Shown: positions 1-64,000 of the stretch, piece by piece
Layout of the letters: each line of letters opens with the position of its first letter
Position numbering within the stretch: the stretch's first letter is position 1
NCBI GenBank assembly: GCA_047495785.1
Contig: JBLDXI010000002.1
Coordinates: 2,480,001 to 2,544,000 of the forward strand
Origin: Lepidodermella squamata
Taxonomy: Eukaryota > Animalia > Gastrotricha
DNA length: 64,000 nt
Direction: 5' to 3'
Notes under the pieces: generated by a model
Database searches by the model: none
Seen by the model: only the letters and a program-made list of their open reading frames with translations
Told to the model about the DNA's origin: nothing
Translations under genes and position numbers: made by a program

Positions 1-11
1 CGAAAATAAGG

Positions 12-473
12 TTATACCTGACCAACGATTCCTATCACAATGACAAGTACCAGCAGTGATATTGCTGCAATTAATTGGACCTCATGTTCAGCGTGTTCAT
101 GCGACGGTTTTTTGCCGCTCGAGACAATCGATTGTTCGAGGGTCAAACCGCCATGAGGCGGGCCACCATGCGCGTTGTGGCCGCTGCTGGCGATATCAGC
201 CAGAACTGCGGTGTCCTCGTGACTACCAGCCGCTGCTAACATTGGCAATAACCGCGAGGCCCTAGTTGAAACTGTTGTCGCTGCTGTGAGCATCCAAGCG
301 GCTGACGCTGCTCTCGCCTCGTTGCTAACCACCGCCGGTCGACTCCTGTTTTGCTTCACCTGAGTTTCGGTGTATGAAAATGACGCTGATGCGATGATTC
401 CGCCATCACGCGGCGACCCAATCATTTTCGGCTCTTGTCGAGGTGTGTAGTAACCTCGCATGCTATTGATCAT
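12..473 (-). CDS. Probable 5' exon of a membrane protein running off the window start
   Basis: GC-rich ORF ending in a hydrophobic stretch (LIAAISLLVLVIVIGIVGQ) followed by a CAG|GTATAA donor-like site near position 17. No recognisable family; start uncertain. Confidence 0.35.
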   Translation of the reverse strand: MINSMRGYYTPRQEPKMIGSPRDGGIIASASFSYTETQVKQNRSRPAVVSNEARAASAAWMLTAATTVSTRASRLLPMLAAAGSHEDTAVLADIASSGHNAHGGPPHGGLTLEQSIVSSGKKPSHEHAEHEVQLIAAISLLVLVIVIGIVGQV

Positions 474-1614
474 GATAATTGTTTTGCTCTCAAAATTGCG
501 ACTATATTTAAAATTGAAAATTTTTACCGCGTGTTGCGTATGCGGGCCGCAGTAGACGGAGTACTAGTGCCCCAACGGGAGTCGGCGTCACCTGACGGCA
601 ATCGAAACGTTCCATTCTCGTAGAAATTTACCTGACTAATCATTATCGATGTCAATACGTCTCAAGGGCCATTGTGACGCTATATAACATCTATGATTAA
701 TAAATAAAAGGTGCAATTAGTGGGCATGCAAGGTCAGTTTTCAGCGGTAATAGAAGAAAATACTGACCAGAGCGATGACAAAAAAAACCGCACACGACAT
801 TTGAAGGAATGACATTATTATTGTGCGTCGAATAACAATTATTATTTTCCTTCCGCCTTGATCGATTGTGATGTTGTCGAATAATTAATAAGAAAGCAAA
901 ATGTCGCGTCGGCTTCGTTTACTTTTATGTCACCTGCGATGCTTGCCGGCTGTATGGTTTTCCACCACCATTTCCTACACTGATGCGATCAATTGTGACC
1001 GCGCGTGCGCCGGGCGGGCGACAAAAGCCATAAAAAATGGCGCAGAGCATACAAGAAAGTGTGCGTGATCCCATAAATATGCTCATGCGATACATTTTTG
1101 CGCAAATAATTGTTTTTACAGGCGAATAAAGTTATTAGGCGTCACGTTGGTCTCGTGCGTAATTTTGTTATAATATCTTGACTTGCGCGCCAAAAAATTG
1201 GCCTCGGTACAAAGTTATTGCATATTATTTGGAATAATTTGCAGCTTAAATGCTCATCTCATGGGGTCAGAAAAATGTGAGAAAATAGAAGGAACATACG
1301 CCACAAAAAACCGACTGTCTTTAAGTTGCATTCCGATTTATTTCCTGATTTGACGATCGTGAAGCTGTTCAGGTGTCCACAAATTTTCGATATTTTTCCT
1401 TGTCAGTTCTATTAATAATAGCACCGAGAAAGTGCTATCCGTTCTCCTTTTGTTTATTCATCAATTCAGGCTAAACAGTTGAGATTGGATTCGGTAAAAC
1501 CGCCCTCACAAAAGATGCAACAGCTAATAAAACGTAAATATTTACTGCGAAAGATTGAGAACAAACCCTGGTGCATCGGCCTATATCAATCGTGGCTATT
1601 TGTTGGCTGCGAAA

Positions 1615-2631
1615 ATGAAATTTCGGCTGATTTTCGTAGGCTTGATATTGAAAATTGTGAAGACCTCTTCATCAGATGTATCTTCGGCGCTTTTTTGTGA
1701 ACCTATCCAACAACTTCAGCCGGCAGTATGCGCCAATGCTATCGACTACAACGTCACTATTCGACCGAATCTATTCGGCCATATCAACCAAGAAGAAAGT
1801 CACAAAGCCGTAAAAAATCATGCGATTTTCTTTATTATTGATAAAAATAGATTTTTTTCGTAGTTACTCGAATATGGGAAGTTGTTCGGAAATGCCGAAA
1901 CCAGTTGTTCGGAACTTTTCGAACTCTTCGTCTGCGCCCTGTATCTACCGCAATGTGTGATTGTCGACGAGCCGGCCGATCAGCCGGCAATTGCTATGAA
2001 CACCTGTTATCACACGTTATGCATGGATGCGCGCGAGCAATGTCAACCATGGCTTTCAATTTACGGCATCTCATGGCCTTTCAATCTCGATTGCGACAAG
2101 TTGCTACCGTCCGACCCAGCCGACTGTTTTTACCCGATTTCAAAGTCCAACAGAGAGACTGAGGCGAAACTGGCTCATATTTTACAAGAACCGACGCCTA
2201 TGGTCACTTCAACCCACGCGAGTACTCACTCGACTCGTTCAGATTTTAACGTCTCCAAGGTAGAATCCGATTGGGTTAGAATAAATGCTGGCGGTAGAAT
2301 CTATCTATCGACGAGGGAAACAATGTGCCGAGGCGAAAGTCAAAATTCGCTAATTTTAAGAAAGCTCTTCGACTGCGAGACGATGGGCTCTCGAGCTGCT
2401 GAAAATCATCGTGACGAAGATGGTGCGTATTTAATCGATCGGGATTCGAATTATTTCAGGGTTATTCTGAACTTTTTGCGCACGGGCAAGGTCACCATCG
2501 ACGAGGGCATGGCAGATGAAGGTGTCTTGGAAGAGGCGAACTTTTTCAACTTGTCTTCTATGGTTAGGCTTGTCAAACGTCGGATTCGGCGCAAGCAGCA
2601 GTTGGCCGAACTAACTAGCAATTGCGACTGA
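1615..2631 (+). CDS. Signal peptide + Frizzled cysteine-rich domain + KCTD-type BTB/T1 domain protein (2 exons: 1615-1809, 1864-2631)
   Basis: MKFRLIFVGLIL N-terminus; CRD motifs CEPI..C...YNVT..PNLFGH.NQEE and LFVCALYLPQC..LC..AREQC..L..YGISWP..LDC; BTB motifs WVRINAGG and GAYLIDRDSNYFRVILNFLRTG..GVLEEANFFNL. GT-AG intron 1810-1863 keeps frame. Confidence 0.85.
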
Positions 2632-3170
2632 AAATTCGAACGATATTCAAAAAAAGTCCTCCTTAATAGAAAATTACTTGATCTCTCACAAACTAATTTC
2701 CTAATAAATATTGCGACCATGATGAACCCAAGCCAAATTTTTTTCTGCCTTTATATGCTGCCTCGGCCGGAGCTAGGATTCGGGTTTATTAGGCTTATTA
2801 ATCCTTAGCTTTTCTGTGGGAAAGGGTGCACGAGCGGGGTCAAGGGGCGATGCGGAGACATGAGGAACGTCGATGTGACTCGTCACTATATTTACCGACC
2901 ACTTGTCGCCGAAAGTAACTCTGCAAACAAAGCAGCTCATGCGCGCGTATCGTTGATGCGAAGTGCCAGCCGCAAAAAATGACAATTTATATTACAGCAT
3001 CACGAGCGATTTTTTTCGCGTTGATTGCGCGCATGAAAAAAACATATTTGCAATTAAGGCGGTGATGAATCAATTAACAACTGAATGTGATTATTCTCGG
3101 CCGTTTTTTTTTTAAGGTGGAGGATTCCTTATATCGCCGACGTCATACTTTTTCTTTTCATCCGTGAAAC

Positions 3171-3762
3171 ATGAAAGCGATCCACGTTCTGAGTCTAGTC
3201 GTTTTAGGTGGGTGCTGCCTCCTGATGGGCGCCGCGGAGGCTATTTCGTGCTTCAACGCGACTCACGCTGTCCCGGCTCATATCAGCGATTGGCTGCCCC
3301 GAGACGCCTACGTGATTGACGGCTGCGAATGCTGCTCGGTAATTTTATTAAAGCACCAAATTAGAAATTGAATTCGGGCTAAACAAATACCGAAATTGAT
3401 TGTCTAATTCTAAATTTAGTTTGATTGACAGTTTATTTAATATAATTTGACATTATGTCGATTTTAGTCTTCAAATATTTCATATTTTTCTTCAGCGCGA
3501 GGCGCACGTACACGACGGTGTGGTCATTTTCCGTTGGGGCTGCGCTGCTAAGCAAGCGTCAGGATGCGCCGACTCGGTCGCGTTCGCCCAAGATACGGCT
3601 GCCCATGGCGCCGCTGAGTCCTGCAAATGCTGCAGCCCATTGTGCAACAAACAGCGCCGATGCGTCGACCCAACCGCCTCGCCCCTACTTCAAATCTCGC
3701 CCCTGGCCCATCAGCAGCCACAGTTCCCCGTTGAAGCCGATCAATTTCATCAATTTTATTAA
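3171..3762 (+). CDS. Small secreted Ly6/uPAR (three-finger)-like Cys-rich protein (2 exons: 3171-3338, 3496-3762)
   Basis: Signal peptide ending AEA|ISCF, RWGC, terminal CCSPLCN motif typical of LU domains; phase-0 GT-AG intron 3339-3495. Confidence 0.7.
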
Positions 3763-3915
3763 AATAATTAATTTTAATTAATAGCTGTAGTTGAACCTAC
3801 GACACCGATGCTAAGTTAAAACTGCCATTTTTTCCGGTTTTACTGAAAACATAAATTACAATAAAATTGTTAACCGTCGTTTCCAATCACTAATTCAGCT
3901 CTGAGGCAGTTTAGT

Positions 3916-6504
3916 TCAGCGAGGGCCGTAATCATCAGGACGGTGGGAACTTATCGGGCTAGACATGAATTCTTGCGGAATCTGCGAAAAGGTAACAGGG
4001 CTAGTCTGAGGCGATGTCGGGCTACCAACACGGATGCGAGCCATTTGCGTTGTAACCTCAGCCAGAAGAGGCTCCATACTTTCCGCACCGGGGTAAACCA
4101 TTCGGCACAGGTCCATCAGGCGTAGCATTTTCGTCGTATACAAACCGAATATAGCGACTTGGTCTAGAATGGTCTCGACCCGTTTTCGAGCGGCTAGTGG
4201 CGTCGATTGATGCGCCAACATTTCGACGGCCCGCAGGTAATCTTCGGCGATTAATTTTACCTTGGCGGATTCGACAAGGCCAGGTAAATCCGGGTTGAAA
4301 AACAGCAAACCGGCGATGAGGCCGAATTCCGCGACATTGACGCCCGCATTTTTCAAACTTCGCCCGGAATCTCGAGAGCCTGCGTCTGCTCTCTGGAGGC
4401 AAAAATAACATAAAAAATCAAGAAATTGAAAAATCGACTCACAGCAACAAGAATACTTCGAGATCTCGCCAGAGCCATACTCTGGGCATCGAGGTTGAAT
4501 ACGAGCGCTGTATCTGTGACAGGGTCGTAGTCGATGGATAATTGGAGTACTAGGATTGGGAATAGGGCGTTGCTGAAGAGCAGAATTCGATCGTTGACAT
4601 TGGTGAGCCAGTCGAAACCAGGCAAGTTTCGCGTGAATTGGAGCCCATATTTGAAGCACATGACAAAATTTCCCATCACTTCGCGCCAAATTTCCATTGG
4701 ACCCATTGTTTCTGTTGCATGGCATCGTTCCTTTTAAAAAATAACAAAACTAATAAGAAAACCTCAAAAATAAAAAATAGAAAATAAATAGAAATAACAA
4801 AAATATTAAAAACTGTTATAATCAAAATTTAAAAAAATTCAGAAAAATTAAATAAAAGTATAAAATAAATATGTTTACTTCGCTCATTTTAGCGAGAATT
4901 TTGGTAGCCTGAACAACTTTTCCAATGAGCCACTCGGTCCTTGCGCCTTGATCAAGGGACAATTGCCGGCAATAGGGAAGCGGCGATGGGGGGTTAGCCA
5001 GGAACCTTTCGTAAATCCTCAACGGATCCATCTCAGTCGGAAGCCATTTGTATCCATTGCGCTCTAATTGCTGTAGATCGATGACGCCCGACCCAGAGTT
5101 GTACAGCCACAGGAGATTTGCTGTTGGGAGTGAAGCGTTGCTGTCGGATCTCTTCTCCCTGCGAATCGTATCTATCAGCTCGCTGTACTTGTTGAAAATG
5201 GACGGCGCAACCACAGCGACGGCTTTACCTCCCGAAGAAGATTGAGTTGAAGAGCTGTTAGTGCTGTTTGTCTCGAAAGAAGCGTCGTTAGCAACGCGCA
5301 TCGCGCCGGTTGAAAACGACGGTCCGGTAGCTTCGAAAGACGCTGGAAATTCGCTCCTGGTTTGCTCGAAAGACGGCGTTTGAACTATCGAACTAGGAGT
5401 TTGGACGGGCGCTACGATTTGCTGTATTTCTTGCTGTTGTGAAGGCGCGATTGTTTTACCGCTGTAATACTCTTTCACGGCTTCTCGTATGGCTCTTTTC
5501 TGTGCTTGAGATCGGCGACCTGCGACTGATCCGAAGGGAGACATTCCAACGGCCATGCATTTCGCGATCCGACAAGCAGCGCATCGCATTCGGCTTTGCG
5601 AAACACGGCTGATTTGCGAAAGGGATGACCCGTTATCGAAACATTTCCCTCCAGTCAGGCAACACGAGGTCCCGGGGAAGATACCAGCTCGCCCCTGGGT
5701 ACTACCTCGAGCCCAAGCTCCAGAGTTATTGTTGTTAGGACCTCCGAGGCGACGGGCGAAACGACCGTAAAAAGCCTTGCAAGCATCGCACGTAACAGCT
5801 CCGAAATGAACCTGAAATTCGAAGTTAATTAAGGTGGATTTAGAATTGAGAAATTAATAATTTATACCCCGGTGGCTGCCCATCCACAAACAGAGCATGG
5901 CAATTTGGAAACATCTAGGTTGTCCATTTCACTAGAATCCAAGCCGTCGCTGTTTCTTGATTTTGGATCCAAGGGAAATTTCGTCTCGTCCATATTCGCC
6001 TCGTCATCGCTCTCGCTTTTTCGGCTAAATACGGCGTCAACATTTCTCGTTACACTACTGCTAGCGGTTACTCCGAAAACCAGCGGCTTTTCAGCCTCAG
6101 CGAATCCGGCTTGAAGACACCGCCGGTACCGGCATGATTTGCAAATCGAATGCGACCGGGCAGCAGCAGCAGCAGTTGGCGACTCATCCTCAGCAGTTGT
6201 TACCTCAGGCTTCACTGCATTGGAAGGCGACGCCTTGAACTTACACATACATGGCGCTAATTCCAGCCGTTCATTCGATTTCATAGAGTGTCGATAGAAA
6301 AATTTCTGGAAATAAAATCAAGCATAAAATCGAATTATAATTCCGTTTATAAGAAGGTCATACTCGACACGCTTGGCACAGCTTTTGCCGGCTCGTTGAT
6401 GCATTGAGCGTGATAGGAAATTCACAGGCGTAGCAAGTTTGCTGAAACATATCAAGAGTCGCGTAATCTTCGTTTTTAACTGGCAGACAGTCTAAGCTAA
6501 GCAT
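3916..6504 (-). CDS. Nuclear receptor with two tandem C4 DNA-binding domains (2DBD-NR-like); exons 6504-6364, 6305-5868, 5811-4879, 4730-4443, 4392-3916
   Basis: DBD1 CYAC-x15-CQACRKFFYRHS...CKSCRYRRCLQAG; DBD2 CSVC-x13-CDACKAFYGR...RCAACRIAKCMAVGM; LBD signature FTRNLPGF..L...DRILL and EFGLIAGLLFFNPDLPGL. All four introns GT-AG and frame-consistent. Confidence 0.85.
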
Positions 6505-7893
6505 AATGTTTGAATTTAGGTATCTAATTCACGGATAATACGTTTCCCCCTTATAACTACTACTCACGCATTTGTTGGGAAAAACTCATTTCTGTCACAT
6601 AAGCGCGTCATGCAATCGATTGAAATATGAAGACACTAGCATCAGTGCGAGTCGAAATATAGGGCGGTTGTAGGTGATTATTGCACCATCATCGATCGGT
6701 CGTGCGCACACTATGTCTACGGGAGTGTGCGTTTATATGAGGTACTGCAAATTATTGAGCTGTCATTCAGCTTCCAGCAATATAACGCTAATAATAGCGA
6801 AGGTAACATCAAGCCATTATGTTGATTGCTTCTCTCGAATTAAAAGTGTCACTGACAATTTTATCAGCGATAAGGATTTCAAAGCTGAGTTCCTTAAGCA
6901 ACAAAAAAACTGCTTGAAAACGTTTAAAAAGTACGGAAATTCAACGATTCGATGTGCGAGTAAATATGTTTATAAGGGATGAGCCGTTTCTCAAATTAAA
7001 GAGAATCAGCATGGTTCTACCTTAATTTGTAAGCGTGGGAATCATTGCGTAGGAACACCTGATATAAAGTTGGCTTCTGATTATATTTCGTAAGAATATA
7101 ATCGGCGATTTAAGCCTTTGATCGTTTCCGAATTTAGTTTGAGCACTCGAGCAAAAGCGACATTCATCACAGGATTAGCAGCGCGTTGTCACCTTTTCTG
7201 TTCTTGACCCTAGGACGGACGGATCCGCGTACGTTAATCGGGCATATGATGAGCTTTTATTGTCTGTGTTTTGCGGACATGCGTGGTACATTAATATCAA
7301 ATTTCTCTCTTCGTCTCCGAAAAATGCACGTGTTTCCCGTTTGTTTAGTTGAGAGCCTGAAAATATTTCACACCATTACACATATTAAGGGAGTCTTTTT
7401 TGATAATCGAATGATCCGCTGTCTCACATTTGTTCGTGATTGACCAATATTTTCTCTCGAATTATGACATTTACAAAAATAGGAAAGGTCTCGTGATCAC
7501 AAGGGAGACGCACCTGCCAATCACCGCTGTACCTTATATCTGTTGACAATAAAAATGAAACCGCGGAGCAAGGATTGTTGTGTAAAAATATTTAAACAGG
7601 GCCGATGAAATGTTAACAGCAATAATAATCAGTGCCTTCGAGGCGGCGCGTTGCTTTGTGCCCGGGCGCGTGTTTATACACGGCGGCCCTTTGGGTGCGA
7701 CGCGGTGGCTAATTTGCAAAATTATTAAAAACTAAACGCGTAAAACGGTGTCAACATATCTGCAGGCGTAAACTAAAACACATCACTTATTTATTAATTA
7801 GATACCGACGCGCACTAATTTTTGCGCTCACGCCTCAACCTCATCAACAAAATATCAGGAAAAATCTGAATCTTGTTGAAAGTAATAAAAACC

Positions 7894-10800
7894 ATGAAGG
7901 TAGCGTTCTTTTTATTGGTAACTTTGAATATTCTCATCGCGATATCATCGGTAAAATCAGGTATTGAGAAATTGAATTTCGAACAAAAAACAACCGATGC
8001 TTTTTCTTCAGCCTGTGTTGTCCCGAACAAAACTCTGCCGTTATCAGCGTATACATTCCGCCCTTCTACCCTTCAAGTAAAGCCTAAAATTTCACCCAAT
8101 ATACAAAAAGTTGAATTTTTACAGATTTTCACCGGATTGCGGTTGACTTGCAGCGGATTTCTGACAGGTTGGCGGGTGATTTTGACCACGCCAAAGCAAA
8201 TCAGCAAGATAAGCGGCGTTTACCTGGCCGTGTTTCGCCAATTAACCGCGTCGAAATTTCAGCTAATGGGCATCACCGAGGTGAATCACGCTACGCCGAG
8301 CAATAACAACAGCAGTAGGAAAGACGATAGCCGCGTTAGTTGGGAGGTGATACCCGCTCGGCCGCAATTTCCAGTCCAACGAGGCGATGTTCTAGGGATT
8401 TTCTATAAACGATGGTTCATCAGCGAGCGCGAGGTGTCGATTCCTGTTGCAAGCGAGGAGAATGTCGACCCGTCAACTCTGCCGACTTTTGTCGCGATGA
8501 AAGACTGGTACGACGTATCTGACGCGTTGCAAACAGGTGGAGTCCTATCTATGAGTGACAGTGGTATTGTTAGACGTCTACCAGCTCTTCAAGCCTATGT
8601 TAACGTCGGAAGTAAGAAATTTAAGCTGAAATTCAATGATATTTTTAATAAATTTTTATTACAGTTTGTGGAAATGCAAGGTTCGATTTTACAATAATTT
8701 AAAGGATTTTCGCGACCATTTATTTTAGGGTGGAAGATGCTGAGGAATGTGATGATTCAAACACATCTGACAACGATGGTTGTAGCTCGTAAGTTGGCAC
8801 AATTTCTCATGGAAAATATTTAAATTTTTTTTATATTTTGCCGAAGTCTTTGCCGGGAAGAGCCCAACTCAGGTTCTACTTCAGCAATATCCCCGGATGC
8901 TTGGAACGTCGTCAACGTCTGCGGAAATGGGGTAGCCGAACCTCCGGCTGAAGAGTGCGATGATGGGAATCGCGTAAATGGTATATAAAAAATTACCTAA
9001 ATTCCCTGAAAATTAATTCTTAATCGAACTAAGGCGACGGTTGTTCCTCGCGATGCAAACTTGAAGACCCTGAAGGACCGACATGTGGCAATAACAAGCA
9101 AGAACCTGGCGAGCAATGTGATGACGGTAATAATCGTGATGGCGACGGTTGTTCGACGGATTGTCGAAAGGAGCAATTAGCTGTCTGTGGAAACCAGGTA
9201 AAATTCCTCTTTCCGCCGTTTTAAATTAAAAAATCTTCATTCTTTTACCCCAGATTTTGGAAATCGGAGAACAGTGCGACGACGGGAATCTAATAAATCG
9301 TAAATTTGCGTAAAACTATTGCGAATTTCGGAAATTTGAATTTTTTCAGAGGATGGCTGCTCGTCGAAATGTTTGCTCGAAGGTCTCGGAGCTTGTGGAG
9401 ACTTGATACTGGATATTTCTGAAGAATGCGATGATGGAAACGTTCTTGGAGGTAAAAATGACCTCCCTTTACCTCACATCGATAATTAATTTCGTTATCC
9501 CTTTAATTTATAGGCGATGGCTGTTCTAGTAATTGCACAAAAGAAATTTGCGGCAACGGTGTTTTGGACGCTAATGAAGAATGCGATTATTTGTTGGCGA
9601 AGGAAACGCTGAATTCCCTAACATGCAGCCTCAGTTGCAAGTTTGAACGGTGTGGTAATGGGATATTGGACCCTTACGAGCAGTGCGACGATGGTAATAA
9701 CGTTGCGGGGGACAACTGCTCGCCAAATTGCACCCTGGAAATCTGCGGAAACGGTGTTCGAGAAGGTTCCGAAGAGGTTGGCTCGGCTATTGATTAAATT
9801 TCCTTAATTTATGACAATGTTTTATTACAGTGCGATGACGGAAATGCTGAGGCGAATGACGGCTGCTCAAATGTGTGTACGGTGGTCGAAGTTGTTCAGC
9901 CCACGTCAGCTAAGCAAAGTTGGATACCCTCGGCAGCTCCGGAATCTATCGCAGCCGTTGCTATAGGTGTCCCAGAATTTATGACATTTGAAGCGGAAAC
10001 TACCTCGACATCGTCTTCGAGCACGACTTCGACATCTACAACAACAGTAACGACTACAACCTCGGAAAGGGTAACGCCTTATATCCCACCCCCAGCTGCC
10101 CCAATGGTTGATTTTTCCAACTTCCCTGAGGGTGAAACTTTCGAGTTGGGAGGGGTAGCGCTGTCAGCCGCTCCTATGGAAACTTCGACTGAACCCGCCC
10201 CGACCTATGTTGCTCCTGTTTACCGAGCTCGGTCATCTTCTCGATTACACAGCCTTGAAGGCCAGTTAAGAATAATTCCGCCTAAACCTTCATCGCGACT
10301 TCGAAATGACGCGTTTAAACTGCCTGATTTCTTCATTAGTCGGAAAACAACGGCGAAACGGCAGCAACAAAATTTTTACTACAAACCGCAGGATCAGCTT
10401 GTTTATCATGAGCAGCTGCTTTTGACTACGACTCCGGCGTTGGAGACCGCAACTGAACTATCGACCACAGCTGTTAACAAAGCTGAAACATCCCTGACGA
10501 CCACTCGTGAAATCAAAGTTGATTTGAACAGCCCAAAAGTTTCGCCGAGTAAGACCAATTTAAATAATTTCAAACTCTCCCTCAGACAAATTTTGAACTG
10601 TTTAAACTGTTTAAACTATTTTTCTATTAATCTACTAATTTTCGAAGGCCACTAAATTTCGGTTCGATCATTGAAAATTCGGTGAATTTGCAGAAAATAC
10701 CAAAGATTAACGAACAGACCCGAAATTCCGTGAATACAAAACCGATACGAAATTCCCTGTTCCCTGAACATTTCGGGGTAATCATTAATTTTCGAAAAAA

Positions 10801-11291
10801 TTTGACCTTAAAAATTTGAAACGTTGGTGTAACGTACCGCTTCGCGTTCAAATCTGGTTTTTCGAAAACAATTTACAATTTACATAAAAATTAGCTTTAT
10901 GTAATGTTAGGTTTTGGCACGGGTTTCGCCATCCCTGTTGTCTGTGTACTTATTATGCCTATGACTAATGCATGCACCACAGATAGTGGAAGCCCCTCGG
11001 GGTCAAACATGATAGTTAGCGGCTAGACTGAAGAAGATCAAATGACAATTAATCTTATCAAAATCAATTTCAGAATGCCTTGAAGCTCCATCGTTAAGTG
11101 GGACTTGTCGCGATCAGCCTGAAATTCGCTGGTTTTACAACGCCATCTCTCACCACTGTGACTGGTTCTACGACAAATCGTGCTACGCCGGCGCGAATTA
11201 CTTCAGCTCAAAAAATGACTGCATGTCTGCGTGTGGTTTGCTTGTCTCCGAAAAAGACTTACTCTTCGACATTCCAAATCCAGTAGCTTAG
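7894..11291 (+). CDS. Secreted multidomain protein: signal peptide, unidentified N-domain, 8 Myxococcus-type Cys-rich (DUF4215-like) repeats, Thr/Ser-rich stalk, C-terminal Kunitz domain
   Basis: [19 protein letters not shown]; repeats CGNG..(D/E)..E(E/Q)CDDGN...DGCS..C over 8665-9890; last exon 11074-11291 (phase-1 join to donor after 10548) encodes [53 protein letters not shown]. Confidence 0.8.
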
Positions 11292-11644
11292 CAAATTATT
11301 GTCTCCACCTTGAAACCGCTAATGTTTTAATTTTACGTCGTTTTGTCACAATATACGTTGGGTCACGTTATTTGCACGATATATTCAGTTTGCTTTTGTT
11401 TCATTTGACAGAGAAAAAAGCTAATAAAATGTCATCATTATAATTATTTATTTTTCGTCATTAAGGTGGATGTTGATAATTGTCCTTTTCAGCGGAAGTT
11501 GGTTTTTAATTATTATTATAATTCTCAATCAATAAATTTTTAATCGCCAGCGGCAGATTTTCAAAGAGACAACAAAAACAATGCAATAATAATAGTAACA
11601 ATGACAGAGTTTTAGCTTCGTCGCGGTTTGAAGCTGCCGGATTC

Positions 11645-11866
11645 TCACGAAGACAAGTGGCGTCTGGCCAGGTGAATAGCCGCCACAGCGACAGCAGCGC
11701 CGAGCAACAGTTTGCCATAGCCGCTGTTTTCCTCACGGCTCTTGCTATCAGAGCCTTTCAACGCCGAGTTGACGAGCACAGCACCGCCGGCTACAACCGT
11801 CGCAAGAGCTACGAGATCGACAGGCTTGGCATGCTCCAAGTGCCTTTTAACAACGGCGACCACCAT
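11645..11866 (-). CDS. 73-aa small protein with two hydrophobic segments
   Basis: GC-rich ORF in AT-rich flanks, AAAAATGG start context; LVALATVVAGGAVLV and LLLGAAVAVAAIHL segments. No family recognised. Confidence 0.5.
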   Translation of the reverse strand: MVVAVVKRHLEHAKPVDLVALATVVAGGAVLVNSALKGSDSKSREENSGYGKLLLGAAVAVAAIHLARRHLSS

Positions 11867-12503
11867 TTTTCACACAGGTTCAAAAAAATGTGATAAAAAT
11901 CTGAGAATGAAAGCGGGGTAGATGAAATAATTCAATTAAAAATGTGGTAATGCGGCGGTCCATTATATTTTTTTAGCGACGACCTCAATAAACAGGTGAT
12001 GAGATCAGTTTCGACCTATTAACAAGTGGTTTTACGACGGGCTTCTGCTGCTGCTCTAATGTGGTTCAGAATGAATGCAATGCCATTATGCTATCACTAT
12101 ATTCTACATCAAGTTGATAATAAGGGCTCAAGTACTACTGGCTTCGACTAGCTATTATAATGCTCGTTTTTTTTATCTTGCTCGCTCGACGTATATTATA
12201 GTATATGCTGCGGGAATGAATGTTGTATAATGATAAAATACACAAAAACATTTTCTGGCCGTTTTTGTTGGACAGCAGCCGTAGTTCGGCGCGGGTGTGT
12301 ACGATGAGCCATTTGCTCGGTAAATAAAGGTGTTAGGCTGGTCTAAATAGTAAAATACCCTAAAACGATACAGGCATATACAGATCAAATAGTGCCGAAT
12401 CATCCTTTTTATTTGTTATCAAATCACCAAAGTGCCTAGTATAAAATCAACATAAGTTAAATTGATTGAAATTGCAAGTTTTAAGGTGGATAAAATCACA
12501 AGT

Positions 12504-13658
12504 TCAAATGCGGTCGATTTCAGCCGAATTTTCCGCATAGTTCAATTGCAGGCTACGACCAGCATCCTTTGAGGCTAGATACGCGGCACCAGCAGCGGCC
12601 GGCGCCTTCAAAACGTTGAAAGAAAATCCAGTTGGGAAAGCGTCTTCGCCGAAATGCGGCTTGATTTCTTCGAGAAAGCCCTCCTTCAATAAGGCCCAGC
12701 TCTTAAAGACGGAACCAACGCATAGAATCGGGAACTTCCCACTGCTGCCCGAGATTGTTTTAACAACTTCAGCAGCCTGGCTCGCGCCCAATTCGTGGCG
12801 AGTTCGTTTCAGGGCGCCTACGACATGCGCGCCTAAATGACGCCCGGCTTCGTAGAAAACCAGGCGGCAAAGCGGGTCGTCGCCATGCTTCGCGATATCA
12901 GCAGTCAGCGCGGCAATGTTCGACTTTGCAAAGCCGGGTCCGTAGAAAAAATCTAAAATAGCACTAGTCGAGTCGATTTTGAATCGATCGAAAATGAGTT
13001 TCCGCAGCACGGTTGGGTCCAGGTTATTCGGCGGCTTATCAGCCCGTTCGCCGGGTCGGACGTAGAAATCTTCCATTTCAATGACGCGCTTTATAGCTTC
13101 AGCCGCGATCCAATACGCTGAGCCGTAGTCGCCGATTGCGTGGCCCCAGCCGCCGGATGAAATGACTTTCGACGCTGGGGTGACTAGAACGCAGTTCGAC
13201 CCAGTACCTGAGATCAGAACGATACCGCCGTGTGGGAAGGCGGCGTAAATAGGGCCTAGGGTGTCGTTGAATATCGAAACATGGCTGTTTTTCACGTTCG
13301 GATTCGCCGCTTGAAGACTGGCGAGAATTCGGGCCGATGAGTCGTGGTGACAGCCACCACTCAGCGACAGCCCGAGAACGGAAAGACGAGAGCAAAAATC
13401 TGAACTAGATAAGCCCAATAAAACAGCAGCGTCGTCGAGTAGCTTGGCTAACACTTCGCCGCATTTATCGAATCCAATCAGCTGGGTAAACAAAAAACTA
13501 GTGAAATTTCCGTGAATGGATGAGATTTGTTTGCTTACATAAGGATTTGTGCCGCCGGTTCGAAGTTCAGCGAGTTGCTTACCGGCCTCATTTAAGACGA
13601 CCATGTGAGATCCAGTTCCGCCACCCTCAACTCCAGCGTAAAACAAATTTTCCGCCAT
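12504..13658 (-). CDS. NAGK: N-acetylglucosamine kinase, copy 1 (intron 13482-13538)
   Basis: YAGVEGGGTGS, LGLSLSGG, NDTLG, GGIVLISGTGSNC, GGWGHAIGDYGSAYWIA, ILCVGSVFKSW.LL..GF motifs. Confidence 0.92.
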   Translation of the reverse strand: MAENLFYAGVEGGGTGSHMVVLNEAGKQLAELRTGGTNPYVSKQISSIHGNFTSFLFTQLIGFDKCGEVLAKLLDDAAVLLGLSSSDFCSRLSVLGLSLSGGCHHDSSARILASLQAANPNVKNSHVSIFNDTLGPIYAAFPHGGIVLISGTGSNCVLVTPASKVISSGGWGHAIGDYGSAYWIAAEAIKRVIEMEDFYVRPGERADKPPNNLDPTVLRKLIFDRFKIDSTSAILDFFYGPGFAKSNIAALTADIAKHGDDPLCRLVFYEAGRHLGAHVVGALKRTRHELGASQAAEVVKTISGSSGKFPILCVGSVFKSWALLKEGFLEEIKPHFGEDAFPTGFSFNVLKAPAAAGAAYLASKDAGRSLQLNYAENSAEIDRI

Positions 13659-14428
13659 TTAAAAAGCGACTATTAGGCAAAAAAATCGAAAATAATTAGT
13701 TTTATTCACGTATCTCTCTCTCCTCCGGAAACAAAAGAAAATAATGCGCGAAATAATTCTCGATCACCAAATTTTTAATTTGAAGCGCACGTTGATCGAG
13801 CTCGCGTTAAATAATAATATTATGATTAATTATAAAAATAACATATCGTGGCTGAGCCTAGGTGATAATATAGCAGTGGCCTATCTACAAACGAATTTTT
13901 CGATAACCGAGCCGAAAAGTTGCGAATTATAACAAATATTATTAAGAAGAAACACAACTTTGCCAGCACGAAAAGTACGCATCGGGGATAACATTCAAAC
14001 CACCGAATTCATAAAAGCTCGTGTTGTTCAACCAGGTATCGAGAAATAATCATATGTTTGTAAATAAGTGTCGTCAAAATATGCACCAAAAATTAATCAA
14101 GGGAATTTCTAGCATAATATAATACCACAGGTGTGCGTGTTTATATCATCTAAATATTTAAGCTCCTCTTCCGAAACAATCCTCGAGGGGCGAAAACTAA
14201 TTTCTTCCACCCGTGAAAACATTCGATGAGCTCAAAGACTCATAATTAGTCCAAAAAACAAAAAAGCTCTTTATTTAAACATCTCTTCAGCAAAAGATGC
14301 GCGACCGGATGAGGAAAAGGAGTAATGTAGCAGACGTCGTTAAAGGACAGCATATACTCTTTCTGTACAATATTATATAGTATCTTTTTCATAATAATAA
14401 TAACACATTTTTCGTCGATTTTTTTCAT

Positions 14429-14448
14429 CGTGCGTGCGTGCGTGCGTG
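14429..14448. repeat. (CGTG)5 microsatellite
   Basis: Direct reading. Confidence 0.9.
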
Positions 14449-14489
14449 AGTCAACAAAACATCGAGTTCCATGTTAGTTAAGGAGGATG

Positions 14490-15666
14490 TCATAGTTGTT
14501 GCGGGGCGGTGACAATGTCGAGCTCGGTCGAATTGGCGGCGAAATCGAGGTGAATCGGCTGGCCGGCTTCGCGGCTGGCGAGGAAGGCCGCGCCGCCCGC
14601 CGCGCACTTGTTCAGCACGTGCAGCGTGAAACCAGCCGGGAAGGCCTCGTCCTTGAAGTGCGGGTTGACGACGGCGAGGAAGCCGGCCTTCAGCAGGTCC
14701 CAGCTCTTCCAAACCGAGCCGACGCAGAGAATCGGGAAGAGACCGTGCCCGGCCTCGGTTGAGACTCGATTGATGACGTCACGCGTTTTCGTCACGCCAA
14801 AATCACGCTTCGCCCGTTTCAGAACGCCGACGATGTGCGCGCCCAGGTGGCGGCCGGCCTCGTCGAAAATCTGCAGGCTCAACTTGTCGCCGTCCCGCGC
14901 CGCATCGCCGACGTCCTTCGCGAGCGAGGCGATGGCGGTTTTGCAGAAACCGGGTCCGTAAAAGTGGTCCATCAACGCGCACGTCGACTTCACGCCGAAA
15001 CGCTGAAGGACAAGCGATCGCAGCCGACTCGCGTCGAGCTTTGAGCTGGTAAAACCGGGTCGCTCGTAGCAGTCTTCCGCCTCAATGACACGTTTGATTG
15101 TCTCAGTCGCGATCCAAAACGCAGAACCGTAGTCGCCAATCGCATGGCCCCAGCCGCCAGATGACAGGACTTCTGACTCAGGGGTGCAGAGGACGCAGTT
15201 CGATCCAGTTCCCGAGATCAACACGATACCTCCGTTCGGGAACGCGGTGTAAATTGCGCCTAGGGTGTCGTTAAAAACTGAAATATGACCCCCAGTTAGA
15301 TGAGGGTTAGCCTTTCGAAGAGCTGCCAAAATTCGCTCTGCTGAGTCGTGGTGAGCTCCACCACTGAGCGACAGGCCGAGAATGCAGAGGCGCTGCGAAA
15401 ATTCCTCACGGGTCAGTCCTAAAATTCCAGCAGCCTCGCTGAGCAATTTGTCGAGCCGCTGACCGCAAACATCAAAGCCAACCACCTAAAATATGAATTT
15501 CATAATTAACCTGATTTATTTTGGCAGATTGCCAACTCACGTAGGGATTAGTTGATTCTGTCTGAGCTGCAGCTAATTCATGTCCATTTTCGTCGAAAAC
15601 AACGAGCTTCGAGCACGTGGCACCGCCCTCAACGCCAGCAAAAAGTTGACTGTGGTTGTTGCTCAT
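14490..15666 (-). CDS. NAGK: N-acetylglucosamine kinase, copy 2 (exons 15666-15541, 15485-14490)
   Basis: Same motifs as copy 1 (FAGVEGGATCS, GGIVLISGTGSNC, GGWGHAIGDYGSAFWIA, LCVGSVWKSWDLL); intron after TNPY as in copy 1. Confidence 0.92.
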
Positions 15667-16521
15667 ATTTCGCAGTCGAAATAATAACCAAGTATTTAAA
15701 GACAAATTACGCTGCCTATTCACAAAAAAATAGCATTAATCAACGTCTATTGACTTTGGATGGCCCGATTTTTGAATAGCAGCGCTTCTTTCTTTGTGTA
15801 ATTTGACAAGATCAAGAGGGAGGGTATGGCTTGCTGACGCAGATCGCGGCCCAGATTAGGCAATAGGACGCCAAAACCAGCATCGCTTGTATGTAGGTAA
15901 TAATTTTGTATTAAGTACTCCTTATCGCTGAGCAAGCCAAGGTCCCCGAACGCGAAAAAAACGGTAGGTAATAGTAGTTCTTACGTAAAAGTGATAATAT
16001 TAATGAAGACTGTACGCATGGGCGGTGTGTGTGTGTGCCGAGCTAGAGGCACAGTATATTCATTAGATGCCGTCACGCCACCCCTCACTATGTTAGCTAG
16101 CCTTGCCACAGATTATTTACGCAGCTCGCTCCTTCTATCAAATAGAACGCCGCTACACGCGAATTGCACGAGCCGCCTTGCTTTACACTTTGGACTCACT
16201 AGCCACTTCTTGTATTAAAAAACACATGCGCTACTAATATGCTAAAACATACGCGTCCACAGCCAACAAGGAAAAAATCGGCCTGGTAAATGCGACGTGG
16301 AAGAAAAAAGGAAACGCTCTTCGATTCGCGCCTGCTTACGAACAACCGAACGTCAGAAAAAACGATCAGGTAATAAATGAGCAGACGCGCCGAAAAGCAC
16401 ACACCCCCCGTAAACGAATCCTCACGACTAGCTCTAGCATGACTAATACGATTAGGGAGATGCGGTCATCAGAAGCCTGAAAAACGACATGAGCTCGCGT
16501 CATTATACGGGAGGCACAGAA

Positions 16522-17320
16522 TTAGAGCGCCTTAAATATGGCAGTGACAAGCATGGAGCTTTCGAGGCACATAAAAAATCGGCACGTGGATATGTGGACA
16601 TGCGATCGTTCGATTTTTTGCATATCGAAGCAAAAAATTGATAATAGCGCATCAATATTCAAGGGAAAGTCATCATGCCAGGCGTTTACGCCAACAGTCA
16701 CGCTCGAAATCGACAACTCGTCAACAACAGTGGACTTTGTCCTCAATCACAACCAGCAGCAATAACAAAATATCAGGGTCTAGGATGATAAGAAATGAAC
16801 GATAAAAAACCCACTGTGATAGTGATTCATGGCTATAAAATTAGCCCTCGCGTAAGCTGTTAAAACGATCAAAATAGGTATATTCCAACGAGTAAACAAG
16901 TGAGATAAGGCTTTGAGAAAAGAGGTCAAAGAAATTAAAGAAATCGCAAGAATCGGGCAGAGAATTTTCGGTGAAAGGAACTCAGAGCAAATGAATGTCA
17001 ACATACATGCTCGTTTGGCTCCGCCTGTCCGATATGAAATCAGGTTTGCATCTTATTTAGTCAGCTGGAGTTTAAATAAACACATCAAGAAGAACATTGG
17101 GAAAGCGAGAGATTGCGGCATCGTCAGAACAGAGAATCAGAGCTCTCAAACGGAACAGCGATCTCTGGCCAAAGACGGGTTCCATCTTCAAAGAATTTTG
17201 CAATACCTCAAAAATCATACGCTTCAGATTCATATCTGATTCGGTGTCTTTCAAATTACACATTGAAATCCCACATACTGGAAGGATATTCACTGCGTTC
17301 AATGTGATAATGGTGTGCAA
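16522..17320 (-). CDS. Possible multi-exon gene of unknown function (fragmentary)
   Basis: Three consecutive minus-strand ORFs with protein-like composition; gene model not resolved. Confidence 0.25.
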
Positions 17321-18004
17321 TTAAGTGTAAGAACAGCATATTGGCTGACATTTTCGAGGAAAAAACAATAATAACATCGCAACGCCCCAAGCGTAATTGC
17401 GTTTTCACTCTCCCGGCAGTATGGAGGAGCCTTAAACTAATATCACATTTATTAGTCATAATTTTGCACAACTATAGTCTAGAAAGGGATTGTGTTATTT
17501 TAAGGTAGCTAAAGTTTGCGGTGGTCATTCAAATTTAATCGGTTGCGTGCTAACTTCAGACGTTTATTCTGAAGTCGAGAATTCGTTCGCGGCTGTTGCA
17601 ATTACCTAAAAATGTGCACTATCTGCCCAACATTTCTCCATTGTCACCATTTTCCTGCAATTGATTTTAATAGTTAGGAGAATGGCTTTGAACTAGCCGA
17701 CCTAAGGAGCAGCCGACAGGAGAAGAATCAAGAGCCAAGAGATTAACACACCGAATTTGTTTGCAGTGACTTTCAATTACGCCCATGAGTATAGATGTAT
17801 TTTTCAAAGTTTAAGAGCACTGAAAACAAAAACAGAAAAAGCTGAGATTTTCTTGGATTCTGCTCATATTCGGCTTGGCAAACTTTGCCGCTCCTTTAGG
17901 CCAGAAAATTCCACATGATTCAAAGTGAAAGTTCAGAGGGCTCATAGGTAAGCACTCTTGCACTATACGGGCTACGTTTTAGGTTTGATCAACTATGGTT
18001 GAGA

Positions 18005-18046
18005 TTAGGGGTTAGGGTTGGTTTGGGTTTGGGGTTTAGGGTTTGG
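18005..18046 (+). repeat. Degenerate telomere-like G-rich tract (TTAGGG/TTTGGG variants)
   Basis: ttaggggttagggttggtttgggtttggggtttagggtttgg. Confidence 0.7.
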
Positions 18047-19077
18047 AGTTTCCTGAAAGTGGACCCGTGTCAATCGTTCAAGAGTACCCATAAGTCAACC
18101 CATCGATTTTCTTGTGAAAAGAGCAAGTAATTGAGAGATAAAATCAGCAACTGGCGTACATACAGTATGAGAGGATCACACGACAGACCCTTACTTACCA
18201 GACGTCTTAAAAAAAGCAAGGAGTTACCGGGTACTTCTGATGCGCAACTCATTTTCTCAAAAAAACAGTGATCAAGCAGTAGGCAGCGACGGTCTACGCG
18301 AGAAAAGCTGAAAACTGAAGAAGCGACTTATTTAGACAGACAAAATCAAGATCGAAGACTTCACAGATAAGTCAGTTTTAAAAGCCAACATCGCAAGACG
18401 TTTAACGATGTATATTTCACATTCGTCCACGTGAAGCATTCAAAACAACGATAGTCCGAGGTTAAATATTTATGTGTTTATGACACGTGAGGAAAAAATG
18501 ACAACAAAAAACCTTGGTCCCAGGTCCCAGATCGATAAAGCGAACCAAGCACTTGCGAAAGAAAAGAAACTAGATCAAAAGAAACATCGTCGGTCGGTGT
18601 GGCATGGCAGCGTGCCAAAGCTTTTCCCGCGCAGGTTATGCAACAATTCTTTTTATCATAGTGTCAATAAAAATAAAGCTTTACATTTTTGTATTAAAAA
18701 CACAGTAAGAAGGTTTTTGACTAATCTTCACATATATTTCTTCCTAAAAACTGAAATCGCTGGGCGCTTATCACGCGTGCCGGCTTTTTTTAGCGGCAAA
18801 TCGCCCTTTGAATCGAACGACACCTCACCTGAACCAGGCTTGAAACCCAGAGTTTTTTTTGCCATTTTGTCGCATTCATATATGATGATTCGCATTATTC
18901 CCGAGCCCCAAACCCAGTTTACTTCTGCTGGGCTTTCTGGCTACTGGCTACTTAATTTACTTATTTTGGTATTTTTTACTATTTGTGCTCTACTTGTCCC
19001 ATGACATCAGATCATCACCTTCACAACATATCCCTGATCAATGGTTTTTCTTTTTAGATTTGTATTAATTTATCAGA

Positions 19078-22000
19078 ATGACTGATGAGGCGGACCAAAG
19101 CTTTCAGGCCGAGGTTCAGCCTTCAACCGATGTTCAAAATCTTGTGGTTTTCATCAAAAAGTCTGTGGTGAATTTACTTCAAGATGAAGTTAACGGCCCG
19201 ATTCTTGATACTGTCCTTGCCTCCAAAAATACGCAAGACCTCTTGAAGCGCTTCGTCAGTGATGCTCAAGTTCCATCAGTTCTTATTCAGCGTATTTCAA
19301 CATCTAAAGGTGCGTGAAAATCATGGTTACGCTGTATTTACTTACCTATTATCGGAACTCTGGTTAATATTAGACACGGAGGATCCCGCCGAATCGGAGG
19401 ATCGTGAGAACATCCAATATCAAGTTTCCAGCGAGATTCAGTTTTTCAATGGGAGAGTTCAAAAGTATGATTGTAAAATTTTCAATTGCAATGCATTTAC
19501 CTTTGCTTTTAGTGTAATAATTGTGAAACGCTCTGACGCGATTGATGTCGAGAGACCCTTCGCAGGGCAGCTCTGTTGCATGAACTTCGGCGAGGGCTCT
19601 CCTTATGATATGCTTCACGCTTATCTTCGCTCCGCTATGCGGCCGTTCTTTAGCTCTTATGCGAAAGAGTCTTCCAAGGCCGATCGGTAAGTGCTATGAG
19701 AAATTATGCTTAGTAATTCTAATTGCGTTCAACTTGGCAGTGAATGTGACAAAATTGTTCCGGAAGTTGAGAAGAAAATGGCTGAGCTAGAAATGGGCCT
19801 TCTTCATTTACAACAAAATATTGGTATTCCAGACATCACTTTGCCAATTCATCCCACCGTTCAAAATGTTATACGTCAATGCGAGGAACAAAATCGCAAA
19901 GCCAAGGCTGCTGACTTCGGTGACAAAGTCGAAGATTCGACATTTCTCAACCAGCTGCAATCTAATGTTGCCCGATGGACTCGAGAAATTCAAAAAATTA
20001 CGAAGCTCGAGCGGGATCCTTCCTCTGGCACAGCGATGCAGGAAGTTAGATTCTGGTTGGAATTAGAACGAGCCTTATTGCGAGTTCAAGAACGGCGACA
20101 AAGCCTCGAGATAACGTTGACTCTCGACATTCTGAAGCAGGGTCGCCGCTACATGGCTACAGTCCAGTTTGACGCTGATACCGGATTGAAACCAGCGATT
20201 GAGCAGGCTGCTGATTACAATCAACTGATGCGAGATTTTCCTTTACCCGATCTGCTGGCAGCTTCTGAGATGGATCATGTTCGTAATGCAGTAGTCGGTA
20301 TTTTCTCGCACATGAAGCGTTTGAGAAACACGTCATACCCACTTTCACGCGTTGTTCGCCTGATTGACGCGATTTCTCGCGACTTGACTCAACAAATGCT
20401 GCGAATCCTGTCGGCTCGTCGCCTGATTCTACTCGAATATCAAGATTTTGAGCCTGTGATGATGGCAGCGTCTGACGTTTTCTCAACCTGGGAGGACGAG
20501 TACGAAAAGCTTCAAAGCGTTATGCGTGATATAGCGAAACGCAGGCAGCGCGACGAACAGGCCAAATCAGCCTGGCGTAAAGTTCCGATTCACAAAAAGT
20601 TGCAACAACGCCTCGAGCAACTGCGCCGATTCAGGCAGCAGCATGAGCAGCTTCGTCAAGTCATCGGCCGAGTTTTGTCTCAGCAGCAACAGCGGGCTAT
20701 TCAACCTCCACCTAGTGCATCTGGTGACAACGCTGTTGTCCCCCAACTAGCTGATAATTCGACAGCTGCTGATGAAGTTCGCTTCGCTTATGACACAGTT
20801 CGTGAGGTCGATGTGCTGGATTTGAGCCGTGAAGGGCAGGAAACGTGGGAAGCAGCCCTCCGCCGCTACGAAGAACGCATCAACCAAATTGAGGCTAGGA
20901 TTGCATCTCAACTGCGTGACCAACTTGCAGCGGCGAAGAGCACGAACGAGATGTTCCGAATTTTCTCGAAATTCAACCCGCTGCTGGTTAGGCCACATAT
21001 TCGCGGAGCAATTCGCGAATATCAGCAGCAACTTCTCGACCGAGTTCGCGATACTGTTGAACTGCTGCAATCGAAACTGCGCGAGCCATTCGAGCAAACC
21101 GGGGTGTACAAAATGATGTGCTCGATGGATTTGTGCCCGCTAACTCGGCAGGTCACTCGAGCGAAAATCTTGGAATACCAACTCGATTTGTTAGTTCGAA
21201 TGGTTGAAGACGTTCTCGGCCGTGAATGGCAGAACCATGTCGATGGCCAGAAGCTGAAATCTGAGTTTGATGGCCTGAGAGTTCGGCTGAACACGAGTGA
21301 TTTAGTCGAAGAGTGGCTTTTGAAGGTGAAGGAGCGACCCCTTCAAATCACCGGACCGATTTTCAGCGTTGAGTCGAGTCGAAGCCGAGCGACGCAAACT
21401 GGTCGGATTTTACTGCAGTTGCGAGTGAATTTCCACGACGACGCAATCACGCTGCATAAGGAAGTGCGAAACTTGCGTTCCCTTGGTTTCCGCATCCCGC
21501 TTCAGGTTTCGAACAAAGCGCATCAGGCTCAACATTTGTACCCGCATGCGATTTCGCTGAAGCAGTCGATTTCAGTCTACGAAAACACAACTCGCCATTT
21601 GAGTGAACGGCCGCAATTGCGACCATTATTGGCGACTACGATTCGCGACTTGCATCAGTACATTACCGACGGCTCGAGTTTGGTGTGGGAAGACTACAAA
21701 CTCGAAAATTACGTCCAGCGCTTGACAACCCTGGCTTTGGCTTACCAAGACCGCGTCAATGACGTGGTAACCGCTGCTAATAAGATCGAGCAGCTGGTCG
21801 GTCAGTTGAACACCTGCGAGTACCAGGAAGTGGCTTTTTCCGAAATCATCGAGTCCGTTCAAAGCCTGGTCGACGATTTGAGTTTGAAGCAGTATTCGAA
21901 CCTTGCCAGCTGGGTTGCCGATGTCGATCGTGACATTGAAAAACGCCTGGCTGCTCGCCTCGAAGCCGCCTTAAATGCCTGGAACGCCCAGTTGGTGCAG

Positions 22001-25000
22001 GAGGGTAGCGGCGGCGAATCGAGCGCTCCGAAAATCGTGATTGAATTGCGAATGACCCAGCAGTGCTTGTATGTTGTCCCGCCGATTGAGCATGTTCGCG
22101 AGCAGTTGATGCAATCGCTCGATGGCTGCCAGAATGTTGTTTTGCGGCTTCGAAGGCTGAGACACGCCCGCCTGCAGGTCGCGCAGCAGCGTGACGTTTC
22201 GTCGGCTGAATTGACTTACCGCCAGATTTTCCTGCGACTACCTAGTGGCCTGTCTCCGATTGAGAACTGCTCGGCTTCGATTGAAAAACTCGTCAGCGAA
22301 CTGACGAAATACGTCGATTCTTGGCTGCGCTATCAGGCCCTGTGGGATTTGCAACCAGCCACCCTGTACGCCCGACTTGAAAACCATCTGCCCAACTGGA
22401 TGGCGACGATCAAGGGAATCCGCGATGGCCGGTCGACTTTCGACACGGCTGAGACAAAACGCTGTTTCGGCCCTGTAGCCGTCGATTTCGCGAAGGTTCA
22501 AACGAAAGTTTCGTTGAAATACGACTCATGGCATAAGGAAGTCGTGCAGCGTTTCGGTCAACTCGCCGCGGGTGAGATGCATGACGTCTATGCTGCGCTG
22601 TCGAAGGCTCGTGGTGATTTGGAGCAGCAACCGACTGAACCAGCCACGACGAGTGACGCCGTCTCCCTAATCACGGCTGTTCAACAACTGAAGCGGAAAA
22701 TCCGGGCTTGGGAGAAGCAGGTTGAGTCGTACCGTGAATGCGAGCGGCTGCTCGAACGGCAACGTTTCCAGTTCCCGTCGACCTGGACCTATGCCGAGCA
22801 ACTGGGCAGTGAATGGACTGCTTTGTCTGAACTACTCGGCCGGAAGGACTTGGCTATCCAGACCCAGGTCGCGAGTCTTCAGACCAAAGTTTTGGCGGAA
22901 GAGCGAATTGTTGAGGAGCACACGGTCGATTTCCTGTCCGAGTGGGATAAGGAAAAGCCAGTTGAAGGCGCTGTCCGGCCTGACCTAGCCATGCGAACCC
23001 TGACGAAATTCGAGCAGAAAATGTCGCGTTTGTTGAATGAGCGAACCGCGATTTCGAAGGCGAAAGAAATTCTCGAAATTGGCGATGTTTCCGGCAGCGG
23101 TGGTCTGTCCGCCGCTGAATTGCGAGCAAATGCCGATCGAACCAGCTCGGCTGCCGAGGAATTGAACGACCTGAAGACCGTGTGGTCTGAACTCGGCAAA
23201 ATCTGCACTTCGATCGATGAGCTGCGCGATCGGCCCTGGGCAACTGTCCAGCCTCGCAAATTGCGTCAACAACTCGAACAGTTGATGCAGCAACTGGTCT
23301 CGCTGCCAGCCCGAATGCGCCACTACGCCGGGTACGACCACCTTAAAAGAACGCTGCAGGCCCACATCAAGAGCAGTTCTTTGATGTCTGAGCTGAAATC
23401 GGAGGCGGTGCGTGATCGCCACTGGAAGGAACTCCAGCGCCGCCTTAATCAACGCTGGTCACTGACTGAGTTGACCCTCGGGCAACTTTTCGACGCAGAT
23501 CTCGGTCGGAATGAGAATGTTGTTCGCGATATTTTGGTCATTGCCCAGGGTGAAATGGGTCTCGAGCAGTTTTTGCGAACTGTCAACGACTATTGGCGGT
23601 CTTACAATGTCGAGTTGACGACTTACCAGCAGAAATGTCCTCTGATTCGAGGCTGGGACGACCTGTTCTCACATTTGAGGGAACATCTAAACAGCGTTAC
23701 GGCCATGAAATTGTCGCCGTATTACAAGCAGTTTGAGGACGAGGCCGTTACCTGGGAGGACCGTCTCACCAGGTTGAGCGTGGTTTTCGATACCTGGGTC
23801 GATGTGCAGCGTCGTTTCGTGTACCTCGACGGTGTCTTCTCCGGCTCGGCTGATATCCGCCATTTGCTGCCGACTGAATCGCAGCGTTTCGGCACGATTT
23901 CATCCGAGTTCGTCACTCTCATGCGACGCGTTGCTAAGGCGCCGCAGGTTCTCGACATTCTCGGCATTCCGAACCTGCAAAAGCAGCTGGAACGCCTCTG
24001 CGAATTGCTGACGAAAATCCAGAAAACTCTCGGTGAGTATTTGGAGCGGGAACGCGCTGCTTTCGCCCGTTTCTACTTCGTCGGCGATGAAGATTTGCTC
24101 GAGATGATCGGTAACAGCAAAAACCTCGGCCGCCTGCAACGCCACCTGCGAAAAATGTTCGGCGGAGTCAACTCGCTCGAGCTTAAGGAGGATCAGTCCG
24201 CAATCATCGGCGTAGTCTCACGCGAGGGCGAGGCTATCAAACTGCACCAACCTGTCAATTTGGTTGACGTCCGCCTTAATGAATGGCTCGCGGCTCTTGA
24301 TGCCCAACTTCGCTTCACCCTGTCGCAGCAACTCATTTTGTCACTGCGAGATTTGAGTGCATTGCGCCAGTCTGCCCAGGGCATTACCACCGAGGCGTTT
24401 TTGAAATGGGTTGACACCTACCCGTCTCAAATCATCGTTCTAGCCGGGCAGGTTAACTGGTCCGAGTCGGTTGAAAACAGCTTGGAAAACCAGCAGGGCA
24501 ATCTCGGCCCGATTCTTCAATTCCTCGAAACTGTTTTGAGCATCCTAGCCCAGGCGGTTCTGACCGAACAACCCGCTGTTATGCGAAAGAAACTCGAAGG
24601 AATGATCACTGAAATGGTGCATAAACGAGATGTTACCCGCCATCTCGTTGCCGCGAATTGCAAATCCGCGAAGGCGTTTGAATGGCAGTCTCAAATGCGT
24701 TTCTACGTGGATCCGTCGAAAATCAGCGATTCGCAGCGTCTTTTGCGTATCGAAATGGCCAGTGCCAAGTTCTTCTACGGTTTCGAATACATCGGAGTCG
24801 CTGATCGGCTGGTCCAAACCCCGCTGACCGACCGCGCATATCTCGCGATGACCCAAGCCCTGTCGTTCAAACTCGGCGGTTCGCCCTTCGGACCAGCCGG
24901 TACTGGTAAGACTGAGACCGTGAAAGCGCTCGGTCAACAACTCGGCCGCTTCGTCCTTGTGTTCAACTGCGACGAGTCGTTCGATTTCCAGGCCATGGGT

Positions 25001-28000
25001 CGTATTTTCGTCGGTTTGTGCCAGGTCGGTGCTTGGGGCTGCTTCGACGAGTTCAACCGTCTGGAGGAACGCATGTTGTCCGCTGTCTCACAGCAAATTC
25101 AGACCATCCAAACCGCTCTACGTGATTCCGAATCCAACACTTCGGACCGCATTTCCATCGATTTGATTGGCCGGTCGGTCCGTGTCAACACTGATATGGC
25201 CATTTTCATCACGATGAACCCGGGCTATGCTGGTCGTTCGAACTTACCCGACAATTTGAAGCAACTTTTCCGCAGTTTGGCCATGACGTGTCCTGATCGC
25301 CAACTTATCGCTCAGGTATTTAAAATTTAAAATTTCAGATTCATTTTAAGAAAATTTAAAATTTCGAAAAGTTTTCGAAAATTAAAGCGTTCAACTTGTA
25401 AACAATAATTTTTGCTTCCACTATAAAAATTGAATTATTTTTTCTTAATTTATTTAGCAATTTATGCTGATTTTTATTATTTTTCTAATTTCAGGTCATG
25501 CTCTTCTCGCAAGGTTTCCAGGAGGCTGAGCTGTTAGCCTCGAAAGTCGTGCCATTCTTCAATCTCTGCATGGAACAGTTGTCCCCACAGAGCCATTACG
25601 ATTTCGGCCTTCGAGCCCTCAAGAGCGTTTTGGTCTCCGCTGGCGGTATCAAACGTGATTATCTACGCCGAAATGACGTTTCAGTTAACGAACAGTCGAT
25701 CCTCATCCAATCGATCGTCGAAACTGTCGTACCGAAACTCGTCGCTGATGATATTCCACTGCTGAATGCGCTGTTGGTCGATGTCTTCCCCGGCTCGTCG
25801 TACAATGCCGCGAAATTGGATCAACTCAAGGACAAAATCCGAGCTGTCTGCCAAGAAATGCATCTGACCTACGCTGATTCACCTGAATCAACTGGTTACA
25901 TGTGGGCGGAGAAGGTCTTGCAGCTGTACCAAATCTCGCTGCTTCACCACGGTTTCATGCTGGTCGGCCCGAGTGGCAGCGGCAAAACCACGGCCTGGCG
26001 CGTCCTCCTTAAAGCGATTGAGCAGTTGAACAACGTCGAATACGTCGCTCACGTCATTGAACCGAAGGCGTTATCGAAAGAAGCGTTGTACGGTAACTTG
26101 GACGCAAACACCCGCGAGTGGTCGGACGGTCTCTTCACCGCACTGCTGCGTCGCATTGTCGATAACGCTCGTGGCGAGCTGAAAAAACAACATTGGATCA
26201 TTTTCGACGGCGATGTCGACCCGGATTGGGTTGAAAATTTGAACTCCGTTCTGGATGATAACAAACTGCTGACCCTACCGAGCGGTGAGCGTATCGCCTT
26301 GCCTCCGAACGTTCGCATCGTTTTCGAGGTTCAAGACCTGCGTTACGCGACCCTCGCCACCGTTTCCCGTTGCGGTATGGTGTGGTTCTCGGACGAAGTT
26401 ATCGCAGTTCCAATGATTCTCGACCACTTCCTGGCCACCCTGCGCGCTATTTCTCTCGACGAATTCGAGCAGCCGATGGCAAATGTCGAGTCGGGCGAAC
26501 AATCCCAGCAGCAGCAACAAGCTGTTACCTCGCAATCGTTGCTCGCCCAGCAAGATATCGCCTCGATTCTGGCGCCGTATTTCGCCCCGAACGGCCTGGT
26601 CGTTCGCTGCCTGGAGGAGGTCGCATCGTACGATCATATCATGGAGTTCACAAAACTTCGCGCTTTGACCACGCTTTTCGGTCTGTTGAACGCCGGCGTT
26701 CGTAACATTCATCGCTACAACGCCTCTCACCCGAATTTCAACCTGAACACCCATCAATTGGAGATCTACGTGCCTCGTCTTTTGGCGCAGAGCATTGTTT
26801 GGGCTCTGGCGGGTGACGGTCGTCACAAGTACCGGATTCAGTTGTCGGACTATCTCCGCAAAATCTACACAGTCCCGTTGCCGGAGAAGAACCCGCTGGT
26901 TGATTTCGATTTGACACCCACGGGTGACTGGGTCCCATGGCAGTCCCGTGTGCCGCAAATTGAGGTCGAAAGCCACCGAGTTTGCGCGCCTGATGTCGTC
27001 ATCCCGACCTTGGATACTGTAAGGCACGAGTCTCTGCTCTCGGCCTGGCTAGCCGACCACCGGCCGCTGATTTTGTGCGGTCCGCCTGGTTCGGGTAAGA
27101 CCATGACTCTGCTATCAGCTCTGAGGTCTCTACCCGAAATCGACGTTGTTGGGTTGAACTTTTCGAGCGCTACAACTCCGGAATTGCTGTTGAAAACCTT
27201 CGATCAACACTGCGAATATCGTCGAACGCCAAATGGAATCGTCCTAACCCCTCGCCACCCTACAAAATGGTAAGAATCGCATTATTTTCGATACTTTGTA
27301 AAATGTATATAATTTTTTATTTAGGCTGGTGTTGTTTGCTGATGAAATCAACTTGCCGGATCTTGATCGTTACGGCACTCAACGTGTTATCGCCCTGATC
27401 CGCCAACTGGTCGAACGTGGCGGTTTCTACCGGCCCTCAGACCAGCAATGGGTCCGAATTGAACGACTTCAATTCGTCGGCGCTTGCAACCCGCCGTCGG
27501 ATCCTGGCCGCAAACCACTCTCAGCCCGTTTCTTACGCCACACCCCGGTCATTTACGTCGATTACCCTGCCGAGGCGTCTCTGCGCCAAATCTACGGCAC
27601 TTTCTGCCGGGCTCTCCTGAGAGGTCAATTGACCCTTCGAGCGTATGCGGAACAGCTGGCTTCGGCTATGGTTGAGCTTTACCTGATCGCCTCAGACCAC
27701 TTCACGCCGGACCAACAGCCTCACTACGTCTTTTCGCCTCGTGAGTTGACGCGTTGGACCCGAGGTGTGCACGAAGCGCTGAAACCACTCGACTCAGTGC
27801 CCCTCGACGCGATGGTCCGTTTGTGGGCCCACGAAGGCCTTCGTCTATTCCACGACCGTCTCATCTCACCAGAAGAACGCCGATGGGTTGAAGACCAAAT
27901 CGACGGAGTCGCCTTGCGCCAATTCCCGAGCATTGACCGCGATAAAGCACTCGCCCGTCCTTTGCTCTATTCAAACTGGCTGTCGAAGTACTACGTCCCA

Positions 28001-31000
28001 GTCGAGCGAAATCAGCTGGCTGAATACGTCCGTGCTCGGCTGAAAACGTTCTACGAAGAAGAATTGGACGTTCCATTGGTTTTGTTCGACGACCTGCTTG
28101 ACCATGTCCTTCGCATCGACCGAATTCTCCGCCAGCCTCAGGGCCATTTGCTGCTTGTCGGTGTTTCAGGCGCTGGCAAGACAACACTGACGCGTTTCGT
28201 CGCCTGGTTGAACGGCCTATCGATTTTCCGGGTGAAAGTCCACGCTAAATACACGGCGCAAAATTTCGACGACGATTTGCGCGTTGTTTTACGCCGAGCT
28301 GGCTGCCGGGGTGAACGCATCGTTTTCATCATGGACGAGTCTAACCTGCTGGACTCGAGTTTCCTCGAGCGAATCAACACCCTGTTGGCAAACGCCGAAA
28401 TTCCAGGCCTGTTCGAGGGTGATGAGCTAACAACGCTGTACACCCAGTGTAAAGAAGGCGCCGCTCGCGAGGGTCTGATGTTGGACGGCCAGGAGGAGAT
28501 GTACAAGTGGTTTACGGATCAAGTTGCCCGTAATCTTCACGTCGTTTTCACGATGAACCCATCAGCTGAGGGTCTGCGAAATCGCGCCTCAACATCACCT
28601 GCTCTTTTCAACCGTTGCGTAATCAACTGGTTTGGTGAATGGTCGCCCCTCGCGCTATTCCAGGTTAGAAAATTAAAAATTCGAAAAATAATATTTTAAG
28701 GTGGATTTTTTTTATTTCAGGTCGGTCGTGAGCTTACGAGCAAACTTGACATCGATCGATCAGACTACGCTCCACCTCAAAAAGTGCCGATCGCTTCGCC
28801 TCATCTGCCACCATTGGCGAACCCACCGAGCTATCGCGATATGATTGCTAACGCCTTCGTCTTCGTCCACCAGACTGTCGAACGGCTGAACGCTCGCATC
28901 GTTGCTCGAGGAGGCCGCCCGCCACCGATCGTCACGCCTCGTCACTATCTCGACATGATTCAGCAATTTGTCAAGCTTTTCAATGAAAAGCGGTCGGATC
29001 TTGAGGAGCAACAGCTCCACGTCACTGTTGGTTTGAACAAACTAGCCGAGACGGTGGAGCAAGTCGAAGAGTTGCGCCACTCGCTCGCTCAAAAGCACAT
29101 TGAGCTCGAGCAGAAGAACCAGGCTGCTAATTTGAAGCTTCAAGAAATCGTCGCCGATCAACAAGAAGCTGAGAAAGAGAAACAAAAGGCCGAGCAATTG
29201 CAAGAAGCGCTGACCCGTCAAACCGCGGTCATTGCCGAGAAACAACAACTTGTTCGAGCCGATTTGGCCCGAGTCGAGCCTGAGCTACTCGAGTCTCAAT
29301 CGGCTGTTAGAGATATCAAGCGTAAAGACTTGGTCGAAATCAGGTAATTATGCGTAAAAAATTAAATTTTTCATTATTAAGGCGGATTTTTCAAAAATTA
29401 GATCGCTTCAAAACCCGCCCGCCCCTGTCAAATTGGCTGTCGAGTCGGTTTGCACGCTTTTGGGTGAGAATGATCTCGACTGGAAAGCGCTGCGTGGTAT
29501 CCTCGTGCGCGACAATTTCATCCAGCAAATTTTGAATTTCGACGCCGAGAAAATCACGGACGAAATTCGTGAGCGTATGAAGTCTCGATTCATGAGTCAC
29601 CCTGACTACACCTACGAAAAGGTGAACCGTGCGTCAAATGCCTGCGGTCCTCTCGTTCGTTGGGCGACAGCTCTTATCAACTACTCTGACATGTTGAGCC
29701 GAGTCGAACCGCTTCGTATGGAATTGTCTCAAATTGAATCTGATGCCAAGACGAACAAAGTTCGAGTCGAGGAGGAAACTGCTCGTATTGCCGAGACCGA
29801 GCGGCGTATCCAGCGGTACAAGGACGAATATGCTCAGTTGATTCGTCAGGCCGGTACGATCAAGTCGGAACTCGTCGTTGTCCAGACTAAGGTCGAGCGA
29901 TCAGTATCGCTGATTCGCAGCCTGGAGGACGAGCGAGATCGTTGGAAGTCGTCGGCTGATGCTTTCCGCCAGCAAATGTCAACGTTGAACGGAGATGTGA
30001 TGCTTTCGGCGTCTTTCCTCGCCTACGCCGGTGCGTACGACCAGCAGCAACGCGCGGCGTTGTGGGGTGTCTGGCAGCGCCACCTTAACGCGTCTCGAAT
30101 CGCCTTCCGCCCAGACATGGCTCGAATTGAGTACCTATCAACGCCTGAAGATCGGTTAAGGTGGCGGTCGAACGGGCTACCTGCCGATGATCTGTGCATG
30201 GAAAACGCTATCTTGCTGCGCCGCTATTGCCGCTACCCGTTGATCATCGACCCGAGTGGCGAGGCGCTTGAGTTCATTCTGAGCGACTACCGCGAGAAGC
30301 GTATTGTTACCACCTCGTTCTTGGACGACTCGTTCCGGAAACAACTCGAATCGGCTCTTCGTTTCGGTAATCCGCTGTTGGTCCATGACGTCGATCGATA
30401 CGACCCTCTGCTGAACCCGGTCCTGAATCGCGAGTTGCGGCGAGCTGCAGGTCGTGTCCTGGTCACCCTGGGTGATCAAGAAATCGACGTCTCGCCCAGT
30501 TTCCTCGTTGTTTTGGCAACGCGAGACCCGGCCGTTGAACTGCCGCCAGATCTCAGCAGTCGAGTTACCGTCGCTAACTTCTCCGTCACCCGGTCCGGGC
30601 TTCAATCTCAGTGCCTTAATCGGGTCTTACGAGCTGAACGGCCTGATGTCGACGCGAAACGAAGCGATTTACTCCGTCTCCAGGGCGAGTATGTCTTCCG
30701 ACTCCGCCAACTCGAGCGGTCGTTGCTGCAAGCCCTCAACGAGTCGAAGGGCCGTTTGTTAGACGATGACACCATTCTAGCCCAACTCGAGCAACTGAAA
30801 GCCGAGGCGGCTGATGTCGAAAAGAAAATGGGAGAGATGGACACGGTCTTGGCTAACGTCGAGGCTGTTTCGAACCAGTACAGTCCGCTCGCGACCGCGG
30901 CTGTTGACGTGTATTTCCTGCTGGATTCCCTCGCGAATTTGCATTTCCTGTACCAGTTTTCGCTGCAATTTTTCCTCGATTTGTTCAACGCGATTTTGCC

Positions 31001-33699
31001 GCCGCAAAATTCGAAACGCCTCGAGGGAGTCGCAGATCAGAACGCGCGGCTAGAGATCATCACCAACGATCTTTTCGCTTTCGCCTACCGCCGCGCCGCT
31101 GTCGTCCTGGTGCAGAACGACCGCACGGCGTTTGCGGTGGCGCTGTCGCGAATCCGCCTTAAAGCGCGCGGCTTCTCCGGCTATGACGACGAATTCGAGT
31201 GGTTCCTGCGTGGTTCTCAACTGCCGCCATCGGGCGTTCAACAGGCTGATATTTTAGCCAATCTCCCACCGCTTTCAACCACCCAACAGGGCGCACTCTC
31301 CGCCTTAATCTCTCGAATTCAAGTTTTCCGTCAACCGACTTCAGTCCCGTCGAAGCAAGACTTTGCGAAATGGCTCAACTCTGCGTCGCCTGAAGGTGAA
31401 TGCCCGCAGTTGTGGACCCTGGTGACCCCGGCTAAACCCGGCCCGAACGATGCGAAACGCGTTGAAATCGAAAATGCTCTGTACTCGCTGCTGCTAATCC
31501 AGGCCCTTCGACCAGATCGCGTCGTAGCATCTGCTCGGCTGTTCGCTGAGACCGTGTTAGGCCGCGAGGTGGTCGCCGACGGTGATCGCCCGCCTAACTT
31601 TGGCGCAGTCGTTGAGAACGAAATCCGGTCCTCCGTACCAGTTTTGCTGGTCGGCACCGGTGTAGACCCGAGTGGCCGAGTCGAACAGCTGGCAAGTGAG
31701 ACCGGCCGGCCGTTGACCTCCCTGGCTATGGGCGCGCCTGAGGTGATTGAAATCGCCGATAAGACAATCAACGGCGCTGCCCGGCAGGGTCGATGGGTCC
31801 TCCTTAAAAACGTGCATCTGCAACTCGCTTGGCTGGGTCAGCTGGAGAAACGCCTGCACACCCTACAGCCTCACTCTGATTTCCGCTTGTTCCTCACCAT
31901 GGAAGCCAACCCGCGTCTGCCGACCAGCCTGCTGAGGGCGGGTCGACTTTTCGTTTTCGAGCCGTCGCCTGGTTTGAGGTCAAGCTTAGAACGCACCCTG
32001 GCTGTTCTGCCGGCGTTGAAGATGACGAAACCACCTGTTGAGCGGAGTAGGCTGTACTTGCTGCTGGCATGGCTTCACGCAACCGTGCAAGAGCGTCTGC
32101 GTTACGCCCCACTCGGCTGGTCTAGCCGGTACGAGTTCAACGATACGGATTTACGTTGTGCCCTGGACACGCTCGACGTTTGGGTCGACGGCGCGGCGTT
32201 GGGTCGGCAGAACTTGCCGCCTCAGCAAATCCCATGGACCGCCGTCCGAACCCTGCTGTCTCAGGCTGTCTACGGTGGCCGGTTAGACAACCGGTTCGAT
32301 CAAGAACTTCTCGACACCCTGCTCGACCGCCTGTTCACCGCGAAAAGTTTCGACGAGGCCTTCAAGTTGGCCACTGGTATTCCTCTGCCGGATTCTTCGG
32401 TTATCGGTAACCGCGAGGAGTTGCTTGGCTGGGCGCGCTCTCTTGGTGGAAGCGTAGGCGAACATCCTAGCTGGATTGGTCTGCCCGAATCTGCCGAAAT
32501 TGTGCTGCAAACGGCTCTAGGCAATCGCCTGGGTGGAAATCTCCTGAAACTTCAGGTGAGCTTCATCATACTGATAAAAAATCTCTATAATTTCTTTAAA
32601 TTTGAAAAATTGAAAAACTAAAAAATCCTCCTTAATTTTTTCGAAGTTTTTATAATTTATTTATTTATTTATTTATTCAGGCTCTTGACGTCGATACTGC
32701 TGAACTGTTGACTTCGCCGAGGGAAGAACGGTCTGACTCCACCCCGATGACCCCGGCCGGCCCGTCCGACGACCGTCGCCCGGCCTGGTTGCGGTCGGTG
32801 GGTGAGTTCGCAACCGCTTGGCTCGAGCGACTACCTGCCAATCTCCCCGCCGTGATTTCGACGAGTGCCCCGAAATCGGACCCTCTCGTGCGCGCTTTCG
32901 AGCGTGAACTGCAGACCGGCGCCCGGTTGCTGGTCGCAGTTCGGACCGACCTGCAACTCGTCTCCGTCGTCGCTAGCGGCAAACAGCGCGCGACCAACCA
33001 CGCGCGTCAACTGATGGCTGAACTAGCGAGGGGTCAGTTGCCGGCAGTTTGGCGGAAATACCGTGTTCCGTCGACCGTAACCGCCGTGCAGTGGCTGGCT
33101 GATTTCGCCGAGCGTGTCATCCAACTTCAAAGCCTCGCCTCACCCGCCAAATCTCAGGCGAAACAACCGATTCGAATTGGCGCACTTTTCCTCCCAGACG
33201 CCTTTGTCACCGCCAGCCGGCAACGTGTCTCTCAGCTGAAAAAATGGTCGCTTGAAGAATTGGTCCCCGAACTCATTACTAGTAAATTGATTGGATCTAA
33301 TTTTTCCCAATTTATTTAACTAATTTATTTTTAGAATCTTCAAAAGAAATGACGGCTGATGACAACGATGATTGTTCATTCCCGTTGATTGGTCTCCGAT
33401 TGGAGGGAGCTCAGTGTAACGGGACCAAGTTGACCCTACTAGCTGCAACCGGGCCCGGCACCACTGGCCCCGGCAGCGAGGATTCAGTGACTATTCTTCG
33501 CTGGAAACGATCGGCTGTCGCGACGCCGCAAGCTCCGAGCGCCAAGGCCGGCTCCGGCCTGGTGCCTGTGACGATTCCGGTGTACAATGACGGAACCCGT
33601 TCGCATCTTCTGCTCACCGTCGGCCTCGAATGCGACCCGGCCGAGCGTAGCCAGGTCACAGAACACGCCATCGCCTTCGTCGCCTCGCCACTCGGCTGA
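19078..33699 (+). CDS. DYNC1H1: Cytoplasmic dynein 1 heavy chain (about 10 exons)
   Basis: [18 protein letters not shown] tail motif; four P-loops [32 protein letters not shown]; [10 protein letters not shown]; stalk and microtubule-binding region; C-terminal domain. Introns approx. 19310-19373, 19465-19511, 19688-19740, 25316-25494, 27270-27324, 28664-28720, 29344-29401, 32556-32680, 33282-33334. Confidence 0.97.
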
Positions 33700-35397
33700 A
33701 AAAATCTATGCAGTTATTCAGAAAACTTCTATATTATTGACATTGTTAAGGTGGATTTTTGTTAGACATACTATATGTCTTAAAACGGCCTTTGAAATGG
33801 ATTCCAGTCCTAACCAAATTTGCGCAATTATTTCTCGCTTCCATTACGCCGTGATACCGATTGCTATTCTTTGTTGAACCAGGAGTGCTCGCTGCTGCTT
33901 TGGCAATTTTTAACTCGTGTTTCTCGTGTGTGATTCTTATAGCAATTATATTTACCTGTTAAACAGTCGTATTATTATTATACTTCAAAGTGATTGGAAC
34001 AAATTTCTAGTTGTGACAAACATGATCATTACACGTGCAGCAATTCGATCTAGCCCTGCGAATTTTTTCTCGTGGAATTGACAAAAATTAATGGTGTTAA
34101 CTTTTGAGTGAAATATTCAGCCTGTAGTAGTCATATGTTGCGTTTGCGGTTATTTATTATTATTTCGTCAAAGTCGATGAAGGGTGCATGCTATTTCGTG
34201 TTGAACGCTTTATCTTTAGAAACACAGATTATACTATTCGGTATTATTTGATGAGTAGATCCGCGTTGAAGTTCAAAGAATCATCAATAAAATGGTTAAC
34301 TTGCTTTCATATATTCAGGGTTGGTTGCAGTTTTGGTTCAAAATACGGTGTAGTCCAAGAAGCAGCGTTGTCTTTTACGTGGTCTTAACTGACCTAACTT
34401 CGGAAGAAATTGCAGGCAAATTGAGAATTTCAGACAATTTACCGGTAAAAAATGACGCCATGTCAAATTTTTGGCTGCCGCAATGCAATTTTATACATAA
34501 AAACGGAAAGTTTTCTTTCGGATTTTCCAGATTTCCTTGGCAGTGAAATGGGAATGAGTTCCCTGGCCAATACGAGATTTTCTAATTCATGTCTAATTTT
34601 TTCGCATCCTTTCAGTTTCGTACAGGTCTCAACGCACTTTTTCACATTTTTATTATTTATCACCATGGCGTTCTACTGCAGGTCTCTTCCGGCCATTTCC
34701 AGACTGGTCTTATCACTCTGCGTTATTTTCATGATCGGTTTCTGCCCAGTGGGTTGTAGAAAAAGAACTGGATATATCGTGGGATTACGCTAGTTTTTAA
34801 CAAATTAAGGGGGATTTTTTTCAATTTGATTATTCACTCGAATGATATTTCAAATCAAACCGGGTCTTATCAAATCGGCATCAATCTGAAATTGTAAATT
34901 TTTATTGCTGAAAGGTATGACGTTGAACTCTGGACATCATCTGAATCGGCTGAATTACTGAAGACCTTTACCATGTATAGGTGATGAGGCCGAAACGCTA
35001 GAGTTTAAGATGTCTTTCATGTCACTGTTATCTACTGAATCCTGAGACTTGAATCCCACCCAACGGTAGCAGCGGCTTCTAAACTCAAGAATTTTACTGC
35101 TCAGCTGTTGAAAAAGCAAATATCAACATTTTTTAATTATTTGATTTATTAACCAATTTATAAATGTTTCCAAAATTTAGATGATCGACAATATCGCTGT
35201 CTCTCGTAACAAATTGATTAACACCACGACTCCACCGATACTCTTGCCTCCAATTGTACCTGGCCAATCACGCGAATCCTTATGAAACAATTTCTAACTT
35301 TTGACAACTTGAACTTTTATTGTTTATCAGCCGAATAAATGCTTTTAATTATATTATTTAAGCTAGACCTTTTTGAGTTGAAATACTTTTGTCGAAT

Positions 35398-37383
35398 ATG
35401 GACTCGTTGCCTCCCGTAGCGCAGAAGTTGTGTTTGGATGGCAGTTTGCCTCGGGTACTTCGAATCGAATTTTTCCTATCAAAATTATTAAACACGTTGT
35501 TTTCAGGCTCTGCTGTGCGAATCGTGCAAGAAAATCAACGTGGGTCCTGTCATTCTGCCAAAATGCAATCACACGATTTGTGAAAATTGCATGTTGGACC
35601 ATCTTATTCCGCTACCCAGCGATTCTGAACCTTTGACGTGCCCGTTGTGTAAAAAACCACAGCCTGGAGTTGATGGAAATAATCTGCGACCCAATTTCGC
35701 TCTGAAGCGTACTGTTGGTGCGCTGTATGGCGAAGATCCTCACTACCTCAACGCTTACAAAAGCTGCAAGAAAGTCCCGGATGACATGACACATCTGTGG
35801 GAGGAAAAAGAGCTCGGCGTGCACTGCATGCACATCCCGTTTTTCACGGCCCCGAAATCCGCCACGTTTTGCGACCACTGCAATCAAGCGTTCTGTGCTG
35901 CTTGCTGGTTCGCACACTCCAAAATTCTGGAGCTGGAGCGTAACATCGTTGAGAGCGGCGTGAGTCGGATTTAGTTTCATTTTGATAATTTCTTTTCAAT
36001 TTGCGCTCAAATTTATAGATTGATTTGTCGAAAATGCACACGGCCGCAGAAGAGGGCGACTTTGATGCCCTGTACGAGCTCTTCGGCCGAGAAAACCTGT
36101 CGAAAAGCGCGAAAATTCACATGGCGAATCACCGCGATGCGCCGAACAAATGGCGCAAAACCTTGCTGATGCAAGTGGCGGCAAGTAGCAAAGGAGAAGC
36201 GGTTGATTTCGCGCGTTTTCTTCTCACCGAACACCAGGCCGATCTTCACGCAACTGATCGTTTTCGATCGAAATCGCAAGCGATACATTTTGCTGCGACG
36301 CCTGAAATGGCCAAGTTTCTCGACGAGTGCGATCCCGAGCTGATCAGCGTCAAAAATGACGACGGCGAAACGATTTTCGCGAAAGCCGCGAAGCGAGGAA
36401 ATTTCGCGTTAATCAAATTTCTGATTGATGTGAAGGGTGTCTCGATGGCTTCGGGCGACCAGAGCGTGGTGACTGCCGTTTTCAAAGCTGCGAGAAACGG
36501 CCATATCCGTACCTTGAGGATTTTGCACGAATGCGGGGCTGATTTCAGCGCTAGGTTGAAGGGGAAAACGTTGCTCAACGAAGCAGTCTGCAGTGGCAAT
36601 TTAGAGGCCATACAATTTGTCCTCGAAAAGCTTCCTCAAGCTCTCAACGCAGTGTCTGGCCGATTGGGCGGCGGTACGCCGTTGACGTGCGCGATTGGCA
36701 TGTCGAACGAGCAGGGCGTGGAGCAAGCCATGCGAGTGGTTCGCTTCCTCGTCGAGGAGTGCCATGCCGACTTGGAGGCACGCGATGGGGATGGCTATAC
36801 CCCTGCCGCCGTGGCGTGCTTTCAGGATTCCATTGTGATCCTGTCCTATTTGGTTGAGAAGGGAGCAGACCTGAAAGCCGACTTCCGAGGCAACAACCTG
36901 TTGCACGTGGTGTGTGCGGACGTCGGGTCGAAACGGGCAGTTCGACTGGTTTTGAAGCATTGCCCTGATTTGCTGGCGCGACAGACTGTGGGCGACGGGA
37001 AGACGGCGCTCGAACTCGCTTGCTTGTTCGAGTTCGCTAGAGTGGTTGAATGTCTGATCGAGGAATTCAACGTCGATGTCAACGTCGGATCTCCCATTTT
37101 GTCCTGCTGCGGTTCAGCGGAATGCGCCGGGATACTGGTGGAAAATGGGGCCGACCTTGGTGCGAGAGACGCCAATGGCAGCTCAATCCTGCACTTGTCT
37201 GTTAGCGCAGACATTCCCACTGCGAACATCATCGGCGTCATCGATTTCGTCGCTCGCAAATCGCCAGCGTTGCTGACGGCCTGGAATAATGCCAATTTTT
37301 CGCCGCTGGAGCTCGCTATAAAGGAGAAAAAACAAGAAGTTGCGAAGGCGTTGCTGGATGCAATTTTCAGAGCCATGAAATAG
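35398..37383 (+). CDS. RING-B-box-ankyrin repeat protein (exons 35398-35454, 35507-35959, 36019-37383)
   Basis: C3HC4 RING CESC..PVILPKCNHTICENC..LTCPLC; B-box-like C..H..FCDHCNQAFCAAC..H; multiple ankyrin repeats (G.TPL, GADL, LVE.GAD). Both introns phase 0, GT-AG, in frame. Confidence 0.8.
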
Positions 37384-38246
37384 CTTGTGTCTGTTGTCTC
37401 ACAAATCTGTCGTCTCGTTGCAGTTCTTCTTGCTGTTTTTCTTTTGTCGATGTGTCGATGTCGATTTGTTCGATTTGTCGATTTCTTCATTCGTTGTACC
37501 TGATTTTAAAAGTGTTCACTCTTTTCCGGTGCCGCTTGTCTCTTAGATGCTTCAGTCGCTTTTTATTTTCAGTCGTGCTTCTTCAGGTTCCTTTTGTCTC
37601 CAGCTTTGGACTTAGTATATATATGCCAGTTGTATATATGTTTCTGGCTGATGTCATCAATTTTAGGCTGTAGTACCTACGTTATATATGCAATTACGTT
37701 GCGCCCATTTTTCAATTATATATCACTGATGAAGTTAAAAAAGCACAAATAAAAAGGTGTTTTTTGTACCGTTAATTGGCGTAAGTTAAAGACCCCATCA
37801 TGAGTGGGGTACCGTTGAATAGCCCAAGAAAACGCTTTTCTGGGTAAAATGCACACAAATACAACCTATTTCAGGTACAGGGAATTACAGGCAAAGTTAT
37901 ATGGTAAAATGTTCAAAATTGTTTATTTTCGGTAGGTACAACTTCTGTGGCTGGTGGCTGCTCAACAGAATCTGCCTCGAATAAATTGAAATCATATAGG
38001 ACCATTACCAAGTGAAAAGTGGGGTTTGGCGAAATTACGTGAGATTTTGATGCCGCTTCCAAGATCAATTAAGAAGGAGTCGAACGATATAAAAAAGAGG
38101 TTGATAGTCATCAAGGTTGCTGGAATATGGGCTTCAAAGTTTACGGGTGAAATTTATCAAAATTATTTATTAAAAATAAAAAATCCTCAAAACAACTGAG
38201 TAAGAACATCTAGGAATCCATGTATCATCCCTCTTAAAACTTTACG

Positions 38247-38312
38247 GGCCAAATACGCATATTTGCGTGTACGAAATTTTGCAGTAATGGCCGTATACGC
38301 ACATTTGCGTAG
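38247..38312. repeat. Two copies of a ~42-bp unit with palindrome TACGCA-N4-TGCGT(A)
   Basis: Palindromes at 38254 and 38296. Confidence 0.8.
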
Positions 38313-38462
38313 GCGAAAGTGATGCTTTTTTTGCGAATTTTTTCTTCATAAACTGAATGCCTAAAAATCACGAAAACTGCTTGGATTAGTCAATTAACAC
38401 CCGAAAAGTCTAAATTTCAAGTCAGAATCGCGAAAAAATGCTTTTTTGGTCGAAAAATCACT

Positions 38463-38494
38463 GATTATCGATTATCGATTGTCGATTATCGATT
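38463..38494. repeat. (GATTATC)4.5 tandem repeat
   Basis: Direct reading, one variant unit GATTGTC. Confidence 0.85.
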
Positions 38495-38887
38495 TTAGTT
38501 TGACACTGATTTTTTTCCAGATTACCTATCAGATTGGCCACAATTCAAATCGTTACCTCAATATCTTCCCCTATTTTTAAATGTGCAAGAAAGACCAATG
38601 AGAAATTAAAATCAATATTCGTAAGGGAGTTTTGGCTGCAATTTTGGGTGTTCAGTGTAATGTGGAATGCAAAGCGCGATCATAAAAAAAGCTTGCTTAA
38701 ATTAAACTGCAACTCTGTTTGAGTTATTTTTTCGAATGAGCAAAATATGAATATTTATTCTCGGTGCCTTCTCTGAGTATATGGGAATGATCAGATCCTT
38801 CCTATTTTATGGCTCCAGGGAAAGGCGGGTCAAAAAATGTTCAGAGATGGACAGGGAAATTCAAATTTCCTTTCACCCACCTTATCC

Positions 38888-39034
38888 CCCGTATACGCAT
38901 ATGTGCGTAAATACGATTTGCAATATGGATCCATATACGCACTGGTGCGTAAACGCTTTTTGCAGTAAATGGCCGCATACGCACATGTGCGTAAGGCTTT
39001 TGCAATGTGGGGCCGTATACGCAAATATGCGTAT
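38888..39034. repeat. Four tandem ~40-42-bp units with palindrome TACGCA-N4-TGCGTA
   Basis: Palindromes at 38894, 38936, 38978, 39018; linkers share TTTGCA(G/A)T and GGCCG. Confidence 0.9.
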
Positions 39035-39324
39035 CTGTTTTTTGGTTATTACGTAATATGGGTGCATCCAAAAAATCCGGGACATCGACCACTGATCTTA
39101 GAATTCGACCCTCTTTCAGAAAATACAATAATCTCGGGGTCGAATTTTCGGACTGGCACGTCCAAAAAGGCTCGGACGTTAAAGTGTTAAGGACAGCAAA
39201 ATTTTTGCCGTTACCGGTAAAAACAGAAAATAAGCCAAAACCCACCATTCTTTACCTTACCACCTTCGATTTTTGATATGCCTTCCCAGAAATGAAAATC
39301 AAGCAGGAAACAATGAGCCAAGTG

Positions 39325-39332
39325 TGACGTCA
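39325..39332. promoter_or_regulatory. Perfect CRE-type palindrome TGACGTCA ~60 bp upstream of orphan ORF
   Basis: Sequence match only. Confidence 0.3.
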
Positions 39333-39394
39333 CAGAGACATGACTACACGAAGCCGCACAGACAGATCGTTTCAGTATCGCAAATTTCAATTTT

Positions 39395-39889
39395 ATGGAC
39401 TCTTTAGCGCTGCATAATTTTTCGTTTCAAACAACGATTTTCGGAGTGCAAAACACCCTGGTGTCAGTAGTGGTTCGAAACGATTTTACGACCGAGGTCA
39501 CTTTCGGGTTATTTCCTCACACCTATTCGTTCGAGATCACTGAGTGGCGAGGCGGAGGGCTGCAACAGCTGTTGACCTACTATTTCAGCCATCATCGCCA
39601 GTCGGCTGTGTCGAATTTGCTACCAGCCGACCCTGACGGTTCGTGCCAACTGGCTCAGCTGTCTCTGGCGAATAAATTCAAAGCGATCGAGACTGCAGTG
39701 AGCGATGTGCTGATGTGCCTCAATTTCTATCATGCCAACAAAACGCGTGAAAACTTGGAAATTGCTCCGCTCGTTGAAGGCTTCGGCTCATCCGGCTACG
39801 CCCATTATATTGCGAAATTGACGAGGAGCTGCGTTGAGAGACACAACTTGTTACAACATCCTTTGTCAAGCGTATCAAAATTAGACTGA
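39395..39889 (+). CDS. Intronless 164-aa hypothetical protein
   Basis: ATG-initiated ORF, more GC-rich than flanks, AATAAA immediately after stop. Confidence 0.6.
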   Translation: MDSLALHNFSFQTTIFGVQNTLVSVVVRNDFTTEVTFGLFPHTYSFEITEWRGGGLQQLLTYYFSHHRQSAVSNLLPADPDGSCQLAQLSLANKFKAIETAVSDVLMCLNFYHANKTRENLEIAPLVEGFGSSGYAHYIAKLTRSCVERHNLLQHPLSSVSKLD

Positions 39890-40132
39890 ATAAAACGTAA
39901 CAACTTGGTTGCATCGAGGTATCCTCATTGTTTTCTTGTCTCATCAAGTTTCGATACTAAAGCAACTTTTTATTCTCAAATACCTAAGGCTGAACAAAAA
40001 ATACATGTAAAAATATTAAGTTGGCTCATTAAAAAGTAATTATTATTTAAAAATCGATAGAATGAATAAATTTTGACTCATTAGTCATTATCGCCCTTTA
40101 AAGTGAGCACGGCGGCAATAATTGTAAATCGG

Positions 40133-41105
40133 CTACTTATTTTGAAAAATTTTGTCATTGCAACAGCGCACAAAATCGTCGACGAGTTTTTTGCGCTTGA
40201 CGAGTTTCTTGAAGCCGCGTGGATACTGCCATAGCGGAAGCCTAATTTCGTAACAATCATGGCACAGGTAAACACCAGGCATCGATGTTGATGCGAAGAA
40301 TTCGGCGAAAGGCTCGATTTGACAGGAATAATCCAACATTCGAGGGAACAAAACACTTCCGATACAAAACAGCGGCTTAGGTCCTGGTTTACGATTCGGC
40401 TCGTCGAATGCTCTCTTGCCAGCATTTTGTTGCCATAGCGCCAATGAAACCTCCAAATCAGTCAGGACAACATGATTCAGCCATTTCTCCGGCGACCATT
40501 TGAAAGTCCTGAATTTGGCCGATGGCTTGGCGATTGGGGTTGGAAAAATTAGCCTTGGTATCTCTTCCGGCTTCATGGGTTGATTATTATTTCGCAAACA
40601 TGTTTTTGCCTTCTTCGAGCCGTAAACTATTCGAGCAGATTTTCGAACTTTCAATTCGGTATTTTCCATCTGCGAGAAGAGAAATGAAAAGAGTTGAATG
40701 AAACTAAGATTTTTGAATAACCTGTTTCGTCCCATTTGAATTTGCGCCAAACTTGGGCTCGAAGGCCGAAGTGGTACTTGAGTTGAGTTCATTGTTGCAG
40801 CCAAGCGAAAATCGCTCGTTAAACGACGGTTTCCCCAAGAACCCGAACACGGGACTGAGGAAGCCCGGCGAAACCATTGAAATTCCGTTACTAATTATGG
40901 CCGGCAAGGACGGCGTCTCGAGCAAAACAACGGCATATGACAGCCCTGTAACGGGGCATTGGAAAACGTGTAGATCAGGAGGAGCCGGCTCATCCGGGGA
41001 CCAAGTGACCGCCGGATTGTTATACAAATTTCCTGGAACCAGCCAATCTTCAACTGGCATCTTGACTGAGTCGCATAACTTGGAATAATTTATAGTTTCA
41101 CCCAT
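40133..41105 (-). CDS. Hypothetical protein, 2 exons (41105-40722, 40670-40133), with a CxxC motif
   Basis: CAG|GTTATT donor and TTCTCGCAG|ATG acceptor join in phase 0; GVYLCHDCYE; no family recognised. Confidence 0.55.
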
Positions 41106-41150
41106 TTTTCATTAAGCTGGGTCTAAAAAAATAAAAAAAATGAGATTTAT

Positions 41151-41519
41151 TTAAACTGGCCGGCCGATGTCCATTATTCCGAAATTGTGTTTTTTCAACA
41201 CGCTGCCAATCGGCTGGTCGATGACGTAGGACTGCGGCCGACTTGGCGGTCGAAGCGGGTTCGGCATCGGTCGAAGGGGCGTTGATTCTGAGGTCGAACT
41301 CGGCGCATTGGAGGGCCTAACAGGCGGAGAGGCTGGTTGATCAACGTTGAGTGAATATTTTTCAGCGAGGCTAACCAGCCAGGTCGGGAAAGGACCCTCG
41401 AGATTGGCCAGGTAAGGAACGCCGGGGTGGTCGCGGGGGAAGAAGCCGGCAATACTCGCCGAGCTGATTTCACTAACGCTCGGTTTATTCCAGGCAAAAT
41501 TCATAAAATTGTCGTCCAT
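41151..41519 (-). CDS. Pro/Ser-rich hypothetical protein (~122 aa)
   Basis: GC-rich ORF starting AAAATGGAC, between AT-rich spacers. Confidence 0.5.
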   Translation of the reverse strand: MDDNFMNFAWNKPSVSEISSASIAGFFPRDHPGVPYLANLEGPFPTWLVSLAEKYSLNVDQPASPPVRPSNAPSSTSESTPLRPMPNPLRPPSRPQSYVIDQPIGSVLKKHNFGIMDIGRPV

Positions 41520-42413
41520 TTTCTCAAAAATAAACACCTAATTGCGAAGGAATGTTATAAGACAGTATGGCTTGTACTGAAAGTACTGAAGGAAAATCGT
41601 TACAAAAAATATCAGTTCCGTTTATAGTGATCGCGACAACTTTCTCGGAAAAAAATTGGCTCGATTTATCCGTAGGTTGCTCAGCACGCGAATCGTTATT
41701 GCCGTTCTGGAGCATGCCGGGAGTTTTTTACTGCTTGCTCTGGCTGGCCACAATTATCGCATGAGGGAGAATCCTAAACGTCAATCAATATCGATGTTAA
41801 TTGAATGATTATTAGCTGAACAGTCTACCTTGAAATAATCGCAATTCTTCGATTCCCAAGGAAGCTGTATATAGATAAAGTTGTAGTTGAGCATTTTGAG
41901 CCGAAGACAGTTCTCTTACCTCCTTATTCTCATGATTTTCTCTGAGAAATTTGTTCACTGATGACTCATCCGTGGCAGGCGGCGTTATTTGCTGAGGTGT
42001 TGGATAGAAAAAGAAAACCGGAATTCGCCCCGGTGGGCAGGGATTAAGCAGCGGCAAAGGCCATGTCTTGATTTTGTAGAAATTTGGACGAACAGTCCGG
42101 GGGAAATAATAATAATTCCCAGCCTTGGTATTCATGAGTGTATGGGTGATTTTTGTACGAAAAATGCTGTTGTGACATGAGAGGTTGGTATCTCTGTATA
42201 AGATGGTCATAAAGCCATCGTAAATAGCCGAACGCAATTTCCTAATGATTGAATAGCAGTACGACCTGGCTAAATAGTACGGCAATAAAACTGACATCGA
42301 ATAAATGCTCTAGTTTGCTGACCCAGCCACTGGCTTGATAATTACCACTATCAATGAAAAAAGATCGCATCTCTGGACAAAACGATTTAAACTGAAAAAG
42401 AAGACGGAATATC

Positions 42414-42655
42414 TTTTAGCGGAACCAAATTCGAAATATGCCAAGAGTTATTTTTCAATGTTTCTACGAATTTTAGGCTAAGCGTGAATTCTGAATTGAA
42501 CACTCCGTCTTATAGAGAATATTGCGCTGCATTCATTGGTGAATTTTCTAGAATTATTGCGGCCAATCTTGACCTGCTATCAATATCCGAAAAGCGATTT
42601 CAGGCCACTAGAAAAGTCTAAAATTTGGTTCCGCTCACCGTAAATTTGGTTCCGC
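42414..42655. mobile_element. Putative MITE-like inverted-repeat element
   Basis: AGCGGAACCAAATT (42418) and its perfect reverse complement at 42622; extra reverse unit at 42643. Confidence 0.5.
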
Positions 42656-43130
42656 CAACAGGAGAACCCAAAAGAAACGATAAAAAGCGTGGGCGAAAAC
42701 AATCAATGCACTTGTATTGTCTGGTTGGTATAGCTAAGGTTATGTATTCATCCTGTTCCAATGTTGATTCATCTTCCAAGGCCTGATTCTTTGCTCAGCT
42801 GCTGCAACTCTGCTTCGTAATTATTCATCCGTCGAAATGATTCAACAAAACGCAATCATTCGGGCCCTTTCAAAAACCTCGATAGTTAAGGTCGATGGGA
42901 TCGACTTTTATTTTTTTGTATCAAGACATAGACATTGTTTTACAATTTTCAGCACATGAATGTTGCACATAAAGGGCATGAAAATATTTTTATGTTGAGT
43001 CACCAGTTCATTTCACAGGGTATGGCTTGTTTTTCATCACCGAGTCTTGACATAAAAAAGGGTAAAATATAGCTTTTTTGGTTTTTAGAGTAATTATTCA
43101 TCACTTATATATTATGTTTTTATCAAAGTG

Positions 43131-46100
43131 TCAATTTTTCTCCTCAAATTTAAACATCGGATCGAACGATTCGCGGACGCAAGTCAGAGACGAATGGATC
43201 GCTCGTCGTTTGGAGCTGAACTCCAAGCATTCCAGCCGGCACTTTTTCCAGAATCTGAAGCGATCACACATGAAGTCGTTGACGAAAGTTTTATTGCCGA
43301 ACTCATCGGGCACTATTGCAGCGTCCTTGTCCCTGCGATTGTTCAAGGTAACAACGATAAATTCATTGTCGCTCTGCTGCGCCAAATTCTTCAATATTTG
43401 TGCCCTGAACTTCTTCTGAAGTTCTGCGCATGTCATCGGGTTTTCGCCTTTTTTGACTGCAATTTTTCGGAGCCAATCTAAGCAGAAGCCTTCGATAAGC
43501 GGAAATTCGCGCGGGTCCTTATTGCAACTCTTCTTGACCATATCTTTCAATTGTTTGTATCCATGATTTTTAAGTATAGGCTGATAGAATGTGTTCCAGA
43601 GGTGCTCAAATTTTTGCGTCTCATCATAATCAGCAGCCTTTGATGGGTGGTAGTTGAAGATATAGTCAGTACGCCCGGCCGGTGGGCTAATCCAGATGTA
43701 AATTTGGTCAAAGCCTCGTAATCCCAGCCTTTCGAACAGCGCAATGACGCTGAGCTGGTAGACGTGGCTACGAATTCCAGCCGGCAAGTGGTGGCCTGCC
43801 TCTAGATAGGACAAATTGGCACATCGCTGGCTACCACGTGGGTTGGCCGGGTCTGTGTATTCGTGGACGTAAATCGCGAAATCGATCAAGTCACCGTCAG
43901 CCCGGCGCCATGAAACGATGAAAACCTTGGCGCGATATTTGACTTTCTGCCCCTTAACAACGCCGGGCAGGTTAGCTGGCTGGTCGAATTCGACATCACG
44001 AGCGTCCACCAGGCGAACATCCAAGAAAAGGCCGTGTTGCTTGACTTCTGGGTCGTCTGCTTTGGTAGCAAATTCAACAATTTTCGGATCAAATCGCAAT
44101 TTCGACTCGATGTGTTCGCTGTCGCGGCAAGTTTGAATATCTGAAATTCGAGCATTATTTTAAAAAAATTTTAATATTTAACGTAACATACCCGAAACAG
44201 TGCGACCATAGATTTCACTGTGGCATTCTTTGCACTTGAACTTTTTGATATCTGCCGCAGTACCGACAAACTTGGCGCAAACAACATGCCACGGTTTTCC
44301 GCATCCCCGACACTGAATAACAAATTCGTTAAATCCCTGCTGGAGGCATCGCTTGAAATCAGCGCTGCTCTCCTGTTGCGTTAAATCCGGATTGTCTTTT
44401 TTCACCACTTCAAATATTTTCAGCTTCCCATTATTTGTTAGAGAATTCATGCAATAGTTGCATATTTGAATGGCGTCATAGGCGCCGGCTCTACACCGCC
44501 AGTAAGTTTCGCCAGGTTTGACCATGCAAAGCAGGCTAGGATCATTACTGCAAGGCACCAACGGTAAGGCGTGCGGGCCATCAGCGCCGTCGCAGCACAA
44601 GCCAAGTTTCGTTTTAGCTTCTTCTCTAGCTGCTTTGAGAATCGATTCGAGCTTTTCCACGCACATTCCAAGCTGACGCTTTTGCTCGGGGTCTAGCAAT
44701 GCCTCGAAGACGAATCTACCATTCATTTTCAGAATGTTCAGGTCGGTGTGAAATTCCCAAAAATTGGCATATTTCTCGTTGTTGACTTTCTCTTTTATAG
44801 TTTCGGTGTTTGGTCGGTCTGCCATTGAGCTCATATCGTACTCGTTGGAAACTGCAATTTTTACAATATTAGCTGGTAATTCAAAGTTTCCGGAACCTTC
44901 ACGATGAAGGCACATCTTAATTTAAATTTAAATTACCATTCTCAGTTATTTCCAACTTTTTGTACAGCGTGGGTGAAAGCTGGTTAAACAGAACTGGATC
45001 TTTAACGATTTCGTCGAACGTCTTCTTGACGAAATGGTTGTCGTTGCCGTTATAGAACCGAGCGAGAACTGGAACTTCATCAGACAGATCATTGAGAGAG
45101 TCTTTGGTTCCTGCGTCAGCTAGCAGGCTCTCTCCAATATTCTCCAGAGGATCGCCATCAGTCTAATTAAATAAGTGCACGGAATATGCCATAAAGAGCA
45201 TGTAGTGAAGTGTAGTGGAAAACCTACCCGTGTGATGGCATACAGAGGCGAGTCCACTGAATCGATCGAAATAATTTCGTCCGGTTTGGGTTGCGCGGAG
45301 CTTTTATTCCGTTTTCTTGTCGCCGTACCACCACCCGTCTTCTTGCGCTTTTCAGCAGCAGTGCCGGTCAAGTTGGGATGGAAAGGTTTAATCACAGGCG
45401 TTGTTTCTGTAGGCAGTGTCAGCATAGTTGGCCGTGCAACTCTGTTGCGCGGAGGATTCACAGCGGCTGCTGATGTGCAGCCCTGAGCAACTTGGAAACC
45501 TTGAAGCGGTTGGGAGACTGCTGGTTGGTTCGATTGATTTGCGTGCTGAGGCCACGCGCCACTGTAATGTCCAGTTGTTCTCGATTGTTCGATGGCTGGT
45601 GTAGATGATTGCTGTACATTATGGCTGAAGGCACCAGACTGTTGCTGCCAGTGCGATAGGGGCTGACCTGTTACAATCGGATTGGCTGCTGTCTGAAGAT
45701 GGTGAACTGATATTGCTGAGTTTTGGTTCAGATTCTGGAAAGTTTGTTGCGGAGTCGCTGATTGAGCGACCGCCATGAAATTTTGCGGATGAGAATAATA
45801 AATAGGCGGTGCTGCCTGAGCTTGGGGAAAGCCATGGTTAAGTATCTGCTGATTCTGGAATGTCCCAAAATGGGCATGACTCATGTTGTGGCTAGCGTTT
45901 ATGGGCATGGCGGCCTCAGGTGGAGGAACAATTGAATTGCTCTGAGCTTGTTGGGGATGTTGCTGATAGCCAAATTGGAATTGGTTCTGCGGCATCATCC
46001 CAGTGGAGATGTTCTGATAACCAGGAGCAAGTTGCGGGTGAGCATACTGTCCGTTATTTAGTCTGGGGCGAGGAGGAGGGTTCAAAGACTCAGTTACCAT

Positions 46101-46301
46101 CTGAAGCTGGTATCCATGGCCGGGTTGAATATAGCTCGTGTATACCAGACTTTGAAGCTCTGGCAACGTCCCATTGTGGACCGGTGGACGAATTCCACTT
46201 TGTACCGGGGCAACTGGGGCATGTTGAGTAGTAGCAAATCCTTGGCCAGCAGCAAAGCGGCTTTGCTGCTGGGACTGGTAATTGTAAGGGCCCGGAAACA
46301 T
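43131..46301 (-). CDS. Divergent CBP/p300-family (KAT3) acetyltransferase, core only: Q/P-rich N-terminus, bromodomain-like, RING/PHD, HAT (about 4 exons)
   Basis: TIKEKVNNEKYANFWEF..D (bromo); QCRGCGKPWHVVC..FKCKEC (PHD); KYRAKVF, FAIYVHEY, LSYLE, IYIWISPP..TDYIFNYHP, FPLIEG, LEFSSKRRAIHSSL (HAT). Confidence 0.85.
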
Positions 46302-47036
46302 TGCTTAGTTTATTTCGCACATAGAAATTTCTTCATATTTTCACTATAGAAAAAATTGAAAATTAAAATGTTAGTACTAAGAATAGCACGTGCTGCTGAT
46401 CTTTCGAAAAATGAAAAAGGGGTACACAGCGGGGTACGGCGCTGTAAAAGCTGAAAAGCTGAAACTGCTGTAATAGATTTAATCGCTACTGGGGGCTAGT
46501 ATAAAAAGAAAGATTACAGTTTGTTTACAAGGTACAAGCAACGAAAATTATTGCTAAATTAAGGGGCGGAGATAAGAATTTCGCTTTATTCTCATGCCCA
46601 GTTTAGTGTTTTTAAACCGCTCATAGGAACTGGAGCCCACAAACAATTATAGGGGCGGCCACAGTTCAATTGCGGGCTTGCTAGCTCCAAGCTGTAAGCG
46701 TTATGCCCACTACTCGAGATTGCATCAGAATTTGCATTCGACCTTGCCACCTATTTTTTTTATTCGCCACGGCGTAGTCTCTGCACTCGGTACTCAACTA
46801 TCTCGCCGCAGGTTTTTTGCCTAATACTACGATGCCAAATAGCGCTGCTATATGAATACTTAATTCCTTCAATGGACGAGAGAAAGAGCGCGTGGCGATT
46901 CATCCCGTACTGGTATTCGATTAGCTTCATTAATAAAACGCTGATTCAATGTGGCATCGAAAAAGGAATATATTTTAATTGACTTATTTTAATGAATAAT
47001 TTTAATTGAATTGAATTTAATTAAATATATTTTTTA

Positions 47037-47266
47037 AGCGGAACCAAAACTGGCTGTGTGGAATGTCATTTTTCGAATAGTTTTAATCATAATTATGAGC
47101 TGTTTTCCAAGCCAGACTTCATACTGAAAAATCAGATTTTTTTCAAATTAATCAGGAAATTCCAGAAAATTTGGTAAGTGCATTTTCGCGCGAACTGATT
47201 GCTCAAAACAAAGTTCCGCTTCGGGCCAAAATGGCTCCGCATCAGGCAATTTCGGTTCCGCTAAAA
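47037..47266. mobile_element. Second copy of the GCGGAACC inverted-repeat element family
   Basis: AGCGGAACCAAA at 47037; reverse-oriented units near 47213, 47233 and 47254 (GGTTCCGCTAAAA). Confidence 0.45.
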
Positions 47267-48262
47267 TCAAGACCAATACTCAATGCGGTTCATCGAATTG
47301 TGAGTAAGGAATTTTCAAGGCATCTTTTGCACTCGAATCGAGACAATAGCAAATCGTTGCGAAATTTCGTATATTCCAAGCTCCAAGCGATCGCCGTCTG
47401 TAAAAATTCGATGACAATAGCCAATTTTGACTTTTTTGAGGCATCGTGGCCATAAATGGTTTTATCGGGTATTTTATCACTTTGTCGCCTCTGGATAGTT
47501 TTATGGCCCGTATAAACTGTGAAAGCGGCAATTCGTACGTGTTTGTTACCTGTCACCTTTCGTCCCTCCAAGTACCTAGGTTGCTGTGTATCGCGAGTAA
47601 GCAAATAACGCCACCGAGTGCATAAGCCTTTCATTAATAAGCCTTCGTGCCTAGGAACAAAAACTCGTTAAAACATTGTCGTGCGTTTTACTTCCGTATT
47701 ATCGTTTCTTGCCATCACGTTCTAGTATATCTAAAGTATATCAAATCGCCAGGATGCGTCACAAAAGACCGACGACGGCGCCTATCATGACGCGGCCAGT
47801 CGACACGACGCAGCAAGAATAAGCGGCGGGTGGAAGAACCGAAGAATCAACACTTTACACACATCGAAAAATATTACAAGCACGCAACGCACATGAACAC
47901 AATTTACGACCCATATAAATGTATGTCAATTGCCAAATCGAATATCTATAGGTATTACCTCTTGGTTAAACACGGTGAGAGAGAGAGAGAGCGGTATTTT
48001 TCGTAACAACAGTTGTGCATGACAATAACAAATAATAATGATCTACGCATTCATCAACCAATGGGTTCATTCTAGGCACATGAGGATGGGTGTAAAAATC
48101 GCAACAGGTAAATTTAAAAGGGCATATACACACAGTTTAATAATGAGCAACTTTTCGTCAATAAGTTGTTGTTTTCTTTTCTCCCAAATATGCTTTTGAT
48201 TAATTTTTTGTAAATAAATAATTTTTCTCTCAATTCTTTATCAAATATATTTTTCGTGTCAT

Positions 48263-50752
48263 TTATTCCGCCGTTTCGGGTTTCGGTCGCCAGAACTCGA
48301 AGGAGTTGAATTGGTTGTGAACAGGCGATGACGACGTCGAGTGGGCGGGGAAAAACAGGTCGACACTCTCGGCCAGCGTGTCGTAGGTCGATTTGTAAGA
48401 ACCCATGTCCATGCGGACCTCGGCCCGCGGGTTAACAATGAAAATGCGCGACGGCGGGATGACAACAGCCCGATACGCCTTCGCGTCGTTCGGTCGATTG
48501 CCGAAACCGGCGTAAAACGGCGTGTAGGGCACAGCCTGGGCAGGCATAATTGCCCCGTCAGCCGATGTTAGCTCGTGCTGTTCTTCGGCATGGGACGGGA
48601 ATAATTTCATGATTTCTCGGAGACAATTAATTTTGAATCGCTCGGGCACTCTTTCGATCACCTCCTTATAAAACGCATTAACCAGAGATGCGGGCGATAA
48701 GAGTAATGGCCCAGGCGGTAGACCTTCGATCGAGTTCAGGTATTCGCGAGTTTGCTGGGCTAATCCAATCGCCCTGGCTGATAGATACAGGATCTTGTAG
48801 TTATTTTTCACGAGAAGCGAAAAAAGCCGGGAAACGCCGGGTTGGGTCCATTCGTAGCCCATGATCGGCAGCACCTGGCCGAGCACGTCCGATCTGGTGA
48901 TAGTTCCGTCGATATCGGAAACAATGATGCGGTCATCCCATCGCCAGACGAAAACGCGGCAAGTCAAACGCGTCGTGCCCAAAAGTTGATGGGAAAGCGA
49001 AAATGCGAAGGTGTTTTCACCCGGGCTCAGTTCTAGGGACCGAACTTGTTCAGAAGTCAAACGACGCGTTCGGCGTTGCCCAACTGGACGAATTGTAGAG
49101 CACGAGTGGTTTCGACGGCGCGATGGCTAAAAAACACAATAGCCGAAGTTTAAACTTTGCATCCCAAATAGGAAAGAAAACGTTCTTACCGGGTGACGGC
49201 GTTCCTTTCCGACTGAATTTGTAACACGGTTAGGGTCGTGAACAAAAGCACTCGGTTTCGTTAACTGGAACAAGGCGTCGTCTTCATCGTCATCCGTCGC
49301 GTAACGCACATCAGACGCTAAACGGGAATGAACTGAAGGTGCAATTCCGAGAGGCCTGAAAGATAAATCGACATTTTATGACAATCATACGTCAATATTT
49401 AACCTACTTGTGCTCGCCAGTCGGCGTATTTGTGGTCAGGGTATTACTAGACGAAGCTACTGGAATAGCTTGGGGAGGAGTAGTCGACTTTGGAGTCGAT
49501 TCTTGCGTCATATTTTCCGAGCTCACGACCTGGCGCAAGGCACGATCTGAGGGTGAAGCGGCGGTAGCAGGCACCTTGGTCCGCCGAGGTAAGAAAGAAC
49601 GGAACCAGGATGATGACGCAGAAGCAGCTGCACTGCCACTTGCTAAAAGAGAAACCCATTTTACAAATTAGATGAAGCAATAATTTGATTCAACTCACCC
49701 ATTCGCTCTGAATTACACCGGGATATGAGTTGAGACATTTGTTCGGCAGAAAATTCGCGACCGAAGGCGAATTGAGCTGCCAGCTGAGCTGCGTATACCG
49801 ACCAAGGCATGCATCTGATTCTAGCACCGGGTAAGACTTCGTGTCTGATATTCCAGACAAATAGATCGAGATTAGCCATGTGGCGTAACGGGTCACGTTC
49901 AAACGCCTCCCATGACAGACGATATTGATGAAATTCTTCTATAGCAACTTCACCATCGCTGCTAACTAAGGGACCACACAAGGATAACATAATTTCAGCT
50001 CTTGAATCTTGCTGCAATGCGTTGTGACTTGATAGCATGTCGTGGACACGATTTATAGCTGATGGCGGCTGAGGGCTTTGAGGCATCGAAACACCGCGAC
50101 CCGACTCGACGTCATCGTCGTTGTCACGTTCCGCGGTGCCAAGATACAGCAGCTCATCACCACGTGTTGCAATTTCGTTCAAGAACATTCCTTTTTCCCG
50201 CAGCTTAGCTGGGTCTGAGACACTCCATTGCACACCTGATTTCATAGTAGTCTCCGAATCTGACTTTGCAGAGGGTGACTGAGGTCTTGATCCAATCGGA
50301 CTAGATATTGGACTCTGCTCGGGCTCACTTAAGACTTGAGTGGGAACCTGGCTGCTAGAGAATATTTGATTAACCTCTCGATCTTCAGCATCATCCTGGG
50401 CTAAAAGCTCGGCGATCTCCTCCGTTGAGCTAGCTTGATTTGCTAGAGAAGAAGAAGACGCTGACAGACCGATCTCGCCTTCGCCAAGAGGAGGCATGAA
50501 ATAAGCGGTGCCGTTATCATCCAAAATCATACGTAGGTCAACGGAGCGGCCATTTACTTCGACGTCGATTTCACGTTCTTTAGGCTGGAGGATTCCAAGC
50601 TTCCCGAATCTTACATGAAATGGGGATGACAGATATGATCCATCTGCTTGTTCCACGATAATAGCATCGATAGCTCCACTTAGTGTAGATGGATTTAGCT
50701 TCGAATATGCTTCCTTCAAGTTGGAATAAAGCTTTGAAACGCCGGATATCAT
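48263..50752 (-). CDS. LPIN: Lipin / phosphatidate phosphatase (multi-exon)
   Basis: [23 protein letters not shown]...[12 protein letters not shown]; [18 protein letters not shown] (DxDxT), [16 protein letters not shown]. Confidence 0.95.
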
Positions 50753-52506
50753 TCTTTGCGGGTTATATGGTCTTCATAAAAACAATCTACCCTGAAAAAA
50801 ATTGGAATCAATGTTTTGTCAATGATTTTTGCGGGGTTACGAAGTAGCAGAATATTGCAAGAGCTTTGATGTATATAATGATTACTTATACGATGCCGTA
50901 ATAAAGAACTCATAAATTGAATAAGCATCGACGAATTTATCAAGCCGTCATGAGTCATAGCCCAGAATTGTCTGTTATGAGGGCAAAGGGCAAAGGACAA
51001 ATGGTAACGTTTAGTTGACAGAATATTACGGGACGGAGTAAGGAATAAAGAGTAGCACGGAAACTACATATAGAGAACGAACAAAAATGGTGCGATTCCA
51101 GGGAATTAACTCTGTTTGATTGATTGCGATAAGAAGTAAGAAACCAGAAGCTCATTGCGCAACAAAAAAGACCCTGTTGCGTAAAACGCGAACGGACGGT
51201 TTTGGCAAACCACACCACCTCACGCCACCTACCTAAAGCAGGAAAAAAACAAGGATTTAAAAAAAAACATGCAGCAAATAAATCTTAAAAGAATGATTTT
51301 TTGATTAAAATATAAAGATTATTGATATTAGTTGTTTTTTATTTTTTATAAATGTGAAATGCAATTTTCTAGCATTTCTTGAAAGCCTCTAGTTTTTTGA
51401 AAAGCAAAAAGGTACACTAGTTCGAGGTTCGCGGCCTGGTTTAGCCTGCTTTCTGGTCTCTGGCCTGGCAGGCTCTGCACGGTGACGCCCCTGACCTGCT
51501 CATCGCTGATTACTCAAAGAGAGAAACCGTCAGGAAGCCCAAGGATCAAGGATGACCTAAAACATCGCCACAGCGGTGACTTGGGTTCTAAATGAAACTG
51601 AAGCCCAAGCATATAGTTGGTCGTGGGGTGACTGGTGATTGGACTTAATAATCCCCATCCATCTGTTTCTTTGAAACGTGATCTGCTCACGTCTTCCGTC
51701 AAAATTAACCAATGTTCTTTAGCGGCAAGCGACAACGGCAACAATTGACACTGGTATACCCGCGATGCGCGCATTCGAAAGGTGAAACAATTATTTTATT
51801 TAAAACTTTGCCCTCTGCCTATAGTTGAGAGCCTTGACAATAGTTGGAGTTCAATGATGATAATTGATAATTACTTGAGCGATATCTGGCATAATTATTC
51901 ACTGTTCTTGCGGGAATCTTGTTCTGTGCTTTCGTAAGCTGACTAGCTCGAAAGCCTGTCGCAAAGCCGCCTACTTGCAGCAATTCTTCATCGAGCAGGT
52001 GTCTGAATGGACCAAATAGATCATGGATCTATTTTTATAATTTATTTTCGTATTCTATTGTGCCACTCTGCGCCTAACATCGAATAATCGGTGACAGGTT
52101 TTAACTCATCAACCGAAGCCCTGTTAAATCACCAGAATTGGTGTCAGGGTCTAACATCCATCCATCCATCCATCCATGTGCTCTGTGCATCTGATAACTC
52201 GAAGATATCGTGCTACTATTTTCTCACAACAGACATGTTAATAATGTATAATCATCAGTCTTTACTGTTTACTTGAAAGTCGAAAGAGAAATTTCCGCAT
52301 GGAACATTTATTGGGTGTTGATTATTGTTGCTGACTCGGCAAAATTGTTCAGATCAGTTCTCTGCTTGACAAGGTCACATTTACTTATAAATTTATCACT
52401 TGCTCAGTCTTTCAATATGGACATGCTATGCTATGATCAAGAGAGGCCCATACTGACAAGGCGTTTGATTATTTTTTCATAGTGTATGTAATTTTACTCG
52501 CGAAAA

Positions 52507-53898
52507 ATGACTGAAGAGGCACCTGATGATGGTATCGTTGTAACAGCTGACAACGAAATGGAACAAGCTGGGGATCCGAATGAGGCTGCCGATCCTGCGG
52601 AGGAGATTGAAGATGCAAAAGCCGACGAGGAAAGGCTAGACGAAGTCGAAGAGGAGGAGCAACAGGCGCTAGATCTTGCAATGGATAGCCCTGTCGAAGA
52701 TGACGAAGAGCCTCTTCCGCTCACGAAAAAGCGGAGGAAAAAGAAAGATTATTTGATAGATTCAGATCTAGACTCTGATTCGGAGGAGGATGTAATTCTG
52801 GCGAAACTGGGTCCCGGAGAAGCTCCTAATAAAAACGTTGTTGATCCTATTGACTGGAATGCAGCAATTGTCGATCCGGAGTATGACAGAATCAGCAAAG
52901 ATCTTGCTAATAACAAGTGCTGCTCAAATGATTGCTTTCAAGAGCTGTTGGATTTAAGGGCTGTGTACCAAAATCGCACCATGCTCAAAAAGATGGACAA
53001 GAGGTACCGCATCGCGTTTATGCACGGACAACTTTTTACGTATCACAACAGCTTGAAATCAAGCGCCAAAGATGCGAGATGCAACAGCCGCATTACCAAA
53101 TATTACTTCCAAGGAAAAACTATCTGCCTCGACGCGTGGTGCTATGTCAACGGCTTTAACTCGAAAACGTATACCCGATATTTGAATCATGTAAAGAAAA
53201 AGGGATTGGTCCAAATCGAGCACGGCAACAAAGGCAGAGGTCGGCATTTACCTGTTGACTCAACAGCTCGCGTTGAACAGTTTTTGCGCGAAAAGGCGGC
53301 AACGCTCGGGCAAGAAGTTGCACCGAAGCCGTCTAAAAAGTCGGCAGCGGCGCAAAATAACGGAAAACCTGAAAAAGTCATTGTGCCTAACATTTATTTA
53401 CCATCGACCGTGTCGAAGAATGGCTTATACAAGGAGTACAAAGCGGCATTGCCGACTGGCGTTTCTCCTGTGTCTTGGGGATCCTTTTATACGATTTGGA
53501 ACAAAACTCTGCCGAACATGAAGATTCGGAAACCGAAACCACAAGCGGCTACGCCTAAGAAAGACGCATCTCGAGTGAATTCTCAGCGGCAGGTTATGCC
53601 GGAGCCTGAACTTCGCTGTTTCATGAGCTTGCCTCACAAACAGAACAATATTCCACAGCAGCCTCTTCCTGACATGCAAAGAGCGTACATGACATCGCCT
53701 GCGACTTCGCAACACCCGCCTCAGCAACCTCCTCAATCTCAGCAGCCGCCGCAACAGCAAGACGTGGAAGGTGTCTATCCTCCGATGGCAATCGCTGTTC
53801 AACTTCCCGGCCAGCAGCAACAGCAACCGCCGCAGCAGCAGCAACACTCTCAACAGTCCCAACAACAACCGCACTTCCTTCCTCTTTACTATTATTGA
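52507..53898 (+). CDS. Intronless nuclear protein: acidic N-terminus, NLS, transposase-like Cys/DNA-binding region, Q/P-rich tail
   Basis: KKRRKKK; KCCSNDC, Y.FQGKTICLDAW, HGNKG, YLPSTVSK..LYKEY, VSWGSFY.IW...PNMKIRKP resemble (from memory) the N-terminal half of Sola/DUF7869-type transposases. Confidence 0.75.
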   Translation: MTEEAPDDGIVVTADNEMEQAGDPNEAADPAEEIEDAKADEERLDEVEEEEQQALDLAMDSPVEDDEEPLPLTKKRRKKKDYLIDSDLDSDSEEDVILAKLGPGEAPNKNVVDPIDWNAAIVDPEYDRISKDLANNKCCSNDCFQELLDLRAVYQNRTMLKKMDKRYRIAFMHGQLFTYHNSLKSSAKDARCNSRITKYYFQGKTICLDAWCYVNGFNSKTYTRYLNHVKKKGLVQIEHGNKGRGRHLPVDSTARVEQFLREKAATLGQEVAPKPSKKSAAAQNNGKPEKVIVPNIYLPSTVSKNGLYKEYKAALPTGVSPVSWGSFYTIWNKTLPNMKIRKPKPQAATPKKDASRVNSQRQVMPEPELRCFMSLPHKQNNIPQQPLPDMQRAYMTSPATSQHPPQQPPQSQQPPQQQDVEGVYPPMAIAVQLPGQQQQQPPQQQQHSQQSQQQPHFLPLYYY

Positions 53899-55851
53899 GA
53901 AAATCCCTCGTCATAAAATTTGTTGTTTTTCGACTGCAACTAAAATTGTTTTAGAGACATTTGCTCATCACGATTATATATTTAACGCTCTGTCTGCAAA
54001 TCTACTTGTTATATCTTAATGCCATGAAATGTGTATATTTAATACGAAATGTAATAAACGAATTATTATTTACTGACATTTAACCATCTTTTGCCGTGTT
54101 TCGCAATTTTGTTGAGGCCAAAACAATAGCAGAGATGAAAAAGTGAAGCTTAACGGGATGCAGCGATGCATGAGGCGATAATAGGGCTGACGTGTGCGAT
54201 ATGTGCGATAGTGCTTTTTTCAGACTTCGCACCGGAAAAAACATTCAGAGTGTAAAATGTTTCGTTTGTAACTGACGCGAACTGGGCTCCGTTTCCAGAC
54301 CACCTTAAAACTCCTACCACGTGTTTTGCGTCGTCATGCTGCAGTTCAATCGAACCCAGTGATGAACTATGAACTAAGACTTCTATACGAAATCGATTGG
54401 CTATAATAGATCGAAGCTTAACCTTTGTCAAGATCTGTTCAGCAGGCAATAGATGTTTCATCAAGTTACCACAAGCTCATGCGAGATTCAGACAAATCTT
54501 ACATTCATGACGTGGTTAGTGAAAAAGCTGAATATCTGTTACATAGGTATATTTAATCGAATCAACAGCTTGAGCGGTAAATAATGGAGCTACATCAGCA
54601 TCGTAAGTTGAGAATAAAAAGCTGCGATATCTCAAGAGCTTTTGTTCCTCAAATAGTGTTGGATGGACGAATTTCCTTACAATTGCGTCGATTAGAATGA
54701 ATAATAAAGCTGAGTTTATTGTTTGAGGTGCCGAAAAGTCGAATGCAAGATCGTATACATCACTGTTTTAAGAAAACAGTTGACAAGTAGAAAGTCTTTG
54801 TTCCTGCTAAAAAAGTGAAATACCACTTGTCATTGATGAAACTATAGCTCACTATCAAATTCGCAGTATCTCTAACCTACAGTCAGAGTCAGATGACTCA
54901 AAATAAACAAGCAAATCCTTTTCACTTGTTGGAACCACGAGTTCATTTTCATTCAAGACGTTTGATTCGGCTCTCCTCCGCCCCTGCGGCAATCTTACGT
55001 CGGCCTCGGCTTGCTTCAATTAGCAGCGCAGCTCTTCTGCCTGTGTTAACCCTGCTAAATGAAATATCCACCTAGCAACTGAAATTCAAAACAAGCAGGC
55101 ATCGCGCATTATTACTACTAACAAACGCCTCGCTAACCGGCCGGTGGAATTTGGCAACGAGCCAGTTGAACTCGGTAAAAAAAAATAAAAAATTCCACCG
55201 GTCCTTAAAAAAAAAACAAGAAATGCGCGCAAATATGCCCGAGCCCAGTAAATTGCCCTGGGCCAAACAGGACGGTGACTCAATCTCCAACAATAGGAAA
55301 AATTACGCGAAAAGATCTGTGAAAATTCTTATGCACTCTTAGCTTGAAATCCACACCAAATTTCTCATGCAGCTCAAAGTTCCCCATTTTCCAGTCGATA
55401 TAAAAACTAAATTAGTGATTGAAAAGTCCAGACTGCTTAGGGAAAGTCATTCGTTCGGTTTATTAAAACATTACGCGACCCGTTTCATTCTCGGTAAAAT
55501 GTCTCCTTCGAAAGAACACGTACATGGCAATATTTCATCACGTATCAGCAGTTCAAATAATTTCCTTTCGGAAGCACGATTTCACCGTCATTTCATGAAA
55601 CGACAAAACAATATCTCAGAAAATACGTAATAATTCAACCAGCATTATATGAACGGCATTGCATTATAAAACTATTAGCAAACCACTTCAAGTAAAAAAT
55701 AAACTAAAGCAATATTTTATCTATTTTGGGGACAAAGAACACAACCAGACTTCTTGCATCGTGTGATTTGGACTCTGCTGCATTGGAATAAATGGCAAAT
55801 TTCTGTATTAAAGACAACATAATCGTTTAATGTAAAATGAATAGCTTTTGG

Positions 55852-56148
55852 TTAACCTGGGCAATTCGCGGTCGATGCTGAACAATTACGCTTGTGTATG
55901 ATCACGTTCCTAAAAAGATCTTCCAAGTCCACCCACATGGTATCTGTAATTTCATCAGTCCTCTCGCGAATTTCATCAGGAATCAGTTGTCCATCGCATT
56001 TGTTGTGCCAGTAAATAAAGCAGTGAAAGATGAAAGCTTGATGTGACACATTGTTATAGACGATTTCTCCGAGCTCCAAGCCGGGAAAATCTCTGATTGT
56101 CAATCTCATCTCGGCGGTGGCATCTATACAAGCAAATAAGTCGATGTC
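55852..56148 (-). CDS. Probable coding exon of an unresolved small gene
   Basis: TTTTCAG acceptor then open frame DIDLFACIDATAEMRLTIRDFPGLELGEIVYNN...; flanking exons not resolved. Confidence 0.35.
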   Translation of the reverse strand, partial: DIDLFACIDATAEMRLTIRDFPGLELGEIVYNNVSHQAFIFHCFIYWHNKCDGQLIPDEIRERTDEITDTMWVDLEDLFRNVIIHKRNCSASTANCPG

Positions 56149-56989
56149 CTGAAAAATTCAAGATTTCCAATCAGCAAATAGTTTATTAAGCTCAGGGATA
56201 AATTACCACTTTTATGGATTCCCAATTGGAAAATTCCATGCCTGGTTTCAGTATAACACAAATTCAACAAACACCTATGAGGAAAACATTGGAAAATGCA
56301 GTTTGTTGAGGCTATCATTAAGACATCATGTTTTCTACTCATTTATCAATAATGGAATATTAATTTTGAGTATAATAATGTTCGATGAATCGAAGGAAGT
56401 CGTCATAGCTACGAGATTATGTGCCATTTATGTGTTTTTCAATTGATTTTTGAAGTGCGTAACTTATTTTCTTTTTACGGCGGTCCTCCCAATGAAATCT
56501 GTATTTCAAAATTCGAACGGGAACATGATTTGCCATCTGTAACCCGGTACTCGCTACAAATATTTACGGTTAACTGCCATGAACAGATTAAATGGTACAT
56601 TGAGAGTTATGACTCATTAATTTTATTTAAAACCGTAGCGTGGCAACCGGATGTTGCTGACGCCGAAAAACAACGAAAAACACGCGTATACTAGTGCCAT
56701 TTTTCGTTTAAATTGCATCCCAAAAAATGGTTGCATTAACTTCGCATTAACTTTAGAAATAGATGGTACCGATGAAGCGGCAGTTAGAAAAATTAAATAA
56801 ATTTGAATAACTCAGAACTAAACTTGTTTTCGTAGCTAGTACACATTCTTTTCCCATAGATTTTGAATTTGTAAACAGCACGTTATCTCTCAGCTATAAC
56901 CAGTTTATAAAATTCAGAAAATGTAATGCTTAAGTACGTTATTAAGGCTATTAAAATTTATAATTGCACAGGTGAGAAATAAATCAGAA

Positions 56990-59334
56990 TCATTGTTGCT
57001 GCTCAGCCATGTACATAACATTGGTAAAGCTGAAGTTTCGAAACAGTCTTCCGCCCATGGTCTGGGCGATTCCGTCTTCAATCGTCGACAACACGATAGG
57101 TGCGTTCAGAAAATCGCCCTCAAAATAACTGACGTCCACCTCATCAACTTCATCCCTAATCGTGACTGGAATTTTCCGCTCGACGCGGGGCGGTAAGAGT
57201 GGCGGAGGTTCAGCACTCCCAGATTCAATCAAGCGCCAGTCAATGGATGCAAAAAATGGCTGGTCTCGAAGTCGGCCGGCCGGGCATTTTGGGCTCCCCA
57301 GTCGCAGATCGGGATTTCTCTCGAATAGCAGCTTCAAAATGGACTTGGCGCCTTGGTCCTCAATTTCGTCATAATACGGCTGAGATGGATCTTCGTATTG
57401 CTGCGCTAGCATTGTGTAAATGTCAGGGCCGGACTCGGTCAGGAAAGGAACAAGGCCAACCAGCATTTCGTAGAGAAAAGCTCCGAATGCCCACCAGTCG
57501 ACTGGGTAAGAATAGCTTTTTCGATACACGATCTCTGGCGCCATGTGCGATGGGGTGCCGCAAATGGTTCGAGTTCCATGGTCGTTGTAATCGTCCTTGG
57601 ACAACCCGAAATCAATCAAGCGGATATGTCCCGACAAATCCAACATGACGTTGTCGGACTTCAGATCGCGGTATATTATGCGCTTTTCATGAAGATAGTT
57701 CAACGCACAAACCACCTAAAAATTTGTCAATCTCTGAGTGGAATAATAACAATAACGGGTGAATAAACTACCTCTGCTCCATAAAAACGGGCGCGATCAA
57801 CCTCGAAAAAACCATATTGTGACAGTAGTTGAAGATGGAACATGATCGCACCCCCAGCAACAAAATCCACAGCGTAAACTGTTACAAAAATTCGAACTTA
57901 AAATCTTCCAGCTTCGGTATTATGTAAACCTACACAAGTGGCTGCTTGATTGGAATGTACACAGCATGTGGAGCAGAAACGGCGATTTTGAACTAGCCTG
58001 TAAAACTCGTAGCTCGGCTTTTGTGATCTCCAAGTGCGTAGCAATTCTGTCTTTGCGAACAGCTTTCAGAGCAACGTATTTCGGTCGCAGGTCATCTGCT
58101 GTATTTGAGTGAGCTGTGAAACGCGCAAGATAAACTTTTCCGTAGCTGCCTTGGCCCAAGAGGCATATTATTTGAAAATTCGGCAAATTGTACGGCTCGG
58201 GAGGGCGCAACCAGCTGGGTGCCTTGTTTTTTCTTTCAACGGCATCAGAGTCCAAAAAGTGCGCAGGATATTGGTATGTGGTGTAGTCAGCTTCTTCCTC
58301 TTCAATATCCCCCGTAACATCAAGCTTGTCCCCAAAGCCAACACTTGCTGCAGTTATTCTTGCACGACAAACCTGCTCAACAGCTTCCGAGCAAACCAAG
58401 TGAACACTGATGCTGCAAAATTTGCACTTTTGCGATGGAGTGCACATCCACATTAAACGTCTGTCGCCTGAACATCGCTTCGGCGCCACGCAAGTAGTCG
58501 GTACAAACTCGTGAGGCAGTTGCTGGAAGTTATAGGTTTAATTTACCGCTCCAGTCAAGGTAAAAAATGTCGGCTCTTACCTGCCTAGGGCAGATCGGGA
58601 AATCTTCATTCCAGCAAGATTTGTGTATGGTTAGCCGGCAAACTGCAAAACGTTTTATAGCAAGATTAACTAATGTTTTCGTGTCCTTACATCGGCACCG
58701 TAATCCTGGTCTTTGAAATCCCCTAATTGAAAAAATGAATCCGTGACTGATGTTAAATCACTTAGTTAGGCGTGTCTAGTTAGGTCATGTGCTATGTTGA
58801 AGCGAATTGTTAGTATTTCCCGAACCTTCTTATGTGTTCTAAATTCAAACCAAAAGACTTCATTGCAAGCCGAGCAAGTCGTCAATTCCGGAAACAAGTG
58901 AACTTCAAAATGATGCCCCAATTTAACATATGTCCTAGCCATTCTTTGAGCCCCTCTGCGCCACAAGGCGCGATCTCTTTGAGGGCAGGCTTGAGCAACA
59001 AGAGTGATAGATCCATTCGGGATGAGTTCTCTCTTGAACATGTGGGGAATTTGTTTTAGCAAGAAATAAATACACAACTTACGGTAATTATTGCACGGCC
59101 ACCTCTCCGTGAGTAGCAGGTTTCCAGACACTCTTTAAGGTTAAAGATACAACGCGCCAGGACTTCGCTATGCTCACTCTCCATCAACGACACCTCTACC
59201 ATTCTTTCAGGTGGAGAGACGGTATTGTCAAAAAATAATCCCAATCCTCTGAAAAAAGGAGGCCTCTCAGGAACTGAAAAAGATGAAATGAGACTTCTTA
59301 CACACTTGCAAAAAAAACTAACCCAGCTCGCCAT
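56990..59334 (-). CDS. Novel-type protein kinase C (delta/theta-like), multi-exon
   Basis: Pseudosubstrate RRGAQR; C1 domains (HHF..CSAC..W; HEF..C..C); GQGSYG, VALK, YRDLKSDN, DFG, TICGTP; hydrophobic motif FRNFSF. Confidence 0.92.
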
Positions 59335-60796
59335 CTTTCATCAAACCACGGCGAATAGCAAAAATGCCAGCGTTGAAGTTTTCCACCGACTGAACAAATA
59401 ATCTGACGAATACCTCCTGGTTCGCTGGTCGACTCATAACTAGATAATTTGAATCGTAAACCACTAAAGAAAGCGATTGCGACAAGTTGAATACAGACTG
59501 AGCTTAAATTAGATTAATTGCAGTATATAAAGATAGAGATAGCTAGAAGACGGTTGGGCAGAAAATTGCCTCGGGGTGCCTTATACAAATGGAAAGAGTT
59601 ACGCGAATATTTCGAGCAGAAAATCATAGAAACGCATAGATCAGAGGATAAAAATATCCGAAAATGCGAAATGCGAAGGTGATCGATGGCGAAGGGATAA
59701 TCTCTCCACCTGCACAAGTAAAATATACATAAATAGAGTCATGTCCTTTAAACTCTGTGACTTGCGGTAACCAAAACAAACATTAAACATTATCTTCGCC
59801 ATTCGTCCATTCGGCGTTGAAAAATTCGGCAGGCTCGTCAAGGGCCTTGGGAGTTCAATTTTCAGGGCGGCTTTGATAGAAATTCAACTGATAATCCATT
59901 GATAGAAGACAGAAGAATGTGCTCTTGTATGCAGGTGGTAGCTTCACCGGCTACCATCTCACTACAGCAAGCAGTTGGGGACATGAGAGTTCGCACAGCA
60001 GCAAAAAATAATGAAGGAAGTCGCCGTCAGATATTTTGGCGCGCATTTAGCTCTAATTGTTCTTCAGAAATAAAATTAAAAAAAATTTAGATTATTATTA
60101 TATAAATTGTTTTCAATAATAGATAACATCGCGCATAAAAAATATTTATTTAGAAAAATCTGTTGTTAAGTTCAGTTTTTCGGGTTTTCGGTCCGTGTGT
60201 ATACCCTTTTGCCTCCTGCGGTTTTTTCTTAGGTGTTCGACAGGACTGGAACGGCTCATGCCGAGCCGCAATCTGGGTTCGAAGAAACGGGAAATCCACA
60301 GGTCCCTGTCCAGCCTTCGTCTTTTGTCTTTTGAGAGTGAGCTGCTCACAGCTCACACACGGCTCGCGGCATTTACTCTCTCCTATTCTCCTCACTCTGC
60401 GTTACACACGCCCGATGCCCGATAAGCATGAAGCCTCTGGTGGCTGGTGGGGTCTTAAAATCTGAAGTAGTGGCGCCGTCGTTGACCTGAGCAAACGATA
60501 CGGTTGTATTCGCAGAGGTAGCTAAGGATGCACATTTGGGCCGCCATGACTCTCAATGGTTGTCTCGCTCGAGAGGTGGGGAAGCCCACATAGGCGGTTT
60601 TCTGCGAAAAGCGAAAAGGCTTATATAAACTCGAGCGGGGTTCGGCACCACATACTATGGTGTCAAATCTCCACTAGAGTGGGAGGAATTAAGAGTGGGT
60701 AGCCAGCTCACCCTCAGATCTTCCATTCTTGTCATCTTCGTCTTCGTATCTCGCTGACATTTTAAACAACCTTTCATTTGATAGAGATTACGTTGA

Positions 60797-61882
60797 ATGA
60801 ATTCAAAAGCGAGATCTGCAGCATTGCATACATCAGTTCCGGCTAAGAAGCAGCAAGCGAAATCGCAGAAGCCTCCTTTGAATGCCGAAGGCAATATCAG
60901 ACCTGCTGCCACTCGCGTGATTAAAGATTTGTCATCGGTTGAAAATTCTAGTCCGAAATCTCCTCAGGCTTCGAAGCTGTTGCGTGACTTCCGGTACGGC
61001 CCTCCGAAATCCGTCGCAGAAATTCCGTCATCTGATGAGAATCGGAAAGCCTTCTGGTGGATCGAGACATCAGATTCTGCTCCTATCCAACTTCCTAAGC
61101 TATCCGATAAAGACGATGATAGTGGCCCACGAGTCAGCAGCATATCTGCGTCGAATTCATCAAACGACGTTGAACAAGAGGGAGAGGATAGCCAAAGCAA
61201 TCAAGAACCACCTTTCCGTCCGATGCACACCGACATCATTACTGATACTAACCGCCGGGTCGTAGCATCTCGAGCCGCTATGGAGCGTGAAGAGGAGGGC
61301 GATATGCACACAGCGGGCGCTGGTGATATTTTGTACCGTTGGCGGTTGAGGCGAAGGCTCGAACTTTATTCTGCCTCCAAAGATGTCACAACACCGATAG
61401 CTACCCGTTCCACTTCAGCTTTCTCATTTACTGAGACTTGTAAAAGTTCAGAGAAAGAAACTCAAGCATCTATGGGCGTAGATGTTGCTACCCAGGCCGA
61501 GGTCGCGCCGTGTCATGCTGCTTCGAGAAGCGATCATAGTCAATCTACGTTTTCGACGATCAGAGAGCCATCTCCTATGACCAAGGACGACTTTGAAGCC
61601 ATTTTACATCGCAGTGCTGAAAAAGCTAATAACTCGGGATCAGAATATACCAAGCAAGTATTGGATAGCATTGCCAGGAGACTGTTCTCCGCGACCACGC
61701 AGTCCCCATCTCCTGACGTCAAGCCAAAGCAGGAATCAATGAAGAAATCCGAGCGACCAAAATCAGTCTCTTTCATGCATCATCCGGATGAATTGAACGA
61801 CAATCTTCTTTCGTGTTTATTAAACCGGCGAGCCTTATTGCTGGCTGCGCTCGATAGAATCGATAGCGTTTTATACTCATGA
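60797..61882 (+). CDS. PROSER3-like Pro/Ser-rich protein (may have an upstream exon)
   Basis: Low-complexity protein with islands DFRYGPPKS..FWW, DILYRWRLRRRLE and a C-terminal D.LL..L..RR..L helix, as I recall for PROSER3 orthologues. Confidence 0.6.
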   Translation: MNSKARSAALHTSVPAKKQQAKSQKPPLNAEGNIRPAATRVIKDLSSVENSSPKSPQASKLLRDFRYGPPKSVAEIPSSDENRKAFWWIETSDSAPIQLPKLSDKDDDSGPRVSSISASNSSNDVEQEGEDSQSNQEPPFRPMHTDIITDTNRRVVASRAAMEREEEGDMHTAGAGDILYRWRLRRRLELYSASKDVTTPIATRSTSAFSFTETCKSSEKETQASMGVDVATQAEVAPCHAASRSDHSQSTFSTIREPSPMTKDDFEAILHRSAEKANNSGSEYTKQVLDSIARRLFSATTQSPSPDVKPKQESMKKSERPKSVSFMHHPDELNDNLLSCLLNRRALLLAALDRIDSVLYS

Positions 61883-62011
61883 TTTTTACTAGTTGTGATA
61901 TTACCTGTTTTTCTCACAATGCTCAATTTTTCACGAATTCGTGTGAATCAAACTGCAACTCTTGTTACAATTCTGTGGTTTTTCTTTAGAGGCTGTTAAT
62001 TGCTCAATTTT

Positions 62012-64000
62012 ATGGCTAATACAGCAAACCTGGCAGATTTAGCTCACCGCGAGTACCAAGCCGGGAATTACGAAAGAGCGGAGCATTATTGCCTTCGCTT
62101 GTGGCAACAAGAACCCGATAACACAGCTGCTCTACTATTGCTAGCTTCAATTCATTTTCAAGCTGGCGAACTCGACAAATCTTCACACTACAGCCAGTTG
62201 GCGATTCGGTTGGATCCAATGTTAGCAGAAGCCTACAGCAATTTGGGCAATGTTCATAAACAGCGCGGACAGTTGGTCGACGCATTGCGAAACTATCAAA
62301 ACGCCGTTCGTTTAAAGCCAAATTTTGTGGACGGCTACTTGAATATGGCAGCTGCCATGGTGGCTGCCGGAGACCTGGAACAAGCGATTCAAGCATATAT
62401 CACAGTCTTAACAATCAATCCAGTGAGTTTAAATTCAAATGAGTTCGATTGATTTTTATATTTCTGTGCGATATATTTCAGGATCTATATTGCGTTCGAA
62501 GTGATTTGGGGAATTTATTCAAGGCCCTTGGAAAGCTCGATGAAGCCAAGGTTTGTTGTGTTTCTCATCTTATTTTATGTATAGGCCACTAACATAGCTT
62601 CACTATTTATGATTTCCTATATGGTTACGGCTTGAAAGATATATGAGATCACTTAATAACATGTTTATTTTGATGCTTTTCTTCACACCAACAACAGGCA
62701 TCAGCTCGAGTATCAAGTTGTTATCTATTGACTACGTAGAAAATACCCAGAAACTCGAGCTGTTTCACGGGGGCTTGAAATTGCAAAATTTGTGGGTTTC
62801 TAATTTCTTTCTTCAAAGAAATTCATGATGTGTTAAACGGCTTGGGTTCTATGTATAAATGAAGTCAAAGTGGAGGTGATGCCCGCTTCCTACTCGATGC
62901 CGAGCCACGCGCAATCTCTTCTCGCCTGGAAAGGTTTAAATTGATTCTTTCTGCCTGAAGGTAAGGCGGCGGTCTCAATCACTACCACGCTGATTGTATG
63001 TTTGCTGTTGATATCATACACATAACGGCTTGCGATTTTGATCCGCTATACCCAATCTCAAAAAACTTGAAATCTGGATCAACTTGAAGAATTTTACATT
63101 TTCCTGCAATTTGACGTGATTACCCCGACCATACGTTATGGAACCATCTTTGCAATGTTTGAACGAGTCGCGAAATCAGTCCAATCAATTGTAAATGAAC
63201 CTAATTTTACGTGTGATGTTCGAAATTGGACTGGAGACGTGACATAGTGTGGAGTTCTTCGCAAAGATTTGAATGGCTGTTATTCAAATATAAGTGAATC
63301 AGCCAAATTTATTGCGACGAGTTTCACTGAATTTTTCTGCAAAAGTGGTTTTACAACGTTGAAGGCGCCGTTAAAATCGCATGCAATTGTCTAATAATTC
63401 CATTTCAGGAGCTGGTGTGATATTGAGAACTTGACATTAATATTGTTTTTATTGCGGCTGATCCAGGCTTGTTACGTGAAAGCTATCGAATCTCAGCCGA
63501 CGTTTGCTGTCGCCTGGTCAAATCTGGGTTGCATTTTCAACGCCCAGGGCGAAATTTGGCTAGCGATCCATCATTTTGAAAAAGCCGTCCAGCTCGACCC
63601 GTCTTTCGTCGACGCCCACATCAACCTCGCGAACGTCCTTAAGGAGGCTCGAATTCTCGACCGAGCAGCTACTGCCTATGTCAGAGCGTTACAGTTGTGC
63701 CCGAATAATGCTGTTGTACTCGGAAACCTGGCCTGCGTGTATTACGAGCAGGGCCACATTGAATTAGCCGTTGAAACTTACAGAAGGGCGATAGAATTAC
63801 AGCCTAATTTTCCTGACGCCTACTGCAACTTGGCGAATGCTTTGAAGGAACAAGGACGGGTGGCTGATGCTGAAAGGTGTTACGAAACTGCTTTACGGCT
63901 ATCCCCAGGTCACGCGGATTCACTCAAGTATGAATGATTAAAATTAAAAAATTTTAAGGCGGAATTTTATATTTTTTTCAGTAATCTTGCCAATATCCGT
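62012..64000 (+). CDS. OGT: O-GlcNAc transferase, 5' TPR region (exons 62012-62422, 62482-62550, 63467-63927, 63982->end)
   Basis: [12 protein letters not shown]...[59 protein letters not shown], near-identical to animal OGT TPRs. Confidence 0.97.

What the first reader, a model, noticed from the sequence alone, without database searches (positions are those of the whole stretch)
1615..2631. Frizzled CRD fused to a KCTD-type BTB domain with no transmembrane segment
Seen: signal peptide, CRD, Thr/Ser linker and BTB, with the CRD C-half and the BTB in one uninterrupted exon and no hydrophobic helix between them. Known: CRDs are extracellular Wnt-binding modules; KCTD BTBs are cytosolic oligomerisation/Cullin3-binding modules. 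Inference: a secreted multivalent Wnt trap using BTB as an oligomerisation scaffold. I do not know this architecture from elsewhere.
Basis: partly seen in the sequence, partly recalled or inferred. Interest (0 to 1): 0.75.

Follow-up and report, generated by a model that had tools for sequence, protein, structure and literature searches.

The report
Secreted Frizzled CRD fused to BTB
A tiny freshwater animal (probably the gastrotrich Lepidodermella squamata) has a real, conserved gene that joins a secreted Wnt-binding-type domain to a ring-forming domain otherwise known only inside cells, a combination found just once more among 1.8 billion reference proteins; what it does is untested.

Summary
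A two-exon gene (1615-1809, 1864-2631; 54-nt phase-0 intron) encodes an N-terminal signal-like segment, a full ten-cysteine Frizzled-type CRD, a disordered Ser/Thr linker and a KCTD5/KCTD17-type BTB_2 domain. There is no membrane-spanning segment and no KCTD5 C-terminal domain. The second half of the CRD, the linker and the BTB lie in one open exon.

It is not an assembly or annotation artefact. An independent metagenome contig (L006) carries an ortholog with the same layout, the same intron position and phase, all twelve domain cysteines and linked neighbour genes. Its linker differs in sequence and length but stays in frame.

An exhaustive search of 1.84 billion representative proteins, two word searches, one metagenome scan and a structure-atlas search found no other Fz+BTB_2 protein. 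Full-text paper searches found none either.

Entry into the secretory pathway is well supported. Pentamer formation, Wnt binding and antagonism are inferences. SignalP-type prediction, oligomer modelling and any search with the joined spliced protein were not done.

The parts
1615..1809 (+). Exon 1: start codon, signal-like segment, CRD cysteines 1-2, YNVT sequon (1750-1758)
1615..1674 (+). Putative cleavable signal peptide (about residues 1-20: MKFR, hydrophobic core LIFVGLILKIV, TSSS)
   Evidence: Hydropathy KD11 = 2.9. The ortholog also has an N-terminal hydrophobic core despite unrelated sequence. Heuristic only; no SignalP.
1810..1863 (+). Intron, 54 nt, GT..AG, phase 0, 20% G+C
   Evidence: Same position and phase in L006. 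The junction is colinear with the intron-less Frizzled CRD.
1864..2631 (+). Exon 2: CRD C-half, linker, BTB, basic tail, stop
1696..2127 (+). Frizzled-type CRD, Cys1 to Cys10 (interrupted by the intron)
   Evidence: Pfam Fz. PDB Fz4/sFRP3 E about 1e-7. Ten Cys conserved in L006.
2128..2268 (+). Ser/Thr-rich disordered linker (47 codons) with NVS sequon at 2248-2256
   Evidence: pLDDT under 50 for exon-2 residues 106-133. 26% identity and 37 gap columns against the ortholog. 0 stops in frame, 1-2 in the other frames.
2272..2562 (+). KCTD5/2/17-type BTB_2 (T1) domain
   Evidence: Pfam 6.8e-14. KCTD17/KCTD5 E 6e-28 to 1e-26. Foldseek 3drz TM 0.80. Tree.
2575..2595 (+). Polybasic cluster KRRIRRK on the helix that follows the BTB
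   Evidence: The ortholog has RRRMRKRK. KCTD5 and the genome's own KCTD5 ortholog have mixed charges here.
2703..2708 (+). AATAAA, candidate polyadenylation signal 72 nt after the stop

Best explanation
This is a lineage-restricted secreted Frizzled-related protein. The C-terminal module of classical sFRPs (NTR) is replaced by the BTB domain of a KCTD5/2/17-type protein.

Shown: the gene structure, both domains, the absence of a TM segment and of the KCTD5 C-terminal domain, conservation of the whole layout in a second organism, and rarity.

Inferred:
1. The N-terminal hydrophobic segment is a cleaved signal peptide, so the CRD and the BTB both enter the ER lumen and are exported.
2. The BTB keeps the homo-pentamer habit of KCTD5/KCTD17 and so displays about five CRDs on flexible 45-residue tethers.
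3. The CRD binds a lipidated ligand, most likely Wnt, with high avidity, because one Wnt acyl chain can bridge two CRDs.
4. The ring of polybasic C-terminal helices tethers the complex to heparan sulfate or matrix.

The net effect would be an extracellular, matrix-bound multivalent binder that sequesters Wnt or shapes its range.
For: Architecture:
- Pfam Fz and BTB_2 are both above cut-off in one exon.
- The full CRD scores 58.5 bits.
- The ten Cys show Frizzled-type spacing X8, X6 and X6 (C7-C8), plus the NXT sequon after Cys2 that Frizzleds and sFRP3/4 carry (PMC6938638, PMC4669655).

Secretory routing:
- N-terminal hydrophobic cores are present in both orthologs and no other hydrophobic segment is found.
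- All ten CRD cysteines are conserved at 58% CRD identity, which points to disulfides and so to an oxidising compartment.
- The N-terminal layout matches that of the genome's own Frizzled receptor.

Real and selected:
- The ortholog on ENA contig L006 has the same intron position and phase and the same domain order. Its linker has diverged in sequence and length but is still open (0 in-frame stops against 3-4 out of frame).
- L006's neighbour genes map to the same G000 contig C2.

Oligomer:
- The BTB is 46-50% identical to the KCTD5/KCTD17 BTBs, whose crystal entries hold five chains.
- It falls inside the KCTD5/2/17 clade, support 96/95.

Ligand:
- FZD4 groove residues L132, F135 and F137 (PMC5458758) align to L, Y and I here.

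Tail:
- KRRIRRK here and RRRMRKRK in the ortholog, against mixed charge in KCTD5.

Context:
- The genome has at least 4 Wnt loci and one 7TM Frizzled, and no NTR domain was detected.
Against:
- No trained signal-peptide predictor was run, and the hydrophobic core here is short, with a Lys inside it.
- No BTB domain is known to work outside the cytosol, as far as I know and by paper searches. Folding and pentamer formation in the ER are therefore assumptions.
- The BTB gained no new cysteines in either ortholog, and the CUL3-critical F128 and helix alpha1 are retained (PMC11047111). This is what a still-cytosolic adaptor would show.
- In the ortholog the groove positions equivalent to F135 and F137 are not hydrophobic as aligned, and a 12-residue insert sits there.
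- C6-C7 spacing is X4 rather than the canonical X3 in both orthologs.
Confidence: 0.45

Rival explanations
1. The gene is real and enters the secretory pathway, but it is not a Wnt trap. The CRD binds another ligand (free fatty acid, sterol, a Norrin-like protein or a matrix component), or the protein works inside the ER or Golgi. The BTB would serve as a generic oligomerisation or protein-docking module.
For: CRDs outside the Frizzled/sFRP group bind other ligands (established knowledge). The groove residues are only partly kept in the ortholog, and both orthologs share an unusual C6-X4-C7 spacing. The CRD is only about 40% identical to the genome's own Frizzled CRD.
Against: The CRD's best matches are Frizzled-4, sFRP3 and Frizzled-7, not Smoothened, NPC1 or RTK-type CRDs. 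C7-C8 spacing is X6, the Frizzled type (PMC6938638). There is no KDEL-like retention signal at either C-terminus.
Confidence: 0.3
2. The protein, or an isoform started from an internal ATG before the BTB, works in the cytosol as a CUL3 adaptor-like BTB protein. The N-terminal segment is then not an efficient signal peptide, and the CRD serves as a substrate- or lipid-binding module.
For: The F128 equivalent and helix alpha1 of the CUL3 interface are retained (PMC11047111). In-frame Met codons precede the BTB in both orthologs. The polybasic tail could equally be a nuclear localisation signal.
Against: Ten conserved cysteines and a conserved N-glycosylation sequon make little sense in a reducing cytosol. 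Both orthologs keep an N-terminal hydrophobic core. The variable loop, a major part of the CUL3 primary interface, carries inserts of different length in the two orthologs: 15 gap columns between them, about 6 extra residues here against KCTD5, and a longer acidic insert in the ortholog. The substrate-binding C-terminal domain of KCTD5 is absent. The internal Met positions are not conserved.
Confidence: 0.12
3. Artefact: two separate genes, a decaying chimeric pseudogene, or a chimera produced by multiple displacement amplification in the assembly.
For: The published L. squamata assembly was made from MDA-amplified DNA, which can form chimeras (PMC11660948). No RNA evidence was obtained here.
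Against: An independent metagenome assembly carries the same fusion with the same intron, both domains intact and an open but diverged linker. Both domains are 40-50% diverged from their paralogs with no stops.
Confidence: 0.03

Closest known systems
Secreted Frizzled-related proteins (sFRP1/2/5 and sFRP3/4 = FrzB)
   Same: Signal peptide plus one Frizzled-type ten-cysteine CRD and no membrane anchor. The NXT sequon after Cys2 is as in sFRP3/4. PDB sFRP3 is among the best CRD matches. The basic C-terminal part could bind heparin, as the sFRP NTR does (the latter from general knowledge).
   Different: There is no NTR domain here, and none was detected in the genome. The C-terminal module is a BTB_2 domain. 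The expected valency is about five rather than one.
Lineage-specific CRD-only secreted proteins (Platynereis FzCRD-1 to -3; PMC4669655)
   Same: Spiralian, lineage-restricted duplicates of a Frizzled CRD with a signal peptide and no 7TM or NTR, interpreted as secreted Wnt binders.
   Different: Those proteins end after the CRD and a variable tail. This one carries a folded BTB oligomerisation domain.
KCTD5 / KCTD2 / KCTD17 (pentameric CUL3 adaptors for G-beta-gamma)
   Same: The BTB is 46-50% identical, has the same fold (TM 0.80 to 3drz) and lies in the same clade. F128 and the helix alpha1 motif are retained.
   Different: The C-terminal domain that binds G-beta-gamma is missing. The N-terminus carries a signal-like segment and a disulfide-rich extracellular-type domain. 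The branch is 4-5 times longer than for ordinary KCTD5s. The variable loop is expanded and the tail is polybasic. The genome's true KCTD5 ortholog is elsewhere (L002, 70% identical to an annelid KCTD5).
Frizzled receptors
   Same: The CRD is most similar to the genome's single detected Frizzled (40% identity, E 3e-9) and to Fz4 and Fz7 in the PDB.
   Different: There is no 7TM domain. The CRD has an intron that the receptor's CRD lacks.

Membership tests
Frizzled-type CRD (Pfam Fz, PF01392) | Profile match above the curated cut-off (32.1 bits) | tested here: met
   42.2 bits for exon 2 alone. 58.5 bits over profile positions 1-107 when read across the intron.
Frizzled-type CRD (Pfam Fz, PF01392) | Ten conserved cysteines with spacing C3-X8-C4-X6-C5 ... 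C6-X3-C7-X6/7-C8 (Pei and Grishin pattern as quoted in PMC6938638) | tested here: inconclusive
   All ten Cys are present and conserved in the ortholog. X8, X6 and X6 are met, but C6-C7 is X4 rather than X3 in both orthologs.
sFRP | C-terminal netrin-like (NTR) domain after the CRD | tested here: not met
   No NTR hit in the protein or in the genome (which is weak evidence for absence).
Frizzled receptor (class F GPCR) | Seven-transmembrane Frizzled domain (PF01534) | tested here: not met
   No hit in the gene. No hydrophobic segment after the N-terminus. The only PF01534 locus is on contig C32.
KCTD family (BTB_2 / T1 domain, PF02214) | BTB_2 profile match above the cut-off (21.4 bits) and T1/BTB fold | tested here: met
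   52.4 bits. KCTD17/KCTD5 E 6e-28 to 1e-26. AF2 model pLDDT about 90 in the BTB, Foldseek 3drz TM 0.80.
KCTD5/2/17 subfamily | C-terminal pentameric domain (human KCTD5 156-209) that binds G-beta-gamma | tested here: not met
   tblastn with two full-length KCTD5s finds only the BTB in the window and in L006, but finds both parts in the true ortholog L002.
KCTD5/2/17 subfamily | Homo-pentameric BTB ring | not testable with these tools
   Only single-chain prediction is available. Inferred from 46-50% identity to pentameric BTBs.
CUL3 substrate adaptor | CUL3-contact elements: alpha1 R59-R64, alpha2/v-loop/beta3 F69-R94, F128 (PMC11047111) | tested here: inconclusive
   F128 is kept as F in both orthologs. 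Alpha1 RQTLCR reads RETMCR here and RTTLCD in the ortholog. The v-loop carries inserts of different length in the two orthologs and is only 29% identical between them. Binding itself is not testable.
Secreted protein | Cleavable N-terminal signal peptide, no other membrane anchor | tested here: inconclusive
   Positive n-region, hydrophobic core and small residues before the likely cut are present in both orthologs. There is no TM, CaaX or GPI-like tail. No trained predictor was available.

The most novel reading that the evidence does not exclude
This would be the first natural example of a BTB/T1 domain working outside the cell. A KCTD5-derived pentamer ring would have been moved into the secretory pathway to turn a Frizzled CRD into a five-armed, heparan-sulfate-tethered Wnt binder. 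That would be a natural counterpart of engineered multimeric decoy receptors, and a new class of extracellular Wnt modulator that stands in for sFRPs in gastrotrichs.
Probability: 0.35. Interest if true: 0.8.

Novelty: new variant of a known kind. Interest (0 to 1): 0.62.

Why it matters
BTB/T1 domains are treated as strictly cytosolic or nuclear modules, and Frizzled CRDs as strictly extracellular ones. A conserved single-chain fusion of the two with no membrane span forces one of them into the 'wrong' compartment. If the BTB works in the secretory pathway, it shows that evolution can move a cytosolic oligomerisation scaffold outside the cell to multiply the avidity of a ligand-binding domain. 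It would also add a new kind of extracellular Wnt regulator in a phylum whose Wnt toolkit looks small (at least 4 Wnt loci, one 7TM Frizzled, no NTR detected). It offers a compact natural design for pentavalent decoy receptors too. The case is limited to one obscure lineage and rests on sequence inference only.

Tried and rejected
- The first word search found only BTB relatives. The CRD-only word search found nothing.
- The ESM Atlas feature search gave no usable hit. The Atlas shape search gave only KCTD clusters.
- The JGI metagenome scan failed once. On the second try it matched 599 patterns but no relative.
- Microsynteny through L006's fucosyltransferase failed, because it belongs to a family with 78 matches in the genome.
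- Hidden TM segment: none found in either ortholog.
- Downstream KCTD5 C-terminal exons: none.
- Prenylation, GPI or KDEL signals: none seen by eye.
- The prokaryotic promoter/terminator scan is irrelevant for this eukaryotic gene.
- dN/dS was not attempted. At 45% protein identity, synonymous sites are expected to be saturated.
- The BTB tree does not resolve where within the KCTD5/2/17 clade the two long branches attach.
All searches used exon 1 and exon 2 by reference.

Full report
**What is there**

The window is animal DNA with short AT-rich introns. At 1615 an ATG opens a 65-codon exon. It encodes MKFR, an 11-residue hydrophobic core and TSSS. The start of a Frizzled-type cysteine-rich domain follows: Cys1, Cys2 and the YNVT sequon.

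A 54-nt GT..AG intron follows at 1810-1863. It is phase 0 and has 20% G+C, against 47% in the exons. Exon 2 (1864-2631) is one open frame of 255 codons.

Pfam finds two domains in exon 2, both above the curated cut-offs:
- Fz at 1.3e-10, covering profile positions 43-107 of 110.
- BTB_2 at 6.8e-14, covering profile positions 1-89 of 94.

Exon 1 supplies Fz positions 1-32. A six-frame read across the intron scores 58.5 bits over Fz positions 1-107. The splice junction gives a gapless match to the intron-less CRD of the genome's own Frizzled receptor.

Every search used the exons by reference.

**Domain identities**

*CRD.* The CRD half in exon 2 matches solved Frizzled-4, sFRP3 and Frizzled-7 CRDs at E 1e-7 to 1e-6. 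The cysteine spacing is as follows (PMC6938638):
- X8 between C3 and C4.
- X6 between C4 and C5.
- X6 between C7 and C8, the Frizzled type rather than the receptor-tyrosine-kinase type.
- X4 between C6 and C7 instead of the canonical X3, in both orthologs.

The NXT sequon after Cys2 is a feature of Frizzled receptors and sFRP3/4 (PMC4669655).

*BTB.* It matches the BTB domains of KCTD17 and KCTD5 at E 6e-28 to 1e-26, with 46-50% identity.

*AlphaFold2 model of exon 2.* I built it with an alignment of the ortholog, KCTD5-like BTBs and CRDs. It gave the following:
- Mean pLDDT 75.
- About 90 in most of the BTB.
- 70-90 in most of the CRD half.
- Below 50 for the linker, residues 106-133.
- Foldseek's best hits are the KCTD5 BTB (3drz, TM 0.80 by target) and KCTD17.

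*BTB tree.* In a maximum-likelihood tree the BTB falls inside the KCTD5/2/17 clade, with support 96/95 against KCTD9-like outgroups. Its branch is long, 1.8 against a median of 0.43.

*Missing KCTD5 C-terminal domain.* tblastn with two full-length KCTD5 proteins finds only the BTB in the window. In the genome's true KCTD5 ortholog (L002, 70% identical to an annelid KCTD5) it finds both the BTB and the C-terminal domain. The G-beta-gamma-binding domain of KCTD5 (PMC11047111) is therefore absent here.

**No membrane span; signal-like N-terminus**

After the N-terminus, the most hydrophobic 19-residue window has KD 1.6 and is the conserved CRD helix. Nothing in the linker or the BTB comes close. 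The C-terminus has no CaaX, GPI-like or KDEL-like signal (by eye).

The N-terminus has a positive n-region, a hydrophobic core (KD 2.9 over 11 residues) and small residues before the likely cut. This is the same layout as the N-terminus of the genome's Frizzled receptor. No trained signal-peptide predictor was available, so this step is heuristic.

**Is the fusion real?**

The genome (121.2 Mb, 151 contigs) fits the published MDA-based assembly of Lepidodermella squamata (122 Mb, 157 contigs; PMC11660948). Earlier notes of this scan made the same attribution. MDA can create chimeras, so I looked for independent evidence.

An exhaustive phmmer search of 1.84 billion representative proteins returned 2604 hits. 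Among the best 150, exactly one has both a CRD and a BTB. It is P0013, called on a 19.5-kb contig of an ENA metagenome assembly (L006).

Reading that contig shows a complete ortholog:
- Exon 1 (9220-9897) has its own N-terminal hydrophobic core, about 160 low-complexity residues and CRD Cys1-2 with YNVT.
- An 85-nt phase-0 intron sits at exactly the same codon position as in the window.
- Exon 2 (9983-10912) carries the rest of the CRD, an acidic linker and a BTB_2 domain, and ends in RRRMRKRK plus a few residues.
- All ten CRD cysteines and both BTB cysteines are conserved.

Identity between the two exon-2 products differs by region:

| Region | Identity | Gap columns |
|---|---|---|
| CRD part | 58% | 20 |
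| Linker | 26% | 37 |
| BTB | 44% | 15 |

Both linkers have no in-frame stop, although the other frames have 1-2 stops in the window and 3-4 in L006.

L006's other genes find their best matches on the same G000 contig C2, at 2.05, 2.34 and 2.34 Mb. The CRD-BTB gene is at 2.48 Mb. This shows conserved linkage in a fairly distant relative.

Together these results rule out an assembly chimera, two separate genes and a decaying pseudogene.

**Rarity**

No further Fz+BTB_2 protein turned up:
- Apart from P0013, none appeared among the best 150 hits of the exhaustive search.
- The profile word search scored 7111 candidates and only P0013 carried both Pfam families.
- The JGI metagenome scan found none.
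- The ESM Atlas shape search found none.
- Full-text paper searches for the combination, or for secreted BTB domains, found nothing relevant.

One caveat applies. A fusion of a very divergent BTB_2 with a CRD could score below the 150-row cut.

**Origin**

In the same genome the closest CRD belongs to the only detected 7TM Frizzled (C32, 40% identity). The closest BTB belongs to the KCTD5 ortholog (C32, 48% identity). The two genes lie head to head, 11 kb apart, with two unrelated genes between them.

For one fixed pair in 121 Mb this proximity is unlikely by chance, roughly 2e-4. It hints that the fusion arose from a local duplication and rearrangement, but I did not test this further.

**How it most likely works (inference)**

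If the N-terminus is a signal peptide, the whole chain enters the ER. The CRD needs this for its five disulfides.

KCTD5 and KCTD17 BTBs crystallise as pentamers: their PDB entries hold five chains (PMC11047111, PMC5664961). A BTB that keeps this habit would display about five CRDs on flexible tethers.

One unsaturated Wnt acyl chain can bridge two CRDs (PMC5458758). A pre-clustered CRD should therefore bind Wnt with high avidity.

Of the FZD4 groove residues named in that paper, L132, F135 and F137 align to L, Y and I in this protein. By comparison with the genome's own Frizzled, the T81/F82/L85 side reads E/Y/L. That mapping rests partly on my memory of the FZD4 sequence and is only a lead.

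In the ortholog the F135 and F137 positions are not hydrophobic as aligned, and a 12-residue insert sits there. Wnt-lipid binding as the conserved function is therefore uncertain.

The helix after the BTB carries KRRIRRK here and RRRMRKRK in the ortholog. KCTD5 and the local KCTD5 ortholog have mixed charges at this place. Five such helices on one face of a ring would make a heparan-sulfate-binding patch, or, in a cytosolic reading, a nuclear localisation signal.

The genome has at least four Wnt loci and no detectable NTR domain. This protein may therefore fill the sFRP niche. Other CRD genes in the genome include a ROR-like kinase, a CRD with a single TM segment, and one CRD fragment of unknown context.

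**What speaks against the secreted-scaffold reading**

The CUL3-critical F128 and helix alpha1 of KCTD5 are retained. The BTB has gained no new cysteines. A still-cytosolic adaptor would show the same features.

On the other side, the variable loop, a main part of the CUL3 primary interface (F69-R94 in KCTD5; PMC11047111), is not well kept. It has about 6 extra residues here against KCTD5 and a longer acidic insert in the ortholog. It is only 29% identical between the two, with 15 gap columns.

Sequence alone cannot settle this.

**Verdict**

This is a real, conserved and very rare domain fusion. I file it as a new variant of the secreted Frizzled-related kind. It is not an sFRP (no NTR), not a Frizzled receptor (no 7TM) and not a canonical KCTD5 (no C-terminal domain).

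The multivalent Wnt-trap mechanism is the best available hypothesis, at about 0.45 as a whole. Entry into the secretory pathway is about 0.85. Oligomerisation and Wnt binding are less sure.

Noticed in passing
G000:C32:1825646-1839331 (L003, L002, L011): The closest paralogs of the two halves of the fusion gene lie head to head 11 kb apart, with MRPL53-like and DLST-like ORFs between them. They are the genome's only detected 7TM Frizzled and its KCTD5 ortholog. This is a possible trace of how the fusion arose.
   Followed up: partly
G000 genome-wide: The Wnt toolkit looks small: four Wnt loci (C24, C54, C42, C14), one Frizzled 7TM locus and no NTR domain detected. These are lower bounds, since published BUSCO completeness is about 81%.
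   Followed up: partly
L014 (G000:C54:3306500-3313500), L015 (C20:249000-256000), L016 (C3:4063000-4070000): These are the other CRD loci. L016 is a ROR-like receptor kinase (Ig, CRD, kringle-like, TM, kinase, by eye). L014 is a CRD followed by one TM helix and a long low-complexity tail with no Pfam hit. L015 is a CRD of unknown context.
   Followed up: partly
window 3171-3765 (+): This looks like a two-exon gene for a small cysteine-rich protein with a clear N-terminal hydrophobic signal. The pieces have no Pfam hit.
   Followed up: partly
window 3916-5589 (-): The ORFs end a zinc-finger-like motif (CRIAKCMAVGMS) that recalls nuclear hormone receptors, with a possible ligand-binding part downstream. 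The pieces tried have no Pfam hit.
   Followed up: partly
L012 6041-6400 (-) = G000:C2:2476041-2476400: A bHLH gene (Pfam HLH 6e-7), hairy/E(spl)-like by eye, lies about 3.6 kb before the window start.
   Followed up: no
L006 1-11195 versus G000:C2 2.05-2.48 Mb: Genes packed into 11 kb on the metagenome contig map to one G000 contig spread over about 435 kb. Linkage is conserved, with very different spacing or many intervening genes.
   Followed up: partly
P0007-P0011 (representative library): These are very large multi-CRD proteins, for example 13 Fz domains in 1834 residues. Their origin is unknown, and they outrank all single-CRD proteins in the search.
   Followed up: no

Follow-up and report, generated by a model that had tools for sequence, protein, structure and literature searches.

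A rigid DNA word in genome-wide excess in Lepidodermella squamata, and its possible reading as a protein-binding site

Introduction

Why should one short word recur, letter for letter, along a stretch of animal DNA and even inside the exons of its genes? The question is raised by a window of 64 kb (the whole stretch analysed here) from the genome of Lepidodermella squamata, in which an earlier note had counted at least 26 copies of TTAAGGNGG against a chance expectation of about 2. All 26 are present where they were placed, and the expectation was correct. In some bacteria it is a textbook finding that a short exact word can fill a genome on both strands and alter its coding sequence; we know of no described animal case. 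Full-text literature searches found no published description of the word. Matches to the string and to rotifer motifs came from primers, ribosome-binding sites and unrelated work only, and most matches to the string arise because its N=A form contains the Shine-Dalgarno word TAAGGAGG.

Results

The 26 copies divide evenly between the strands (13 on each), the free position N being A in 8, C in 8, T in 9 and G in 1. They are listed below; peptides of the cytoplasmic dynein-1 heavy chain are followed by their human counterparts.

2658-2666, minus strand, TTAAGGAGGA: 27 nt past the stop of a Fz-BTB ORF (1882-2631, plus strand), antisense to that gene
3054-3062, plus strand, TTAAGGCGG: in non-coding DNA rich in AT; starts a direct pair whose members lie 58 bp apart
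3112-3120, plus strand, TTAAGGTGGA: second of the direct pair with 3054, preceded by a T-run
5829-5837, plus strand, TTAAGGTGGA: antisense to a minus-strand ORF (4825-5853), in it or on its border; whether exonic or intronic is unsure
11461-11469, plus strand, TTAAGGTGGA: very AT-rich DNA, acceptor-like site TTTTCAG 23 nt downstream
12481-12489, plus strand, TTAAGGTGGA: antisense to N-acetylglucosamine-kinase paralog 1 (12504-13658, minus strand), 15 nt beyond its stop
14478-14486, plus strand, TTAAGGAGGA: antisense to N-acetylglucosamine-kinase paralog 2 (14490-15485, minus strand), 3-4 nt beyond its stop; flanks unrelated to those of the 12481 copy
21966-21974, minus strand: dynein exon, sense strand GCC GCC TTA AAT, A-A-L-N (human A-G-L-R)
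23338-23346, minus strand: dynein exon, D-H-L-K, frame xxC CAC CTT AAA (human E-F-V-Q)
23440-23448, minus strand: dynein exon, R-R-L-N (human K-R-L-H)
24183-24191, plus strand: dynein exon, sense, CTT AAG GAG GAT, L-K-E-D (human L-N-E-D)
24271-24279, minus strand: dynein exon, V-R-L-N (human P-K-I-N)
26004-26012, minus strand: dynein exon, V-L-L-K, outside the alignment to human
28696-28704, plus strand, TTAAGGTGGATTTTTTTT: dynein intron, sense, acceptor 16 nt downstream; intact in a second haplotype despite indels just upstream
29377-29385, plus strand, TTAAGGCGGATTTTT: dynein intron, sense, acceptor 16 nt downstream
30080-30088, minus strand: dynein exon, R-H-L-N (human H-H-L-Q)
30156-30164, plus strand: dynein exon, sense, TTA AGG TGG, L-R-W, the same in human; two rare codons
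31154-31162, minus strand: dynein exon, I-R-L-K (human I-K-L-K)
31300-31308, minus strand: dynein exon, TCC GCC TTA ATC, S-A-L-I, in a variable loop
31799-31807, minus strand: dynein exon, V-L-L-K (human V-M-L-K)
32627-32635, minus strand: dynein intron (32557-32685, backed by a spliced contig), antisense, with a T-run
33746-33754, plus strand, TTAAGGTGGATTTTT: dynein 3' UTR, about 49 nt past the TGA; found in three independent runs
34805-34813, plus strand, TTAAGGGGGATTTTTTT: non-coding DNA, the sole copy with N=G
54300-54308, minus strand, TTAAGGTGG: non-coding DNA, about 400 nt past ORF 52507-53898
63639-63647, plus strand: OGT TPR exon, sense, frame xTT AAG GAG Gxx
63954-63962, plus strand, TTAAGGCGGA: OGT intron, sense, acceptor 19 nt downstream

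Against these 26 copies, some 1-4 are expected in the window: shuffled versions of it hold 1.29 +/- 1.22 (maximum 5), and Markov models of order 1-5 predict 0.9-3.7. The most over-represented 8-mers of the window are those of TTAAGGNGG itself. For the 264 kb around the window the same models predict 3.6-9.8 copies, and 64 are found. Across the genome, for which the figures are pattern counts (the DNA actually read being the 264 kb plus two 5-kb loci), TTAAGGNGG occurs 10,372 times, while its half-sites set 2 nt apart give 2,261, and the extended 14-mer TTAAGGNGGATTTT occurs 948 times versus 14 for its reversed control. The excess is established, both in the window and genome-wide, and low-order composition is ruled out as its cause by the Markov models and the spacer control. 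Equally established is the strand independence claimed for the word (5,266 forward and 5,106 reverse copies in the genome). The word, TTAAGGNGGA, comprises 10-14 rigid letters, (A/T)TTAAGG-N-GGA(T-rich), in thousands of copies on both strands, genes included. Density here is about 1 per 4 kb, and as much as 1 per kb within dynein and OGT, and copies are confirmed in independent data, being intact in contigs from three runs. One run also reveals a second haplotype with up to 6% divergence.

The word acts as a rigid whole. At its nine fixed positions, all 27 single-base variants lie near background, while the exact 10-mer is observed 42 times versus 0.9 expected; a spacer of 1 nt alone is enriched, other spacer lengths remaining at background, and the half-sites by themselves show no enrichment. 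Outside these letters the copies are unrelated: compared in register, flanks agree at 11.5 of 40 positions (10.0 in controls), with a single exception, a paralogous gene pair. Since the copies have no common flanks, the word is not the end of a MITE or other repeat, and the suggestion that it is not transposon debris is upheld. Its surroundings in non-coding DNA are AT-rich. No second motif co-occurring within +/-100 bp stood out, no base or initiator is conserved at a fixed distance within +/-60 nt, and no polarity is visible along the 264 kb. Pair spacings spread over 20-217 bp with no mode; close pairs show no preferred arrangement or inverted pairing, and their excess is no greater than regional heterogeneity by itself would produce. 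A few copies lie within a multi-copy element on contigs 13 and 20.

In coding sequence the word is imposed through rare codons and mild amino-acid changes. Coding exons of the window carry 12 copies, as first reported, 11 in dynein reading frames and one in the OGT TPR exon; the OGT exon directly beyond the window end holds three further ones. For the 11 dynein copies, 2,000 synonymous-codon shuffles of the gene gave an expectation of 0.27 and a maximum of 3, which rules out codon usage and peptide content as the cause. The word fills 11 of the 47 dynein peptide positions able to spell it, the best frame having 7 filled out of 15. TTA codons do occur at 21966 and 31300, and TTA-AGG-TGG at 30156. 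Ten sites align to human dynein, and at 8 of them a residue departs from the human one in a conservative way that spelling the word requires; none of the aligned sites has an indel. Copies in the 3' half of the gene lie about 0.7-1.1 kb apart. The genome has no second dynein-1 copy that would allow paralogs to be compared. Dynein is not a unique hot spot, its length and many compatible peptides explaining most of its load (11/47 versus 15/147 elsewhere); over 75 ORFs, 26 of 194 synonymously possible positions carry the word. Because it is written into protein-coding sequence, something reads or drives the word at the DNA level.

Exons hold 297 copies per Mb and the remaining DNA 214, and the fold-excess is alike in coding and non-coding DNA, at roughly 40-70x. 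Within coding sequence 18 copies are antisense and 9 sense, a ratio matched by the available dynein frames (33 versus 14). That coding and non-coding DNA are loaded alike, and that frame availability alone sets orientation, argues for a pressure on double-stranded DNA and not for an RNA signal. The occurrence of both orientations, already taken as an argument against an RNA or splicing signal, extends to introns, exons and UTRs. For introns the antisense copy at 32627 bears this out, although the intronic assignment of the 5829 copy is unsure. The copies reported soon after stop codons (2658, 12481, 14478 and 33746) indeed lie 3-49 nt past terminal stops, and 6 copies directly after stops are observed versus about 1 expected.

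The density of the word varies by region. Of the first 20 contigs, 13 carry close pairs, and of 7 others, whose sizes are not known, none does; copies are also present on contigs 24 and 32, and density changes within contig 1. The word and its close pairs thus occupy at least 15 contigs (not assigned to chromosomes), which lends no support to the role in chromosome identity or X recruitment that the earlier note had considered. Other parts of that interpretation stood: a DNA-level, strand-independent, genome-wide word that neither transposons nor codon usage explain. The relatives found for a conservation check are distant metagenome contigs only: those with syntenic kinase paralogs (55-58% identical) hold no copy in 21 kb, and a metagenome search with a dynein exon gave nothing closer than 51%.

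Discussion

We propose, with a probability of roughly 0.4, that the word is the recognition site of one lineage-specific, sequence-specific protein that binds double-stranded DNA, and that it is kept by selection. Both the binding and its effect we infer. The putative protein would read about 10-11 bp, (A/T)-TTAAGG-[A/C/T]-GG-A-(T-rich), as a single rigid unit, in the manner of zinc-finger arrays or of bipartite readers of the minor and major grooves, such as THAP domains. A high density of sites would be maintained across gene-rich DNA, in either orientation and irrespective of whether the DNA is exon, tiny intron or short 3' UTR. Sites are many along genes, in any orientation and in all gene parts, which points to a job at the chromatin level (perhaps marking, organising or protecting active gene-rich chromatin) and not to a promoter switch. 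The core of CTCF, the usual animal architectural word, is not enriched in its canonical form (23 versus 12 for the control, whole genome). Some observations weigh against such a site. We know of no animal DNA-binding factor that would be a clear precedent for 1 site per kb in the exons of a housekeeping gene, and one copy lies in a Ty1/copia polyprotein ORF of the region, so that the sites may not be restricted to host genes. Moreover, protein-binding sites under selection usually tolerate weak variants in a graded manner and cluster in regulatory DNA, whereas this word has near-cognates at background level and is in similar excess in coding and non-coding DNA, so that molecular drive fits equally well.

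Such drive, acting without organismal function, is the main rival to a binding site, and we regard it as possible though doubtful. A repair or recombination step would let alleles with the exact word win in heteroduplexes, for example through biased short-patch repair, or because the allele with the bound word is shielded from breaks, with gene conversion to follow, and the word would accumulate wherever tolerated. Uptake sequences in Haemophilus and Neisseria, and CCWGG through Vsr repair in E. coli, are parallels. A uniform per-site bias predicts what is seen, a fold-excess about equal in non-coding DNA and across frames of very different codon cost. Also in favor are the very sharp specificity, with near-cognates showing no excess, a placement without logic relative to promoters, and the conservative replacements fixed in a protein as highly conserved as dynein. 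The regional variation in density would be expected from recombination rate or sequence age, and the distant relative's syntenic contig holds no copy. However, the excess after stops and the spacing in dynein hint at a placement that pure drive does not predict, a protein reading the word would still be required, and we know of no sequence-specific conversion bias for a 9-10-mer in animals.

A further reading, also doubtful, is that of a self-propagating or self-marking DNA word, the animal counterpart of bacterial uptake and Chi-type sequences, which might spread by sequence-specific conversion or repair bias, or else serve to distinguish gene-rich DNA of the organism itself from DNA that is foreign or mobile. 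Such pressure would then override codon choice and fix conservative changes even in cytoplasmic dynein.

The word could also be the target of a DNA-modifying or DNA-processing enzyme, such as a horizontally acquired methyltransferase or nuclease of bacterial type, the modified word serving as a mark of self. Rigidity, asymmetry, one free inner position, sharp specificity and presence on both strands recall enzyme recognition sites, but sites of the restriction type are usually avoided in genomes, not enriched, and we consider this improbable. Bacterial genes acquired by rotifers do include a DNA methyltransferase (PMC10406627); nevertheless, the sole characterised rotifer enzyme of the kind, an N4-cytosine methyltransferase, prefers ACGT-type CpG sites (PMC10406627), a motif unrelated to the word.

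Still less probable is a role like that of the Ruby motif, which precedes the 21U piRNA genes of nematodes: copies would then lie upstream of thousands of tiny units, each transcribed on its own. The dispersed copies, which number thousands and lie on both strands, the sharp core in AT-rich non-coding surroundings and the regional variation in density would suit it. Yet exons are not depleted, their density equalling or exceeding that of non-coding DNA, the downstream initiator expected at a fixed distance is absent within +/-60 nt, and contigs, which cannot reveal small RNAs, show no molecule starts or ends.

We give very little credence to an RNA-level signal, whether a branch-point/polypyrimidine module of tiny introns or a binding site in mRNA. 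Sense intron copies do lie 16-23 nt before an acceptor and are followed by a T-run, and the complement stands just after the stop in three 3' UTRs. Strand symmetry nonetheless largely refutes such a signal, as introns, exons and UTRs all hold copies in either orientation (the RNA-supported intron 32557-32685, for one, has an antisense copy), and orientation in coding sequence simply tracks the available frames; nor is the word known to pair with any snRNA or rRNA segment. Finally, remnants, termini or excision footprints of a TTAA-targeting transposon or MITE family are hardly credible and are refuted for the great majority of copies: the word begins with TTAA and a few copies sit in the multi-copy element, but common flanks and preferred inverted pairing or spacing are lacking, and exonic copies are free of indels relative to human dynein.

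Should a protein read the word, it would define a new system of chromatin or architecture, in a lineage that does not use the customary CTCF word, and roughly 8,000 sites would map where that system acts. Should drive prevail, the word would expose a measurable non-adaptive force bending the sequence of essential proteins. Under either reading the word, in the oligonucleotide form TTAAGGTGGATTTT, offers a simple handle for pull-down, footprinting and population tests.

Comparison with known systems

The likeness to the Shine-Dalgarno word is a coincidence, since A is no commoner at N than T or C, the genome is that of a eukaryote with splicing, and copies occur in exons and introns. The site of the P-element transposase THAP domain, TTAAGTGGAT, likewise starts with TTAAG, continues with a G-rich part and then AT, the bipartite AT-rich and G-rich architecture typical of THAP domains. 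However, the word exceeds that site by one base, leaves one inner position free and does not lie in transposon ends, so the likeness is no more than that.

Nematode X-recruitment (MEX/rex) and pairing-centre motifs, which are read by zinc-finger or condensin-loading proteins, are also short, vary in density by region, occur in both orientations and sometimes lie in genes. They are confined to one chromosome or chromosome end, in contrast to a word found on many contigs with a density that changes within a contig. The sites of CTCF and of other insulator or architectural proteins of animals share several of its properties, being asymmetric, about 10-15 bp long, read in double-stranded DNA and dispersed in thousands of copies, in either orientation and also within genes. 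AGG-N-GG in the word is similar to a stretch of the CTCF core, CCASYAGRKGGCRS; the sequence is otherwise different, N being rarely G where CTCF prefers G or T, and a canonical CTCF site is rejected for want of a match to that core. To our knowledge, CTCF sites are not written into exons at 1 per kb through rare codons.

Bacterial uptake sequences (USS/DUS) and Chi act through an uptake receptor or RecBCD, Chi being polar to replication, whereas the present word has an animal host, no polarity in 264 kb and no linked uptake or recombination machinery. In distribution, however, the comparison with these bacterial words drawn by the earlier note holds for presence on both strands, preferred coding frames and sharp specificity. 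Like the word described here, they are short, exact and lineage-specific, run to thousands of copies on both strands, and are frequent in genes, where they favor certain frames and peptides far above the expectation from codon usage.

Abundance and Genomic Distribution

The window contains 26 copies of the word TTAAGGNGG (TTAAGG-N-GG, often prolonged by an A + T-rich tail), 13 per strand, and a recount of the sequence found the listed positions to be exact. Dinucleotide-preserving shuffles of the window hold 1.29 ± 1.22 copies (maximum 5), and Markov models of orders 1 to 5 predict 0.9-3.7, the higher-order expectations being already inflated by sub-words of the word itself. Under a third-order model the window's top four 8-mers by over-representation (TAAGGTGG, TAAGGAGG, TTAAGGTG and TAAGGCGG) all come from the word. 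When the window is joined to 100 kb on both sides (264 kb, loci L001-L020), 64 copies are found against 11 of the reversed word used as control and 3.6-9.8 from Markov models; the enrichment originally proposed persists against a Markov background at both scales. For the whole assembly (121 Mb, 151 contigs), in which the window spans 2,480,001-2,544,000 of contig 2, copy numbers were taken from pattern counts, and sequence-level reading covered the 264 kb and ~10 kb of genome. Set against the controls, the genome-wide counts therefore indicate roughly 8,000 copies in excess.

Table. Genome-wide counts of the word, related strings and controls
TTAAGGNGG: 10,372 (5,266 forward, 5,106 reverse); reversed word 4,784
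TTAAGGNNGG, control with the half-sites of the word one base further apart: 2,261
TTAAGGNGGA: 5,712; control 1,687
TTAAGGNGGATTTT: 948; control 14

The distribution is uneven, with 86 copies per Mb as the genome mean, 242 in the 264 kb and 406 in the window. On contig 1 the word stands at about control level in the first 560 kb (1-560,000), which may be a repeat-rich chromosome end, and at about four times control level in the next 1.15 Mb (600,000-1,750,000). Close direct pairs number 205 genome-wide against 31 for the control; among the matches listed, and unscaled for contig size, they fall on 13 of the first 20 contigs, with none on contigs 4, 5, 6, 8, 10, 14 and 18. Two axonemal dynein loci, on contigs 32 and 24, hold two and one word copies, respectively, in 5.3 kb each, and no control words.

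Contigs from three public runs were compared with window positions 28,001-34,000. Two runs behave as RNA, with GT..AG joints removing 33,282-33,334 and 32,557-32,685, the latter intron containing the word in antisense at 32,627. All three runs show an unaltered 3' UTR copy at 33,746. A second haplotype, with small deletions immediately upstream of 28,696, likewise retains the intron copy there. An assembly artefact is thus ruled out for the copies covered. One DNA run contains two haplotypes of this segment, the second differing at up to 21 of 328 bases (about 6%; e.g., 31388-31715), with introns diverging more; the dynein 1 gene is single copy in the assembly.

Anatomy of the Word and Relation to Repeats

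The anatomy of the word was derived from the 64 copies of the 264 kb. At position -1, 55 have A or T; N is T in 28, A in 20, C in 14 and G in 2; and the core is followed by A in 42 copies and by C in 14, with a preference for T at +10 and +12. Upstream flanks are rich in A and downstream flanks in T, alike from either strand, and where the surroundings are AT-rich about half of the copies with GGA run on into at least three T. The exact 10-mer is observed 42 times against 0.9 expected; its 27 single-base variants at the nine fixed positions occur 0-14 times each against 0.5-2.2, the only one clearly exceeding background being that in which C replaces the final A. Spacer variants match expectation (2 nt, 3 vs. 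3.7; 3 nt, 4 vs. 3.1), and the half-sites TTAAGG and GGNGGA show no enrichment beyond the copies inside the full word. The word is one rigid unit; within 100 bp of it no companion motif stands out.

When copies are compared in register, a mean of 11.5 of 40 flanking bases are identical, against 10.0 at control positions. The single exception with common flanks is a tandem paralogous gene pair with the word at the same codon, and pair spacings spread evenly from 20 to 217 bp. Given unrelated flanks and spacings without a mode, the word was rejected as a repeat. Transposon remnants are a less likely explanation; the earlier view that the copies are not transposon debris is borne out by these flanks. 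The word was observed in these elements:

C13:3092973-3093034, C13:4104173-4104234 and C20:1859445-1859506, examples of a multi-copy element of contigs 13 and 20 with two word copies at a distance of 62 bp and others close by, the one observed instance of the word moving with a repeat (a small minority of the listed pairs lie inside it)
Contig 2, about 2,396,371-2,401,395 (L002 6371 to L003 1395), 5-kb ORF of a Ty1/copia-type LTR retrotransposon (gag, integrase, SH3-like domain) with one word copy

The Word in Coding Sequence

The genes and ORFs concerned are the following:

Window 1882-2631, ORF with a Frizzled cysteine-rich domain followed by BTB_2 (KCTD-type), both confirmed by Pfam (Fz-BTB)
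Window 12504-15485, tandem N-acetylglucosamine-kinase paralogs; metagenome counterpart, L023 10001-12442
Window 19706-33697, cytoplasmic dynein 1 heavy chain gene, with very few introns, all tiny (53-170 nt), and one exon of 5.6 kb
Contig 2, about 2,634,052-2,635,740 (L020), minus strand, 1.7-kb ORF of unusually high GC3 (0.67)

The gene at 19.7-33.7 kb aligns end to end with human cytoplasmic dynein 1 heavy chain (solved structures; E = 0), on which ground an axonemal identity from a language-model look-up was rejected. Its codons are GC-rich (GC3 about 0.6) and the introns beside them AT-rich. The 13.1-kb reading frame contains 11 word copies, and permuting synonymous codons within each amino acid (2,000 trials) yields 0.27 ± 0.52, with a maximum of 3; the 11 exonic copies noted earlier for this gene are thereby in excess of codon usage. 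The peptide could spell the word synonymously at 47 positions, of which 11 are filled, including 7 of 15 in the frame xxC-CNC-CTT-AAx. Four of eight possible positions are filled in OGT, and 26 of 194 in the 91 kb made up by 75 long ORFs across the 264 kb. We estimate from the codon table of the shuffling analysis a fold-excess over codon-usage expectation of about 40-80, of the same order in common-codon frames and in rare TTA/AGG frames, and similar to the non-coding fold-excess. The L020 ORF has no word copy despite four positions able to spell it, and might be foreign or recent DNA.

Ten dynein sites are alignable to human, without a single indel. One is a conserved L-R-W, spelled TTA-AGG-TGG as had been pointed out, and one falls in a variable loop. 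In the remaining eight, residues depart from human exactly where the word demands, mostly conservatively; we infer from this comparison with human that the changes probably ran toward the word.

Table. Examples of residues at dynein word sites (human, L. squamata)
IKLK, IRLK
VMLK, VLLK
HHLQ, RHLN
KRLH, RRLN
PKIN, VRLN
LNED, LKED
AGLR, AALN

Strand and Placement

Word copies in ORFs are antisense in 18 cases and sense in nine, and the dynein frames open to the word are 33 antisense and 14 sense; orientation matches the available frames, so no preference is left relative to transcription. No orientation polarity exists along the 264 kb. Of the six or seven tiny introns in dynein, three contain the word, two in sense and one in antisense. 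With balanced strand counts and introns holding both orientations, the proposed pressure at the DNA level is sustained, and an RNA signal is less likely. Long ORFs contain 297 copies per Mb, against 214 elsewhere. Within 60 nt after an ORF stop there are six copies against about one expected, four of them at real gene ends (Fz-BTB, both kinase paralogs and one further gene). In the kinase paralogs the word lies 15 and 3-4 nt past the stops, with unrelated flanks, and the dynein 3' UTR copy lies 49 nt past its stop; at these genes and Fz-BTB the reported placement within ~50 nt downstream of stops holds.

Interpretation

The evidence requires a pressure acting on double-stranded DNA that is specific for an exact asymmetric 10-11-mer, makes no distinction between exons, introns and UTRs, and overrides codon preference, accompanying conservative replacements in a very conserved protein. 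Two mechanisms agree with these demands. We place first, tentatively and with a probability of about 0.42, selection for putative binding sites of a sequence-specific protein, which would have to occupy many places along gene-rich chromatin. It stands first because every mechanism presupposes something that reads the word, because placement gives hints (copies just past stops; ~0.7-1.1 kb spacing in the 3' half of dynein), and because the unenriched CTCF core leaves an architectural role open. This canonical core, CCASYAGRKGGCRS, was rejected as a genome feature (23 against 12 for its reversed control, whole genome); CTCF-type sites of the usual form are therefore no feature of this genome. 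The second mechanism, less probable in our judgement, would be a conversion- or repair-type drive spreading the word; the uniform fold-excess across contexts and the lack of enrichment of weak variants fit it at least as well as they fit binding sites. A modification target or a Ruby-like promoter of tiny RNAs is less likely.

Relatives and Comparison with Known Systems

In the protein collection the closest sequences come from a metagenome: two proteins with 55-58% identity to the kinase paralogs, in the same tandem arrangement on one 28-kb contig; the order being common to both organisms, the duplication is therefore old. The 21 kb read of that contig hold two control words and no word copy, where the density of this region would predict about five and the genome mean 1.8; this hints weakly that the word may be lineage-specific. 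Searching metagenomes with a dynein exon gave no match above 51% identity.

Full-text literature searches (the string, degenerate forms, rotifer motif work) returned no description of the word, though a differently written motif could escape them. Most matches for the string arise because the N=A copies are identical to the bacterial ribosome-binding word, which is a coincidence. Dispersed protein-binding or driven DNA words are a known kind of thing. We know of no description of a DNA word imposed on the exons of an animal genome at such strength.
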